NCBI GenBank assembly: GCA_945905835.1
Contig: CAMDQJ010000002.1
Coordinates: 14,684-78,683, forward strand
DNA length: 64,000 nt
Source of the DNA: Asaia bogorensis
GTDB lineage: Bacteria; Pseudomonadota; Alphaproteobacteria; Reyranellales; Reyranellaceae
Reading direction: 5' to 3'
In this document: piece by piece, positions 1 to 64,000 of the stretch
Numbering within the stretch: position 1 is the stretch's first letter
Layout: each line of letters opens with the position of its first letter
Translations under genes and position numbers: made by a program
The notes under the pieces: generated by a model
What the model saw: only the letters and a program-made list of their open reading frames with translations
Told to the model about the DNA's origin: nothing
Database searches by the model: none

Positions 1-2217
1 GGCCGGCCCGGGAAAATCGAGATCATCGCCACCAAGCCGCTGGTCACCCAGCGCGACCTGGCGCTCGCCTATTCGCCGGGCGTCGCCGCCCCCTGCCTGG
101 AAATCGCCAAGGATCCCTCGACCGCTTACGACTACACCGTCCGCGGCAACCTCGTCGCCGTGATCTCCAACGGCACCGCGGTGCTGGGCCTGGGCGACAT
201 CGGTGCACTCGCTAGCAAGCCGGTAATGGAGGGCAAGGCCGTCCTCTTCAAGCGCTTCGCCGACGTCGACTGCATAGACATCGAGGTCGACACCAAGGAC
301 GTCGACCAGTTCGTCAATTCCGTGCGCTATCTCGGGCCGACCTTCGGCGGCATCAACCTCGAGGACATCAAGGCGCCGGAGTGCTTCATCATCGAGCAGC
401 GCCTGCGCGAGCTGATGGACATCCCGATCTTCCACGACGACCAGCACGGCACCGCCATCGTCTCCGCCGCCGGCCTGATCAACGCCCTGCATCTCACCGG
501 CCGCAATCTCAAGGACATCAAGATGGTGGTGAACGGCGCCGGGGCGGCGTCGATCGCCTGTATCGAGCTGGTCAAGGCGATGGGCCTGCCACACGAGAAC
601 GCCATCCTCTGCGACACCAAGGGCGTCATCTACCAGGGCCGCACCGAGGGCATGAACCAGTGGAAGAGTGCCCACGCCGTGCGCACCAAGGCGCGCACGC
701 TGGAAGAGGCCATGAAGGGCGCCGACGTGTTCTTCGGCCTCTCGGTCAAGGGCGCCGTCAGCAAGGAGATGGTCCAGTCTATGGCCGCCAAGCCGATCAT
801 CTTCGCCATGGCCAATCCCGACCCCGAGATCACGCCCGAGGATGTCCGCTCGGTGCGCGCCGACGCCATCATCGCCACCGGCCGCAGTGATTACGCCAAC
901 CAGATCAACAACGTGCTGGGCTTCCCCTATATCTTCCGGGGCGCCCTCGACGTGCGCGCCAGCACCATCAACGAGGAGATGAAGGTCGCTGCAGCAGAGG
1001 CTTTGGCCAAGCTCGCGCGTGAGGACGTGCCGGACGAGGTCGACCGCGCCTATTCTGGCCGCCGCCTGCGCTATGGGCCGGAATACGTCGTGCCGGTGCC
1101 GTTCGATCCGCGCCTGATTTCGGCGGTATCGTCGGCGGTGGCACAGGCCGCGATGGATTCCGGCGTGGCGCGCAAGCCGATCGCCGACATGGCGGAATAC
1201 CGCCGCATGCTGTCGGGCCGCCTCGATCCGACCAGTCACTGGCTGCAAAGCCTGTTCGAGCAGGTGAAGGCCAACCCGCGCCGCATCGTCTTCGCCGAGG
1301 GCGAGGAGGAACGCGTCATCCGCGCCGCCGTGATGTACCGCGACAACGGCTACGGCACGCCGATCCTGATCGGCCGCGAGGAGCAGGTGTGCGAGACCAT
1401 GAAGGGGCTCGGCATCAACGACGCCTCGGGTCTGGAAATCCATAATGCGCGGCTGTCGACGCGCAACGCGCCCTACACCGACCTCGTCTACAAGCGCCTG
1501 CAGCGCGACGGCTATCTGCGCCGCGACGTGCAGCGCATGGTCAACCAGGGCCGCAACGTGTTCGGCGCCTGCATGGTCGCCGCCGGCGACGCCGACGGCA
1601 TGGTAACCGGCATCACGCGGCGCTTTCCCGAGTGCTACACCGATGTGAAGCGCGTGATCGACGTGCAGCCCGACAAGGTGCCGATCGGCTATTCCATCGT
1701 CGTGGCGCGCCACGGCACGGTGTTCCTGGCCGACACCTCGATCAACGAGACGCCGACGGCCGAGCAGCTCGCCACCATCGCCCGCCAGATGGCGCGCAAC
1801 GCCCGCCAGATGGGCCACAATCCGCGCGTGGCGTTCCTTAGCTTCTCCAATTTCGGCAGCCGCGAGATCGAGCGCATCGACCGCATCCGCAAGGCGATCC
1901 GCATCCTCGAGGCCGAAAAGGTGGATTTCGAGTTCGACGGTGAGATGCAGGCCGACATGGCGCTCGACTACGAGCTGCTGTGCGAAACCTATCCGTTCTG
2001 CCGCCTGACCGGCCCGGCCAATGTGCTGATCATGCCAGGCCTGCATTCGGCGCATATTTCATCGCGCTTGCTGCAGCGGCTGGGCGACGTCACGGTGATC
2101 GGCCCTGTCATCGACGGCCTCGCCAAGCCAGTGCAGATCGTCCAGATGGGCGCTACCGTGAGCGACCTCGTCAATCATGCAGCACTTGCCGCCTACGCCT
2201 CGTTGAGTGGGAGATAA
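1..2217 (+). CDS. maeB: NADP-dependent malic enzyme (malic enzyme domain plus phosphate-acetyltransferase-like domain), 5' end outside window
   Basis: Frame 1 is open from base 1 ([32 protein letters not shown]...) and runs into the 160..2217 ORF. It has the VVNGAGAA dinucleotide-binding motif and a long C-terminal PTA-like region. TAA stop at 2215-2217. Confidence 0.9.
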
Positions 2218-2227
2218 CCGGTCGACT

Positions 2228-2330
2228 GTCGTCCTGAGGCGCAGCCGAAGGACCTCGCCGAACGACCATACACGGACCGCGGAACCGAGCGCGCGGCTAG
2301 CGTGAGATCCTTCGCTTCGCTCAGGATGAC
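2228..2330. repeat. Inverted pair of REP-like palindromic units flanking a ~47-bp spacer
   Basis: GTCGTCCTGAGGCGCAGCCGAAGGACCTC at 2228-2256. The reverse complement of 2304-2330 reads GTCATCCTGAGCGAAGCGAAGGATCTC. Same TCCTGAG...CGAAGGA core as the element at 61438-61480. Lies in the maeB/amidohydrolase intergenic region. Confidence 0.5.
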
Positions 2331-2348
2331 ATTTGGAGGAGCCCCCTC

Positions 2349-4070
2349 ATGTACGATCTGGTGATTCGCGGCGCGACTATCGTCGACGGCCTGGGACACG
2401 AACCGAAACGAGCCGACCTCGCGGTCAAGGACGGCCGCATCTCCAACATCGGCGACATCAAGGAAAAGGGCACGGAAAACGTCGACGCCGGGGGCCTCAC
2501 GCTGTCGCCCGGCATCATCGACGTGCACACCCACTACGACGCGCAGATCACCTGGGATCCCACCCTCTCGCCCTCGCCGTCGCTCGGCGTGACCACGGCG
2601 GTGATGGGCAATTGCGGCTTCGGCATCGTACCGGCGCCGCCCAGCGCGCGCGACCTCGTGATCCGCAATCTCTCGGTCGTCGAGGGCATGGACCTCGACG
2701 CGCTGCGCACCGGCATCCAGTGGGATTTCGAAAGCTTTGGCGACTACATGGGCTCGCTGCGCAAGCGTGGTCCCTACGCCAATGTCGCCGTGCTGGCCGG
2801 CCATTCGACCATCCGCACCGCCGTCATGGGCGAGGCTGCCTCGCAGCGCGCCGACGCCACGCCCGAAGAGCTCGCCAAGATGAAGGCGATGGTGGCCGAT
2901 GCCATGGCCAATGGTGCCATCGGGCTCGGCGCTTCCTACTCGCTCAACCATTCCGGCTTCGGCGGCGTGCCGATGCCGTCGACCATCGCACCGATGTCGG
3001 AACTCGATGCACTCGTTGGCGCCATGGGCCCGCGCGGGCGCGGCGTCATCGCCATTGCCTCGGGCATCAAGACGCCGGAAGAGCTCGAGCCGATGGCCGC
3101 CAAGCACGGCCGGCCGTTTTTCCAGGGCACCGGCATGGCGATGTACAATGAGCAGGAGCCGGCGCGGGCCATGCGCATCTTTGATGCCTGCGCCGCCGCC
3201 ATCCGCCGCGGCAACGGGCTCTACGTCCAGATCCCCTGTCAACCGCTGTCCTTCGACTTCACGATGGCCAACGCCTATCCGTTCTACAGCCACTCGGTGT
3301 TCGACCCGATCAAGGCCTACACGCCCGAGCAGTTGAAGGGCGTTTATCGCGACCCGTCATGGCGCGCCAAGTTCCGCGAAAATGCCAAGAACCCGCGGCC
3401 GGGCATGATCTTCCAGGGCAACTGGGATCGCGTGATGGTGGCGGTGGCCCAGAAGGAATCGAACGCCAAGTACGTCAACCGCTACCTGCATGAGATCGCC
3501 AAGGCCGAGAGCCGCGATCCGCTCGACATCATGCTCGACATCAGCCTCGACGAGAATCTCGAGACGGCCTTCCTCGGCCGCTTCCTCAATGTCGGCGACG
3601 ATGGCGTGGCCAAGCTCCTGAAGCACGAGGCGGGCGTCGTCGCTCTCTCCGATGCCGGCGCCCATCTCATCTATATGTGCGATGCCGGTTTTGGCCTGCA
3701 CTTCCTGGCGCGCTGGGTGCGCGAGCGCGGCGACTTCGACATCGTCGAGGGCATCCGCCGCCTCACCAGCCATCCCGCCGGCCTCTACGGTATCAAGGAC
3801 CGCGGTTACATCGCGCTCGGCGCCCATGCCGACCTGCTGCTGTTCGATCCCGCCACGGTGGGTGTGGGCCCGGCGCAGCGCGTCGCCGACCTGCCGGGCG
3901 GCGGGCGGCGCACCATCCGCAAGCCCACGGGCGTGCATGGCGTGTTCTGCAACGGCATCAAAACCTTCGACGGCAAGGACTATCCGCGCCACGCCAAGGG
4001 CCCCGGCCAGGCGCTCGACAAGTTCAACTCCTCGCAGGGGCAGCACGCGGCGGCCATCGCGGCGCAATAA
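2349..4070 (+). CDS. N-acyl-D-amino-acid deacylase family amidohydrolase (D-aminoacylase-like)
   Basis: 573-aa ORF. N-terminus MYDLVIRGATIVDGLG...GIIDVHTHYD is typical of the metal-dependent amidohydrolase/D-aminoacylase family. GGAGGA Shine-Dalgarno sequence precedes the ATG. Confidence 0.8.
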   Translation: MYDLVIRGATIVDGLGHEPKRADLAVKDGRISNIGDIKEKGTENVDAGGLTLSPGIIDVHTHYDAQITWDPTLSPSPSLGVTTAVMGNCGFGIVPAPPSARDLVIRNLSVVEGMDLDALRTGIQWDFESFGDYMGSLRKRGPYANVAVLAGHSTIRTAVMGEAASQRADATPEELAKMKAMVADAMANGAIGLGASYSLNHSGFGGVPMPSTIAPMSELDALVGAMGPRGRGVIAIASGIKTPEELEPMAAKHGRPFFQGTGMAMYNEQEPARAMRIFDACAAAIRRGNGLYVQIPCQPLSFDFTMANAYPFYSHSVFDPIKAYTPEQLKGVYRDPSWRAKFRENAKNPRPGMIFQGNWDRVMVAVAQKESNAKYVNRYLHEIAKAESRDPLDIMLDISLDENLETAFLGRFLNVGDDGVAKLLKHEAGVVALSDAGAHLIYMCDAGFGLHFLARWVRERGDFDIVEGIRRLTSHPAGLYGIKDRGYIALGAHADLLLFDPATVGVGPAQRVADLPGGGRRTIRKPTGVHGVFCNGIKTFDGKDYPRHAKGPGQALDKFNSSQGQHAAAIAAQ

Positions 4071-4185
4071 CCGAGGCGCTTTTCGCCCCGGCAGAGCCGG
4101 TATATAATTTCAACCAACGAGACAAACAAACCGTAAATTCCACGCCTCGGGAGGGTGCACGGTCGGCCAGCACTGGCGCACCTAC

Positions 4186-4284
4186 ATGCCTTACCTATTC
4201 GCACTGATGGTCGGGCTGATGCTGATCATCCTGTTCCCGCAGCTCTCGCTGTTTCTGCCGAGGAGCGCAGGCTTTATCAAATAG
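4186..4284 (+). pseudogene. 3'-terminal stub of a TRAP transporter large permease (DctM-like)
   Basis: 32 codons, MPYLFALMVGLMLIILFPQLSLFLPRSAGFIK*, resemble the last transmembrane helix and tail of DctM. No upstream coding continuation and no dctP or dctQ nearby. Confidence 0.45.
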
Positions 4285-4326
4285 GCCGGGTTCTCACCGG
4301 AATCTCACCCAGGTGAGACGCCTCCG

Positions 4327-4348
4327 ATGCCGATGGTATCGGCATTTT
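4327..4348 (+). terminator. Hairpin plus T-run, possible intrinsic terminator left behind the TRAP stub
   Basis: ATGCCGAT-GGT-ATCGGCAT stem-loop followed by TTTT. Confidence 0.4.
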
Positions 4349-4449
4349 ACGCGATGCGTCTTACTTTCTCACCGCTCCCCCCTGGAAGTCTGCCAATGCA
4401 GACTTTGAGCGGCTTCCGGTTGAGCGGCCTCATCAGGGACGGGTGCGCT

Positions 4450-5385
4450 TTAGGCCAAACCGCCCCGCGCGCGGCGGGCTTCGTAGGCCTGCAGGTGGGC
4501 ATAGGCGAAGCGCAGGTTGGGAGCGGCGATGCCGGCCTTGCGGGCGCGGGCCAGCATGTCTCCGACGACCTGCTTGCTCTCGACCGGCCCGCCCTTCTCG
4601 AGATCGCCCAGGATCGAGGCGACGATCCTGGAACCCTTGGTCGTGACGCCGGTCTTGATGGCGGTCAGGGCCTTCTCGCTGGGGTCATGGCCTTCCGACG
4701 CGGCGACCTTGCGGCATTCCTCCAGCGTCTCGAGCATGATCGCCTCGCCCTCGTCGGCCGAAAGAATGTCGCCCGCGTTGCCGCGCATCGACGTGCACAT
4801 AGCGGCGAAGGCGGCCAGCATGATCCACTTATCCCAGAGATCCTGGTTGATGTTGGGATTCAGCCCGCCGTCGATGCCGGCATTCTTGCAGGCGGCATCG
4901 AGCTCGACCAGCGAGGGCCGACCGGGCGTGCCGTCGCGCTCGCCGAAGGAAACGCCGGCAAACGGCGTGGAGTGCATGATCTCGCCATTGGGGCCCAACT
5001 TGCTGCCGATGCGGGCGAGGCCGCCCGCGACTTTCGCCGCGCCGAACTTCTTGTCGAGCGTGGCGAAATGGGCGTGGCCGTTCAGCATCGGCACGATGGT
5101 CGTGTTCGGCCCGACCGCGGCGGCGATCGACTCGATCGCCGAATCGAGGTCGTAGGCCTTGCAGGCGAGGATGACGATATCGTAGGGCCCGCCCTCGCTG
5201 CCCTTGGTCACGACCTTGACCGGCAGGACGGCGTCGCCTTTCGGGCTTTTAACGACCAGGCCCTCCTTGCGCACTTTCTCGGCACGCTTCTCGCGCAGCA
5301 AAAAGGTGATGTCGGTGCCGCTCTGGTGCATGCGCGCACCCCAGTAACCGCCGACCGCGCCGGCGCCGAGAATGAGAACTTTCAC
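4450..5385 (-). CDS. 2-dehydropantoate 2-reductase family (ketopantoate reductase, PanE/ApbA)
   Basis: VKVLILGAGAVGGYWGARM Rossmann N-terminus. GTG start at 5385 preceded by AAGGAG. The longer ORF up to 5505 has a non-protein-like N-terminus. Confidence 0.8.
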   Translation of the reverse strand: MKVLILGAGAVGGYWGARMHQSGTDITFLLREKRAEKVRKEGLVVKSPKGDAVLPVKVVTKGSEGGPYDIVILACKAYDLDSAIESIAAAVGPNTTIVPMLNGHAHFATLDKKFGAAKVAGGLARIGSKLGPNGEIMHSTPFAGVSFGERDGTPGRPSLVELDAACKNAGIDGGLNPNINQDLWDKWIMLAAFAAMCTSMRGNAGDILSADEGEAIMLETLEECRKVAASEGHDPSEKALTAIKTGVTTKGSRIVASILGDLEKGGPVESKQVVGDMLARARKAGIAAPNLRFAYAHLQAYEARRARGGLA

Positions 5386-6074
5386 GTCTTGCTCCTTTGA
5401 GCGATCCACTCGGCGAGCCAGGTCGCGAGGTCGTCGGTCTGGTGATGGATATGATCGAGGTTGATGTCGGCCGCCCGCTTCACGCTCTCCTCGGTGCGGA
5501 TCCACACCGTGCGCATGCCCATGTCGTGAGCGGGCTTCAGGTTGATGGCGATGTCGTCGGCGAACGCGGCCTTCTTGGGATCAACGCCGTGCCGACGCAC
5601 CAGCTCGTCGTAGATCTGCCGGTGCGGCTTGGGCCAGTAGTCGCCGGCCACGATGTCGAAGATCGCCTCGAAATGGTGGGCGACGCCCAGCCGTTCCATG
5701 ACGCGCTCGGCGTGCGGCACGTCGCCGGCGGTGAAGATGATCTTTCGGCCGGGCAGCCTGGCCAGCGACGCCTCGAGGTCGGGACTGTGCGGCACCGGCG
5801 AATAGTCGATGTCATGGACGTAGTCGAGGTAGTGCTTGGGGTCGACGCCGTGCAGGCTCATCATGCCGCGCATCGAGGTCCCGTAGTCGCGCCAGTACTG
5901 CTTCTGCACGACCCGCGCCTGTTCCGGTGTCACCTTCAGCCAGTCCGAGATATAGGCGCCGATGCGCACGTCGATCTGGGCGAACAGGTTGCAGCGCGCC
6001 GGATAGAGCGTGTTGTCGAGGTCGAACAGCCAGACGTCGGGGTCGTGGGCGGGGCCGGCAACGGGGAAAATCAT
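5382..6074 (-). CDS. Pyrimidine 5'-nucleotidase (HAD superfamily)
   Basis: WLFDLDNTLY HAD motif I and a family-typical length of 230 aa. The stop overlaps the downstream GTG start (GTGA). Confidence 0.8.
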   Translation of the reverse strand: MIFPVAGPAHDPDVWLFDLDNTLYPARCNLFAQIDVRIGAYISDWLKVTPEQARVVQKQYWRDYGTSMRGMMSLHGVDPKHYLDYVHDIDYSPVPHSPDLEASLARLPGRKIIFTAGDVPHAERVMERLGVAHHFEAIFDIVAGDYWPKPHRQIYDELVRRHGVDPKKAAFADDIAINLKPAHDMGMRTVWIRTEESVKRAADINLDHIHHQTDDLATWLAEWIAQRSKT

Positions 6075-6098
6075 GGGGATTTTGATTAACCGGCAGCC

Positions 6099-7241
6099 GT
6101 GCGCTTGTCGAGGTGGCGGAATATAAAGGAAGCAATGGATTCGCTGATCGCCCGTCTGCAGAGCGACCCTACCTTCGCCGCCCTCGCCGGCGCGACCGGG
6201 CTCGCGATCGTGCTGCTTCTGCTGGTTTTCTGGCGGCTGGGCGAGCGCAGCGGCGAAACGGCGCGCGACCTGGCGCGGCGGCGCGACGAGGCCGACACCA
6301 TGCGTGAGCAGCTCGCCCTGGCGCTCAGCCAGCAGGCCGAGACCATGCAGCGTGTCGAGCGCTCGCTGCGCGAGCAGGAACAGTCGCTGGGCAAGGTGGT
6401 CGACGAACGGCTCGACCGTACCGAGAAGGCGACGGGCGCCATCGTCACCGACCTGCGCGAGCGGCTGGTGCGCATCGACGAGGCGCAGAAGAAGATCGGC
6501 GAGCTCTCGACCCAGGTCGTCAACCTGCAGGAGGTGCTGTCCAACAAGCAGGCGCGCGGCGCCTTCGGCGAGGTGCAGCTGAACGACCTGGTGCAGACCG
6601 CGCTGCCCGCCGAGGCCTACGAATTCCAGTGCACGCTCTCGACCGGCGTGCGCGTCGACTGCCTGTTGAAGCTGCCCAATCCGCCGGGCTCAATCGCCAT
6701 CGACGCCAAGTTCCCGCTCGAGAGCTACCGCATCCTGCGCGCGATAGAGCCGGGCGACCCGCAATTGATGGCCGCCGCGCAGCGCGGCTTCCAGCAGGCG
6801 ATGCGCAAGCACATCAACGATATCCGCGACAAGTACATCATCGCCGGCGAGACGGCCGAGTCGGCGCTATTGTTCCTGCCGTCCGAGGCGATCTACGCCG
6901 AGCTGCATGCAAACTATTCAGGCGTGATTGACGAGTCCTACCGCGCCCGTGTCTGGATCGTCTCGCCCACCACCATGATGGCGACACTCAACACCGTGCG
7001 TGCCGTGCTGAAGGACGTGCGCATGCGCGAGCAGGCCGGGGCGATTCAGAAGCTGGTCGGATTGCTCCTGGCCGATGTGCGTCGACTGGATGACAGAGTC
7101 GAGAAACTGAAAACGCACTTCGGCCAGACCGAAAAAGATTTGCGCGAGGTCGATGTCTCGGCCGACCAGATCATCCGCCGTGGCGAACGCATCCTCGCCA
7201 CCGATCTCGGCGAGGAACAAACCGTTCTGCCGAAGCCCTAG
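6099..7241 (+). CDS. rmuC: DNA recombination protein RmuC
   Basis: N-terminal TM segment and coiled-coil, then [10 protein letters not shown]...[10 protein letters not shown], characteristic of RmuC. TAG stop at 7239-7241. The start could instead be the internal ATG at 6135. Confidence 0.85.
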
Positions 7242-8114
7242 TCCCAGGGTCCGCGGCGCGGCGTCTGCGGGGCGGCGCCCCACGGGTTGGCCGCAGGACG
7301 CGGCGGCGGCGCAGCCCGCACCTGGCCCGCCATCGCCTGCAGGCGCGCGATGCGCTCCTCCATCGGCGGATGAGTCGAGAACAGGCCCGACAAGCCGCCC
7401 ATCGCTGCCCGCGGGTTGGCGATATAGAGGTGCGCCGTTGCGGGGTGGGCTTCGGCCACCCGATTGGGGATCTGCTGCGCGCCAGCCTGCAGCTTGGCAA
7501 GTGCGGAGGCAAGCCGCAGCGGCTGGCCGCTGATCTCTGCGCCCATGCGGTCGGCCTCATATTCGCGGCTGCGGCTGATCGCCATCTGCACCAGAGAGGC
7601 AGCGAGCGGCGCCAGGATCATGGCGGCGATGGCCGCAATCGGGCTCACCGGCGGCCGGCCGCTCGCGCCGCGGCCGCCGCCGAACACAACCCACCGAAAC
7701 TCGTGAGCATGCCGATGGCGCCCACCAGCGTGGCGGCAATCGTCATGGTGAGCGTGTCGCGATGGCGGACGTGGCCGAGCTCATGCGCCATCACGCCGGT
7801 GATTTCCTCGCGGCTGAGGTTGCGCAGCAGGCCGGTGGTCGCGGCGACCGCGGCATGCTCGGGATCGCGGCCGGTAGCGAAGGCGTTGGGCTGATCCTCG
7901 TCGATCAGATAGACGCGCGGCATCGGCAGGCCGGCACGCTGCGCTAGGTCATGCGCAGAACCATCTTGTCGGAGTTCCAGTAGGCGAAGAGGTTCATGCC
8001 GAGGGCCACGACCAGGGCCAGCACCAGGCCGACTTCGCCGCCCAGCAGATAGCCGACGACCAGGGGAAAGCCGGTCAGGCCGGCAAGCAGGACAGCCGTG
8101 CAAAAGTAGTTCAT
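7238..8114 (-). pseudogene. htpX: Zinc metalloprotease HtpX, disrupted (internal deletion, in-frame stop, second frame change)
   Basis: Three pieces in different frames. (1) 8114..7944: [26 protein letters not shown]...[13 protein letters not shown] then TAG. (2) ...[25 protein letters not shown]...[14 protein letters not shown] (HEXXH), part of ORF 7645..8103. (3) ORF 7238..7687: ...[24 protein letters not shown]...[10 protein letters not shown]. Confidence 0.8.
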
Positions 8115-8173
8115 GGCGGGAAAGGTCGTCCTGAACTGTAGCGCATCAAGGCCATAGCCCGCATCATGGGATC

Positions 8174-9496
8174 ATGCGCACAGATATCTTCCATCCCGAT
8201 TTTAAGGCCCAACCCTGGTGGTGGGAAGCCTGGACACCCAACACCGCTTTGTCGGTGGATCCGCCGGCACGGACCGACATCGTCATCGTTGGCGCCGGCT
8301 ATGGCGGGCTCTCGACGGCACTGGAGCTGCGGCGCAACGGCGTCGGCGCCGTCGTGCTGGAGCGCGGCGTGTTCGGCATCGGCGCCTCGACGCGCAATGG
8401 TGGCATGATCTCGGGCGGCACCAATTTGGGCAAAGGCCTTGGCGGCAAGAGCCCGATCGCCGACGAGTTCGAACGCAACAAGGCGGCCCTCATGGGCGCC
8501 GGCGCCGACTCGCTCACCGTGCTGGAGGACATCATCGCCCGCGAAGGCATCGAGTGCGGGCTACACAAGAACGGCCGCTTCGTCGGCGCCTGGACGCCCC
8601 GGCATTACGCCGACCTTGCGACCAAGGTCGAGACCTATAACAAATACGCCAATGCCGGCGCCTCGATGGTGCCGCGCGAACGCCAGCGCGAGTTCATCGC
8701 CTCGGACTATTATTACGGCGGCATGCATGCGACGCGCGCCGGCCACCTCCATCCCGCGCTCTACTACAAGGGCTTGCTTGAAGCCGCGCACAAGGCCGGC
8801 GCGATCCTCTGCGCCAATGTCGAGGCCGAGCGCATCGAGAAGACTTCCAAGGGTTGGCGCGTGCTGACCTCGAAGGGTCCGGTCGAGTGTCGCGAGGTCG
8901 TGGTCGCGACCAATGGCTACACCGGTGATCTGACGCCACGTCTGCAGCGGAGAGTCGTGCCGGTGGCCAGCCACATCATCGCAACCGAGGAGCTGCCCGA
9001 GCATGCCAGCAAGCTGATCCCCGAAATGCGCGCCGTCGGCGACACCAAGCGGGTGCTGACCTATTACCGGCCCTCGCCCGACGGCAAGCATCTGATCTTC
9101 GGCGGTCGCGCGCGCTTCACCGCCGCGCCGCCGGAAGTGAGTGCGCCGGCGCTCTACCAGTACATGATCGACCGTTTCCCGCAGCTCGACGGCATCCGCA
9201 TCACCCACGTGTGGACGGGCAATGTCGCCTTCGCGATCGACTACATGCCGCACATGGGCACCGACGAGGGCCTGCACTACCTGCTGGGCTGCAATGGCAC
9301 CGGCGTGGCCATGATGACCTATCTCGGCACGCAGACCGCCAAGAAGATCGCCGGCGGGCGCAACGAGCCGATAAACCCGCTCGACGGCCGCGCGTTCCCC
9401 GAACACCCGCTTTACAACGGCGATCCATGGTTCCTGCCGATGATCGGCGCCTGGTATCGCACCCGCGACTGGATCGACCGCCGGCTGGCCGGCTGA
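8174..9496 (+). CDS. FAD-dependent oxidoreductase (DAO family, gamma-glutamylputrescine-oxidase-like)
   Basis: DIVIVGAGYGGLSTALEL FAD-binding motif. 440 aa. Confidence 0.8.
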   Translation: MRTDIFHPDFKAQPWWWEAWTPNTALSVDPPARTDIVIVGAGYGGLSTALELRRNGVGAVVLERGVFGIGASTRNGGMISGGTNLGKGLGGKSPIADEFERNKAALMGAGADSLTVLEDIIAREGIECGLHKNGRFVGAWTPRHYADLATKVETYNKYANAGASMVPRERQREFIASDYYYGGMHATRAGHLHPALYYKGLLEAAHKAGAILCANVEAERIEKTSKGWRVLTSKGPVECREVVVATNGYTGDLTPRLQRRVVPVASHIIATEELPEHASKLIPEMRAVGDTKRVLTYYRPSPDGKHLIFGGRARFTAAPPEVSAPALYQYMIDRFPQLDGIRITHVWTGNVAFAIDYMPHMGTDEGLHYLLGCNGTGVAMMTYLGTQTAKKIAGGRNEPINPLDGRAFPEHPLYNGDPWFLPMIGAWYRTRDWIDRRLAG

Positions 9497-10885
9497 TGGC
9501 CGCAGCGCTGCCCGTCACACTGGCCAACATGCGCGCAGCGGCGGCGCGCATCAAAGGCCCCGTCGTGCGCACGCCGACCCTGCGCAGCGAGACGCTGTCG
9601 CGCCTGGCCAAGGCCGAGATCTGGCTGAAATTCGAGAACCTGCAATTCACCGCCTCGTTCAAGGAGCGCGGGGCGCTGAACACGCTGCTGCAGCTCTCGG
9701 CCGATGAACGAAAACGCGGCGTCATCGCCATGTCGGCCGGCAACCACGCCCAGGGCGTCGCCTATCACGCAGGCCGGCTGGGCATTCCCGGTCACCATCG
9801 TCATGCCCTCCTTCCCGCCCAACACCAAGATCAAGCACACCCGCTATCACGGCGCGCGCGTCGTGCTTTTAGGCGACACGCTGTCGGAGGCCGGCGCCGA
9901 GGCGCATCGCCTAGCCGATAAGGAGCATCTGGTATTCGTGCATCCCTACGACGATCCGCGGATCATCGCGGGCCAGGGCACGACGGCGCTGGAAATGCTC
10001 GAGGACGCGCCGGAGCTCGATACGCTGATCGTTCCCGTGGGCGGTGCCGGGTTGATCGCGGGCTGCGCTGTTGCGGCCACGGCGCTAAAGCCCGACCTGC
10101 AGGTGTTCGGCGTTGAGGCCGCCGGCTATTCGGCGCTGCGCCTGCTCCTGGCCGGCGAGGCCGTGGCAGTCGGCGGCGACACTATCGCCGAGGGCATCGC
10201 CGTGCGCGATATCGGTGCGCTGCCGCTAGCCATCTGCACGGCGTTGGTGACCGCTGTCGTGAGCGTCGGCGAGGTCGCGATCGAGCGCGCGGCAACGCTT
10301 TAGCTGGAAGTCGAGAAGACGGCGCCCGAGGGCGCCGGCGCGGCCGGCCTCGCTGCCCTGCTGAGCCATGGCGAACGCTTCAAGGGCCGTCGGGTCGGGC
10401 TGGTGCTGAGCGGCGGCAACATCGACACCCGCCTGCTGGCCTCGGTGCTGCTGCGCGTGCTGGTGCGCGACGGCAGGATCGTGCGGCTGTGGCTGATGAT
10501 CGGCGACCTGCCGGGCCAGCTCGCCCGGGTCGCCGGCCTGATCGGCAAGGCCGGCGGCAATATCGTCGAAGTGCAGCACCAGCGGCTGTTCCGCAGCGTG
10601 GTTGCCAAGGCGACCGAGCTCGATGTCACCGTCGAGGCGCGCGGCCGCGGCCAAGTCCGCGAATTGGTGGTGGCGCTGGGGGGCGAGGGATTTACCGTCC
10701 GCGTCCTCGAGGGGCGAACGTCTAATCCAATGCTTCGGCAGCACCCGAAGCATGGCCCGGCCAGAACCGGCGACGGTGGCAGGGATCCGACCGGGAGACT
10801 GCCATGGCCATCACCGTCTTCATCCGTTGCCAGCTCGACCCCTTCAAGCGCGCCGCCTTCGAGGTCTATGCCCAGCGCTGGCTGA
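9496..10885 (+). pseudogene. PLP-dependent threonine ammonia-lyase/dehydratase, disrupted by a frameshift and an in-frame TAG
   Basis: MAAALPVTLANMRAAAARIKGPVVRTPT...FENLQFTASFKERGA...SAGNHAQGVAYHAGRLGIP in frame 1. It continues as VTIVMPSFPPNTKIKHTR... in frame 2 (shift near 9785-9795). TAG at 10301-10303 separates ...VAIERAATL from LEVEKTAPEGAGAAGLAALL. An ACT-like C-terminus follows. The 3' end is uncertain. Confidence 0.8.
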
Positions 10886-11111
10886 AGATCATCCCGAGAT
10901 GCGACAGCGATCTGTTGGGCTACTGGATGCCGCACGAGGGCACCAACAACATCGCGGTGGCGCTGATCTCGTTCGAGAGCCTGGCCGCCTACGAGGCCTA
11001 CCGGGACCGCTTGAAAGCCGATCCCGAGAGGGGTCGGCCAACTTCCAGAGTGCCGAGGAGCAACGGTTCATTCTTGCCGAGGAGCGAACCTTCCTGCAGC
11101 CTGTCGCCTAG
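10804..11111 (+). pseudogene. NIPSNAP family protein, frameshifted near codon 75
   Basis: [32 protein letters not shown]...[17 protein letters not shown] in one frame. The expected C-terminus [26 protein letters not shown] is in another frame (end of ORF 10602..11111). The switch is near 11025-11035. Confidence 0.65.
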
Positions 11112-11162
11112 CGGCGATCCACCGCCTAACAACCCACCGCGGCGCGGGCTACAAGACCGGCC

Positions 11163-12776
11163 ATGGCTGCAGCCCCGAGCTACGTCCCGTCGCCCACGCC
11201 CGACCTCGCCCGCCTCCAGCGGGCGTTGATTTCGGTCTCCGACAAGACTGGGCTGATCGAGCTGGGCAAGGCGCTGGCGGGACACGGCATCGAGATCCTC
11301 TCGACCGGCGGCTCGGCCACGGCGCTGCGCGAGGCCGGCCTGAAAGTCGTCGAAGTGAGCGACCACACCGGCTTTCCCGAGATCATGGGCGGCCGGGTGA
11401 AGACGCTGCAGCCCTCGATCCATGGCGGCATCCTGGCGCGCCGCACCGACGCCGGACACCAGAAGGCGATGTCCGACCACAGGATCGCCGGCATCGATCT
11501 CGTCGTGGTGAACCTCTACCCGTTCGAGGCCACTGTTGCGCGCGGCGCGGACTTCCCTACCTGCGTCGAGAACATCGACATCGGCGGGCCGGCGCTGATC
11601 CGCGCCGCCGCCAAGAACCACGATTTTGTGACCGTCGTCGTCGATCCGGCCGACTACGCCTCCGTTACGGCCGAACTCTTGGCCAACAAGGGTGCCACGA
11701 CCTTGGTGCTGCGCCGCAACCTCGCGGCCAAGGCCTATGCGCGTACGGCGGCCTACGATGCGGCGATCGCCAGCTGGTTCGCCGCGCAGGCGGGTGATGC
11801 TTTCCCGCAGCGGCTGACGATCTCGGCCGAGCGCGTGCAGACGCTGCGCTACGGCGAGAATCCGCATCAGCAGGCGGCCTTCTACTCGGACGGCAGCAAG
11901 CGCCCCGGCGTCACGACCGCGCGCATGGTCCAGGGCAGGGAGCTCTCCTACAACAACATCGGTGACGCCGAGGCGGCCCTTGAATGCGTGGCGGAGTTCG
12001 CCCAATCGGCGGTGGTCGTCGTCAAGCACGCTAATCCCTGCGGCGTGGCGATGGGCGCCGACCAATACGGCGCCTATCTAAAAGCTTATGCCTGCGATCC
12101 CGTTTCGATCTTCGGCGGCATCGTGGCGCTGAACCGCAGGCTCGAGGCCCGGACTGCAGCCGACCTGGCGAAGCTCTTCCTCGAGGTTGTGATCGCGCCC
12201 GACGCGACGCCAGAGGCGCTGGCGATCCTCGCCACCAAAAAGAACGTGCGCGTGCTGCTGGTCGGCAACCTGCCCGATCCGACAACGACCGGCATGACCC
12301 TGAAGAGCGTGGCCGGCGGCTATCTTTTGCAGACCCGCGACAACGGCCACATTAAGAAGAGTGAGTTGAGGGTCGTGACCAGGCGGGCACCGACGGCCAA
12401 AGAGCTCGACGATCTGCTGTTTGCCTTCACCGTCTGCAAGCACGTGAAGTCCAACGCCATCGTCTATGCCAAGGATGGAGCGACGATCGGCGTCGGCGCG
12501 GGCCAGATGAACCGCCGCGATTCTTCGCGCATTGCCGCCATCCGCGCCGCCGAAGCGGGCAAGCTGGCGGGGCTGAAGCAAAGCCCGGCGGTCGGCAGTG
12601 TCGTGGCGTCCGATGCGTTCTTTCCCTTTGCCGACGGGCTTTTGGCCGCGGCGGAAGCCGGCGCCACGGCGATCATCCAACCCGGCGGTTCGATGCGCGA
12701 CCAGGAAGTCATCGACGCCGCCGACGCCGCCGGCCTTGCCATGGTCTTCACCGGGATGCGCCACTTTCGGCACTGA
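11163..12776 (+). CDS. purH: Bifunctional AICAR transformylase / IMP cyclohydrolase
   Basis: 537 aa. [19 protein letters not shown]...[11 protein letters not shown]-like domain and a full-length AICARFT domain. Confidence 0.95.
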
Positions 12777-12872
12777 CGTCGTCGAAGCCGCGCGAACCTG
12801 CGCCAAGTTCGGCCGGCGCCGGGCGACATGTAAGGTGGAGTGATTTTCTAAGAGGGCGGCAAAGAGCGAAAA

Positions 12873-13331
12873 ATGAAGCTCGATCGCAGTGATAGCGCGC
12901 TGCTTTTTGCCTACGGGGTCCTGGCGACCCTCGGCACGGCGACGAGCTGCCTGCTGCTGAACGACGGCGCGGTGCTGATCGCGGCCGGCTGGTTCGGCAA
13001 CGCCTGGGACCTCTATTTCAACCAGATCCCGGCGCGCGCCGTCTCGACCTTGCTGGCCTTCGCTGCCTGGGCGGCGCGCAGCGTCGTCGGATTGGGCTCC
13101 GACACCTACATCGTGCTCGCCCATCTTCTGTATTTCGCCGCACCGCTGGCGCTCTCGGCCCTCAAGCGGACCCGTTTCGAGTTTGCCGCCAAGGACGCGC
13201 GCATCAACATGCGTCTACCGGACGAATTGTTGAGCGCCGTGAAGAGCGAGGCGGCGCGCCAACGCATGCCTTACCAGCGTTTCATCAGGCAGGCGCTGGA
13301 AAGCGCCGTTAGCGCTCGGAAGGGGCGTTAA
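12873..13331 (+). CDS. Hypothetical chimeric protein: multi-TM N-terminal part plus BrnA/CopG-like ribbon-helix-helix tail
   Basis: About 100 hydrophobic N-terminal residues. These are followed by FEFAAKDARINMRLPDELLSAVKSEAARQRMPYQRFIRQALESAV, which resembles RHH antitoxins of the BrnA type. Confidence 0.4.
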   Translation: MKLDRSDSALLFAYGVLATLGTATSCLLLNDGAVLIAAGWFGNAWDLYFNQIPARAVSTLLAFAAWAARSVVGLGSDTYIVLAHLLYFAAPLALSALKRTRFEFAAKDARINMRLPDELLSAVKSEAARQRMPYQRFIRQALESAVSARKGR

Positions 13332-13347
13332 GTCAGCACTTTGGCGG

Positions 13348-13962
13348 TCACGCCGCGCCCAGCAACGCTTGGCGGAAACGATCCTTGAGAAGCGCGCCAT
13401 CCTGCGGCGGCATCACGAACTCGAGCTTCTCGACCACCACCTTCACCAGCCGGAACACCGGGCCCTTCTTGGTGCGCACGTCCTTCACGAGCTGCGCCAC
13501 CTCGCTCGCCTCGCGCACGGTGCCACTGTCGGCGATGCCGCAGCCGCGGGCGATCATGGCAAGGTCGGTGCCGGCGCCGGAATCGGTCGGGCCGTTGTTG
13601 CGCGGGCTGGTGTGCGTCGCCTGGTTGCCGGTTTCGCCGAACTTCTCGTTGTCGAGCACGACGATGGCGAGATTGTCCGGCTGCTGCGCCGCCACGGTGG
13701 CAAGCGAGCCGAGGCTCATCAGCATGTCGCCGTCGCCGGTGACCACCAACACGCGCTTCCTGGGCTGTGCCAGGGCAAGACCGAGGCCCATCGACACCGG
13801 CGCGCCCATGGCGCCCCACAGCGGCATGTTGAGCGGACGGTCGCCCGCTGCGGTGATGTCCCAGTTGGCCGAACCGAGGCCGCCGATGACCAGAAGATCG
13901 TCGGTTGCGCCCTCGAGGATTTGTTTCACCAGCGGCCGCCGCTGGAGCTTGGCTTTGCTCAT
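13348..13962 (-). CDS. Thiamine-diphosphate-dependent decarboxylase, beta subunit (sulfopyruvate decarboxylase ComE-like / phosphonopyruvate decarboxylase C-terminal-half-like)
   Basis: 204 aa with the TPP-binding signature VVTGDGDMLMSLGSLATVA...IVVLDNEKFGETG. Confidence 0.7.
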   Translation of the reverse strand: MSKAKLQRRPLVKQILEGATDDLLVIGGLGSANWDITAAGDRPLNMPLWGAMGAPVSMGLGLALAQPRKRVLVVTGDGDMLMSLGSLATVAAQQPDNLAIVVLDNEKFGETGNQATHTSPRNNGPTDSGAGTDLAMIARGCGIADSGTVREASEVAQLVKDVRTKKGPVFRLVKVVVEKLEFVMPPQDGALLKDRFRQALLGAA

Positions 13963-13964
13963 CT

Positions 13965-14501
13965 TTACTTCTTCTTTCCGAAATCCTTGATGCCAAGCAG
14001 CTTCTGGCGCAGCAACACGGCGACGGCCTGGCCACCGTTGAAGGCCGAGCGCGCGGCGGCGTCGACCGTGGCTTTCACCTCGTCCGCCTTGTCGACCGAG
14101 TAGACCAGCACGCCCATCGCCTCGAGCACCTTGGGCGTGCCCTGGCCCATCGGGTACTGCCAGGAATTGAACTCGCCGTAGTCGCCACGCATGGTGATGA
14201 GCGTCAGGAACGGAAAGCGCAGCGTCTTGGGCACGCCCATCATGTTAATCGTGTTGCCGACGCCCGAGCTCTGCATCAGCATCACTGAGCGCTGACCGCC
14301 CAGCCAGGCGCCCGCGGCAAGCGGAATGCCTTCCTCCTCGGTGGTAAGCGCCAAAGTGCGGATCGAATTCGATTTCTGGCAGAGCTCGATCAACCGGCTG
14401 TGGCCAGCGTCAGGCACGTGAAAGACCTGTTTGATGTCGTGATCCTGAAAGACGTCGAAAATATGGTCCTTCCACTCGGCGGCTTTCAACTCGGTGTTCA
14501 T
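13965..14501 (-). CDS. Thiamine-diphosphate-dependent decarboxylase, alpha subunit (ComD-like, TPP pyrimidine-binding domain)
   Basis: 178 aa, ...VPDAGHSRLIE...TTEEEGIPLAAGAWLGG...MQSSGVGN. Only 2 nt separate it from the beta subunit gene. Confidence 0.7.
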   Translation of the reverse strand: MNTELKAAEWKDHIFDVFQDHDIKQVFHVPDAGHSRLIELCQKSNSIRTLALTTEEEGIPLAAGAWLGGQRSVMLMQSSGVGNTINMMGVPKTLRFPFLTLITMRGDYGEFNSWQYPMGQGTPKVLEAMGVLVYSVDKADEVKATVDAAARSAFNGGQAVAVLLRQKLLGIKDFGKKK

Positions 14502-14511
14502 CGGCTTTCCA

Positions 14512-14946
14512 CTAAAACGGTTTCAGCACCACGAGGAATACGATAGCGATCATCATCAGCGTCGGCACTTCGTTCCACAGCCGATAATGGCCGGCAGGCC
14601 GGACATTTCGGTCTGCCTCGAAGTCCTTCCGCCAGCGGCCGAAGATGTGGTGGACCACCGTGAGGCCGGCCACCAGGACCAGCTTGGCCTGGAACCAGCC
14701 GGCGCTCCACCAGCCGGCCCGCCAGGCCATCCAGAGGCCGAGCGCCCAGACTAGGATCATCGCCGGGTTCATGATGCCGTGCAGCAGGCGGCGCTCCATG
14801 ACCTTGAAGGTCTCGCTCTGCTTCGATCCCTTCTCGGCATCGCAGTGATAGACGAACAGGCGCGGCAGATAGAGCAGCCCCGCCATCCACGAGATGACGG
14901 CAACGATATGCAGGAATTTCAGCCAGGACTGCAGGTCGTCGATCAT
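14512..14946 (-). CDS. hemJ: Protoporphyrinogen IX oxidase HemJ (UPF0093/CopD-like membrane protein)
   Basis: MIDDLQSWLKFLHIVAVISWMAGLLYLPRLFVYH... is typical of HemJ. The start at 14946 lies 1 nt after the hemH stop. Confidence 0.8.
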   Translation of the reverse strand: MIDDLQSWLKFLHIVAVISWMAGLLYLPRLFVYHCDAEKGSKQSETFKVMERRLLHGIMNPAMILVWALGLWMAWRAGWWSAGWFQAKLVLVAGLTVVHHIFGRWRKDFEADRNVRPAGHYRLWNEVPTLMMIAIVFLVVLKPF

Positions 14947-14947
14947 C

Positions 14948-15976
14948 TCACGTTCCCGTCGCGGCGAGCGGACAGGCGGTGTGCGCCAGACCGCACGGCT
15001 TTCTGGCGCCGCCGAAGCATATCGCATCCGGTGGGGCCTGCAGCAGCGCCCGCACCTGGCTGGCAAGACCCGCGATGAACAGCGGATGGGTGCCGACCGT
15101 GGGCACGCGCGTGTAGGACGGCACGCCGGCCTTGCCGGCACGATGGCGGTACTCGATGTCGAGTTCGACCAGGGTCTCGGAGTGCTCCGACACGAACGAC
15201 AGCGGATAGAGCATGACACCCACGCCATCCTTGCCGGCGCGCGCGATCTCCTCGCCGGTCGACGGCCCGATCCACTTCAACGGTCCGACGCGGCTTTGAT
15301 AGCAAACCGCCCAGTCGAGATCGCCGCCGATTTCGGCGGCGATGGCCGCGGCGGTAAGCTCGACCTGCGCCTGGTAGGGGTCGCCGCGCCTGATGATCTT
15401 TTCTGGCAAGCCGTGGGCGGAAAACAGCACGCGTTTCTTGGCCGAACCGGCATCGGCCAGAGCCTGGCGCACAAGAGCGACCGAAGCGGCGATGAAACCG
15501 GCATCGGTCGGAAAGCAGCACACCGTGCGCGTCGATGCCCGCGAGCGCGCCGATTCCTTTTTCCAGGCGGCGATCGAGGAGCCCATCGTTGCAGTCGAGA
15601 ATTGCGGATAGAGCGGCAGCAGCAGGATACGGTCGGGCTCGAAGCGCCGCACGCTTTGCACCACCGAATCGGTCATGGGATGCCAGTAGCGCATGCAGAC
15701 ATAGGCGCGCCATTCATGATCTTTACCGAGCGCTTCTTCCAGCGCCCGCGCCTGCGCTTCCGTCTGGCCGAGGATTGGCGAAGCACCGCCTATCTGGGCG
15801 TAGATCTTCCTGGCTTTGGGAGCGCGGCGACAGGCGATGAAGCGGGCCAGCGGCAGGCGCAGGAACCCCGGCAGGGAAATGATCGCGGGATCGCTGAAAA
15901 GATTGCGCAGGAAAGGTTTTATGGCCTCGGGCGAATCTGGGCCGCCGAGATTAAACAGGACGATAGCAACTTTCAC
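14948..15976 (-). CDS. hemH: Ferrochelatase
   Basis: MKVAIVLFNLGGPDSPEAIKPFLRNLFSDPAII..., 342 aa. Confidence 0.9.
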   Translation of the reverse strand: MKVAIVLFNLGGPDSPEAIKPFLRNLFSDPAIISLPGFLRLPLARFIACRRAPKARKIYAQIGGASPILGQTEAQARALEEALGKDHEWRAYVCMRYWHPMTDSVVQSVRRFEPDRILLLPLYPQFSTATMGSSIAAWKKESARSRASTRTVCCFPTDAGFIAASVALVRQALADAGSAKKRVLFSAHGLPEKIIRRGDPYQAQVELTAAAIAAEIGGDLDWAVCYQSRVGPLKWIGPSTGEEIARAGKDGVGVMLYPLSFVSEHSETLVELDIEYRHRAGKAGVPSYTRVPTVGTHPLFIAGLASQVRALLQAPPDAICFGGARKPCGLAHTACPLAATGT

Positions 15977-17016
15977 TTGATGTCCGGCTTCCAGTTGCGA
16001 ACGATCTCGACGAGTCGTGCGACATGATCGGGCGGCGTTTGCGGCACGACGCCATGGCCGAGATTGAAGATGAACGGCCCGTTGCCGAGCTTGTCGAGAA
16101 TGCGTGCGGCCTCGTCCTCCATGGCGCGGCCGCCGACCACCAGCATCAGCGGATCGAGGTTACCCTGGACGCAGATATGCGGCTGCAATTCCTTGGCCGC
16201 CCAATGCGCGCCGATGCCGGTATCGATCGATAGTGCAGAAAATTCCTGCGGCCGGCGGTACATCAGCGTTGCAGGTCCGACCCCACGCGGAAAGACGATA
16301 ACCGGAGTTTTCGGATGACGCTCGCGCAAGGCGCATGCGATGCGTGCCATCGGTTCGACGGACCAGCGGAACAGCTCACCCTCGGGCAGAATGCCGGCCC
16401 AGCTGTCGAAGATCTGCACTGCATCGGCGCCGGCGGTGGCCTGGTGGCCGAGGTGATCGACGACGGCTTCGATCAGAAGTTCGATCAGCAGACCGAAGGA
16501 TTGCGGATGGGCGAACGCCCATTGCTTCGTCTTGGCGAAGTCGCGGCTGCCGCTGCCTTCGATCATGTAGCAGGCCAATGTGAAGGGTGCCCCAGCAAAG
16601 CCCAGAAGCGCGGTGTCCTTCGGCAACTCGGCGCGTGTGTGTTTGATGGCTTCATAAACCGGCGCCAGATATTCGGGGATGCGGGCCCGGGAGAGCTGGC
16701 CGAACTGAATCGGGTCGGTCAGTGCCTCCAGCTTCGGGCCCTCGCCCTCCTCGAACCAGACTTTTTGGCCAAGCGCATCGGGGATCACGAGGATATCCGA
16801 GAAGATGATGGCAGCATCGAGCCCGAAGCGGCGGATCGGCTGCAGTGTTACCTCGACGGCCTTGTCCGGCGTGTAGCAGAATTCGAGGAACGAACGCGTG
16901 GTCGCCCGCACGGCGCGATATTCTGGCAGGTAGCGCCCAGCCTGGCGCATCAGCCAAACCGGCGGCGTCGGGAATCGAGTACCCGCCAGCGTCGCTAGAA
17001 GTTTGCTCCCGGTCAT
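15973..17016 (-). CDS. hemE: Uroporphyrinogen decarboxylase
   Basis: PPVWLMRQAGRYLPEYR signature, 347 aa. 4-nt ATGA overlap with hemH. Confidence 0.95.
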   Translation of the reverse strand: MTGSKLLATLAGTRFPTPPVWLMRQAGRYLPEYRAVRATTRSFLEFCYTPDKAVEVTLQPIRRFGLDAAIIFSDILVIPDALGQKVWFEEGEGPKLEALTDPIQFGQLSRARIPEYLAPVYEAIKHTRAELPKDTALLGFAGAPFTLACYMIEGSGSRDFAKTKQWAFAHPQSFGLLIELLIEAVVDHLGHQATAGADAVQIFDSWAGILPEGELFRWSVEPMARIACALRERHPKTPVIVFPRGVGPATLMYRRPQEFSALSIDTGIGAHWAAKELQPHICVQGNLDPLMLVVGGRAMEDEAARILDKLGNGPFIFNLGHGVVPQTPPDHVARLVEIVRNWKPDIK

Positions 17017-17351
17017 CGCCTACTCATCGTCTTATCCTCATGCCTACCCTCTTACTCTATTCATAATAGGTAGTAGCAGTAGTAGGGGGTGTGGGGCGCG
17101 GGGATTACCGTCATTCCTCGGTCTTCAACTGGGCGATGTGGATGGCATATGGTCGATTCGCTCCTGATTCGATGCTGATTCCCGATTCGCCCGCTTCCAA
17201 GATTCTTTCATCCTACGTTGATGGGAGTCTGCGTCGTAAAGGTGAGTCGGGTCTCGAATCGCCGATACCGGCGGCAAGCGCCGATCCGTCCCCGTTTTGC
17301 CTGAAGCAATCCTGCATTTCTCCCGCTGTCGGTGTGGAGTAATCTAGCATC
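17017..17351. other. Candidate chromosomal replication origin (oriC) with a GANTC cluster
   Basis: Divergent hemE/DUF299 intergenic region. Eight GANTC motifs lie between 17155 and 17260. DnaA-box-like TTATCCTCA at 17032-17040 and TGTGGATGG at 17137-17145. Comparatively AT-rich stretch at about 17046-17090. parS sites lie about 10 kb away. Confidence 0.5.
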
Positions 17352-18206
17352 GTGGCCAACCGAAATTTCCACGTCCACCTTGTATCTGACTCGACCGGCG
17401 AAACAGTGTCGAGCGTGGCCCGCGCCTGCTTGGTGCAATACGAGGGCATCTACGTTCACGAGCACGTCTGGTCGCTGGTCCGCACGCGTGGCCAGCTCGA
17501 CAAGATCATGCAGGTGATTGAGCGTGACCGCGGCCCTATCCTCTACACACTGGTCGACCAGGATTTGCGCGAGGCGGTGCGCAATCACTGCCGACGCCTG
17601 CAACTACCCTGTGTCGGCGTCCTAGACCAGGCGATGAGCACGCTGTCGGTCCATTTCCATTCCAAGAGCGAGCAGTGGCCGGGCCGCCAGCATCAGCTCG
17701 ACGAGGGCTATTTCGACCGCATCGACGCCATGCACTACACCCTGTCGCATGATGACGGCCAGTCGACCCACGATCTCGAAGACGCTGATGTCATCCTGGT
17801 CGGCCCTTCGCGCACCTCCAAGACGCCAACCTGCGTCTATCTCGCCAACAGGGGCGTGCGTGCGGCCAATGTGCCACTGGTGCCGATGGTGCCGCCACCG
17901 GTGGAATTGGAAAACGCCAAGCGGCCGTTGGTCGTCGGTCTTACCACCGATCCCGAGCGGCTGATGCAGATACGCGTGAACCGGCTGCGGCTCCTGCAGC
18001 AGGAGACCGAGACCGAATATACCGACATGGAGAAGATCGAGAGCGAGCTCCAGGATGCGCGCCGGTTTTACGCCCGCCACAAATGGGTTAGCATCGACGT
18101 CACCCGCCGCTCAATCGAGGAGACGGCGGCGACGATCCTGCAAATGCTGACGGCCCGCCGCGAGGGGCAAGCGAAGGCGTCGTCGTCGGGAGATCCGGCA
18201 AAGTAA
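17352..18206 (+). CDS. Pyruvate, phosphate dikinase regulatory protein-like kinase/pyrophosphorylase (DUF299, PpsR/PDRP family)
   Basis: FHVHLVSDSTGETV and VGPSRTSKTPTCVYLA P-loop. GTG start preceded by GGAG. Confidence 0.85.
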   Translation: MANRNFHVHLVSDSTGETVSSVARACLVQYEGIYVHEHVWSLVRTRGQLDKIMQVIERDRGPILYTLVDQDLREAVRNHCRRLQLPCVGVLDQAMSTLSVHFHSKSEQWPGRQHQLDEGYFDRIDAMHYTLSHDDGQSTHDLEDADVILVGPSRTSKTPTCVYLANRGVRAANVPLVPMVPPPVELENAKRPLVVGLTTDPERLMQIRVNRLRLLQQETETEYTDMEKIESELQDARRFYARHKWVSIDVTRRSIEETAATILQMLTARREGQAKASSSGDPAK

Positions 18207-18220
18207 AAAGGGAGGCAGCC

Positions 18221-18634
18221 ATGTCAGTCGCAAAAACGGCATCGCTTGCAGCGGCATCGACCATCATCGCCGCTACCGCATGGGCGGCAAACGGCATCGA
18301 CGTGAAGCGCGGCGCCGACGCGTCGCTGTTCGGCAATTGCGCGCTGAGCCTGGTGGTCGAGAACAAGTCGGCCCAGACCATCGATTTCCTGCAGGTCGAC
18401 ATCGCCGTGGCGCTGAAGGGCGGCCAGGAGCGGACGATCGAACTGCGCTCGGCCTATCGCGAGGGTGTGCTCCATCCCATCGCGGCGGGCAGCACCGCCA
18501 TCCTGAAGCAGCAGCTTGACCTTTCGCCGTCGCTTGGGGCCGACTGCGGCGACGTGACCGCCCGCCGTGTCGTCAGGACGATTTGCGAAGCCGCCGGCAC
18601 GGCCTGTGCTTCGTCGGTATCCTTACAACCCTGA
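18221..18634 (+). CDS. Hypothetical small secreted protein
   Basis: Signal-peptide-like MSVAKTASLAAASTIIAATAWAANG. GGGAGG Shine-Dalgarno sequence. No recognisable domain. Confidence 0.45.
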   Translation: MSVAKTASLAAASTIIAATAWAANGIDVKRGADASLFGNCALSLVVENKSAQTIDFLQVDIAVALKGGQERTIELRSAYREGVLHPIAAGSTAILKQQLDLSPSLGADCGDVTARRVVRTICEAAGTACASSVSLQP

Positions 18635-18642
18635 GAGAATTC

Positions 18643-19611
18643 GTGAAAATCGGACGTCGCGTCGTCCTCGGCACCGCCGGGGCATCTCTGCTGGCAGAAC
18701 CTGCCACCGCGCAAAGCTACCCCAACAAGCCGTTGCGCATGATCGTGCCCTATCCGCCGGGCGGCGGCACCGACGGGCTGGGCCGCATCACCGCCGAGCG
18801 GCTGTCGGAGAAGCTCGGCCAGCCGATCGTGATCCAGAATATCGGCGGCGCCTCGAGCACCGTGGGCTCCGACGCCGTGCGCCGCGCCGATCCAGATGGC
18901 TACACCGTCCTGTTCAATGCCAGCCTGTTCGTGCTGGGCAAGACCATCATGGCAACCTGTCCTTACGACCCGCAGACCGATTTCCGGCCTATCGCCCAGG
19001 CGGGCGAGGCGCCGCTGGTGCTGCTCGTCAATCTCAACGTGCCGGGCACCGACTACGCGAGCACGATGGCGGCGATCGCCGCCGAGCCGAAGAAATACTT
19101 CTTCGCGCTGTCCTCGGGCGGCTCGGCCGGCCACATCGCCACGCTGGAATTCCTCGAGAGGACCAAGTTGCCCCTCGACACCATCCTCTACAAGGGCACG
19201 GCGCCGGCCAATGCCGATCTTCTGAGCGGCAGCGTGCAGCTCTTCATGGACCCGTGGACGGCGCTGCTGCCGCTCGCGACGTCGGGCAAAGCGCGGGCGC
19301 TGTTCGTCACTTCGAAGGAACGCACGCCGCTCGCGCCCAATATCCCGACCTCGGCCGAGGCGGGGCTGAAGGATTTCAACATCAGTTCGTGGTACGGCGT
19401 GTGGGCGCCGAAGGACACGCCCGACCCGGTCGTTGATCGTCTGGCCGCGGCGATGGCTGAAGTGTCGAAGGATCCGGCTTTCATCGCCAAGACGACCGGC
19501 CTCGGCATCGTGCCGACGGCACGCGGTCCGAAGGATTTCGCGGCGCACATCAGGTCGGAAATCGAGACCAACACCGCGCTGCTGCGCGACGCGGGTTACA
19601 AGCCGGAGTAA
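18643..19611 (+). CDS. Tripartite tricarboxylate transporter substrate-binding protein (Bug/TctC family)
   Basis: VKIGRRVVLGTAGASLL signal, then YPNKPLRMIVPYPPGGGTDGLGR, the hallmark of the Bug family. GTG start at 18643 chosen over the longer ORF start at 18583. Confidence 0.85.
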   Translation: MKIGRRVVLGTAGASLLAEPATAQSYPNKPLRMIVPYPPGGGTDGLGRITAERLSEKLGQPIVIQNIGGASSTVGSDAVRRADPDGYTVLFNASLFVLGKTIMATCPYDPQTDFRPIAQAGEAPLVLLVNLNVPGTDYASTMAAIAAEPKKYFFALSSGGSAGHIATLEFLERTKLPLDTILYKGTAPANADLLSGSVQLFMDPWTALLPLATSGKARALFVTSKERTPLAPNIPTSAEAGLKDFNISSWYGVWAPKDTPDPVVDRLAAAMAEVSKDPAFIAKTTGLGIVPTARGPKDFAAHIRSEIETNTALLRDAGYKPE

Positions 19612-20824
19612 TCGCTCTCTGGCTATCGGGCGCGCTTGAGGGCGCCTTGTGCTCGAAATTCACGCTCTCGCCGTCGGCCGCCAGTGACAATTGCACGGTG
19701 CGGCCGACGCCTCGATCCACCGTCAATGTCTCACCGTCGATACGTCCGTTCGAGTGCCGGTCGTAGCCCATGCTCAACTCGCGCTTGGGTCCGGCGCCGG
19801 GACTGTAAATGATCGTTGCCACCGTTCCGGTGACCTTCTCGACGACGGTTAACAGGTCGCGATTGTTATCGCCAAAAGTTCCTTGCCACGCACCCAGCCA
19901 GCGCGCCTCGCCGCTCGGGCCCGGTTGAGGGGGGTTGAAATTTGCCGGCAGCAGGAATTGCGGCACGGGATTGGGCGGAGGGCACACGGTCTCTGCCGCG
20001 GCAACGGGCTGTGCGGGATCGAGAAACCGCACGACGCACGGGCCGAACCATGCCGCGAACTGGCCGCTGATCGGCCCGGTTTCGTCGAACACGACGAACG
20101 GCCGGCTCGCCCCACTGAGGGCGTCGCGAAGACGTGGGCCGATGAAGCCACCTGGGGCGCTGCGGTTCGGGTGCAAATGGTCGTTGGGTGCGACCAGAAC
20201 GACGACACGACCGCTTTTCTGTGCCGCAGCGGCCTCGAGCAGATAGCGGTCGAGACTGAAATAGAGGCCGCCGACGCCGCCGCCCGCTGAACCGAGGTCG
20301 CTGCCGTGTCCGGGAGAGAACGCCAGAACGCCGTCAACGCCGCCGGCCCTGGCGTTTGCCTCGAGCGAAATCGCTCCGCCATAGGACTGCCCGGCAAGGA
20401 TCACGTTCTTGTAGCCTTAAGCGCGGGCCGACCGTACCCGTTCGATGGCATCGTCTCGATGCTTCGTGCCGGACGTCCCCCAACCCCTCTCATAAAGGTT
20501 GTTGCGGTTGATCTTGATGACATCCCATCCGGCATTAACGAATTGCTGCAAGACGATGGCGGGTGCGAATTTGTATTGTTCGCGATCGCCCGATACGCCA
20601 TGGCTCCACAAGACCAGCCCCTTGGCCGCGGCCGGCCCTTTCACCGCGACATCGCAGTAGGCGTACTCGGTCCAATAGGCGCGGCCATCGGGTGTCTGGC
20701 TGCACGCGAGGGCGGAATCGCCTCCGGGCGGTACACGAAGCGCCGGCGTTTGAGCTGACGCGAGGTCGGCGAGGGCCGAAGCGATTGCAGCAACGAGCAA
20801 GGCGATTGAAAGGAAGCGTCGCAT
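19550..20824 (-). pseudogene. Secreted alpha/beta hydrolase interrupted by an in-frame TAA
   Basis: ORF 20417..20824 (signal peptide MRRFLSIALLVAAIASALA...) ends in TAA at 20417-20419. The same frame continues GYKNVILAGQSYGG (GxSxG nucleophile elbow) into ORF 19550..20404. Confidence 0.7.
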
Positions 20825-20830
20825 CGCCCG

Positions 20831-23623
20831 CTATTCCGCCGCTTTTGCCACCGGCTCGAATCGCGCGTCGAAGGCGCGGATGGATTTCTCGACCGATTCG
20901 GCGGTCTGCTTGAGCTTGTCCTGGTTGACGACCTTGAGGCCGAACAGGTCCTTGACGTAGAACACGTCGACGGCGCGCTCGCCGTAGGTGGTGATGTGAG
21001 CCGAGGCGATCTGCAGGTTGAGCCGCGTCAGCGCGCGCGTGACGACGTGCAGGAAGCCCGGCTGGTCGCGGCCGTTGACCTCGATCACGGTAAAGGTGTC
21101 GGACGCGTTGTTGTCGACCAGAACGCGCGGCTCGACAGTGAAGACGCGGTCGCGCTTGGGCCACGAGCCGCTCTGGCTGTCGAGCTCGCGCTGGATGTCG
21201 AGGCGGTTGGAGAGCGCCAGCTCGACGCGGGCGGCGAGGCGGGCGAGCCGCTGCGGGCCGTCGAACGGCTTGCCCTCAAGGCCCTGGATCCAGAACGTGT
21301 CGAGCGCCATGCCGTTGGCCAGCGTGAAGATCTTGGCGTCGACGATGTTGGCGCCGCTGACCGCCATGGCGCCGGCGAGACGGGCGAACAGGCCGTGGGT
21401 GTCGAGCGTGTAGATGGTGATCTCGGTCACCGAGCGCTGCGGGTCGACACGATGCTCGATCGCCAGCGGCTTGCGGTCGCGTTCGGCGCGGCGCACCAGC
21501 TCGGCCTGGCGGGCCAGGGTGTCGGGATCGAACGATAGCCAGTAGGGCGTATAACCCCGGGCAAAATGCTCTTCCTTCTCGGCCTCGCTCCAGCCGGTGA
21601 GGCGCTTGGCGACCTCGGCCTGGATCGCCTTGATGCGCTCTATGCGGCCGCCGGCCAGCGTGCCGCCCGACAGCACCTGCTCGGCGGCGTAGTAGAGCTG
21701 GCGCAGGAGGGCTGCCTTCCAGCCGTTCCACACGTTGGGGCCGACGGCGCGGATGTCGCACACGGTCAGCACCAGCAGCAGCCGCAGCCGCTCGGGCGAT
21801 TGAACGAGGGCGGCGAAATCCTCGATGGTCTTGGGGTCCTGCAGGTCGCGATGGAAGGCAGTGCCCGACATGGCGAGATGATGGCGCACCAGCCAGGCGA
21901 CGGTTTCGGTTTCGGCGGCGCTGAGGCCGAGGCGCGGGCCAAGCTGTATCGCCACGTCGGCACCCAACACCGAGTGATCGCCGCCGCGGCCCTTGGCGAT
22001 GTCGTGCAGCAGCACCGAGAGATAGAGCACCGGCCGCGACAAGAGCTTGTGCACGACGTCGGAGGCCAGCGGATGCTCGTCCTTGAGCTCGCCGTATTCG
22101 ATGCGCGCGACGACGCCGATTGCGCGGATCGTGTGCTCGTCGACGGTGTAGGTGTGATACATGTCGTGCTGCGTCTGCGCCACGATGCGGCCGAAATCGG
22201 GAATGAAGCGGCCGAACACGCCGGCCTCGTTCAGCCGCCGCAGCGTCGTCTCGGGATCGTGGCGCGAGGTCATCATCTCCATGAACAGACGATTGGCCTC
22301 GGGATCCGAGCGCAGCCGGTCGAGCAGCTTGATGTTTTGCGTGATCAAACGCAGCGTCGCGGGATGGATGTCGAGGCCGTTCTCCTGCGCCACATGAAAG
22401 AGCCGCAGGATCGCCACCGGATCGTGGACGAAGGCCTCGGGCGAGACGGCGCCCAGCCGCTCGCCGTCGAGCTTGAAGCCCTCGAGCTGGCGCGGCCGCA
22501 GCGTCTGCCACAGGGCGGCGAGCTTGGGCTTGCGACGATGGCTGTCTTCCAGTGCCGCGATGAAGATGCGCGTGAGGTCGCCGACGATCTTGGCGTGCAG
22601 GTAATAGTGCTTGGTGAAGCGCTCGACGCCGCGGCTGCCCGGGCGGTCGCGGTAGCCGAGGCGGCCGGCGATCTCGCTCTGGAGATCGAACGACAGGCGA
22701 TCGTCGGCGCGGTTGGTGATGTAGTGGATGTGGCAGCGTACGGCGACCAGGAAGCGCTCGGAGCGCTCGAACTGGCGCGCTTCTTCCTTGGTCAGCACGC
22801 CCTTGTCGACGAGCTCGGCCGGGCTGTTGACGCGATAGAGGTACTTGGCGATCCAGTAGAGCGTGTGCAGGTCGCGCAGCCCGCCTTTACCTTCCTTTAC
22901 GTTGGGCTCGACGACGTAGCGCGAATCGCCCATGCGCTGGTGGCGCTGGTCGCGCTCGGCGAGCTTGGCGTCGACGAAGTCGCGGCCGTCGCCGGAATGA
23001 AAAGTGCGCGTGAAGCCCGTCATGAGCTGGTCATAGAGATCGCGCTCGCCCCACAGGTAACGGGCCTCGAGCAATGCCGTGCGGATAGTGTGGTCGCGAT
23101 CGGCGTAGCGCAGGCTTTCCTCGACGGTGCGGGTGGCGTGGCCGACCTTCAGGCCGCTGTCCCACAGCAGGTAGAGCATGTACTCGACGATCTGCTCGCC
23201 CCGGGGTGTCTGCTTGTAGGGGCGCAGGAACAGCAGATCGAGGTCGGAGAGCGGCGCCAGCTCGCCGCGGCCATAGCCGCCGGTGGCAACCAGGCCGAGG
23301 CGCTCGGCGGCCGAGGGATTGGCGGCGGGATAGACGCGGTCATTGGCGAAGTCGAAGAGGACGCGGACGATCTGGTCCATCAGGAACGAGGTCGAGGCCA
23401 GGACCATCGGCCCGTCGTTGCGCTGGGGCGTAGTCCCCTCGAAGCGCCGGCGGATCTCGGCCCGGCCCTTGGCCAGGGCCTCGCGCAGCGCCGCCAGCAC
23501 GGCAGGCCGCGGCGGTTCGTTGCCGGTCGGCATGTCCTCGACCAGGCGGGCAAGTGCCTCCTCGACGTCGCGGCGACGGATGATTGCGCGGCGGTCGGGG
23601 ATTTGATTGTAGGGTCTCGCCAT
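20831..23623 (-). CDS. glnD: Bifunctional [protein-PII] uridylyltransferase/uridylyl-removing enzyme
   Basis: Nucleotidyltransferase, HD (LLHDIAKG) and two ACT-like regions. Start taken at the internal Met, MARPYNQIPDRR (about 930 aa). The ORF extension up to 24028 is not protein-like. TAG stop. Confidence 0.9.
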   Translation of the reverse strand: MARPYNQIPDRRAIIRRRDVEEALARLVEDMPTGNEPPRPAVLAALREALAKGRAEIRRRFEGTTPQRNDGPMVLASTSFLMDQIVRVLFDFANDRVYPAANPSAAERLGLVATGGYGRGELAPLSDLDLLFLRPYKQTPRGEQIVEYMLYLLWDSGLKVGHATRTVEESLRYADRDHTIRTALLEARYLWGERDLYDQLMTGFTRTFHSGDGRDFVDAKLAERDQRHQRMGDSRYVVEPNVKEGKGGLRDLHTLYWIAKYLYRVNSPAELVDKGVLTKEEARQFERSERFLVAVRCHIHYITNRADDRLSFDLQSEIAGRLGYRDRPGSRGVERFTKHYYLHAKIVGDLTRIFIAALEDSHRRKPKLAALWQTLRPRQLEGFKLDGERLGAVSPEAFVHDPVAILRLFHVAQENGLDIHPATLRLITQNIKLLDRLRSDPEANRLFMEMMTSRHDPETTLRRLNEAGVFGRFIPDFGRIVAQTQHDMYHTYTVDEHTIRAIGVVARIEYGELKDEHPLASDVVHKLLSRPVLYLSVLLHDIAKGRGGDHSVLGADVAIQLGPRLGLSAAETETVAWLVRHHLAMSGTAFHRDLQDPKTIEDFAALVQSPERLRLLLVLTVCDIRAVGPNVWNGWKAALLRQLYYAAEQVLSGGTLAGGRIERIKAIQAEVAKRLTGWSEAEKEEHFARGYTPYWLSFDPDTLARQAELVRRAERDRKPLAIEHRVDPQRSVTEITIYTLDTHGLFARLAGAMAVSGANIVDAKIFTLANGMALDTFWIQGLEGKPFDGPQRLARLAARVELALSNRLDIQRELDSQSGSWPKRDRVFTVEPRVLVDNNASDTFTVIEVNGRDQPGFLHVVTRALTRLNLQIASAHITTYGERAVDVFYVKDLFGLKVVNQDKLKQTAESVEKSIRAFDARFEPVAKAAE

Positions 23624-23660
23624 GGCGCGGGGATAATATAGGTAACCCCGGACAGGGGCC

Positions 23661-24008
23661 ATGGAGGCAGGGTTGAAGCGGCGGAGCGTTCTCGCAGGTA
23701 TGACGCTGGTTTTGGGCGGTTTGCCGGCCTGGGCGCAGACCCGGCCGCCGGCGGCGCCGGCCCAGATCGACCTCAACAACGCGTCGCGCGACGACCTGAT
23801 GACCCTGGAGGGCATCGGCGAGGTCAAGGCCGACGCCATCATCCGGGCGCGGCCGTTCAAGGCCAAGACAGAGCTGGTCGAGCGCCGGCTGATCCCCGAG
23901 GCGCTGTACGACAAGATCGCCGACAAGGTGATGGCCCGCCCCGTGCCGGCCGCGCCGACACCCCGGCCGACGCCCGCGCCGACGCCGACCCAGCCCAAGC
24001 GCAGCTGA
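23661..24008 (+). CDS. ComEA-like helix-hairpin-helix DNA-binding protein with signal peptide
   Basis: RRSVLAGMTLVLGGLPAWA signal, DLNNASRDDLMTLEGIGEVKADAII HhH motif, Pro/Thr-rich tail. Confidence 0.7.
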   Translation: MEAGLKRRSVLAGMTLVLGGLPAWAQTRPPAAPAQIDLNNASRDDLMTLEGIGEVKADAIIRARPFKAKTELVERRLIPEALYDKIADKVMARPVPAAPTPRPTPAPTPTQPKRS

Positions 24009-24014
24009 GCGCGC

Positions 24015-25382
24015 GTGGCCGGCTCCACGATCTATGCCTTGAGCACGCCGGCGCCCACCCGGGCGTCTCCCGGCGCGCTGGCTGTCATCCGCATCAGCGG
24101 GCCGCGCGCCGACGAGGCGTTGATTTTCCTGACCGAGCCGCAGGCTTTCGAACGCGGCCGTTCAGCGCGCGATCCCGCCTTGCCTCCGCCACGCCGCATG
24201 TCGGTGCGGCCGCTGATCGATCCCGCGACGGGCGAGGAGATCGACCGCGGCCTGGTCGTGTGGTTCGTGGGACCGAACACCGAGACCGGTGAGACCATGG
24301 CCGAGCTGCACAGCCACGGCGGCCGCGCGGTCGTGGGCGCGTTGCTCGACGCGGTCGGCAAGCTCGGCTTCTGCCGCCTGGCCGAGCCCGGCGAATTCAC
24401 GCGCCGCGCCTTCGAGAACGGCAAGCTCGACCTCACCCGGGCCGAGGGCGTCGCCGACCTGGTCGCCGCCGAGACCGGCCAGCAGCGCCGCCAGGCGCTG
24501 GCCCAGATGGATGGCGCGCTGCACCGGCTCTATGAAGAGTGGCGCACGCTCGGTCTGCGCACGCTCGCTCATCTCGAAGCGGCGATCGATTTCCCCGACG
24601 AGGATCTGCCCAAAGGCATCGACCGGCGCGTCACCGGCGAGATCGTCGAGCTCGCCAAACAGATCGACTCGCACCTCGCCGACCATCGCGGCGAGCGGCT
24701 GCGTCAGGGCGTGTCGATCGCCATCGTCGGCCCACCCAATGCCGGCAAGTCCTCGCTGCTCAATCTTCTCGCGCGGCGCGACGCCGCCATTGTCGCGGAG
24801 ACAGCCGGCACGACGCGCGACGTGATCGAGGTCCATCTCGATCTCGGCGGCTGGCCGGTGACGCTGGCCGACACCGCGGGCCTTCGCGAGTCGAGCGATC
24901 CGATCGAGCTCGAAGGCGTGCGCCGCGCCCGCGCCCGCGCCGACCAGGCCGATCTTCGCCTGCTGGTGGTCGCTGCGGACGACCCGACATGGCGCGAAAC
25001 GGTCGCGTTGTGGATGCCTGAACGCACTATTTTCGTCTTGAACAAGATCGACCTGGCGGCCGGAAAGCCCGGCGATTTCAAGGGCGTTACCGTGTCGGCC
25101 AAGACCGGCGACGGTGTCCCCAAATTGCTCGAGTGTCTGCAGATCGCCGTGACCGAAGCGTTCGAATCAGGCGCCGCCGCGCCGCCGCTCACCCGGGCCC
25201 GTCACCGCGAGGCGTTGCGCGAGGCGCACGCCGCGTTGCTGCGCGCCAGGGAGGCGCCGGAGATCGCGCTCGCCGCGGAAGATCTGCGGCTCGCCATGCG
25301 CGCCATCGGCCGCATCACCGGCACCGTGCGCATCGACGAGCTGCTCGACGTAATCTTCCGCGATTTCTGCATCGGCAAGTGA
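24015..25382 (+). CDS. mnmE: tRNA modification GTPase MnmE
   Basis: IAIVGPPNAGKSSLLN G1 motif, DTAGLRE, and a C-terminal FCIGK tetrapeptide. GTG start. Confidence 0.9.
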   Translation: MAGSTIYALSTPAPTRASPGALAVIRISGPRADEALIFLTEPQAFERGRSARDPALPPPRRMSVRPLIDPATGEEIDRGLVVWFVGPNTETGETMAELHSHGGRAVVGALLDAVGKLGFCRLAEPGEFTRRAFENGKLDLTRAEGVADLVAAETGQQRRQALAQMDGALHRLYEEWRTLGLRTLAHLEAAIDFPDEDLPKGIDRRVTGEIVELAKQIDSHLADHRGERLRQGVSIAIVGPPNAGKSSLLNLLARRDAAIVAETAGTTRDVIEVHLDLGGWPVTLADTAGLRESSDPIELEGVRRARARADQADLRLLVVAADDPTWRETVALWMPERTIFVLNKIDLAAGKPGDFKGVTVSAKTGDGVPKLLECLQIAVTEAFESGAAAPPLTRARHREALREAHAALLRAREAPEIALAAEDLRLAMRAIGRITGTVRIDELLDVIFRDFCIGK

Positions 25383-25431
25383 TCGGCATGATGGCGGTGA
25401 TGCCACACGGCGCCGCCGTGGTTAGACTGAG

Positions 25432-26055
25432 GTGATGACCAAGCTCCTCATCACCCGCCACGGCCATGTCGACGGCACCCTTCCCGAACGCTTCCGCGGT
25501 CGCGCCGAGCTGGTGCTGACCGAGCGCGGCCTGGCCGAGGCCGAGGACGAGGCATTGGCACAGCGGATTGGAAAAAATTGGAAGCCAGCGGCGATCTACA
25601 CCAGCTCGCTGCAGCGCTGCGTTGTCACGGGCGGGCGCATCGCCAAGGCCTGTGGCGTCGGCACCACAACGCTCGATGGCCTGATGGATATCGACTACGG
25701 CGCCGGGTAGATGCGCATCCAGGACGAGATCAAGGACGAGGCGCCGGAGTTCTTCCAGCGCTGGCGCGCGACGCCGCAGCGCATGCGCTTTCCTGGCGGC
25801 GAATCGCTGCAGGATCTGGTGGCGCGGACGGCCGATGTGCTGCGGCTGGCGCTCGAACGGCACGCCGAGGAGACGGCCGTCCTGGCCGGCCATGACAGCG
25901 TCAATCGCGCCCTGCTGCTGCAGCTTCTGGACCAGCCGCTGTCGGCCTATTGGCGGATCGCCCAAAGCCCGCGCCGCCTGAACGAGGTCGATATCGGGCC
26001 GGGCGGCGTGCGGGTCGAGCGCGTCAACGACACGAGCCATCTCGAGCGCCCTTGA
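25432..26055 (+). pseudogene. Histidine phosphatase (phosphoglycerate mutase) family protein with an in-frame TAG
   Basis: LLITRHGH catalytic motif in ORF 25432..25710. TAG at 25708-25710. The same frame continues MRIQDEIKDEAPEFFQRW...VLAGHDSVNRALL in ORF 25711..26055. Confidence 0.75.
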
Positions 26056-26079
26056 CCCGCTAGCTCCGATCAACGACTT

Positions 26080-26105
26080 AAGGCCCGCGATGCAGCGGGC
26101 CTTTT
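26080..26105 (+). terminator. Terminator-like hairpin whose loop contains the mnmG ATG
   Basis: AAGGCCCGC-GATGCA-GCGGGCCTT followed by TT(C), 25 nt after the phosphatase stop. Confidence 0.4.
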
Positions 26106-27997
26106 CATATGACGTGATTGTCGTCGGCGGTGGCCATGCCGGCTGCGAAGCCGCGGCTGCGGCGGCGCGGCTGGGGGCCAAAACCCTGCTGCTGACCCAT
26201 CGCCTCGATACGATCGGCGAAATGTCCTGCAATCCGGCCATCGGCGGGCTGGGCAAGGGCCATCTGGTGCGTGAGATCGATGCCCTGGACGGCGTCATGG
26301 GCCGCGCCATCGACCGTGCCGGCATCCAGTTTCGCACCCTCAATCTCTCAAAGGGCCCGGCCGTGCGCGGGCCGCGCGCGCAGGCCGATCGCAAGCTCTA
26401 CCGGCAGGCCATGCAGACGATTTTGGCGGAGCAGGCGAACCTCGAAATCCGTGCCGATGCGGTGGCAGACGTTATCTCGGGGACACGCGGAACGTGTATC
26501 GGCGTCGTGACTGAGTCGGGTGCGGAAATTGCCGCGGGGCGTGTCGTCCTGACGACGGGAACCTTCCTCCGAGGCCTGATCCACCTGGGTGAAACCAAGA
26601 TCCCGGCAGGACGCGCGCGCGGCCAGCGCGACGGCACGCCGGCCGATATCGCAGCCGATGCGGTCGAGGAACCATCGACACGACTCGCGCTTACGTTGCA
26701 GCGCTTCGGCTTCGCCTTGGGGCGTCTCAAGACCGGCACGCCGGCGCGTCTCGACGGCCGTACGATCGACTACAGCGGCCTCACCGCCCAGGCGGGTGAT
26801 ACCCCGCCGCTGCCCTTCTCCTACCTCACCGACAAGATCACGACGCCGCAGATCGATTGCCACATCACCGAGACCACACCGGCCACGCATGCGCTGATCC
26901 GCGCTAACCTGCACCGCTCGCCGATGTATTCCGGCCAGATCGAAAGCATTGGCCCGCGCTACTGCCCGTCGATCGAGGACAAGGTCGTGCGCTTTGCCCA
27001 GCGCGAGCGGCACCAGATCTTCCTGGAGCCCGAAGGCCTCGACGACCCGACGGTCTACCCCAACGGGATCTCGACCTCCCTACCGCGCGAAGTGCAGGCC
27101 GCGATGTTGCAGACCATTCCGGGGCTGGAGCATGCCGTTATGCTGCGGCCGGGGTATGCCATCGAATACGATCATATCGACCCGCGCGAGCTACTGCCGA
27201 CCTTGGAGACCCGCCGGGTGCCGGGCCTCTACATGGCCGGCCAGATCAACGGCACGACCGGTTACGAGGAAGCGGCGGCTCAAGGGCTGATGGCTGGCCT
27301 GAACGCTGCCTTGGCGGCCGCCGGATCGTCGCCCTTCCAGGTCGACCGCGCGGACGGCTATCTCGGCGTCCTGATTGACGATTTGGTCAGTCTGGGCGTC
27401 ACCGAGCCCTACCGCATGTTCACCTCGCGGGCGGAATACCGGCTGTGGCTGCGGGCCGATAATGCCGACCAGCGCCTGACACAGCGCGGCATCGATATCG
27501 GCTGCGTCAGCACCCGCAGAGCGGAAATGTTTCACGTGAAACAATTCACCCTCAATTCTGCGGGAAATCTGGCCAAGACCTTTACGGCTTCGCCGTCCTG
27601 GCTGGCCAAGCAGGGAATTCCCATCAACCAGGATGGTATCGTCCGTAACACCTTGGAATTGCTGGCCTATCCGGATATTACCTGGACCCGGCTGGCGGCC
27701 CTATGGCCCGAATTGGCCACCATCCCTAGTGAGGCGGCTGAACAGCTCAGCATCGACGCCCGCTACGAGGGCTATCTTGGGCGCCAGCGTGAAGACATCG
27801 CCGCCTACCGCCGTGACGAGGCGCTCGATCTGCCACTCGACCTCGATTACGGCGCGATCGGCAGCCTGTCGAACGAAGTCCGGCAAAAGCTTACGGCCCA
27901 CAAGCCCAAGAATCTCGGCCAGGCGGCCCGGATTTCCGGCGTGACGCCTGCGGCGCTGGTGGCCCTGCTGAAGTACGTCCGCCGCCGCGCGGCCTAG
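26090..27997 (+). CDS. mnmG: tRNA uridine 5-carboxymethylaminomethyl modification enzyme MnmG (GidA)
   Basis: [19 protein letters not shown] motif, 635 aa, TAG stop. Confidence 0.95.
27528..27543. promoter_or_regulatory. parS centromere-like site (inside the mnmG coding sequence)
   Basis: Perfect TGTTTCACGTGAAACA, matching the parS consensus TGTTNCACGTGAAACA. Confidence 0.8.
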
Positions 27998-28000
27998 AAA

Positions 28001-28016
28001 TGTTTCACGTGAAACA
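28001..28016. promoter_or_regulatory. parS centromere-like site (mnmG-rsmG spacer)
   Basis: Perfect TGTTTCACGTGAAACA embedded in the 22-bp palindrome AAATGTTTCACGTGAAACATTT. Confidence 0.85.
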
Positions 28017-28032
28017 TTTTTCCTGCCCATAA

Positions 28033-28692
28033 ATGTACAATATCAGGTCTTTGGCACCCGAAGCCCGGACGCGGCTGGAGACCATGGTCGAGGTGCTTCG
28101 TCATTGGAGCAAGGCCATCAACCTGGTCGGCAGGGCAACACTGGATGACATCTGGGCCCGCCACGTCCTGGATTCGGCCCAGCTCGATCCGCTAATCCCG
28201 CCGGGAACGAAAAAACTGGCCGATCTGGGCTCTGGCGCCGGTTTTCCCGGCCTGGTCGTGGCGGCGATGCGGCCCGAGATCGAGGTTACGCTAGTCGAAT
28301 CGGACGCCCGCAAGGCCGCCTATCTCGGCGAAGCCTCGCGGCGGATGGAACTGGCGATCCCGCCCAAGGTGGTCATCGGACGCATCGAGGAAATAAATCC
28401 CCTCGGTGCCGACGTCGTGGCGGCCCGGGCCCTCGCCCCTCTTGCGACGTTGCTCGAATGGGCTTTTCGGCACCGTTCGGGTCCCGCTATTTGCCTTTTC
28501 CACAAGGGCAAAGGCTGGCGAGGCGAATTGACCGAGGCCATGCGGGACTGGGACATTCCCCATCAACCTTTTGCCAGTGTGACCGATAGTGACTCCGTCA
28601 TCCTCCGAGTCGGCGACTACCAACGACTTGCCTCAGCGGGCGCCGCCGCCGCAGATGTTCGCGATCGCCAACCAAAAGGGCGGCGTCGGTAA
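28033..28692 (+). CDS. rsmG: 16S rRNA (guanine527-N7)-methyltransferase RsmG (GidB)
   Basis: LRHWSKAINLVGRATLDDIWARHVLDS and the ADLGSGAGFPGLV SAM motif. The 3' tail overlaps parA and may be aberrant. Confidence 0.85.
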   Translation: MYNIRSLAPEARTRLETMVEVLRHWSKAINLVGRATLDDIWARHVLDSAQLDPLIPPGTKKLADLGSGAGFPGLVVAAMRPEIEVTLVESDARKAAYLGEASRRMELAIPPKVVIGRIEEINPLGADVVAARALAPLATLLEWAFRHRSGPAICLFHKGKGWRGELTEAMRDWDIPHQPFASVTDSDSVILRVGDYQRLASAGAAAADVRDRQPKGRRR

Positions 28693-29446
28693 AACCACGA
28701 CGGCGATCAATCTCGCCACGGCGCTGGCCGCGGTCGGCGAAAAAATCCTGCTGATCGATCTCGACCCGCAAGGCAACGCCTCGACCGGCCTCGGCATCGC
28801 GCGCAACGACCGCTCGCCCGGCACCTACGAATTTTTACTCGGCCTCGCCTCGCTGGACGCTTCGGTACGCGAGGCCAAGATCCCCGGACTGTTCGTCATG
28901 CCCGCCTCGGTGCAGCTCGCCGGCGCCGAGATCGAGCTGATCGATCTCGAGCGCCGCGAACATCGCCTGGCCGAAGCGCTCGCCGCCCCGGGCAACGAGA
29001 CGCGCACGCGCTGGACGACGATCCTGATCGACTGCCCGCCGTCGCTGGGCCTCGTGACCTTGAACGCGCTGGTCGCGGCCGACGCGGTGCTGGTGCCGCT
29101 GCAAGCGGAGTTCCTGGCGCTCGAGGGAATTGGCGCGCTGGCCAACACCGTGGAGAGAATAAAGAAACGCCTCAACCCAAGGTTGCACATCGCCGGCGTC
29201 GTCATGACCATGGTCGATCGCCGCATGACGCTCAGCCAGCAGGTCGAGGCCGACGTGCGCCAGCATTTCGGCGATCTGGTTTTCAGCACCACGGTGCCGC
29301 GCAACGTCCGCATCGCCGAGGCGCCCTCGCACGGCCTGCCGGTGCTGATCTACGACAACGCCTGCGCCGGATCGCAGGCCTATATCCTGCTGGCGAGCGA
29401 GTTCATCCGCCGCCGGCGCAACGCAGCGGAGCAGGCGGCAGCATGA
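28589..29446 (+). CDS. parA: Chromosome partitioning ATPase ParA
   Basis: IANQKGGVGKTTTAINLA deviant Walker A. GTG start at 28589. An alternative ATG at 28655 is possible. Confidence 0.9.
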   Translation: MTPSSSESATTNDLPQRAPPPQMFAIANQKGGVGKTTTAINLATALAAVGEKILLIDLDPQGNASTGLGIARNDRSPGTYEFLLGLASLDASVREAKIPGLFVMPASVQLAGAEIELIDLERREHRLAEALAAPGNETRTRWTTILIDCPPSLGLVTLNALVAADAVLVPLQAEFLALEGIGALANTVERIKKRLNPRLHIAGVVMTMVDRRMTLSQQVEADVRQHFGDLVFSTTVPRNVRIAEAPSHGLPVLIYDNACAGSQAYILLASEFIRRRRNAAEQAAA

Positions 29447-29456
29447 GGCGCGTCAC

Positions 29457-30395
<939 letters not shown>

Positions 30396-30403
30396 CGCAA
30401 GGC

Positions 30404-30625
30404 TCAACCCGCAGGCAATCCGGCCCGCCGCAATCCTTCGAGAAAAATTTCTCTCGTCCGCGGCTCGGGCGGCGTGGTTCTCGCCTGCTCGACGATGGCG
30501 AGGGTCAATCCAGGTTCGAGTTCCAGGAGATGCCGGACTGCCGCTTCGGCTTCCTCGTGCCGGCCGGTGTAGGCGAGGGCCCGGGCATCGTTGACGTTGA
30601 CCGCCAGCGAACGGTCGATCAGCAA
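30404..30625 (-). pseudogene. 3'-terminal stub of a TPR-containing regulator/cyclase-type gene
   Basis: ...NDARALAYTGRHEEAEAAVRHLLELEPGLTL...REIFLEGLRRAGLPAG* resembles the C-terminal TPR tail of large alphaproteobacterial regulators. No upstream continuation. Confidence 0.4.
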
Positions 30626-30838
30626 CCGGCTGCCTACGAGGCGCTGGCCTTGCGGCGGGCCACGACGCCGCAACACCTCGCGGAAGTGAAAGCCAGACTG
30701 GCGGGCAATCGCGATGGCGCGCCTCTCTTCGATACTGGCCTATTCACCCGCCATCTCGAGACCGCCTACGCCACGATGTAGGAGCGCCACCAGCGCGGCG
30801 ATCCGCCTGCCGGTTTCGACCTGCCGCCGGACGGCTAG
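30617..30838 (+). pseudogene. 3'-terminal stub of a TPR/GT41 (SPINDLY-like) glycosyltransferase with an in-frame TAG
   Basis: AAYEALALRRATTPQHLAEVKARLAGNRDGAPLFDTGLFTRHLETAYATM-TAG-ERHQRGDPPAGFDLPPDG* parallels the C-terminus of the intact paralog at 38378..40501 (...ADYEARGLHLARSREELAALRARL...EAAFVEMWQRQQRGDAPAAFSV). Confidence 0.55.
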
Positions 30839-31878
30839 CGCCGCTCTTTCGCCGTCTTTGCCGCGCCACCCAGCCTGAAACAAAGCCGCCGCGCGATCGC
30901 CTCGTCGGGCAGGCCGGTGGACTTGCATTCGATCTCGGCCTTCACGATCTCACCCAGCGCGACGCCCAGCCGGCCCAGCGGCCACAGGCGCAGGTGGCGC
31001 AGAAAGGCGTCGCGCCGCGGCCCGAAGCGCGGCAGGCCGCGCGCCTTGGTCAACGCGGCTTCCATCGGCACGCCCTTGGCCTGGTTGCCCGAGACGACGT
31101 GAAGCTGGTCGGTGTGGCGCTGCACCGCGCGCACCAGCTGCACCGGGTTGCCGCCTTCGGCGAACACGCGGTCGAGAGCGCGGTCGAGAGAGACGAGATC
31201 GCCATCGAAAGTGGCGGCGATGACGTTGTCCTGGCCGATCGCGGCGGTGTCGCCCAGCACCGCCATGGCGTCGTCGAGCGTCACGGTCTTGCTGGCGTCG
31301 CTCGCCTTGTAGAGCAGCAGCTTGTCGATCTCGCTGCGCGTCTGGCCGCGATCGCCGCCGATGCGCTCGACGATCCAGTCCAATGCATCCGGCGCCACGG
31401 CATAGCCCTGCGCGCGCGCGGCACTCTCGACGAGGCCTTCGAGTGCCGCCTCGCCGTCCATGTAGCAGGGCATGGCGGCGAGGCAGGGTTCGGTCTCGGC
31501 CAGCGTCCTGAGCGCCGAGCGCGGCGTCAGGTTGCCGCCTTCGAGCACGATCAGGGCGTCGCCCGCCGTGGCGGCAACGAGGTTCTCGAGCGCCGTCGCC
31601 GATTCGTCGCCGGCCGGCCGCACGCGGATGACGCGCCGTCCGCCTATCAGCGACATCGCCGAGAACTCGTCGGCCAGCCGCGCCGGGTCGCCCTTCAGCG
31701 TCTCGCCGGCGATGTCGACGACGCGGAAGGGGTCCTTGAGGTCCTCGCAGACGGTCCTGGCCAGAGCCAGCGCGCGTTCGGCGACAAGGCCATCGTCGTT
31801 GCCATAGACCACCACGGCGCGGATTTTCGGATCCGGCTTCTTGAGGAACGACTCGACCTGGCGTGTTTCGATCTTCAT
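30835..31878 (-). CDS. holA: DNA polymerase III subunit delta
   Basis: 347 aa, MKIETRQVESFLKKPDPKIRAVVVYGNDDGLV... is typical of the HolA N-terminus. Confidence 0.85.
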   Translation of the reverse strand: MKIETRQVESFLKKPDPKIRAVVVYGNDDGLVAERALALARTVCEDLKDPFRVVDIAGETLKGDPARLADEFSAMSLIGGRRVIRVRPAGDESATALENLVAATAGDALIVLEGGNLTPRSALRTLAETEPCLAAMPCYMDGEAALEGLVESAARAQGYAVAPDALDWIVERIGGDRGQTRSEIDKLLLYKASDASKTVTLDDAMAVLGDTAAIGQDNVIAATFDGDLVSLDRALDRVFAEGGNPVQLVRAVQRHTDQLHVVSGNQAKGVPMEAALTKARGLPRFGPRRDAFLRHLRLWPLGRLGVALGEIVKAEIECKSTGLPDEAIARRLCFRLGGAAKTAKERR

Positions 31879-31930
31879 GGCAGGCCCTTATCTACCATGA
31901 AAGGCAGATGAAGCTTCCGCGGACCGCGGG

Positions 31931-32347
31931 CTAGCGCGCCTCGGTCTGGGCGGCGAGAGCGGCGCGCATTTCGCGATAAAGCTCGAATACCGCGAAGGGT
32001 TTGTGAAGCACCTGCACGCCCGGCATCTCGACGGCGCTGTCGGTTTGCTCGAGATTGCCGGTCATGAGAATGCAGACCCGAGGCGCACCGCGCCGGCTTT
32101 CCGCGCGAATGAGGTCGACGCCGTTGCCGTCGGCCATGCGGGCGTCGGTGATCAGAACGTCGAAGGCCTCGGTCGCGTCGGCAAATATGCGCGTCGCCTT
32201 GGCGTAGGAAGTCGCCGTCAGGACAGTCTCGCCGCGCCTGCGCAAACAGCTCGCGACTTCATCCAGCAACTCAGCCTCATCTTCCACGATCAGGACCCGG
32301 GAAGCAGCAACCGTCATTTTCATTACCCAAGCGAGAAGGCTGCGCAT
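31931..32347 (-). CDS. Single-domain response regulator (CheY-like receiver)
   Basis: VLIVEDE, VLITDARMADGNG (phospho-acceptor Asp), ILMTG, HKPF. The start could be 32347, 32323 or 32317. Confidence 0.8.
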   Translation of the reverse strand: MRSLLAWVMKMTVAASRVLIVEDEAELLDEVASCLRRRGETVLTATSYAKATRIFADATEAFDVLITDARMADGNGVDLIRAESRRGAPRVCILMTGNLEQTDSAVEMPGVQVLHKPFAVFELYREMRAALAAQTEAR

Positions 32348-32447
32348 AATCGCAGCGCCGCCAATGAATAGGATAGCAGGACTGGCCCTGCCTGTCCTTC
32401 ATGACCCCGGGAAAGCATCCAGGCCGCCACCGCCCGGAGCGCTGGCG

Positions 32448-32615
32448 TCAGATCTTTTCCTCGGGCTCGACCTCAGCCGCTGGCGCAGCACCAGCGGCCT
32501 CCGCCCGGGCGCGCTCCTTGGCTTCTTTCTTGGCCTGGGCCTTCTCGGCGTTCTTCAGTGCCTTCAGTCGATCGCGCTCGCGGCGTTCGAATTCGTAGTT
32601 CGGCTTGCGTGCCAT
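32448..32615 (-). CDS. Small Lys/Glu/Arg-rich protein (55 aa), not in the supplied ORF track
   Basis: My own translation: MARKPNYEFERRERDRLKALKNAEKAQAKKEAKERARAEAAGAAPAAEVEPEEKI*. GC-rich third codon positions like neighbouring genes. AGAGG sits upstream of the ATG. Confidence 0.45.
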   Translation of the reverse strand: MARKPNYEFERRERDRLKALKNAEKAQAKKEAKERARAEAAGAAPAAEVEPEEKI

Positions 32616-32649
32616 GTTTCTGGCCTCTTTTGTTTGTGGCGTGCTGGCT

Positions 32650-35250
<2,601 letters not shown>

Positions 35251-35362
35251 GGAACCTGCTCCAACCTTCAAAAGCAAACGGGGCAAAAACAAACGAGGCC
35301 GCAGCGGATGCCCCGCGCGGCCTCGTTCGTCAAGCTTTTGCGGGGGTTATCGCGAACCGGCG

Positions 35363-35950
35363 TCACGATCCTGTTTGGGCGATGCGCAGCTGGCGCGCCC
35401 GCGTAAGGATCGCATTCTCGATATCGATGTTGGTGCGCGGATCGACCTGGGCGTCGATCCAGCCGCCAGTGCCGGTGCCGGCCTTGGTCGTCTGCTGCTG
35501 CTTGAACACAGAGACGCGCACGCCGTCGGCGCGCAGGTCGCGGTCGAGGATGGTGATCTGCACCTTCATGCGCTCGTTGGGCGCCTCGGCCGGCGTGTAC
35601 CAGTCGGTGATGATGACGCCGCCGAACGGATCGGCCGAGACCAGCGGGATGAAATTGATGGTGTCGAGGCTGGCGCGCCACAGGTAGGCGTTGACCGCCA
35701 CGCCGGAGCCGTTGTCGTTGGGCTTTTCCTTGCCGCCCAACAGGCCGCCGGGGCCGAACAGGCTGCCGGTGTCCTTGTTGTTGCCGCCGAGGCCGGTCGT
35801 CAGGTCGCGGAGGTTGCGGTCGCCCGAGGGGCCGCTCTTCTTTTCCTTCACGTCGGTGACGGCACAGGCGGCAAGTCCGGCAGCAAAAAGCCCGATGGCG
35901 ACGGGTCGCCCGATGGCGAGGAGTCGAAGGAGGATCGCCGAGCCCGACAT
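35363..35950 (-). CDS. DUF3576-like lipoprotein
   Basis: MSGSAILLRLLAIGRPVAIGLFAAGLAAC lipobox, then ...NAYLWRASLDTINFIPL...VIITDWY, typical of the conserved lipoprotein found upstream of leuS in Alphaproteobacteria. Confidence 0.7.
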   Translation of the reverse strand: MSGSAILLRLLAIGRPVAIGLFAAGLAACAVTDVKEKKSGPSGDRNLRDLTTGLGGNNKDTGSLFGPGGLLGGKEKPNDNGSGVAVNAYLWRASLDTINFIPLVSADPFGGVIITDWYTPAEAPNERMKVQITILDRDLRADGVRVSVFKQQQTTKAGTGTGGWIDAQVDPRTNIDIENAILTRARQLRIAQTGS

Positions 35951-36381
35951 GATGCTGTCCTTGGCAGTGTGCCCGATTTTCCAGGCGATATGGGCCGCGC
36001 CCAGTCCTCTTGGGCGGCAGCGGCCGGACCATAGGCGTGCGCCCTGAGGACTGCAAGAGGCCGCAGGTTGTGAGCCAGTAAGGCAATGGGCGTGCTGGGG
36101 GTTCATTTTTAATTAGTTTTAAAATAAGACTAACATACTTAAAGTTTAGCGAGTTGCTTTATAAGACTTAACTCTTTCTGACCTGATCAATCTGGCTCAA
36201 CACTGCCGCTACGATTGTGACAAAGACGCCACAGGTGCGGGGAGAATCGTGCGGCAGGGCGACCATTTCTTGACCCTCGTTTTGGCCCAGTGTTCTATAG
36301 CGCAGTCGGATCGGCGGGGCATGCAATCCCGTGGTCGACACAGGCCTCAAGGTACGTACCACTGACAATGAGAGAGGAAGA

Positions 36382-37770
36382 ATGATGAAAAAGCTTCTAC
36401 TGGGCTCGACCGCTTTGGTCGCCGGTGGGTTGATGGCAGTTCCCGCCATGGCCGCCGATCCGATCAAGATGGGCGTCGGCGGCTACTGGACCGGTTATGT
36501 GTTGGGCGGGGCGATCGACTCGATTTACGCGCTCGACGGTACGACGAAAGACTTCAAGGGTATCAACCTGATCTATGAAGGTGAGATACACTTCATCGGG
36601 TCGACCAAGCTCGACAACGGCACGAGTGTCGGTGTGACGGTCGAACTCGAAGCCCACAATCCGGGCCAGACGTCCAACGGGACGGCGACGGTGGCCGCCC
36701 TTAATCAGTCTGCCGGCGTTCCGCTATCGCAGGCTGCGCAGATCGACGAATCGTTCCTGTTCGCCTTCGGCGACTGGGGCCGCGTCGAGTTCGGTTCGCG
36801 CGATCCGGGCGCCTATCGTATGTTCTACGGCACGCCTTCGGCCCTGATCGGCTTTGGCTTCTCGCAGCATAACCACCAGTGGAACGCCGTCGGCGCCGCC
36901 AACAAGGCGGTCCGCGCGGGTTACGGCTACAGCATCGGCGCCCAGTGGCAGGACGCAAACCGCATCACCTACTTCACGCCGCGCTTCGCCGGCTTGCAGG
37001 TCGGTGTCGGCTACGCTCCGAAGCTGCAACAGCAGAGCGCTGCCGGGTCCCTGAGTGGCGGTGGGCTGGCCGGTGATTGCGGCTACAACGGCGGCGGCAA
37101 CTTTAACGGCTGCGCGGTAAACGACTATCAGTATCAGGATGAGTACGACATCGGCGCCAACTACCTGAACAAGATCGGCGATGTCACCATGGCTCTGCAC
37201 GGCGGTTATGCTAACGCTAACTTCAACCCGGGTCAGCGGACCAACGGCGCCGCCAGCTTGATCTCGGGCGCCAACCGCGCCACCTGGAAGCAGATGGTCG
37301 GCGGTGTTCAGCTCGGCTACGCCGGCTTCACGATCGGCGGTGCTTACGGTTGGGACAACAACGGCCTCGGCAACAACTACTACACCAATGTGGACAACGA
37401 CACCCGCTACTGGACTTTTGGCGGAATGTACGAAACCGGCCCGTGGCAGATGTCGGCAGGCTGGGGTGGCGCTGTAAACAACAACGGTAACGGCTCGGGT
37501 ACCGTCTACAACTTCACGTCCGGCACCAGCGTAGCGAACGCGCCCTCTGCTGCGCCTTCGACCAGCCACGCCTTCGGAACAAACCCGAACACCGGCGCAC
37601 TCGCCTTCGGTGCGGAAACCACCAACAAGTACGAAGTCGGCGCCAACTACGCACTCGGACCGGGTGTGAAGCTGGTCGGCGGCTTCATGTACTACCAAAT
37701 CGGGGGCCCCTCGGCTTCCACCAACGGCAACTCCTGGGCGGTCGTCATGGGCATGGACCTGCGCTTCTAG
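36382..37770 (+). CDS. Outer-membrane porin
   Basis: MMKKLLLGSTALVAGGLMAVPAMA signal peptide. Gly/Tyr/Asn-rich beta-strand pattern. C-terminal ...MGMDLRF. GAGAGG Shine-Dalgarno sequence. Confidence 0.8.
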   Translation: MMKKLLLGSTALVAGGLMAVPAMAADPIKMGVGGYWTGYVLGGAIDSIYALDGTTKDFKGINLIYEGEIHFIGSTKLDNGTSVGVTVELEAHNPGQTSNGTATVAALNQSAGVPLSQAAQIDESFLFAFGDWGRVEFGSRDPGAYRMFYGTPSALIGFGFSQHNHQWNAVGAANKAVRAGYGYSIGAQWQDANRITYFTPRFAGLQVGVGYAPKLQQQSAAGSLSGGGLAGDCGYNGGGNFNGCAVNDYQYQDEYDIGANYLNKIGDVTMALHGGYANANFNPGQRTNGAASLISGANRATWKQMVGGVQLGYAGFTIGGAYGWDNNGLGNNYYTNVDNDTRYWTFGGMYETGPWQMSAGWGGAVNNNGNGSGTVYNFTSGTSVANAPSAAPSTSHAFGTNPNTGALAFGAETTNKYEVGANYALGPGVKLVGGFMYYQIGGPSASTNGNSWAVVMGMDLRF

Positions 37771-37794
37771 TCCTAGCCAACCCGACCAAATCGG

Positions 37795-37828
37795 AGAGAG
37801 CGGGCGAAAGCCCGCTCTCTTCTTTTTT
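37795..37828 (+). terminator. Rho-independent terminator of the porin gene
   Basis: 11-bp perfect stem AGAGAGCGGGC / GCCCGCTCTCT, GAAA loop, then TCTTTTTT. Confidence 0.8.
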
Positions 37829-37945
37829 GCCCGATCGTTATCCGACGGCTGTGTTAGGTTGTGTTTGGAACCCTGAGGCCGGCGCCCCTCCGACCGAACC
37901 GTTAATCCCGGCGGACCGGGCCAACTCTGTTCGCGCCCGACAAGC

Positions 37946-38400
37946 ATGCGCATGGGCCAAAGCGCGACTGGTGAGCGTTCTGCCAACTGCGGCTCTCTTA
38001 CGCGGCGCTCTGCGCTGGGCAGTGCCTTGGCCGGGCCTGCTCACTCTGCCGGCCGCCTCGCCCGCCACGGCCGCCAGCAATGTCCTCATCGTCTACGCCT
38101 ATGCCGACGACTGCGCGCCCTGCCAGATCTTCGCGGCGCAGGACTGGCCTGGGTGGTCTTGGGCGCGTGTGTCTTGATGAACTTGACCGATTTCGAAACC
38201 GGCGAGGCCAGGAATTACGGCCTACCAAGCCAAATACTGGCCATCCGAGGCGCGGCCCTATCATTCGGCCGTCAAGGTGCCGATCGTTCCGTCCTTCATT
38301 CTGGTCAACAACGGCAGCGTCGTGCTGGTCGGCAACGGCATCGTCGGCTGGCGCAACCAGGTATTGCCCCAGGTTCATCACCTGGCCGCCGCCGGTTGGC
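37946..38400 (+). pseudogene. Thioredoxin-fold (CxxC) exported protein, multiply frameshifted
   Basis: Pieces in alternating frames. Tat/Sec-like ...LTRRSALGSALAG. Then LLTLPAASPATAASNVLIVYAYADDCAPCQIFAAQDWPGW followed by TGA. Then ...KYWPSEARPYHSAVKVPIVPSFILVNNGSVVLVGNGIVGW. Confidence 0.4.
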
Positions 38401-40501
38401 CGACGCTGAACGCCGCCGGTGCGTCGCCGCGCTGCTGGCGCTGCCACATCTCGACAAAGGCTGCTTCCATGTTGCGCCGGCCGTCGTCTTTGTCGAACAG
38501 CATCGACATCGTGCGCGCGGCCATCAGACGTGCCCGCAACGCCGCCAGCTCCTCGCGGCTGCGGGCGAGATGAAGGCCCCGTGCCTCGTAGTCCGCAAGC
38601 GAACCCGTGATCAGATCGGGCAGTCCGACAGCGTGCAACAGGCTGGCGCCAACGCGGCTGGCAAAGGAGTTGCCGGTGCAGGTCAGCACCGGCAGGCCGG
38701 CCCACAAGGCATCGCGGCCGGTCGAATGGGCGTTGTAGGGCAGCGTGTCGAGGAAGAGGTCGGCCAACGCATGGCGCGCCAGATGGTCGGCGCGGGCCGG
38801 CACTCGGCCGGCAAACACCAGGCGCTCGGCAGCGACGCCGCGCCGCTCGGCTTCGCGGCAAAGGTTTGCCGTCGCGCCGGTGTTCTCCTGCAGCAGCCAC
38901 AGCACGCTGCCGGGAACGCCTTTCAGCAGGTTCATCCAGACATCGAACAGGGCGGGGTTGAGCTTGTAGCCATTGCTGAAGGCGCAGAACACGAAGCCTT
39001 GATCGGGCAGCGCCGCGCCGGCTCGGGTCGGCGCTTGTGTCTCAGCCGCCTCTTCCGCGTCGAACGGCAGAAAGCAGCCCGGCAAATACACCAGTTTCTC
39101 GGCGTAATACGGCTGATCGGTCGAGGGCACGATATGCCGGTCGGCCAGGATGTAGTCGACATAGTCGGCGCCCATGGTGCTCGAGTAGCCGAGATAGCTC
39201 GCCTGCACGGGCGCGCCACGCCACGCCAGGACACCCGGCCTGCCGTCGGCGGCGTGTCCGGTGAGGTCGACCAGAATGTCGATTTCGTGTTTGGCGATAA
39301 GGCTCGCGACGTCACGATCGGCTGTTTCGCGCACGTCGATGAAGCGGTCGACGCCGGCCTCAATACGCTTGCGCACCTCGTCGCCGGTGTCCGGACCGAA
39401 CGAGAAAGCGCTGATCTCAAAGCGCGCCCGATCGTGCGTCTCGAGCCGCCGGGCCATGGGATAGGCGCTGGGATGATTGCGGAAGTCGCCCGAGAAGTAG
39501 CCGACCCGGATACGCTCGTGGCGATAGAGCGTGCCGCCCCAGATCGCCGGGCGCTCTGGCGGATAACGATGGGCGACCAGTGTTGCGGCGCAATGCTGCT
39601 CGTCGGCCGACGAGCCGCCGTAGCCGAGGAAGAAAAACGGAATATCGACACGCCGTCCGGCGCGGACATCGCCGCATAGTTGTGCGGTGGTCCTGTCATA
39701 GGCGCGCCAGTCGCAAGTCTGCAGTTGCGCGCGAAAGCAACTTCCCAGCGCATACTCGTATTTGGGTTGCAGCCGCAGGACCATCGCGAAAGCCTGTGCT
39801 GCCTCGTCGAAGCGCTTGAGTTCGCTGAGCACGATGCCGCGATTGAACGCGGCATGGACGTTGTGGCGGTCCGCGGCCAGTGCCCGGTCGTAACTAGCCA
39901 GGGCCTCGTCAAAACGACGGGCGTCGGCCAACGCCGCGCCGAGCGCGTTCAGTGCGTCGGCGTGATTGGGCGCCATCGCCAGCACGCGCCCGCAGTCGGC
40001 GATGGACTGAGGCAGACGGCGCAGCGCGCGCAGCGTGTTGGCCCGGTTGTAGAGGGCATTGACGTAAGCCGGCCGCACCGCGATGGCGCGATCGTAGCTC
40101 TCCAGCGCCTCGTCGAGGCGGCCCAGCGTCTGCAGGACGTTGCCGCGGTCGTTCAGGCTCTCGGGGTGGCCGGGATTGGCGGCAAGGACACGATCGAAGC
40201 AGGCCAGTGCCGGTTCCAGCCGGCCGAGCTTCTTCAGCACGTTGCCGCGATTGTACAGCGCACCGGCGTCCTGCGGCTTCACGGTGAGCGCCTTTTCCAG
40301 CAAGCGATCAGCCTCGGCGAAATGCTCCTTCTGGTAGGCGAGACCGCCCAGCAGCTGCAGGGCATCGAAATTGTGCGGCGCTATGGCGAGCACCTTGCGG
40401 TAGAGCTTTTCGGCGGGGGCCAGCCGGCCCTGGCGGTGCAGCGTGACCGCCTCGCCCAGCAGGGCGGCAATGCCACCCGGCACCACGGGCCGCGCGTTCA
40501 T
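38378..40501 (-). CDS. TPR-repeat protein fused to an O-GlcNAc-transferase-like (GT41, SPINDLY family) domain
   Basis: Start at MNARPVVPGG. Multiple 34-residue repeats (ALQLLGGLAYQ..., ALYNRGNVLKKLGRLEPALACFDRVLA...). C-terminal half is GT41-like. Confidence 0.8.
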   Translation of the reverse strand: MNARPVVPGGIAALLGEAVTLHRQGRLAPAEKLYRKVLAIAPHNFDALQLLGGLAYQKEHFAEADRLLEKALTVKPQDAGALYNRGNVLKKLGRLEPALACFDRVLAANPGHPESLNDRGNVLQTLGRLDEALESYDRAIAVRPAYVNALYNRANTLRALRRLPQSIADCGRVLAMAPNHADALNALGAALADARRFDEALASYDRALAADRHNVHAAFNRGIVLSELKRFDEAAQAFAMVLRLQPKYEYALGSCFRAQLQTCDWRAYDRTTAQLCGDVRAGRRVDIPFFFLGYGGSSADEQHCAATLVAHRYPPERPAIWGGTLYRHERIRVGYFSGDFRNHPSAYPMARRLETHDRARFEISAFSFGPDTGDEVRKRIEAGVDRFIDVRETADRDVASLIAKHEIDILVDLTGHAADGRPGVLAWRGAPVQASYLGYSSTMGADYVDYILADRHIVPSTDQPYYAEKLVYLPGCFLPFDAEEAAETQAPTRAGAALPDQGFVFCAFSNGYKLNPALFDVWMNLLKGVPGSVLWLLQENTGATANLCREAERRGVAAERLVFAGRVPARADHLARHALADLFLDTLPYNAHSTGRDALWAGLPVLTCTGNSFASRVGASLLHAVGLPDLITGSLADYEARGLHLARSREELAALRARLMAARTMSMLFDKDDGRRNMEAAFVEMWQRQQRGDAPAAFSVGQPAAAR

Positions 40502-41253
40502 GCCGTGCGGCGCCCCACGACATTCACGAACAGCGTCGGCATGTAGGTGCGCGACACCGGCAGGCGCTCGGTCGCCTGGCGCGACAACACCGCGCGGTTG
40601 TCCTCGTGGTCGAGCACGAGCTGGAACAGGCCCTGTTCGACGGCGCCGGCGCGGCTCTCGAGCTCGGACTTGCCGTCGCGCTCGATGCGGTAGGCGACGT
40701 CGAGCCCGACATCCCCGCCGCTGTAGAACGCCGACACCATGTCGAGGCCGCCGAACAGCTGGACCAGCCCGCGAATCGAGAAGCGCCAGTAATCGTCGGG
40801 CGCCGCGTGGAACGCCTGCGACCACGGCGTGGCGACATAGGCAAGCGCTCCGGCCTTCATGACGCTCTGGATATTGCGCGCGGCGCGGTTGGGGTTCTTG
40901 GTGTGCTCGAGCACGTGGCAGCAGATCACCAGGTCGAACGGATCGCTGCCGAGCGCCGTCTCGAGCGTGCGCGAGTCGCAGCAGATGTCGAGCACGACAT
41001 CGACATTGGCGCCCTCCAGCAGGTCGATGCCGACGAACTTCGCGCGCTTGTCGAAGCGCTTGGTCGCCAACGCCCGCCAGTTGCGCTCGTTGCGGTCGGC
41101 GATGTTGACGCGCGATCCGATCTGCAGGATGCGCGGCGCACGCCGGCCGGCCTCTTCGGCAACGCGATCGAGCAGCAGGTCGACCTCGCGGGTAACGCTG
41201 CTGCCGACGACGCGCAGCTCGCCGGGAGGGTTCGGCTGCGCCGACGCGCTCAT
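40498..41253 (-). CDS. Class I SAM-dependent methyltransferase
   Basis: ILQIGSR...FDLVICCHVLEHTKNP (Methyltransf_11-like). Start MSASAQ overlaps the lutC stop (ATGA). Confidence 0.75.
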   Translation of the reverse strand: MSASAQPNPPGELRVVGSSVTREVDLLLDRVAEEAGRRAPRILQIGSRVNIADRNERNWRALATKRFDKRAKFVGIDLLEGANVDVVLDICCDSRTLETALGSDPFDLVICCHVLEHTKNPNRAARNIQSVMKAGALAYVATPWSQAFHAAPDDYWRFSIRGLVQLFGGLDMVSAFYSGGDVGLDVAYRIERDGKSELESRAGAVEQGLFQLVLDHEDNRAVLSRQATERLPVSRTYMPTLFVNVVGRRTA

Positions 41254-41936
41254 TCGCGCACCACCAGGATATGCATGCGCCGGGGACCGTGCGCGCCGAG
41301 CTCGATGGTCTGCTCGATGTCGCCGGTGCGCGACGGGCCGGTGATGGTGTTGACGGTGCGCGGCATCACGTCCTTGCCATAGCGCGCCCGCAGCCTTTGC
41401 CATACCTCCTCGTAGCCGCCGACGATGTCGCTCTCCTTCAGCACGACGATGTGGGTGTCGGGCAGCAGGTTCAGCGTCACCGGATGCTCGGGGCCCGAGG
41501 CCATGACCACGGTGCCGGTTTCGGCGATGCCGGCAAAGGCCGGCGTGATCGCCACCGAATCGCTGCCAACGGCCTTGCCGCGGCGCAGCTCGAGCATTTT
41601 CTGGCTGGCCCAGTCGAGGCGGTCGAGGTCGGGCGAGGGCGCGATGGCCGCCCATGCCGGCAAATTGTTGCGCGCCAGGTAGGCCATCACTTCGCCGGGA
41701 ACCTCGGCCGAGCTGACCCGCGCCACGGTGGCGTTGTTGAACTCCGCCCAATGGCAGAACACGGCAACGCGTTCGGGCTGCGGCAAGTTGGCGCGCGCTA
41801 CGCTTGGCCCCAGCGGCGGGCGGGCGAGGCGCGCCGCCACGGCCTCGCGGGCGGCGCCCGAAAGCTCGCCGCGCTTCAGGGAACGGCGGATGCCGTTCAG
41901 GATCTGGCCCCGCGCGCTATTGGGTGCTTCGCTCAT
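41250..41936 (-). CDS. lutC: Lactate utilization protein C (LUD domain, YkgG-like)
   Basis: MSEAPNSARGQILNGIRRSL...TGPSRTGDIEQTIELGAHGPRRMHILVV. Confidence 0.85.
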   Translation of the reverse strand: MSEAPNSARGQILNGIRRSLKRGELSGAAREAVAARLARPPLGPSVARANLPQPERVAVFCHWAEFNNATVARVSSAEVPGEVMAYLARNNLPAWAAIAPSPDLDRLDWASQKMLELRRGKAVGSDSVAITPAFAGIAETGTVVMASGPEHPVTLNLLPDTHIVVLKESDIVGGYEEVWQRLRARYGKDVMPRTVNTITGPSRTGDIEQTIELGAHGPRRMHILVVRE

Positions 41937-43351
41937 GGTTTCCGTCGCTGCCACTGAGTGTGGAACGTGCCGCCGGATTGCGGTGCCGGGAAGTCGCGAT
42001 AGCGCGTCCAGCCGCCGGCGAGCGGCACCGCCCGGTAGCGGCCGTCGGCCCGGCCGAACAGCGCCAGCAAGCGATTGGCCAAGCCAGTGACACGCCGGTA
42101 AAGGCCCGGCCGGCGGGCAAAAAAGCCCCAGAGGGCGAGGCCTTGGCGCACCGCGCCGGGCGTCAGATGCTGCTCGAATTCGCGCTCGCGCCAATGGCGC
42201 ATCAGCCTGGGCAGCGGGATGCGCACCGGGCAGACGCTCTCGCAGCGGCCGCAGAAGGTCGAGGCGTTGGGCAGGTTGCCGGCTTCCTCGACGCCGATGA
42301 GCTGCGGCGTCAGCACGGCGCCGATCGGGCCGGGATAGACCCAGCCATAGGCGTGGCCGCCGATCGCGCCATAGACCGGGCAATGGTTCATGCAGGCGCC
42401 ACAGCGGATGCAGCGCAGGACGTCCTGCATCTCGGTGCCGAGCACGTTGGAGCGGCCATTGTCGAGAATGACGACGTGATACTGCTCGGGACCGTCGAGA
42501 TCGCCCGGCCGCTTGGGCCCTGTATTGAGCGTGGTGTAGGCCGAGGATTCCTGTCCGGTCGCCGAGCGCGCCAGGACGCGCAGCAGGACGGCGGCGTCCT
42601 CGAGTGTGGGGATCACCTTCTCGATGGTGGCCAGTACGATGTGGATCTTGGGCAGGGTGTTGGAGAGATCGGCGTTGCCCTCGTTGGTCACCAGCATCGA
42701 CGAGCCGGTCTCGGCCACCAGGAAGTTGGCGCCGGTGAGACCGACATCGGCGTCGAGGAATTTTTGCCGCAGTACGTAGCGCGCCTCGGCCACCATGTCG
42801 TTGCGCTCGGTCAGCCGCTTGGTGAAGCCGAGCTTGCTGTGGTGCTCGAGGAAGGTGTCGGCGACCTGGTCCTTGGTGAGATGGACGGCAGGCGCGATGA
42901 TGTGGCTGGGCGGCTCGTGCCTGAGCTGGATGATATATTCGCCGAGATCGGTCTCGATCGGCGCGATGCCTTCGGCTTCGAGATGCTCGTTGAGCGCGAT
43001 TTCTTCCGCCACCATCGATTTCGACTTGGCGACGGTGCGGGCGTTCACACTCTTGCACAGGTCGGTGATGATGCGCCGCGCATCCGCCGCGGTCGGCGCC
43101 CAGTGGACGTGGCCGCCCAATGCCAGAACCTTGCGCTCGAATTCCTCGAGATAGAAATCGAGGTTGGCGAGCGCGTGGTTCTTGATGTCGCGCGCTGAAT
43201 CGCGCAGCGCCTCGAATTCGGGCAACCGCTCGGCGGCCTGGCGGCGGCGCTCGGAGAAGCCGACCTTCAGCTTGGCCAGCGAATCCTGCAGGTTGGGATC
43301 GGCCAGTGCGGCGTCGACATTGTCGTTGAAATCGTGCGCGGTGGATTCCAT
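41933..43351 (-). CDS. lutB: Lactate utilization iron-sulfur protein B (YkgF-like)
   Basis: Two 4Fe-4S ferredoxin motifs (CIRCGACMNHCPVY, CGRCESVCPV) and a LUD domain. 472 aa. Confidence 0.9.
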   Translation of the reverse strand: MESTAHDFNDNVDAALADPNLQDSLAKLKVGFSERRRQAAERLPEFEALRDSARDIKNHALANLDFYLEEFERKVLALGGHVHWAPTAADARRIITDLCKSVNARTVAKSKSMVAEEIALNEHLEAEGIAPIETDLGEYIIQLRHEPPSHIIAPAVHLTKDQVADTFLEHHSKLGFTKRLTERNDMVAEARYVLRQKFLDADVGLTGANFLVAETGSSMLVTNEGNADLSNTLPKIHIVLATIEKVIPTLEDAAVLLRVLARSATGQESSAYTTLNTGPKRPGDLDGPEQYHVVILDNGRSNVLGTEMQDVLRCIRCGACMNHCPVYGAIGGHAYGWVYPGPIGAVLTPQLIGVEEAGNLPNASTFCGRCESVCPVRIPLPRLMRHWREREFEQHLTPGAVRQGLALWGFFARRPGLYRRVTGLANRLLALFGRADGRYRAVPLAGGWTRYRDFPAPQSGGTFHTQWQRRKP

Positions 43352-44151
43352 CAGCCAGGCTCACCGATGGGAGGAATGTCGCCCATGCCGGCCAGCACTT
43401 CGGCGACATGGCGGACGGCGACGGTGCTGCCCTCGCGCTGCAGCTTGCCGGCCATGTTCATCAGGCAGCCGAGATCGCCCGCCAGCAGCGTGGTAGCGCC
43501 GGTGGCCGCAATGTCGGCCGACTTCTCACCGACCATGGCGTTCGATATCTCGGGATACTTGACGCAGAAGGTGCCGCCGAAACCGCAGCACACTTCCGGC
43601 GTCGCCATCTCGCGCAGGCTGAGGCCGCCGACCGAGGCCAGCAGCCGGCGCGGCTGGCCCTTGACGCCGAGTTCGCGCAGCCCCGAGCAGGAATCGTGAT
43701 AGGTGACGGCGCCGTCGTAACGCGCCGCGACCTTCTTTACGCCCAGCACGTCGACCAGGAAGGCGATCAGCTCGTAGCTGCGGCCGGCCAGATTTTCCGC
43801 CCTGGCCTTCATCGCCGGATCGTCGTCGAACAGGCCGGGATAGTGATGGCTGAGCATGCCGCCGCACGAACCCGAGGGCGCGACCACGGCGTCGTAGCCT
43901 TCGAAGGCCTCTATGACCTGGGCAGCGATCGCCCGCGTTGTCGCTCGATCGCCGGAATTGTAGGCCGGCTGGCCGCAGCATACCTGGAGCGGCGGCACCT
44001 CGACGGTGCAGCCCGCGTCCTGCAGCAGCTTCACCGCCGCGAAGCCGATCGAAGGCCGGAAAAGATCGACCAGACAGGTGACGAAAAGCGCGACGCGGCG
44101 GGGCCGGGAAGCCGGTGTGGGCGGGGCTGAGCTAGACGCTGGACTGGACAC
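43351..44151 (-). CDS. lutA: Lactate utilization protein A ((Fe-S) oxidoreductase with CCG domains, YkgE-like)
   Basis: VALFVTCLVDLFRPSIGFAAVKLL...VCCGQPAYNSG and VCCGFGGTF. Start tentatively at the GTG at 44151. Confidence 0.8.
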   Translation of the reverse strand: MSSPASSSAPPTPASRPRRVALFVTCLVDLFRPSIGFAAVKLLQDAGCTVEVPPLQVCCGQPAYNSGDRATTRAIAAQVIEAFEGYDAVVAPSGSCGGMLSHHYPGLFDDDPAMKARAENLAGRSYELIAFLVDVLGVKKVAARYDGAVTYHDSCSGLRELGVKGQPRRLLASVGGLSLREMATPEVCCGFGGTFCVKYPEISNAMVGEKSADIAATGATTLLAGDLGCLMNMAGKLQREGSTVAVRHVAEVLAGMGDIPPIGEPG

Positions 44152-44532
44152 CGCCCGAAGATGGCAGCGCCCCAAAAGGGGTGCAACGGGCGATATTCCG
44201 CCCAATCGCTTCCTAGGTGGCTGTCGTGTTCAAAAAGCTCCGACACAGAGCCACTGCTGGCGACGCGCTAGCCTTTTTGCGCGCCTCCGGCGCCGGGCCG
44301 CTTGTTCTTCTTTTCGCTCTTGGCGCCGCCGCGCACCGCATCCTTGGCGATCTGCTGGGTGGAAACACGCTTGGCGGCGGCCTGCCGGCGTTCGTTGGTC
44401 TTCTGGGCGCGCAGAGTTGGCTGGGTCATGCCTCTACAACGCGCCAGCTGCACGGGAGTTGCAATCAATTCGGCCGGCATATTCGCATCGAGACGCCAGC
44501 TTTTGCCGCATTCCTGCGTTATCTTGGCCGTC

Positions 44533-45180
44533 GTGAAAATCATCAGCTGGAATCTTCTGCGCCGGACCGGCGCTGCGATGGAGGACGTCGTGGCCCTGCT
44601 CGTCCGCGAGCGACCCGACCTGCTGCTGATGCAGGAGGCGACCAAGGAGATCGAGGCGCTGCCCTCGGCGGTCGGCGGTCACTTCCACCGCATGCCGTGG
44701 GCCAGCCGCATCCACGGCCTGGCGGTATGGAGTCGCCATCATTTCACGCCGCCGCACGTTCTGGCGCTGCCGATGTCGCGCCTGCCGGGCCGCCTGCCGG
44801 GCCGCGTCTCGCAACTCGTGCAGATCGGCGACATTCGCTTTGCCAACGTCCATCTCTCGCACGGCCAGCTTCTCAACCGTCGCCAGCTTGGCCGTATCGC
44901 CGCGGCGCTGCATGGCCATCCGGCGGCGATCATCGGCGACTACAACGCGGTCGGCTCGGTGAAGCTGCCGGGCTTCCGCGATGTCGGCCCGCGTGAGCCG
45001 ACGCATTTCGCCAGCAATATCGTGCCTTTTCGCCTCGATCGGTGCCTTGTGCACGGGTTGCATTGCACGGCGGCGCGGACTCTCGATTTCGGACCCTCAG
45101 ACCACCGCCCGATCGTGCTCGAGCTGCAATGCGCGACACCGGCGCGGCGGGGGAACGCTGCTCCGACAAGCGCCGCCTGA
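44533..45180 (+). CDS. Endonuclease/exonuclease/phosphatase (EEP) family protein
   Basis: VKIISWNLL...PDLLLMQE...NVHLSHG...IIGDYN...SDHRPIV. GTG start at 44533. Confidence 0.75.
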   Translation: MKIISWNLLRRTGAAMEDVVALLVRERPDLLLMQEATKEIEALPSAVGGHFHRMPWASRIHGLAVWSRHHFTPPHVLALPMSRLPGRLPGRVSQLVQIGDIRFANVHLSHGQLLNRRQLGRIAAALHGHPAAIIGDYNAVGSVKLPGFRDVGPREPTHFASNIVPFRLDRCLVHGLHCTAARTLDFGPSDHRPIVLELQCATPARRGNAAPTSAA

Positions 45181-45205
45181 AGACTGCTGCTTAGAAGACT
45201 GCCGC

Positions 45206-46645
45206 CTAGAGGTAGGGCAGCAGCAGGCGCGCCGCGCGGTCGCGCATTTCCACCAGGAACGGATAGTCGGCGACCTGATCGGGTGTCAGCTCCGGCCCGC
45301 GTCTGCGGGTGATCGCCTCGGAGATCTGCCGGGTCAGCCTGGCGTCGTGGATCTCGACGTTGAGCTCGAAATTCAGGCGGAAGCTGCGGGTGTCCCAGTT
45401 GGCGCTGCCGATCATGGCCCACGCGTCATCGACCACCATCAGCTTGGAATGCTCGAACGGCGGCGGCGAGAGATAGACGTGGCAACCCTCCGACTCGACG
45501 AGCGGCTGGATCTGCGCCCGCCGCGCCCAGTCGGCCAAGCGCTGGTCGGTGTGCTGGGGCACGACGATCTCGACTTCGACGCCGCGCATCGCCGCCAGCT
45601 CCAGCGCCGTGATCAGTCCGTCATGTGGCAGGAAGTACGGCGTCAGAATCCTGATCGACTGCTGCGCACAGGAGATCGCGTGCAGCGTGACGAACTCGAT
45701 CTTTTCGAAATCCTCGTCGGGTCCTGATTTGATGGCGCGGGCCACTGCGCTGCCCCTGGTGGGAACCTCCCGCGGAAACCAGGCGTTGCCGTCGAGATCC
45801 TCGCCCGTGGTGAACTGCCAATCCTCGGTGAAGGCCTCGACGAGCTGGTCGACTACCGGCCCCTTGAAGCGGAAATGCGTGTCGCGCACGGCGTTGGGCG
45901 GCTTTGTTTTCAGCAGGTTGTCGGCGGAGATGTTGAGGCCGCCGGTGAAGCCGACGTGGCCGTCGACGCACAGTATCTTCTTGTGGTTGCGCAGGTTGAG
46001 GAACGGCATGCGCCACGGCACGTGGGTATGGAGAAACCGGGCAGCGGGAACGCCTTCCTGCTTCAACCGATGCCAGGCTGGCGAGCGGATGTAATTTCCG
46101 CCGAAGCCGTCGATCAGCACCCGTACCGCAACACCGCGCCGGCACGCGCGCGCGAGGGCATCGATGAATTGATTGCCCGCAACATCGACGCGGAAGATGT
46201 AGCTCGAGAGCCCGATGCTGTGCTTTGCGCCCTCGATGGCGGCGATCATCAGGGGATAGGCCTCGTCGCCGTTGCGCAACATGCGAACGTCGTTGCCGGG
46301 CTGCATCGGCCGCCGGGTCAGCAGACTGGCGGCGAGCTCCAGGGGCGCGAAATGGTCGGGCTGGGGCTTGGCCGCCCGGTGCCGCTTCGGTCCGACGATG
46401 CGCGGCCGCCTTTTGCGCAGGCGTCGGGCGCGCCGCTTGACGCGGTTGATGCCGAACCCGAGGTACAGGAGGCTGCCGAGGAACGGCGACAGCCAGACCA
46501 GGCCCATCCACGCCATGGCGGCGCCGACATCGCGCTTGCGCCGCAGGATATGAATGCTGACGCCGGCCGACAGCACCACGTGCGCCAGGGTGAGGATGCC
46601 GGCGCCGATGCCCGACAGGCTGTATTGGCTAATCTGGAGCCACAT
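45206..46645 (-). CDS. cls: Cardiolipin synthase (PLD superfamily, two HKD motifs)
   Basis: HKKILCVDGHVGFTGGLNI and HSKLMVVDDAWAMIGSANWD. N-terminal TM helices. Start at 46645 or 46669. Confidence 0.9.
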   Translation of the reverse strand: MWLQISQYSLSGIGAGILTLAHVVLSAGVSIHILRRKRDVGAAMAWMGLVWLSPFLGSLLYLGFGINRVKRRARRLRKRRPRIVGPKRHRAAKPQPDHFAPLELAASLLTRRPMQPGNDVRMLRNGDEAYPLMIAAIEGAKHSIGLSSYIFRVDVAGNQFIDALARACRRGVAVRVLIDGFGGNYIRSPAWHRLKQEGVPAARFLHTHVPWRMPFLNLRNHKKILCVDGHVGFTGGLNISADNLLKTKPPNAVRDTHFRFKGPVVDQLVEAFTEDWQFTTGEDLDGNAWFPREVPTRGSAVARAIKSGPDEDFEKIEFVTLHAISCAQQSIRILTPYFLPHDGLITALELAAMRGVEVEIVVPQHTDQRLADWARRAQIQPLVESEGCHVYLSPPPFEHSKLMVVDDAWAMIGSANWDTRSFRLNFELNVEIHDARLTRQISEAITRRRGPELTPDQVADYPFLVEMRDRAARLLLPYL

Positions 46646-46949
46646 CCATTGCCTGTTCGAGGCGCGCAATCAGCTCGCGCAATGAATTGAATTCGACGCG
46701 CGACAGCGCCAGGCCGCCGGAGACCCGAGCCTTGGCGCGGTCGGCGACGGCCGGCGTCGCGGTCAATTCGGCAAGGAGATCGTTGGCCGGCGCGCCGGGT
46801 TGGGCGGCTTCCAGCCGTCGCGCATGCTCGACCTCGGTGATCTGCTCCACCCATTTGCTCAGCCGATAGATCTGCTGGACGAGAAACTCTTCCTGCTCTT
46901 CGCGCCTGAATCCGAACAGGGCATGACGAATCGCTGCAAACATCGTCAT
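46629..46949 (-). CDS. Hypothetical protein (106 aa)
   Basis: ORF with a GC-rich third position and no recognisable domain. Overlaps the cls start. Confidence 0.35.
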   Translation of the reverse strand: MTMFAAIRHALFGFRREEQEEFLVQQIYRLSKWVEQITEVEHARRLEAAQPGAPANDLLAELTATPAVADRAKARVSGGLALSRVEFNSLRELIARLEQAMDVAPD

Positions 46950-46974
46950 CTCCCGGGCTTTAAGTCCCGTCAGC

Positions 46975-48129
46975 CTAGCCCTTGTTGGGCACCAGTACGA
47001 TGGCGCGGCCGGGACTGTTCATGCGGCCGGCCCAGTCGGCCGCCGCAGCGCCGCCGCCGAAGAAGACATCGCCGCGCGCCGCGCCCTTGATCGCGGTGCC
47101 GCTATCCTGGGCGATCATCAGGCGGCGGTACATCTCGATGGCGCCGGGCTTGGAGGACACCGGCCTGCCGGTGTCGATCCATACCGGCGTGCCGAACGGC
47201 GTAAAGGCGGGGTCGACGGCCATGCTGCGCTGGGCGGTCAACAGCACGCCCTGGGCGCCGGTGGCCGCCGCGGTGCGGGTGTCCTTGAAGAAGATGTAGC
47301 GCTCGTTCTTGCGCATGACGTCGCGCGCCTGCTGCGGGTTGCGCTTCAGCCAGTCGCGGATGGCGGGCCAGGTCACGTCCTCGCGTTTCATGACGCCCAT
47401 CTCGGCCAGCACGTTGCCGATCGCGGTGTAGGACCGGTTGTTGGAGCCGTCGAAGCCAAGATAGAGCGTGCCACCCTCGGCGAGATGGATGCGGCCGCTG
47501 CCCTGGACCTGGATCTCGTAGAGCCCGATGGGATCCTGCACGTAGGCGATTTCCAGGCCCTTGCCCTTGAGCGCGCCCTGCTCGATCTCGGCGCGCGTGA
47601 GGTAGGGCTTGTCGGAAAGATCGGCCGGCCGGCGATAGACCGGCACAGTGAACAGGCGCGAGGGGGCGCGGCTGCCGCGCACCTCGGGTTCGAAATAGCC
47701 GGTGAAGCGGCCCGGCGCGTCGACCACCAGCGGGCGGAAATTTTCCTCGAAGAAACGCCTGGCACCGCGATTGTCGCCGTCCTTGACCGCACCGGCGCCG
47801 TCGCAGATGCGCTTCCACTCGGCGGCGGTAACGGTCTTCTCGCCGCCCTCGGTGACGATCTTCGAATCGGCGCCGGCCACCAGCTTGGGACAGGAGCGCT
47901 TGAAGGCGGCGAGCGCCTCGGCGTGCTTTTCCTCGCCCCAGCCGGGAATCTCGTTGAACGAGGTTGGCGCCATGCTGACCCGCGGCTCGCGCGAACCGCC
48001 GCCCAGGCCGTCGGCGCATGCCGACAGGAGGCCCGCTGCTGCAAACAGCGCGACCGCGCCCGCGAAGCCGGGCCAGCGCGAAGCCGTGTCCCGCTTCAGC
48101 CTTCGCTTTCGGTTTTGATCAGCAGCCAA
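46975..48129 (-). CDS. mltA: Murein transglycosylase A (lipoprotein)
   Basis: Lipobox LLSAC. MltA-specific and 3D domains (...YFEPEVRGS..., ...GTAIKGAARGDVFFG...). Confidence 0.85.
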   Translation of the reverse strand: MAADQNRKRRLKRDTASRWPGFAGAVALFAAAGLLSACADGLGGGSREPRVSMAPTSFNEIPGWGEEKHAEALAAFKRSCPKLVAGADSKIVTEGGEKTVTAAEWKRICDGAGAVKDGDNRGARRFFEENFRPLVVDAPGRFTGYFEPEVRGSRAPSRLFTVPVYRRPADLSDKPYLTRAEIEQGALKGKGLEIAYVQDPIGLYEIQVQGSGRIHLAEGGTLYLGFDGSNNRSYTAIGNVLAEMGVMKREDVTWPAIRDWLKRNPQQARDVMRKNERYIFFKDTRTAAATGAQGVLLTAQRSMAVDPAFTPFGTPVWIDTGRPVSSKPGAIEMYRRLMIAQDSGTAIKGAARGDVFFGGGAAAADWAGRMNSPGRAIVLVPNKG

Positions 48130-48845
48130 TTCGGATCTCTGGATTTGGTGTCGCGGCGGAACGTCCAGAGGTCGATGACCTTCTGCACTTCGTTGGGATT
48201 GCCGTCGACCACCAGGCCCTCGGCATTACGCGTGACGTTGATCTGTTCGCTGACGAACCGAATGGTGACGGCGGCGTGGCTGCCCTGCATCTCGGCGGTG
48301 GCGATGTCGGATGCCTCGAAGCCGATCAGGGTCGTCTCGACCTTTTCCTTGTTCTGCTCGCGCTGCCGGATGACGCCTTCGAAACTGCTGTAGGTCCGGT
48401 CGTCGAGCAGCGGGCGCAGCGTCTTGGTGTCGCCACGGGCGAAGGCCTCGACGATGGTCGCGAAAGCCGCGCGCGCGCCGGCGGCGAAAGCTGTGGGCTC
48501 GAAACTCGGATCGGCGGCACGGATGGCGGCGACGCCGGCCGAGGCGGTCGGCAGGACGGTGGCGCGAACCGCTCCGGGGAAGGCGGCGGGCTTGGCCGGG
48601 GGCGGCGGATTGGCGCTGGGCAGCGGGATTACGTTGTCGGTGCCGCCAGCCGACGAGGCAGGCGGCTCGCCGGGCCGTGGCGGCGCCGGCGGACGCTCAA
48701 ACGGATTGGCCGCCGGCGGGCGTTCGCCGCCCGTGCGCTTTCCGAGGACCGAACGCAGCCGCAGGATCAGGAAAACCGCGACCAGGCCGATCAGGATGAT
48801 GTCGTAGTTGTTGCCCACGATGGCGCTCCGCCAGTTAGCCCCCAA
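48096..48845 (-). CDS. Tim44-like domain membrane protein
   Basis: N-terminal TM with LRLRSVLGKRTG, a Pro-rich linker, and a C-terminal Tim44-like fold (...DLWTFRRDTKSRDPNWLL). Confidence 0.75.
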   Translation of the reverse strand: MGANWRSAIVGNNYDIILIGLVAVFLILRLRSVLGKRTGGERPPAANPFERPPAPPRPGEPPASSAGGTDNVIPLPSANPPPPAKPAAFPGAVRATVLPTASAGVAAIRAADPSFEPTAFAAGARAAFATIVEAFARGDTKTLRPLLDDRTYSSFEGVIRQREQNKEKVETTLIGFEASDIATAEMQGSHAAVTIRFVSEQINVTRNAEGLVVDGNPNEVQKVIDLWTFRRDTKSRDPNWLLIKTESEG

Positions 48846-49050
48846 CTCACGTCAAATTACATAGGCCCCGATTAGGGAAAGGGCAAGGCAACCTGCCGGC
48901 TCGCCGATTATCCTGCAAGGACCACGATATCGACCGGCTGGGCGACCCCGCCGACCTGGCGGCCGGGCCGGCGCTCGCGGTCGGCCGGCGGTTTGTAGCC
49001 CTGACTTTCGGCCCCGCCGCCGTCAAACAGCCAGCCGAGAAGTTTCTGGA

Positions 49051-49887
49051 TCACCGCTTCTCCAGCCACAGGCTGGTCGCCAGGGCATCGGCGGGCTTGG
49101 GCAGGCGGGCGACGACGGAGCGCGCCAGGCGGTCAGCCATGCGGCGCTCGGCCCACACGCTCGACCACAGCGGCCGGTAGGCGCCGCTGGCCAGCAGCGG
49201 CAGCACGCCCTGCTGCTCGTTGTAGTTCCGCCAGCCCCAGATCGGCGGATAGTCGAAGGGCAGGAAGATGTCGTGGATATGGACCAGGGCGCCCTTGGGC
49301 AGGTCGGGCAGGACGCGGCCGAACAGGATATCGACGTCGCTGCCTGGCATCAGGATGTGGCTGGAATCGATGAACAGAACGTCGCCGGGGGAGAGTCCGG
49401 CGAAGGTGTCGGCCGGTGCGGCCTGCAGGGTGCTGGCGACGAAGCGCACACCGGGAAGGCCGGCGATATCGGTGCGCGGCGCAGGGTCGATCGCCACGAT
49501 CTCGCCGACGCCGGCCAACGCCTTGGCGAGCACGCGCGTCGAATGGCCCGAGCCGACCTCGACGATACGCCTGGGCTTGCGCTCGCGCACCAGCGCGTAG
49601 GCGGCGGCCGCGTCGAGCGAGGGAAACCACGACTGCTCGAGCAGCGAGCGCTTCGCTTCGAGCGCCTCGGCATGGCCGTCGATGATGTCGAGCAGGGAGG
49701 CGAAGCCCGCCTCCTCGCGGCGAAACAGGCTCTCGATGGCGGGGTAGGGCGGCTGGCTGCCGGCCGGCGGCAGCAGTCGGGCGTAGCGGTGCGGCAGGAA
49801 CCAGCCGCGCGGGCTGAGGCCCAGGATGGTCGGCAGACCGAACGCCAGCCGTCGCCAGCGGCCACGCCAGCTTGTTTGTGCACTCAC
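49051..49887 (-). CDS. Class I SAM-dependent methyltransferase (Methyltransf_24-like)
   Basis: RIVEVGSGHSTRVLA...VLFIDSSH. GTG start at 49887 overlaps the upstream stop (GTGA). Confidence 0.7.
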   Translation of the reverse strand: MSAQTSWRGRWRRLAFGLPTILGLSPRGWFLPHRYARLLPPAGSQPPYPAIESLFRREEAGFASLLDIIDGHAEALEAKRSLLEQSWFPSLDAAAAYALVRERKPRRIVEVGSGHSTRVLAKALAGVGEIVAIDPAPRTDIAGLPGVRFVASTLQAAPADTFAGLSPGDVLFIDSSHILMPGSDVDILFGRVLPDLPKGALVHIHDIFLPFDYPPIWGWRNYNEQQGVLPLLASGAYRPLWSSVWAERRMADRLARSVVARLPKPADALATSLWLEKR

Positions 49888-50765
49888 GGGCTGAGCGTCA
49901 GCCCTTCGTGCGCCACCAGGGCGCGGGGCAGGCCGCTTTTCGCTACGCCGGGCCGCATCGCCGCCGCCTCGCGGGCGACGCCGTCCATGAAGGCATCGTC
50001 GTGGCTGGGATCGTGATGGAAGATGGCGAGCGTGCCGACATTGGCCGCATCGGCCACGCGCACGCCTTCCTGCCAGGTCGAATGGCCCCAGCCGCGATAG
50101 CGCGGGTATTCCGCGTCGGTGTAGCTCGAATCGTAGACCATGACGTCGGCATCGCGGCAAAGATCGACGATCGTCCTGTCGACGCCTCCCTCTCGATGCT
50201 CTGTGTCGGTGATGTAGCAGATCGCCTTGCCGCCGTGCTCGATGCGATAGCCGCAGGCGCCGTTGGGATGGTTGAGCGGCGCCGTGCGCATGGCGAGCGC
50301 TCCGCAGGCCAGCGTATCGCCCAGCTTGAACGAGCCGAACTCGATCGAGGCCTGGAAGATTTCCAGCGACACCGGATAAAGCGGCGCCTTCATCAGGCTG
50401 GCCAGCACGCTTTTCAGCGTGTGCGGCGGCTCGAGGTGGCCGGCCCACAGGCGCAGCTTGTTGCGCCTGTCGAACAGCAGCTCGAAGAAGGTGAGGCCGT
50501 TGATGTGGTCGAGATGGGTGTGCGTGAAATAGATGTCGAGGTCGTGCGTGCCCTGCTGCACCAGCTTGCGGCCGAGCGAGCGGATGCCGGTGCCGGCATC
50601 GAATACCAGGCGGCGGCCGCCGCCGGATACCTCCAGGCAGGAAGTATTGCCGCCGTAGCGCATGTATTCCGGGCCGGCGCAGGAAATCGACCCGCGCACA
50701 CCCCAGAACGTGACTTTCAGACCCTCGGCCAACGCCTGTTTCCTACCTTCCGACGCAGAGTCCAC
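49884..50765 (-). CDS. MBL-fold metallo-hydrolase
   Basis: FTHTHLDHINGL (HxHxDH) and downstream His/Asp ligands. 293 aa. Confidence 0.8.
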   Translation of the reverse strand: MDSASEGRKQALAEGLKVTFWGVRGSISCAGPEYMRYGGNTSCLEVSGGGRRLVFDAGTGIRSLGRKLVQQGTHDLDIYFTHTHLDHINGLTFFELLFDRRNKLRLWAGHLEPPHTLKSVLASLMKAPLYPVSLEIFQASIEFGSFKLGDTLACGALAMRTAPLNHPNGACGYRIEHGGKAICYITDTEHREGGVDRTIVDLCRDADVMVYDSSYTDAEYPRYRGWGHSTWQEGVRVADAANVGTLAIFHHDPSHDDAFMDGVAREAAAMRPGVAKSGLPRALVAHEGLTLSP

Positions 50766-50781
50766 TTGCCGGCGGCTGGCG

Positions 50782-51801
50782 TCAATCCACGCGAATCAGC
50801 AGCCTTCCGGTGTTTTCGCTCCGGTAAAGCATGGCAACGGCGTCAGGCGCCGCATCGAGGCCCTCCAGCACGTGCTCGCTGTAGGCGAGCCGGCCTTGCC
50901 GCAGCCAGCCTGCGAGTTCCGCCAGCGCCTCGCCGTAGCGCGCCTGGTAGTCGAACAGCAGGAAGTCCTGCATGCGGGCACGCTTGACCAGCAGGTGACG
51001 CTCGACACGCGGCCCCTCCGGCCATGGCGCCCAGCTCTGCAGCGCTGCGGTGCCGCAGATCGCCACCCGCGCCCCGATCGCGAGCTGACGCAACACCGCG
51101 TCGCTGATTGTGCCCGAGGTGTTGTCGAAATAGACGTCGATGCCCTTGGGGCAGGCGGCCGACAGCGCCGCGTCGAGATCGGCGCTTCGATAGTCGATCG
51201 CCTCGTCGTAACCGAAGTCGCGCTTGCACTGGGCGACCTTGTCCGCCCCGCCGGCGATGCCGACGGTGCGGCAACCTTTGATTTTGGCGATCTGTCCCAC
51301 GCAGGAGCCGACCGAACCAGCGGCGGCCGACACGACCACGGTGTCGCCGGCCTTGGGCTGGCCGATCTCGAGCAGGCAGAAATAGGCGGTGACGCCGTTT
51401 GTGCCCATGACGCCGAGCGACGCCGACAGCGGCAGGTCGCGCTCCCCGACGCGGCGCGTGACGTTGGCGCCGGTGCTGATGGCGAAGCGCTGCCAGCCGA
51501 ACATGCCGGTCACCAGCTCGCCTTCGCGCCACTCGGGATGGCGCGAGGCCACGATCTCGCCTGCGGCGAAGGCGCGCATGACGTCGCCCACCGGCACCGG
51601 CGGCGAATAGTTCGCAACATCGTTCACCCAGCCGCGCATGGCCGGCTCGACCGAGAGGAAGCGGTTGGCGACCAGGAACTCGCCGTCGGCAAGATCGGCG
51701 ACCGGCGCTTCCGACAGGGCGAAATGGGCGGCCTACGGCACGCCCACCGGACGGCTCTTGAGGATGACCCGGCGGTTCGTCAGATTTCGCGGGCTGGTCA
51801 T
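50782..51801 (-). pseudogene. NADP-dependent oxidoreductase (medium-chain reductase, YncB/PTGR-like) with an in-frame TAG
   Basis: MTSPRNLTNRRVILKSRPVGVP, then TAG at 51733-51735. The same frame continues AAHFALSEAPVADLADGEFLVANRFLSVEPAMRGW... with the AAAGSVGSCVGQIAK NADP motif. Confidence 0.75.
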
Positions 51802-51907
51802 GGCATGCGGGTCCTGCGGCTTTGTATCACCAATTATTGCAGTATCCGGACCGGCGGCGTAATGCGATTGCATTGCACAACGGCCGGTTCGGGGGCAGAA
51901 TTCGACC

Positions 51908-52279
51908 ATGGAAATTGTCAGCCAGACGCCCCGTCCCGCCCTCGTCGAACCGCCGATGCGGAAGGCCAAGTTCGCCATCGGTCAGGTGGTGAAGCACCGC
52001 GTCTACCCGTTCCGCGGCGTGATCTTCGACGTCGACCCGGTGTTCGCCAATACCGAGGAATGGCTGTCGTCGATCCCCGAGGAAGTCCGTCCGCGCCGCG
52101 ACCAGCCGTTTTATCACCTGCTGGCCGAGAACGCGCAGACGACCTACGTGGCCTACGTCTCCGAGCAGAACCTGCTGCCCGACGAGACCGGCACGCCGGT
52201 GTCGCATCCGCAGGTGCCGCACTTCTTCAAGGAAATGAAGCGCGGCCACTACGTCTCGCGCGTCCGCGCGTTGCACTAA
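51908..52279 (+). CDS. hspQ: Heat shock protein HspQ (hemimethylated-DNA-binding YccV-like)
   Basis: [24 protein letters not shown]...[10 protein letters not shown]. Confidence 0.8.
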
Positions 52280-52947
52280 AACTTCAGAGAAGCGCCTTGG
52301 CGACCTGATCGACGGTCGCCGGTCCAGCCGACGATGGCGCCTTGGGCGCGGATCATGTCGAGTGTCGCCTTCTTGAATTCCGAGAAGTAGCTCTCGGTCG
52401 CGTCCTCGGCCAGCAGGCAGTCGAAGCCGCGGTCGTTGGCTTCGCGCATTGTGATTTGCACGCAGACTTCCGTCGTGACGCCGGCGAACACGAGATGGGT
52501 GATCTTGCGCTGGGCCAGGATGTCGCCGAGCGGCGTGGCGTAGAAGGCACCCTTGCCCGGCTTGTCCAGGACGATCTCGCCCGGCTTGGCCGCCAGCTCG
52601 GGAATGATGTCGGCGCCAGGCTCGCCGGAAATCAGGATACGGCCCATCGGGCCGGGATCGCCGATGCGCAGCGTGGGATTGCCGCGCGAGCGCTTGGCGG
52701 GCGGGCAGTCCGACAGGTCGGGCTTATGGCATTCGCGCGTATGGATGATCGTGAGGCCGGCTTTGCGGAAGGCTTCGATCAGCCGCGCGGTCGCCGGAAT
52801 AATCGCCCGCAGCAGGCTCACATCGTTGCCGAAGCCTTCACCGAAGCCGCCGGGCTCGATGAAGTCGCGCTGCATGTCGATCACGATCAACGCGGTGTGC
52901 GCGGAGTCGAAGGTGAAGTCGAACGGCTGGGCGGCGATGGTCTTCAT
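52276..52947 (-). CDS. Cysteine hydrolase (isochorismatase family)
   Basis: [11 protein letters not shown]...[10 protein letters not shown] catalytic Cys motif. The 3' end may be frameshifted (see findings). Confidence 0.8.
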
Positions 52948-52961
52948 CAGTGTCCCGCCCC

Positions 52962-54039
52962 TCAGTGTCCCGCCATGGCGCGTCCGATGGCGCCGACATC
53001 GGCGGTCTTGCCGTCGGTCTGCAGCGCCAGCTTGCCGTCGAACATGACGACGATGCGGTCGGAGAGCTGCAGGATCTCGTCGAGATCCTCGCTCACCAGC
53101 AGCACGGCGGCACCCCGGTTGCGCGCCTGCACGATGCGAGCGCGGATTTCGGCGACGGCGGCGAAGTCGAGGCCGAAGCAGGGGTTGGCCACGATCAGGA
53201 GATCGCCGTCGCTGGAAAGCTCGCGTGCCAGCACCGCGCGCTGCACGTTGCCGCCGGACAGCGCCTTGATCGGCGCATCGGGGCCCGGCGTCGTCACGCG
53301 GTAGGCGTCGATGAGCTTGCGCGCCGTTTCGCGCATCGGCGAGCGCTTCAGCCGCACGCCGTCGGGCGAGGCGGGTGCCTGGTCGAATGAGCGCAGCGCC
53401 ATGTTCTCGGCCACCGACATTTCAGCGACGCAAGCGTTGCGCAGCGGTTCCTCGGGCAGGCAGGCGATCTTGTGGCGGATCATCTCGGCCCGCTTGGCGG
53501 TATAAACCTCGCCATGGACCAGCATGCGGCCGGCTTCGGCATCGCGCTGGCCGGCCAGCGTTTCCACCATCTCGCGCTGGCCGTTACCCGACACGCCGGC
53601 GACGCCGACGATCTCGCCGGCGCGGACGTCGAGATCGAGCGCATCGACGGCGAGCTGGCCGACATGGTCGGCGACGCTGAGGCCTTCCAGCTTCAACACG
53701 ACCTTGCCCGGCATCATCGTCTCGCGCTCGACCGTGCTGCGCGTGTCGCGGTGGCCAACCATCATTTCGGCCATCAGGTCGTTGTCGAGTTCCGTCGTCG
53801 GCCGGATGTCGACCAGCTTGCCGCGGCGCAGGATCGTGACGGTGTCGCAGAAGGCGTTCACTTCACGGAACTTGTGCGTGATGGTGACGATGGTGACCTG
53901 GCCGGCTTGCGTCAGCTTCTTCAACGTGGACAGAACCTCGTCGGCGTCGTCGGGCGTCAGCACCGAGGTCGGCTCGTCGAGGATCAGGATATTTCGCTTC
54001 AGGTACAGCCCGGCGGCCGATATTGAACTTTTCGATCAT
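52962..54039 (-). pseudogene. Double-NBD ABC transporter ATPase lacking most of its first nucleotide-binding domain
   Basis: The ATG at 54039 (MIEKFNI...) is out of frame by 1 nt with the body. The body begins ...AAGLYLKRNILILDEPTSVLTP (Walker B of NBD1), then has a complete NBD2 ([25 protein letters not shown]). Walker A, Q-loop and signature of NBD1 are absent. Total length is not a multiple of 3. Confidence 0.7.
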
Positions 54040-54123
54040 GTCTCTTCCCCCGCTCTTCTCCGGCCAGTTGCGGCCAGGGAGCGGCGGAGCAAGGAGCGTG
54101 CCAGCCCCTCTAAAGGGCCGTTT

Positions 54124-54828
54124 TCAGTGGATATCCTCGGAAGCTGCAAACGCTTTGCGCAGCACCTCGATGCCGAAGCCCTTTTTCTTGGCGGCGTCGA
54201 GGATGACCTTTTCCTTGCGCGCCAGCAGGTCGATGGCCGCCGGCAGCTTGGCCGCCAGCTCCATCGGGATGACCACGGCGCCGTGGCGGTCGGCGTGGAT
54301 GAGGTCGCCATGGACCACGGTCATGCCGAAGATGTCGACCGGCATGCCCCAGCCCTCGACATGCACGAAGGCGTGGCTCGGCCCGACCTTGCCGGCGAGG
54401 ATCGGGAAGCCCTTGGCCAGCACGGTGAGGTCGCGCACCGAGCCGTTGGTGACGCAGCCCAGCACGCCCAGGCCGCGGTGCACGGTGGAATTGACCTCGC
54501 CCCACATGGCGCCGGTGCCGGGATTGGAATCGAGATCCTGGATGATGGCGACCGTCGGACCGTCGTCGCTCACGACGTACTCGTACCAGCCGACACGCTT
54601 GGCCTTCTTCTCGGCGGCCGAGCCGACGGCCGGCTGGGCGGCGCGGATGATGCCGGTGCGGGCATAGCCCACCATCGGCAGCGCGTCGGGCTCGGTCGGA
54701 TGAAGATGCTGCGTCGTGAAGCCGGTGGCGGTGCGAACCCCGCGCGCCTCCTCCAGCGCATTGCAGATGGTCGGCGTGTCGACGGCACGCAGCGCCTCGA
54801 ACAGTTTCTTCTGGGTCTTGGCGTCCAT
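54124..54828 (-). CDS. RraA family protein (HMG/CHA aldolase / oxaloacetate decarboxylase-like)
   Basis: ...TPTICNALE...GAMWGEV...GCVTNGSVRD... 234 aa. Confidence 0.8.
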   Translation of the reverse strand: MDAKTQKKLFEALRAVDTPTICNALEEARGVRTATGFTTQHLHPTEPDALPMVGYARTGIIRAAQPAVGSAAEKKAKRVGWYEYVVSDDGPTVAIIQDLDSNPGTGAMWGEVNSTVHRGLGVLGCVTNGSVRDLTVLAKGFPILAGKVGPSHAFVHVEGWGMPVDIFGMTVVHGDLIHADRHGAVVIPMELAAKLPAAIDLLARKEKVILDAAKKKGFGIEVLRKAFAASEDIH

Positions 54829-54838
54829 TGTCCCCTCC

Positions 54839-55645
54839 TCAGTTCAGTGCAAACGGAAAGTACTTGTCGTTGAATTTCTTGTAGGTGCCGTCGCCCAGGA
54901 TCTCGCCGATCGCCTTGTTGAAGGCGTCGCGCAGCTTGGCGTCTTCCTTGCGCAGGCCGGCGGCGACGCCGATGCCCAGCGTCTGCGGGTCCTTGATGTC
55001 CTGGCCGGAAATCTCGCAGCATTCGCCTTCCTTCTTCTGCGTCCACAGCCAGAGCTGCACCTTGTCGCCGAACACCGCGTCGACCTCGTCCCTGGCCAGC
55101 GCCCCGCGTGCTTCGGCCAGCGTGGCGTAGCGCTTGATCTGGGCGGAGCGGCGGAAGCTCTTGTCCAGCCAGTCGGCGTGCATGGAATCCTTCTGCACGC
55201 CGATGCGCTTGTTGCGCAGCAAGGTCGCCGGGCCGTCGAAGGCCTGGCCCTTCTGCGCCACGAACGCGCCGGGCGAGAGGTAATAGCGACGCGAGAAGGA
55301 CAGCCGCTTGCGCCGGTCGGGTGTCACCTCCATCGACGACATGATGATGTCGAACTTCTTGTCCAGGAGACCGGGGATCAGCTCGTCCCACTTGTAGACG
55401 GCGAACTCGCACTCCGCCTTCATGCGCTGGCAGGCATCCTGGGCAAGTTCCATCTCGAAGCCGTTGGGCAGGCCCTTGCGGTCGAGCGAGTTGAACGGCG
55501 GAAACGCCGCCTCGGTGGCGATGGTGATCTTGAAGGCGGGTGGCGCGAACGGCGACTTGGCCGGTGGACGCGCCGGCGGGCGCTGCTGCGCCAGCGCGAG
55601 CGAAGCCGCCGTCACCAGCAGGAGCGCAAGCGCCAGTCGTTTCAT
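54839..55645 (-). CDS. Periplasmic amino-acid-type ABC substrate-binding protein (SBP family 3)
   Basis: Signal peptide MKRLALALLLVTAASLALA. ...GFEMELAQDAC...FDIIMSSMEVTPDR... Confidence 0.8.
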   Translation of the reverse strand: MKRLALALLLVTAASLALAQQRPPARPPAKSPFAPPAFKITIATEAAFPPFNSLDRKGLPNGFEMELAQDACQRMKAECEFAVYKWDELIPGLLDKKFDIIMSSMEVTPDRRKRLSFSRRYYLSPGAFVAQKGQAFDGPATLLRNKRIGVQKDSMHADWLDKSFRRSAQIKRYATLAEARGALARDEVDAVFGDKVQLWLWTQKKEGECCEISGQDIKDPQTLGIGVAAGLRKEDAKLRDAFNKAIGEILGDGTYKKFNDKYFPFALN

Positions 55646-56793
55646 GCAATCAGGCGTTCCAGCAGCGCGTTGAGCCGTTGCCTGCCGGCCGGCGTGGCGC
55701 CGAGATGTGTCGCGTCGAATTCGAGGAAGCCCGCCGCAACCAGCGGCGCGAGTTTCGCCTCGCCCAGCGCGTCGACCGGATCGGCGCCGGCGACCTCGGC
55801 GAATTGCTGGCGGTCGATGCCGTCGGCAAGCCGCAACCCCATCATCAGCGCCTCCTCCACCCGATCGTGTCCCGACACCCGCGAGGTCTCCGCCGTGCCG
55901 TGGCCGTCGCGCTCGACCGCCTCCAGCCAGGCCTCGGGCCCGCTGGCCCGCCGCGTCGCGCGCTTGGCATTACCCTCGGCAAACCGGCCATGGGCGCCCG
56001 GCCCCACACCGACGTAATCCTGATACCGCCAATAGATCAAATTATGGCGGCAGGCCGCTCCCAGACGGGCGTGATTGGAGATTTCGTAGGCGGGCAGGCC
56101 GGCTGCGCCGAGGCGTTTTTGCGTCAGTTCGAACATCGCGGCCGAGTTGTCCTCGTCGGGCAGGGTGAAGGCGCCCTTGGCGTGGTCGGTGAAGAAGCGC
56201 GTGCCGCGTTCGATGGTCAGTTGATAGAGTGAGAGATGCTCGCCCGCGAGCTTGAGCGCCCGCTCCAATTCCTCGGACCACGCTTCGGGGGTCTGGCCGG
56301 GGCGGGCATAGATCAGGTCGAAGGAGTAGCGCGCGAAATGGCGGCGTGCTGTCTCGAGGGCAGCGAGGGCTTCGTCGGTCGAGTGCTCGCGGCCGAGAAA
56401 TTTGAGCGATGCTGCATCGAGCGCCTGAACACCGAGCGACACGCGATTGACGCCCGCCTCGGCCAAGGCTGCGAATCTTCCCGACTCGACCGAGGTCGGG
56501 TTGGCTTCGAGCGTGATCTCGATGTTGGCGGCACTGTCCCAAAGTTCCTTGGTGCGCGCGATGATCGCGCCGACGGTCTCGGGTTCCATCAGCGACGGCG
56601 TACCGCCGCCGAAGAACATGGTTTCCACGCGCCGCCCCGGCGCCTCGCGCGCGGCGTGCTCGAGTTCAGTCAAAAGCGCCTTGCGCCAGTGCGCCTGCTC
56701 GACGCCGTCGCGCACATGGCTGTTGAAGTCGCAGTAGGGACACTTCGATTTGCAGAACGGCCAGTGGATGTAGACACCCAGGGGCTGGTTCAT
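55642..56793 (-). CDS. hemW: Radical SAM heme chaperone HemW (HemN-like)
   Basis: LGVYIHWPFCKSKCPYCDFNS CxxxCxxC motif and TMFFGGGTPS. ATGA overlaps on both sides. Confidence 0.85.
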   Translation of the reverse strand: MNQPLGVYIHWPFCKSKCPYCDFNSHVRDGVEQAHWRKALLTELEHAAREAPGRRVETMFFGGGTPSLMEPETVGAIIARTKELWDSAANIEITLEANPTSVESGRFAALAEAGVNRVSLGVQALDAASLKFLGREHSTDEALAALETARRHFARYSFDLIYARPGQTPEAWSEELERALKLAGEHLSLYQLTIERGTRFFTDHAKGAFTLPDEDNSAAMFELTQKRLGAAGLPAYEISNHARLGAACRHNLIYWRYQDYVGVGPGAHGRFAEGNAKRATRRASGPEAWLEAVERDGHGTAETSRVSGHDRVEEALMMGLRLADGIDRQQFAEVAGADPVDALGEAKLAPLVAAGFLEFDATHLGATPAGRQRLNALLERLIA

Positions 56794-57416
56794 TGGAAGC
56801 AGGCCTCGACCAGCATGCGGAAGGCGCGGCCGCGATGGCTTATCGCGTTCTTCTCTGCGTCGGACATCTCGGCCGTTGTGCGCGTCTCGCCCCCCTTTGA
56901 TCCGAGTGGCTGGAAGCAGGGATCGTAGCCGTGGCCGCCGGTGCCGCGCGGCGGCCAGACGATGCGGCCGTCGAGCGTGCCGTGGACCAGCTCGACATGC
57001 TCGTCGGGCCAGGCCAGCGCCAGCACGCAATGAAAGGTGGCGGCGCGCGCCTCGTCGGTGTCGGGCACGCCGCGCTTTAAAAGTTCGTTCTGGATCCGGG
57101 TCATGCCGACCATGGCGTCGCGGCTCGGGCCTTCCCAGTCGGCGGTGTAGAGACCGGGCGCGCCGCCCAGCGCATCGACGCTCAAGCCGGAATCGTCGGC
57201 CAGCGCCGGCAGGCCACTGGCGCGCACGGCGGCCAAGGCCTTGATGGTGGCGTTCTCCTCGAAGGTCGTGCCGGTCTCGTCCGGTGCGGGCAGGCCGAGT
57301 TCGGCCGCCGAGACGATTTTTACCCCGAAGGGGGAGAGAAGCGTGGCGATTTCACCGGCCTTGCCGCGGTTATGAGTGGCCACGACCAGCTTGGGCAGGA
57401 CGAACGGACGGGGCAT
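56790..57416 (-). CDS. rdgB: dITP/XTP pyrophosphatase (RdgB/HAM1)
   Basis: LVVATHNRGKAGEI...DDSGLSVDALGGAPGLYTA...FGYDPCF...ISHRGRA. Confidence 0.9.
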   Translation of the reverse strand: MPRPFVLPKLVVATHNRGKAGEIATLLSPFGVKIVSAAELGLPAPDETGTTFEENATIKALAAVRASGLPALADDSGLSVDALGGAPGLYTADWEGPSRDAMVGMTRIQNELLKRGVPDTDEARAATFHCVLALAWPDEHVELVHGTLDGRIVWPPRGTGGHGYDPCFQPLGSKGGETRTTAEMSDAEKNAISHRGRAFRMLVEACFQ

Positions 57417-58135
57417 CAGGCCTTTCCAATGGCCTTGAGCTGAAGGCGAGTGAGTTCGCCGATGCCCTTCTTGGCCAAGGCCAGCAACTGCATGAACTGT
57501 GCCTCGCTGAAGGGCGAGTCCTCGGCGGTGCCCTGGACCTCGACGATGCCGCCCTTGTCGGTCAGCACGAAATTGGCGTCGGCCTGGGCCTTGGAATCCT
57601 CGGGATAGTCGAGATCGAGCACGGCCTCGCCTTCCCACAACCCGCAGGATACGGCCGCGACCTGGCCGGTCAGCGGATTGGCCGTCATCTTGCCGTCCTT
57701 GATCAGGCGTTCGTAGGCCATGTGCAGCGCCACCCAGGAGCCGGTGATGCTGGCGGTGCGGGTGCCGCCGTCGGCCTGCAGGACGTCACAGTCGATGTTG
57801 ATCTGGCGCTCGCCCATGGCCGGCAGGTCGACCACGGCGCGCAGTGACCGGCCGATCAGGCGCTGGATCTCCTGGGTGCGGCCGGACTGCTTGCCGCGGG
57901 CGGCCTCACGGTCCGTGCGCGTATGGGTCGAGCGCGGCAGCATGCCGTATTCGGCGGTGACCCAGCCGCGGCCCGAGTTGCGCAGGAACGGCGGTACTTT
58001 CTCGTCGACCGAAGCCGTGCAGAGGACGTGGGTATCGCCGAATTTGATCAGGCAGGAGCCCTCGGCATGACGCGAAAAGCCCGGTTCGAGGCTGACGGTG
58101 CGAAGCTGGTCGGGGGCGCGGCCGGAAGGGCGCAT
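57416..58135 (-). CDS. rph: Ribonuclease PH
   Basis: [12 protein letters not shown]...[14 protein letters not shown]...[11 protein letters not shown]. 239 aa. Confidence 0.95.
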
Positions 58136-58245
58136 AGAATTCTCCTGGAACTCGCTTCTGGAAGGGCGGGAGCCGGGTGTAGCGCCGGGAGAGGCTTTAA
58201 TCCAGCTACGTTGACCGATGTTACTGTGCTACCTACATTTTTCGC

Positions 58246-59343
58246 ATGCCAATCCAGCGCATCGGCTCCTTAGGCGGCGTTCTCTCGGACGGTGGCCCGC
58301 GGCAAGCGGCCACGGTCGCCGAACTGAACGACCGCGCGCGCGAAGTGTTGCGTCTGGTGGTCGAAAGCTATGTCGAGACCGGCGAACCCGTGGGTTCCCG
58401 GGCGCTCACCCGCAAGCTCACCGAAACCCTGTCGCCGGCCACCATCCGCAACATCATGGCCGACCTGCAGGATGCAGGCCTGCTCTACGCCCCGCACACG
58501 TCAGCCGGCCGCCTGCCGACCGACGCCGGGCTGAAACTCTTCGTCAACGGCCTGCTCGAGCTCGGCAATATCTCCGAGGAAGAGCGCGAGAGCATCGAGG
58601 CGCGCTGCGCCGCCGTCGGCCGCAGCGTCAACGAGGCGCTGGAGCAGGCGACGACCATGCTGTCGGGCCTGTCGCGCTGCGCCACCGTGGTGATGGCGCC
58701 TAAGACCGAGCAGCCGCTGAAGCACATCGAGTTCGTGAACCTGGGACCGGGCCGCGCCCTGGTCGTGACGGTGTCGCAGTCGGGCCAGGTCGAGAACCGC
58801 GTGATCGACACGCCGCTCGGCCTGCCGGCCTCGGCGCTGGTCGAGGCCACCAACTATCTCAACGCCCGGCTGATCGGCCGCACGATCGACGATTCGCGCC
58901 GCCTCATCCAGGAAGACCTGAAGCTGAAGCGCGCCGAGCTGAACGATCTCACGGCGCGCGTGATCGAGTCGGGCATGGCGAGCTGGGCCGGCGAACCGGG
59001 CGGCGCGCTGATCGTGCGCGGCCAGGCACGGCTGCTTGAGGACATCACGGCGCTCTCCGATCTCGAGCGCGTGCGCACGCTGTTCGACGCGCTGGAGCGC
59101 GGCGAGAATTTCGTGCGGCTGCTCGAGCTCACCAACGTGGCCTCCGGCGTGCAGATCTTCATCGGCTCGGACAATCCGCTGTTCGCCAACACCGGCTGCT
59201 CGATGGTGGTGGCGCCGTTCCGCGGATCGAGTGAAAAGATCGTCGGCGCCATCGGCGTCATCGGCCCGACGCGGCTGAATTACGCGCGCATCATCCCGCT
59301 GGTGGACTACACCGCGCGCATGATCGGACGCGTGGTCGGCTAG
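58246..59343 (+). CDS. hrcA: Heat-inducible transcription repressor HrcA
   Basis: LNDRAREVLRLVVESYVETGEPVGSRAL winged-helix N-terminus. 365 aa. TAG stop. Confidence 0.9.
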   Translation: MPIQRIGSLGGVLSDGGPRQAATVAELNDRAREVLRLVVESYVETGEPVGSRALTRKLTETLSPATIRNIMADLQDAGLLYAPHTSAGRLPTDAGLKLFVNGLLELGNISEEERESIEARCAAVGRSVNEALEQATTMLSGLSRCATVVMAPKTEQPLKHIEFVNLGPGRALVVTVSQSGQVENRVIDTPLGLPASALVEATNYLNARLIGRTIDDSRRLIQEDLKLKRAELNDLTARVIESGMASWAGEPGGALIVRGQARLLEDITALSDLERVRTLFDALERGENFVRLLELTNVASGVQIFIGSDNPLFANTGCSMVVAPFRGSSEKIVGAIGVIGPTRLNYARIIPLVDYTARMIGRVVG

Positions 59344-59344
59344 G

Positions 59345-59533
59345 GTGCCGTTCAGCCACAGCTTCGTGGTGCCGTCGCACAATCAGGCCAAGTTCCTTCC
59401 CGCCACCCTCGACGCCCTGCTCGCCCAGAACGAGCCGTCCGAGATCGTCATCTCGGAAGATTTCTCGACCGACGAGTCGCCCGCGATCGCGCGCGCCTAC
59501 GCGGAAAAACATCCCGGCCGCTCAACCGCCTGA
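59345..59533 (+). pseudogene. 5'-terminal stub of a family-2 glycosyltransferase
   Basis: FSHSFVVPSHNQAKFLPATLDALLAQNEPSEIVISEDFSTDES is a typical GT2 N-terminus but terminates after 62 codons. Confidence 0.5.
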
Positions 59534-59579
59534 AGCGCCGCCTGCGCTCGATGTATCGCGCGCTGCGGTAGCAGTTAAG

Positions 59580-60185
59580 TCACCAATCCTTCTCGTCGAA
59601 ATCCTCCGACTCGTCGTCGGGCGGCCTTGGGCCCGGCACGCTGCCGTCGAGCGCCGGCAGGGACAGCACGCGCAATCGCGTCGTCGGTTTCAGCAGCGTG
59701 ACGAGCTCGATCAGCGCCGCGCGCTCGAAGGCGACGCAGCCGCGCGTCGGCGACCAGTCCTCGCGCGCGACATGGAGGAAAATCGCGCTGCCCCATTCGC
59801 CTTCCGCCGGCTCGTCGTTGTAGCCGACCACGACCAGCAGGTCGTAGAGCCCGTCCTTGCGCCAGAGTTTCTCGTGGCTCCATTCGTTGGGCACGTGGAC
59901 CAGCTGGTTGTAGGTCGAGCAGCGCGGATCGTCGCACCAGCCGTCGTGCTCGGCGATCGGCCGGGCCGGCAGGCGGACCTTGGGCAGCACCACCCGGTCG
60001 TTGCGGAAGTAGATGCGGCGCAGCGGATACTCGCCGGCCGGGGTGGCGCTGTCGCCCTCGACCTTGTCTTCCCGCACGCCACCCGCGCCCACGGCGCAAC
60101 GCCAGCGCCGCTCGCCCAGCTGCGCCCAGCCCAGCGCGCCATCGACCGAATCGGCCTGGACGATAAGAACGTCGTCGTCGGACAT
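59580..60185 (-). CDS. L,D-transpeptidase catalytic-domain (YkuD-like) family protein
   Basis: ...[22 protein letters not shown] matches the His...Gly-Cys active-site pattern. Start at MSDDDVL. Confidence 0.7.
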
Positions 60186-60237
60186 TGTCTCAGTCTCCTG
60201 CAAGCTTCATAAAGGCACGTTTTTTCGGGAGAAAGCG

Positions 60238-60939
60238 ATGGCTTATGTCGTAACCGCGCCCGCGATCTTGGGCGTGCCTGTGCAGGGCACCAAGGATCTG
60301 TTTCCCGTCCGCCGCATCTTCTGCGTCGGCCGCAACTATGCCGCCCATGCCCGCGAGATGGGCCACGACCCCGACCGCGAGCCGCCGTTCTTCTTCACCA
60401 AGCCGGCCGACGCCATCGTGGTCTGCGCCGACCCCAAGAACCCGACCAAGGTGGCCTACCCGCCGGCGACCAAGAACCTGCACCACGAGATGGAGCTGGC
60501 GGTCTGCCTGAAGTCGGGCGGCGCCGACATCCCGGTCGACAAGGCGCTCGATCACGTCTTCGGTTATGCCGTCGGTCTCGACATGACCCGGCGCGACCTG
60601 CAGAACCAAGCCAAGGACATGGGCCGGCCGTGGGACATGGGCAAGGGCTTCGACCAGTCCGCGCCGATCGGCGAGATCGTGCCGGCGTCCAAGATCGGCC
60701 ATCCCGCCAAGGGCACGATCCAGCTCGATGTGAAGGGCAAGACCCGCCAGAAGTCCGACCTCAACGCGCTGATCTGGAGCGTGCCGGAAACGATTTCCTA
60801 CCTGTCCGGCCTGGTGACGCTGGCGGCCGGCGACCTGATCTACAGCGGCACGCCCGATGGCGTGGCGGCGGTGGTCAAGGGCGACAAGCTCGAAGGCTTC
60901 GTCGACGGCTGCGGCACCGTGAGCTGCATGCTCGCCTAG
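60238..60939 (+). CDS. Fumarylacetoacetate hydrolase (FAH) family protein
   Basis: [16 protein letters not shown]...[10 protein letters not shown]...DMTRRDLQ...KGFD. 233 aa. Confidence 0.85.
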
Positions 60940-61416
60940 TCAGTACTGAACCTTGTCTGGCTTGTCGGCCCATGCCTGAAAGGCCTGGGCCGCTTCCGGC
61001 AGGTCGAGCTTCACGAACGGAATCGAGCGCCCGGCCATCGGCTTGGCGAACTCGCGATAGATATGATCGTCGTCTAAGCTGATCAGGGCCGCGTCCTCGC
61101 GCGTGTTGCCGTCATAGACGGCATCGAGCCGCGCCCAATAGATCGCGCCCAAACACATCGAACAAGGCTCGCAGCTGGTGTAGAGCGTGAGACCCTGCAG
61201 GTTGAAGCCGCCGATCGCCTTGGTGGCGTCGCGGATCGCCGTCATCTCGGCATGCGCCGTCGGGTCGTTGCTCGACGTCACCTCGTTGAAGCCTTCGGCG
61301 ACGATCCTGTCGCCCCTGGCGACAATGGCGCCGAACGGTCCGCCGAAGCCCGCATCCATGCGCTCGCGCGACAGTTTTATGGCCGCACGCATCATGTCGA
61401 GGTGAAGCTTGTCCAT
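60940..61416 (-). CDS. Nucleoside/guanine deaminase (CMP/dCMP-type zinc deaminase)
   Basis: HAEMTAIRDA and TSCEPCSMCLGA zinc motifs. 158 aa. Confidence 0.8.
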   Translation of the reverse strand: MDKLHLDMMRAAIKLSRERMDAGFGGPFGAIVARGDRIVAEGFNEVTSSNDPTAHAEMTAIRDATKAIGGFNLQGLTLYTSCEPCSMCLGAIYWARLDAVYDGNTREDAALISLDDDHIYREFAKPMAGRSIPFVKLDLPEAAQAFQAWADKPDKVQY

Positions 61417-61437
61417 GGGCTCAGCTTACACGCACTG

Positions 61438-61480
61438 CCTCATCCTGAGGAGGTGCGCAGCGCCGTCTCGAAGGATGAGG
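61438..61480. repeat. REP-like palindromic intergenic element
   Basis: CCTCATCCT-GAGGAGGTGCGCAGCGCCGTCTCGA-AGGATGAGG, a 9-bp perfect stem. Shares the TCCTGAGG...CGAAGGA core with 2228-2330. Confidence 0.5.
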
Positions 61481-61489
61481 TGGGTGGTC

Positions 61490-62413
61490 CTAAAGCTGCT
61501 GCGCCCTGAACGTATCGCAGCGGTTCATGTCGCCGCTCTCCAGTCCGGTGCGGAACCAGCGCACGCGTTGAGTGCTGCTGCCGTGGGTAAAGCTGTCGGG
61601 CACGACGCGGCCCTGGGCCTGGCGCTGCAGGCGGTCGTCGCCGATCGCCGTCGCCGCCGCCAGCGCCTGGTCGACGTCCTTGTCGCCGATCATGGTGCCG
61701 CCGCGCTGTTTGTTGGCGTGGTAGGCCCAGACACCGGCGAAACAATCGGCCTGCAGCTCGATACGCACCGACAGCGCGTTGCCGTCGCGCTTGCTCATCG
61801 ACTCGCGCATCTGCTGCACCTTGGTCGAGATGCCCAGGAGGTTCTGGACGTGATGGCCGACCTCGTGGGCGATGACATAGGCCTGCGGGAACTGGCCGGG
61901 CGCACGGAAGCGCGTGGCGAGCTCGTCGAAGAAGGCGAGGTCGATGTAGACGCGCTGGTCGGGCGGGCAATAGAACGGACCCATGGCGGCCTGGCCGGCG
62001 CCGCAGCTCGTCTGGGTGGCGTCGTGGAACAGCACCAGGCGCGGCTGGCGATACTGCCGGCCGGCCTTCTGAAACTGCTCGCCCCAGACATCCTCGGTGC
62101 TCTTGAGCACGCGCGACACGAACTGGGTTTCGGCATCGCCGGCCGGCGCTTGCCGCGCGGCCCTGGGGGGAGACGGCGCGACGTCCGAATAGCCGGAAGA
62201 ACCGCCGGTCAGGCCACCCAGCAGCGCCATCGGATCGACGCCGAAGATCAGCGCCATCACCACCACGGCTACCAGGCCGAAGCCGCCGCGGAACAGGCCG
62301 CCGCCGCCCATCGGAATGGGGATGCCCATTCCGCCGCCGCCCATTCCGCCGAAGCCCCCGCCTGCGCCGCGGCGATCCTCGATGTTGCTGCTCTCGTCGC
62401 CATCCATCTGCAT
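61490..62413 (-). CDS. Neutral zinc metallopeptidase (YpfJ family)
   Basis: SSNIEDRRG, a Gly-rich TM region, and YVIAHEVGHHVQ (HEXXH). Confidence 0.8.
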   Translation of the reverse strand: MQMDGDESSNIEDRRGAGGGFGGMGGGGMGIPIPMGGGGLFRGGFGLVAVVVMALIFGVDPMALLGGLTGGSSGYSDVAPSPPRAARQAPAGDAETQFVSRVLKSTEDVWGEQFQKAGRQYRQPRLVLFHDATQTSCGAGQAAMGPFYCPPDQRVYIDLAFFDELATRFRAPGQFPQAYVIAHEVGHHVQNLLGISTKVQQMRESMSKRDGNALSVRIELQADCFAGVWAYHANKQRGGTMIGDKDVDQALAAATAIGDDRLQRQAQGRVVPDSFTHGSSTQRVRWFRTGLESGDMNRCDTFRAQQL

Positions 62414-62453
62414 GGTGTGATCTCCGTCCCGCCTTGCCATATAGTGAGCCGGA

Positions 62454-63275
62454 ATGAGCCTCACCATTGCCACCTGGAACATAAATTCGGTTCGCCTGCG
62501 CATCGGCAACGTCGAACGCTTCCTGAAGTTGCGCAGGCCGGACGTGCTTTGCCTGCAGGAGACCAAGACTCCGGACGAATTCTTCCCGCACGCCGCCTTC
62601 GAGAAGCTGGGCTACATCCATCGGCTGATACACGGCATGAAGGGTTATAACGGCGTGGCCATCGTCTCGAAGATCCCGTTCACCGCCACTACCATCCATC
62701 ACCGTTGCGGCAAGGAGGATTGCCGCCACATCGAGGCGGCGCTCGATACCGGCGGCGATCCGATCCTTCTGGACAATCTCTACATCCCGGCCGGCGGCGA
62801 CATTCCCGATCCCAAGGCCAACGTGAAGTTCGCGCACAAGCTCGATTTCTACCGCGAGATGGCCAAGTGGTACGAAGGCCACCGCCCCAAGCCGCGCGCC
62901 CGCAAGGGCCTGCGCCGCGTCGCCGTCGGCGACCTCAACGTGGCGCCGCTCGAGCACGACGTGTGGAGCCACAAGCAGCTCCTCAAGATCGTCTCGCACA
63001 CCCCGGTCGAGGTCGATTTGTTTGGCCGCATGCAGGCGGCACTCGACTGGATCGATGTGCCGCGGCGTTTCGTGCCCGAGGGCGAGAAGCTCTATTCGTG
63101 GTGGAGCTATCGTGCCGCCGACTGGCGGGCCGCCGACAAGGGCCGCCGGCTCGACCATATCCTGGCCTCGCCGGCGCTCTCCGGTGCGATCAGCGGCTAC
63201 CGCATCGAAAAAGAAACGCGCGGCTGGGAACAGGCGTCCGACCACGTGCCCGTGCTCGCGACGTTCGACGTCTAG
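62454..63275 (+). CDS. xthA: Exodeoxyribonuclease III
   Basis: IATWNINSVR...DVLCLQETK...GDLNVAP...SDHVPV. 273 aa. Confidence 0.9.
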   Translation: MSLTIATWNINSVRLRIGNVERFLKLRRPDVLCLQETKTPDEFFPHAAFEKLGYIHRLIHGMKGYNGVAIVSKIPFTATTIHHRCGKEDCRHIEAALDTGGDPILLDNLYIPAGGDIPDPKANVKFAHKLDFYREMAKWYEGHRPKPRARKGLRRVAVGDLNVAPLEHDVWSHKQLLKIVSHTPVEVDLFGRMQAALDWIDVPRRFVPEGEKLYSWWSYRAADWRAADKGRRLDHILASPALSGAISGYRIEKETRGWEQASDHVPVLATFDV

Positions 63276-63286
63276 ACGGAGGAAAC

Positions 63287-63529
63287 ATGAGCATTCTCGG
63301 CATCATCGTCATCGGGCTGCTGATCGGCTTGGTCGCCCGCTTCATCACGCCGGGCCCCAATCCGCGCGGCATCATCGTCACCATGGTGATCGGCATCGTC
63401 GGCGCCTTCATCGCGACCTACGGCGGCCAGGCGCTCGGCCTCTACCAGGTCGGCCAGCCCGCGGGCTTCATCGGCTCTGTGCTGGGTGCGGCCGTCCTGC
63501 TGGTGCTGTTGCGGCTGTTCGGCCGTTAA
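63287..63529 (+). CDS. GlsB/YeaQ/YmgE family stress-response membrane protein
   Basis: MSILGIIVIGLLIGLVARFITPG... 80 aa. GGAGGA Shine-Dalgarno sequence. Confidence 0.8.
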   Translation: MSILGIIVIGLLIGLVARFITPGPNPRGIIVTMVIGIVGAFIATYGGQALGLYQVGQPAGFIGSVLGAAVLLVLLRLFGR

Positions 63530-63984
63530 GCCACGCGATAGATGAAGTAGCGGTCCTTCGGCGCGCCCGGAGGATTGCGCAGGCGCCGCCAGCGGGCGAC
63601 GCTCAGCGCCTGGTTGGCCAGCACGTAGCAGCCCTTGGCCGCAAGCGTGTCGAGCGCAGGACCAAGCCACACGCCCATCGCCACGTTGTCCCGGCGAACG
63701 CCGGTCCCCAGATCGGTATGGATCAGCGCGGCGGTGGCGCCGAGCCGCCGGAGCGCGCGCGGAATCGATTTGTGCGCGTCGCCCAGGAACAGGCGGTCGT
63801 CGGGCGGGATGCAATCGGGATGCGCCGCCACCTTGCGCTCGAAGACGTAGATGTCGCGGCGGGGAAAAAGCGTGCGCAGGTGATCGTAGGTGCGGCCGTT
63901 GCCAAGGCCGACTTCGAGGATCGGACCCGGCGACTTGGCGATGCGATCGGCGAGAAAGTTCAGGCAATCGCGCTGCGCCTGCAT
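63526..63984 (-). CDS. Small class I SAM-dependent methyltransferase-like protein (start may lie further upstream, near the window edge)
   Basis: ILEVGLGNGRTYDHL Gly-rich SAM-binding-like motif. The reading frame stays open upstream of the ATG at 63984. Confidence 0.55.
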   Translation of the reverse strand: MQAQRDCLNFLADRIAKSPGPILEVGLGNGRTYDHLRTLFPRRDIYVFERKVAAHPDCIPPDDRLFLGDAHKSIPRALRRLGATAALIHTDLGTGVRRDNVAMGVWLGPALDTLAAKGCYVLANQALSVARWRRLRNPPGAPKDRYFIYRVA

Positions 63985-64000
63985 GCGCGCGATGAAACTG

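Follow-up and report, generated by a model that had tools for sequence, protein, structure and literature searches.

The window, by which the whole analysed stretch of 64 kb is meant, belongs to an uncultured Reyranella species, and its GlnD is 83-89% identical to GlnD of other Reyranella. GC content is ~66% overall and ranges from 0.60 to 0.70 along the window. An earlier examination of the DNA letters alone (here the sequence-only reading) had listed purH, hemEH, glnD, mnmEG, parAB, holA, leuS, rph, hrcA and xthA as full length, and had recognized no IS element or transposase; both statements agree with our results, as all of these genes are complete, and neither mobile-element Pfam families (transposases, integrases) among the gene calls nor repeat families were found in the window. 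A tRNA scan and a search for Rfam matches likewise returned nothing in the window. The same reading had estimated that about one gene in five is disrupted or reduced to a stub, which is borne out by 13 of ~69 gene units (19%; Table 1), a tally that includes a cyclase remnant and the probable dctM and TPR stubs, and leaves out the membrane/RHH chimera at 12873-13331 and the isochorismatase gene. Eleven loci are interrupted or truncated relative to intact orthologs or family profiles and qualify as pseudogenes, dctM and TPR being only probable. Intact coding sequence makes up 82.6% of the window and remnants account for ~12% of its DNA. The sequence covered also included ~14 kb of flanks, the density of 19% referring to the window: the left flank holds one further transporter remnant directly outside the window, and the right flank (~9 kb) looks intact, with no obvious lesion.

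Table 1. Disrupted genes and gene remnants in the 64-kb window (positions are those of the window).
Gene or remnant	Position	Strand	State
TRAP transporter DctM, probable C-terminal stub	4186-4284	+	32 aa; read in frame
htpX (zinc metalloprotease) pseudogene	7238-8114	-	split over three frames; lacks residues 57-70; second frameshift close to 7685
Threonine ammonia-lyase pseudogene	9496-10714	+	frameshift near 9787; in-frame TAG 10301-10303
NIPSNAP-family pseudogene	10804-11111	+	Pfam positions 4-73 of 102; frameshift near 11020, C-terminus in other frame
Secreted alpha/beta-hydrolase-like gene, ~420 aa	19550-20824	-	single in-frame TAA 20417-20419
Histidine phosphatase (His_Phos_1)	25432-26055	+	in-frame TAG 25708-25710
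TPR protein, probable C-terminal stub	30404-30625	-	weak TPR Pfam matches; one 44% tblastn match
GT41 glycosyltransferase C-terminal stub	~30617-30838	+	last ~47 profile positions; TGG to TAG at 30779-30781
Thioredoxin-like (CxxC) pseudogene	~37990-38393	+	three in-frame TGA codons 38175-38186
Class III adenylate/guanylate cyclase remnant	48846-49050	-	1,055-bp deletion; ~33 codons left; absent from the list of the sequence-only reading
NADP-dependent oxidoreductase (CurA/PTGR-like)	50782-51801	-	TAG 51733-51735, ~codon 23; full length otherwise
Two-domain sugar-type ABC ATPase, 3' remnant	52962-54035	-	last ~348 aa, domain 1 Walker B motif to end
GT2 glycosyltransferase N-terminal stub	59345-59533	+	62 aa; Pfam positions 1-53 of 168

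Five of the affected genes, namely htpX, threonine ammonia-lyase, histidine phosphatase, the class III cyclase and the thioredoxin-like gene, are ancestral and syntenic. Intact htpX orthologs in relatives are 316-321 aa long (tblastn), and the ortholog scores above the cut-off of NCBIfam NF002363; the split of the window gene into 56+92+149 aa is identical in GCA_947486175.1 and ERZ1305449. Threonine ammonia-lyase has 408 aa in relatives, with an NF005600 match above cut-off, and the pseudogene of a sister strain carries an extra deletion of 895 bp (window 9730-10624). The TAG of the histidine phosphatase, a gene that 13 relatives carry as one ORF, separates Pfam positions 1-83 from 90-194; a sister strain has CAG at this site, yet has lost 17 bp (25531-25547), and the strains differ in this gene by 0 synonymous and 11 nonsynonymous changes. 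The thioredoxin-like pseudogene shares 64% identity with a 144-aa positional ortholog in relative locus L172. In relatives the cyclase is one gene with an open frame of 504-505 codons, and among the strains its stages run from a frameshifted gene through three pieces to the 1,055-bp deletion: conspecific contigs L174, L176 and L177 retain the gene in frameshifted form, and the window, L175, L178 and L179 carry the deletion, whose junction has an overlap of 8 bp. Placement of the cyclase remnant on the + strand was dropped, the ORF there being antisense and the Pfam-annotated gene calls placing the remnant on the - strand.

About half of the lesions represent decay of accessory genes rather than of the ancestral core, their DNA being lineage-specific and located in variable slots that are vacant in relatives. 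This accessory group comprises the NADP oxidoreductase, the secreted hydrolase, a sugar-ABC/isochorismatase islet, DctM, NIPSNAP, GT2 and TPR/GT41. The dctM stub is too short for Pfam and gave no match; one conspecific contig holds a 243-aa DctM (PF06808) gene in the same apbA/amidohydrolase slot, which in relatives contains rnk or lysE, plus a second apbA. NIPSNAP lies in lineage-specific DNA, with just 46 bp between lyase and purH in L167 and L169, the two relatives for which both genes are covered, and its region differs from that of a sister strain by 13 SNPs over 490 bp. Homologs of the alpha/beta hydrolase have ~400-420 aa and extend over both window ORFs, which match residues 25-135 and 142-407 of one homolog with 417 aa; none was found in the tctC/glnD slot of relatives, which is variable. 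The TPR and GT41 stubs meet 5' end to 5' end, which is what one deletion over a divergent gene pair would leave, in a holA/parB slot that harbors an encapsulin operon in one relative. The GT41 assignment combines a weak match (Pfam positions 496-542 of 543, E = 0.087) with reading of the sequence, and comparison by eye with the correctly framed C-terminus of the intact TPR-GT41 gene (38378-40501) suggests that the stub is no recent copy of that gene but a distant paralog. The TAG of the NADP oxidoreductase is present in the window, L175 and L180, and five other assemblies have CAG and an intact 339-aa gene; its yccV/lactamase-B slot is empty in 28 relatives. The ABC ATPase remnant, in which strains differ by 4 synonymous and 11 nonsynonymous changes, belongs to a variable islet, relatives with the gene having 5-6 kb of additional transporter DNA upstream, and relative L137 holds ABC and isochorismatase remnants as well, in the same slot. 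The hrcA/ykuD gap, in which the GT2 stub resides, measures 6-145 bp in 34 relatives, and a 1-bp indel at 59390 in the stub is polymorphic.

Comparison with orthologs and profiles upholds the disrupted status that had been proposed for htpX, the lyase, NIPSNAP, the hydrolase, the histidine phosphatase, GT41, the thioredoxin-like gene, the NADP oxidoreductase, the ABC ATPase and GT2, and leaves dctM (no Pfam match) and TPR (weak matches) as probable cases. Two other proposed loci turned out differently: the membrane/RHH chimera at 12873-13331 is conserved, with 5 synonymous changes and 1 nonsynonymous change between strains, and looks functional, and the isochorismatase, suspected of a lesion at its 3' end, covers Pfam positions 1-170 of 175 in the window, the gene being either intact or affected by a 1-bp or a 110-bp deletion among strains. 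The lesions combine nonsense changes, frameshifts and deletions, as had been described, with the corrections that these two items are not lesions, that some lesions are polymorphic and that about half are accessory. Truncation of the Exo_endo_phos gene (44533-45180) was checked and the gene is intact; the 55-aa ORF after leuS was rejected as an LptE remnant, two relatives having counterparts of 57 and 61 aa.

The lesions are real, and the old ones are identical across independent assemblies. Near-identical contigs (~99.3% identity) that carry the old lesions occur in at least eight other assemblies from three sources (the ENA ERZ2728xxxx series, ERZ1305449 and NCBI GCA_947486175.1), and the window is 99.9% identical to ENA MEGAHIT contig ERZ27280328:k141_1513020. 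Because contigs of other assemblies share the old lesions, these are not artefacts, and since in addition no lesion sits in a homopolymer, the earlier statement that simple homopolymer sequencing error does not account for them holds. That a metagenome contig acquired false frameshifts and stops through errors of assembly or consensus could draw on the origin of the window in a short-read metagenome assembly, and on the few SNPs and one indel that separate it from the nearest contig; however, it is highly improbable and effectively refuted by the same frameshifts and truncations in assemblies of three sources, by lesions among which are deletions from 40 bp up to several kb, and by the lack of homopolymer context together with the neutral substitution pattern of the fragments. 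Recurrence, differences between strains and unconstrained evolution therefore point to natural decay in progress rather than sequencing error. It is hardly credible that the interrupted genes are functional through stop-codon readthrough or reassignment, or as natural split proteins. TAG accounts for four of five single nonsense codons and is over-represented among the nonsense lesions, and TPP_N and TPP_C (13348-14501) form a true, conserved split, but TAG is also the regular terminator of 16 of the 56 intact genes, on which ground its reassignment was rejected. Moreover, the interrupted positions match differing residues (Gln, Trp, Phe/Tyr), the pN/pS of the fragments is ~1, the same genes are partly deleted in sister strains, and no suppressor tRNA was found within the window. 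The two nonsense codons for which the ancestral codon is known (CAG, TGG) are GC-to-AT changes.

Between strains, synonymous diversity (pS) is ~1.5%, and the pseudogene pieces have lost constraint, as expected of pseudogenes, with a pN/pS of 0.87 (17 synonymous, 42 nonsynonymous) vs 0.26 for intact genes (133 synonymous, 103 nonsynonymous; Fisher p = 2e-4), a value that at this pS is not diagnostic of relaxed genome-wide selection. Strain-specific deletions measure 110, 895 and 1,055 bp, and the junctions, where readable, have short repeats or overlaps (events of 17, 110, 895 and 1,055 bp). Relaxed selection with a deletional bias, as invoked by the sequence-only reading, is supported by the pN/pS of 0.87 and by continuing deletions of 17-1,055 bp. 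The TAG codons of the NADP oxidoreductase and of the histidine phosphatase are strain polymorphisms and are not fixed. All four allele combinations of the cyclase deletion and the oxidoreductase TAG are present over a span of 2.7 kb, and the population therefore recombines. LeuS occurs in at least 12 variants (99.0-99.9% identity) across many assemblies. In a 7-protein tree no root-to-tip distance exceeds that of the window lineage (0.398 vs a median of ~0.354, ~12% above), whose distance to the outgroup is inside the range of other taxa.

The base rate of such lesions was estimated with a homology-based flag for short or split genes, applied to other Reyranella loci, where 35 of 1102 were flagged (3.2%), most of them contig-edge or nanopore artefacts; the background in relatives is ~1-3%. 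Within the strictly syntenic, evaluable set, 2 of ~33 window loci were flagged vs this background, and the excess is small. No split gene was found across six annotated loci of relatives (~130 genes). A crude comparison of coding density and gaps with relatives was without discriminating power as a measure of decay, because pseudogene fragments retain codon bias. A literature search on Reyranella pseudogenes yielded nothing relevant.

We consider it probable that the window samples an uncultured Reyranella species whose natural population recombines and is losing many dispensable genes by ordinary mutation and without mobile elements. The strains show the order of events: a gene is inactivated by a point nonsense change or a small frameshift, the dead gene drifts neutrally, and deletions of 17 bp to several kb, located between short repeats or overlaps where junctions were readable, then shrink it to a stub. 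Older lesions are fixed in the species and younger ones still segregate between strains. The cause may be selection that was relaxed when the niche or the supply of nutrients changed, rather than a host-associated clonal bottleneck. Against this explanation count the location of roughly every second lesion in a variable slot, given that accessory DNA commonly decays in any bacterium, the ABC and isochorismatase remnants of L137, the small excess in the syntenic set and the intact look of the right flank. It is a possible, if doubtful, extension that a free-living recombining Reyranella is in early IS-free genome reduction and sheds dozens of functions together; inactivating alleles would then still be segregating, and some genes would have been knocked out independently in different strains, such as the histidine phosphatase with its TAG vs the 17-bp deletion.

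Two other population-level readings are unlikely. Early host restriction would make the organism a recent obligate associate of a protist or animal, whose small effective population fixes slightly deleterious inactivations across the genome, as happens when symbiont genomes begin to shrink, and would fit the high local pseudogene density, which includes ancestral housekeeping-type genes (htpX, threonine ammonia-lyase), and the longest root-to-tip distance; some Reyranella have been isolated through amoeba co-culture. However, all four lesion-allele combinations together with a synonymous diversity of ~1.5% show that the population is diverse and recombining and thus no clonal bottleneck, a point to which the at least 12 LeuS variants in many assemblies also speak. 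In addition, GC is unchanged at 66%, no IS expansion is seen in the window, purifying selection persists on intact genes, and the protein acceleration appears modest, the distance to the outgroup being no greater than in some other taxa. The interpretation offered by the sequence-only reading hence survives as relaxed selection with deletion-driven erosion, whereas its suggestion of early reductive evolution or recent host restriction finds no support in the recombining lesion alleles, the GC of ~66% and the only modestly faster protein evolution. Ordinary pangenome turnover, in which the window merely happens to be rich in variable slots and the rest of the genome has a normally low pseudogene content, is also improbable. 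It gains from the GT2, NADP oxidoreductase and NIPSNAP slots, each of which is vacant in a number of relatives that ranges from 2 to 34, from ABC and stub loci in slots that vary across the genus, from the remnants of L137 in the same slot, and from the 9 kb past the right end without obvious lesion. Yet the dead genes include five ancestral syntenic ones that all or most relatives keep intact, an extra transporter remnant lies just past the left end, and none of the ~130 genes in the six annotated relative loci is split.

Many inactivated genes are likewise found in Mycobacterium leprae, Sodalis glossinidius, Serratia symbiotica and Salmonella Typhi, and these recently host-restricted bacteria share with the window the mixture of nonsense changes, frameshifts and deletions, the deletional erosion of dead genes and the intactness of informational genes. 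Unlike them, the window shows no IS proliferation and no evident AT shift, and has a diverse recombining population with many polymorphic lesions. Decay of failed horizontally acquired genes has reportedly been described in free-living bacteria (Liu et al. 2004; Lerat and Ochman 2005), and similarly about half of the window lesions affect lineage-specific DNA that is inserted between conserved neighbours and is being removed by deletion bias. Pseudogenes usually make up 1-5% in free-living genomes; in contrast to failed-acquisition decay, the density in the window (~19%) is several-fold higher, and conserved ancestral genes are also affected. As in the streamlining of SAR11, Prochlorococcus and Nanopelagicales, dispensable functions are lost in a recombining environmental population. 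Streamlined plankton genomes are compact and low in GC with very few pseudogenes, whereas the window has 66% GC, ~83% intact coding sequence and many remnants, so that it would at most stand at the very beginning of streamlining.

That genes decay through nonsense changes, frameshifts and a deletional bias is textbook knowledge, and such decay is nearly always described afterwards, in clonal pathogens and symbionts. What distinguishes the present case is that successive stages in the decay of the same genes are found in co-occurring strains of one wild species, with recombining alleles and a picture unconfounded by mobile elements. If the density applies genome-wide, public time-series assemblies could give the order of inactivation and deletion and the deletion rate in nature, and could show whether single losses are neutral or selected. 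Early IS-free reduction, if true, would be a transitional state from a generalist genome of 6-8 Mb to a smaller specialist genome, a state that is rarely observed except in host-restricted bacteria. The loss of threonine ammonia-lyase and HtpX hints at an altered physiology, possibly with reliance on external isoleucine or its precursors.

The gene map of the window, built from codon bias and annotated with the Pfam-labelled gene calls of matching contigs and our own Pfam and NCBIfam scans, comprises 56 genes that are intact and 13 loci that are disrupted or reduced to remnants. The 13 make up 19% of units, which upholds, with small corrections, an earlier estimate from the sequence alone that about one gene in five is broken. 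Intact coding sequence occupies 82.6% of the window and remnants 12% (~7.8 kb in total). A homology-based flag for short or split genes, used as a control on the window and on the genes of relatives, marked 3 fragments (2 loci) among 34 evaluable window genes and 35 of 1102 genes in relatives, the majority of the latter being contig-edge or nanopore artefacts, and no split gene was present in six annotated loci of relatives.

Disrupted and remnant loci and further features (window positions unless stated)
Feature	Position (strand)	State	Compared with
dctM stub		32 aa, below scorable length	243-aa DctM gene in matching slot of conspecific contig
htpX	second frameshift near 7685	three frames; residues 57-70 deleted	intact 316-321 aa orthologs, 4 relatives
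threonine ammonia-lyase	9496-10714 (+)	frameshift near 9787; TAG at 10301-10303	408-aa orthologs
NIPSNAP		frameshifted	
secreted alpha/beta-hydrolase-like gene, ~420 aa	19550-20824	one TAA at 20417 divides gene into two ORFs	residues 25-135 and 142-407 of one 417-aa homolog
histidine phosphatase	25708-25710	TAG	unbroken ORF in 13 relatives
TPR (-) and GT41 (+) C-terminal stubs	30404-30838	5' ends adjoining; GT41 additionally TGG to TAG at 30779	
thioredoxin-like gene		three in-frame TGA codons	144-aa positional ortholog
class III cyclase remnant, ~33 codons	48846-49050 (-)	between tim44 and MT24 methyltransferase	
NADP oxidoreductase	51733	TAG at ~codon 23; otherwise full length	
ABC ATPase		final ~348 aa, from Walker B motif of domain 1 on	two-domain sugar-type ATPase
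GT2 stub		Pfam positions 1-53 of 168	
152-aa junction ORF	12873-13331	not counted as pseudogene	
synteny breakpoint	12777-13347		
TPP_N and TPP_C	13348-14501	no lesion	
SBP_bac_3-yccV slot	52276-55645	variable across genus	
hemE/DUF299 intergenic region	17017-17351	candidate origin	
parA end and parB N-terminus	29437-29627	hypervariable	GCA_947486175.1
346-aa ORF	16254-17294 of L086		

The cyclase remnant is newly added, and two items previously listed as broken or possibly broken were not confirmed. The 152-aa ORF, read before as a disrupted membrane/RHH chimera, combines a membrane N-terminus with a CopG-like C-terminus and lies at a rearrangement junction; conservation between strains is seen in 5 synonymous changes against 1 nonsynonymous, and the ORF was left out of the pseudogene count. 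The isochorismatase, suspected of a lesion at its 3' end, is complete in the window (Pfam positions 1-170 of 175), its tail alone differing from relatives. In 26 of 26 relatives, TPP_N (178 aa) lies beside TPP_C (204 aa) as a gene of its own, a natural organisation in two subunits that offers a useful contrast to true splits. At the breakpoint, the genes next after purH in relatives are eamA, one for an HTH regulator, DAGK and RND genes; in the window purH is joined instead to a TPP_C/TPP_N-hemJ-hemH-hemE-glnD neighbourhood. The membrane N-terminus of the junction ORF resembles a longer ORF in locus L010.

The breaks recur in other assemblies. The sister strain GCA_947486175.1 aligns to window positions 1-9729 and 10625-16978 with zero indels, and therefore shares the htpX frameshifts, the 5' frameshift of the lyase, the NIPSNAP lesion and the dctM stub; the 56+92+149 aa split of htpX is found again in two ERZ1305449 contigs, and the TPR and GT41 stubs and the ABC truncation are likewise common to other assemblies. 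None of the lesions lies in a homopolymer. The breaks are not artefacts, in line with the earlier view that simple homopolymer sequencing error does not produce such a spectrum. The single nonsense lesions are TAG in four of five cases and TAA in one, TAG being the ordinary terminator of 16 of the 56 intact genes. Known ancestral codons are CAG or TGG, as would be expected if mutation pressure runs from GC to AT in a genome of 66% GC (value for the whole window).

Ancestral positional orthologs are represented by htpX, the lyase, the histidine phosphatase, the cyclase and the thioredoxin-like gene. The slots of the GT2, NADP-oxidoreductase and NIPSNAP remnants are empty in 34, 28 and 2 compared relatives, respectively, and that of the ABC and isochorismatase genes, from the SBP_bac_3 gene to yccV, varies across the genus (hemN loci L087-L166) between empty, rraA, and a 5-6 kb sugar-ABC operon with isochorismatase; remnants occur there in one relative too. 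In the window this slot holds both rraA and what is left of the sugar-ABC operon, its decayed 3' end. A second apbA copy and an rnk or lysE gene, present in relatives, are missing from the window lineage.

Decay is still under way and differs from strain to strain. The cyclase gene is whole in relatives whose locus extends to the slot (a 504-505-codon open frame in three examined closely), retained but frameshifted in three conspecific assemblies, and reduced in the window by a 1,055-bp deletion whose junction shows an 8-bp overlap. GCA_947486175.1 reads CAG in place of the histidine-phosphatase TAG, but a deletion of 17 bp between short repeats affects the gene there instead; in the lyase pseudogene this strain lacks another 895 bp. 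Two assemblies have lost 110 bp of the isochorismatase gene and three have lost 1 bp of it, and the GT2 stub shows a 1-bp indel among strains. The larger events are deletions without exception wherever relatives allow polarity to be inferred, and a single deletion spanning a divergent gene pair would produce the layout of the TPR and GT41 stubs. Against sister strains, pseudogene pieces show 17 synonymous and 42 nonsynonymous differences (pN/pS 0.87) and intact genes 133 and 103 (pN/pS 0.26; Fisher p = 2e-4 for the contrast). Together with the deletions, this supports the earlier proposal of relaxed selection with a deletional bias. The longest root-to-tip distance in a tree of 7 proteins is that of the window lineage, a modest excess (0.398 versus a median of ~0.354).

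The absence of mobile elements also held, as neither the gene calls of matching contigs nor a repeat search revealed a transposase, integrase or repeat family in the window. The results support a mechanism without them, in which constraint relaxes, a nonsense or frameshift mutation strikes, and deletions then erode the gene. As to cause, the sequence-only reading favoured early reduction or recent host or niche restriction. The NADP-oxidoreductase TAG is found in the window and in the conspecific loci L175 and L180, with CAG and an intact 339-aa gene in five other assemblies; among these eight (the window and L174-L180), all four combinations of this codon with the cyclase deletion occur across 48846-51735, from which it follows that the population recombines. 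Such a population structure does not support recent host restriction. A better fit is an environmental population that recombines and is losing dispensable and accessory functions under a change of niche; within the 64 kb covered, the losses may be part of a genome-wide reduction or form a local cluster.

GlnD, HemN, RmuC and LeuS place the window in the alphaproteobacterial genus Reyranella. The closest of the other species share 83-89% protein and ~78-82% DNA identity; for LeuS, no relatives fall between 88% and 99%, and at least 12 strain-level variants at 99.0-99.9% are spread over many assemblies. The window is not identical to any assembly on record: the best match reaches 99.9%, and differs by 12-17 SNPs per 21 kb and by an indel of 1 bp at 52319. 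The 167-kb ENA metagenome contig ERZ27280328:k141_1513020, with a MEGAHIT-style name, is 99.9% identical and carries an identical MnmG. No tRNA genes were found in the window, and an Rfam scan gave no matches.

The divergent intergenic region between hemE and DUF299 (kinase/pyrophosphorylase) has a GC of 0.54 and 8 GANTC sites in ~100 bp, and cumulative GC skew reaches its minimum at ~18-20 kb; simple patterns turned up neither a canonical DnaA box nor a CtrA site. On these sequence features it is probably the chromosomal replication origin, and the candidate layout, hemE-ori-DUF299, is the Caulobacter-type arrangement. Between the window and GCA_947486175.1, the parA/parB stretch has 14 gap positions at 29437-29455 and ~25 SNPs in 190 bp, with 24 synonymous and 6 nonsynonymous differences in parB, and looks like an imported recombination tract. 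Just past the left end of the window, locus L086 has an ORF between maeB and mutS with Pfam matches to both BPD_transp_1 and DctM, likely another chimeric transporter remnant; the maeB-mutS gap is merely 163 bp and 25 bp in the relatives L167 and L169.
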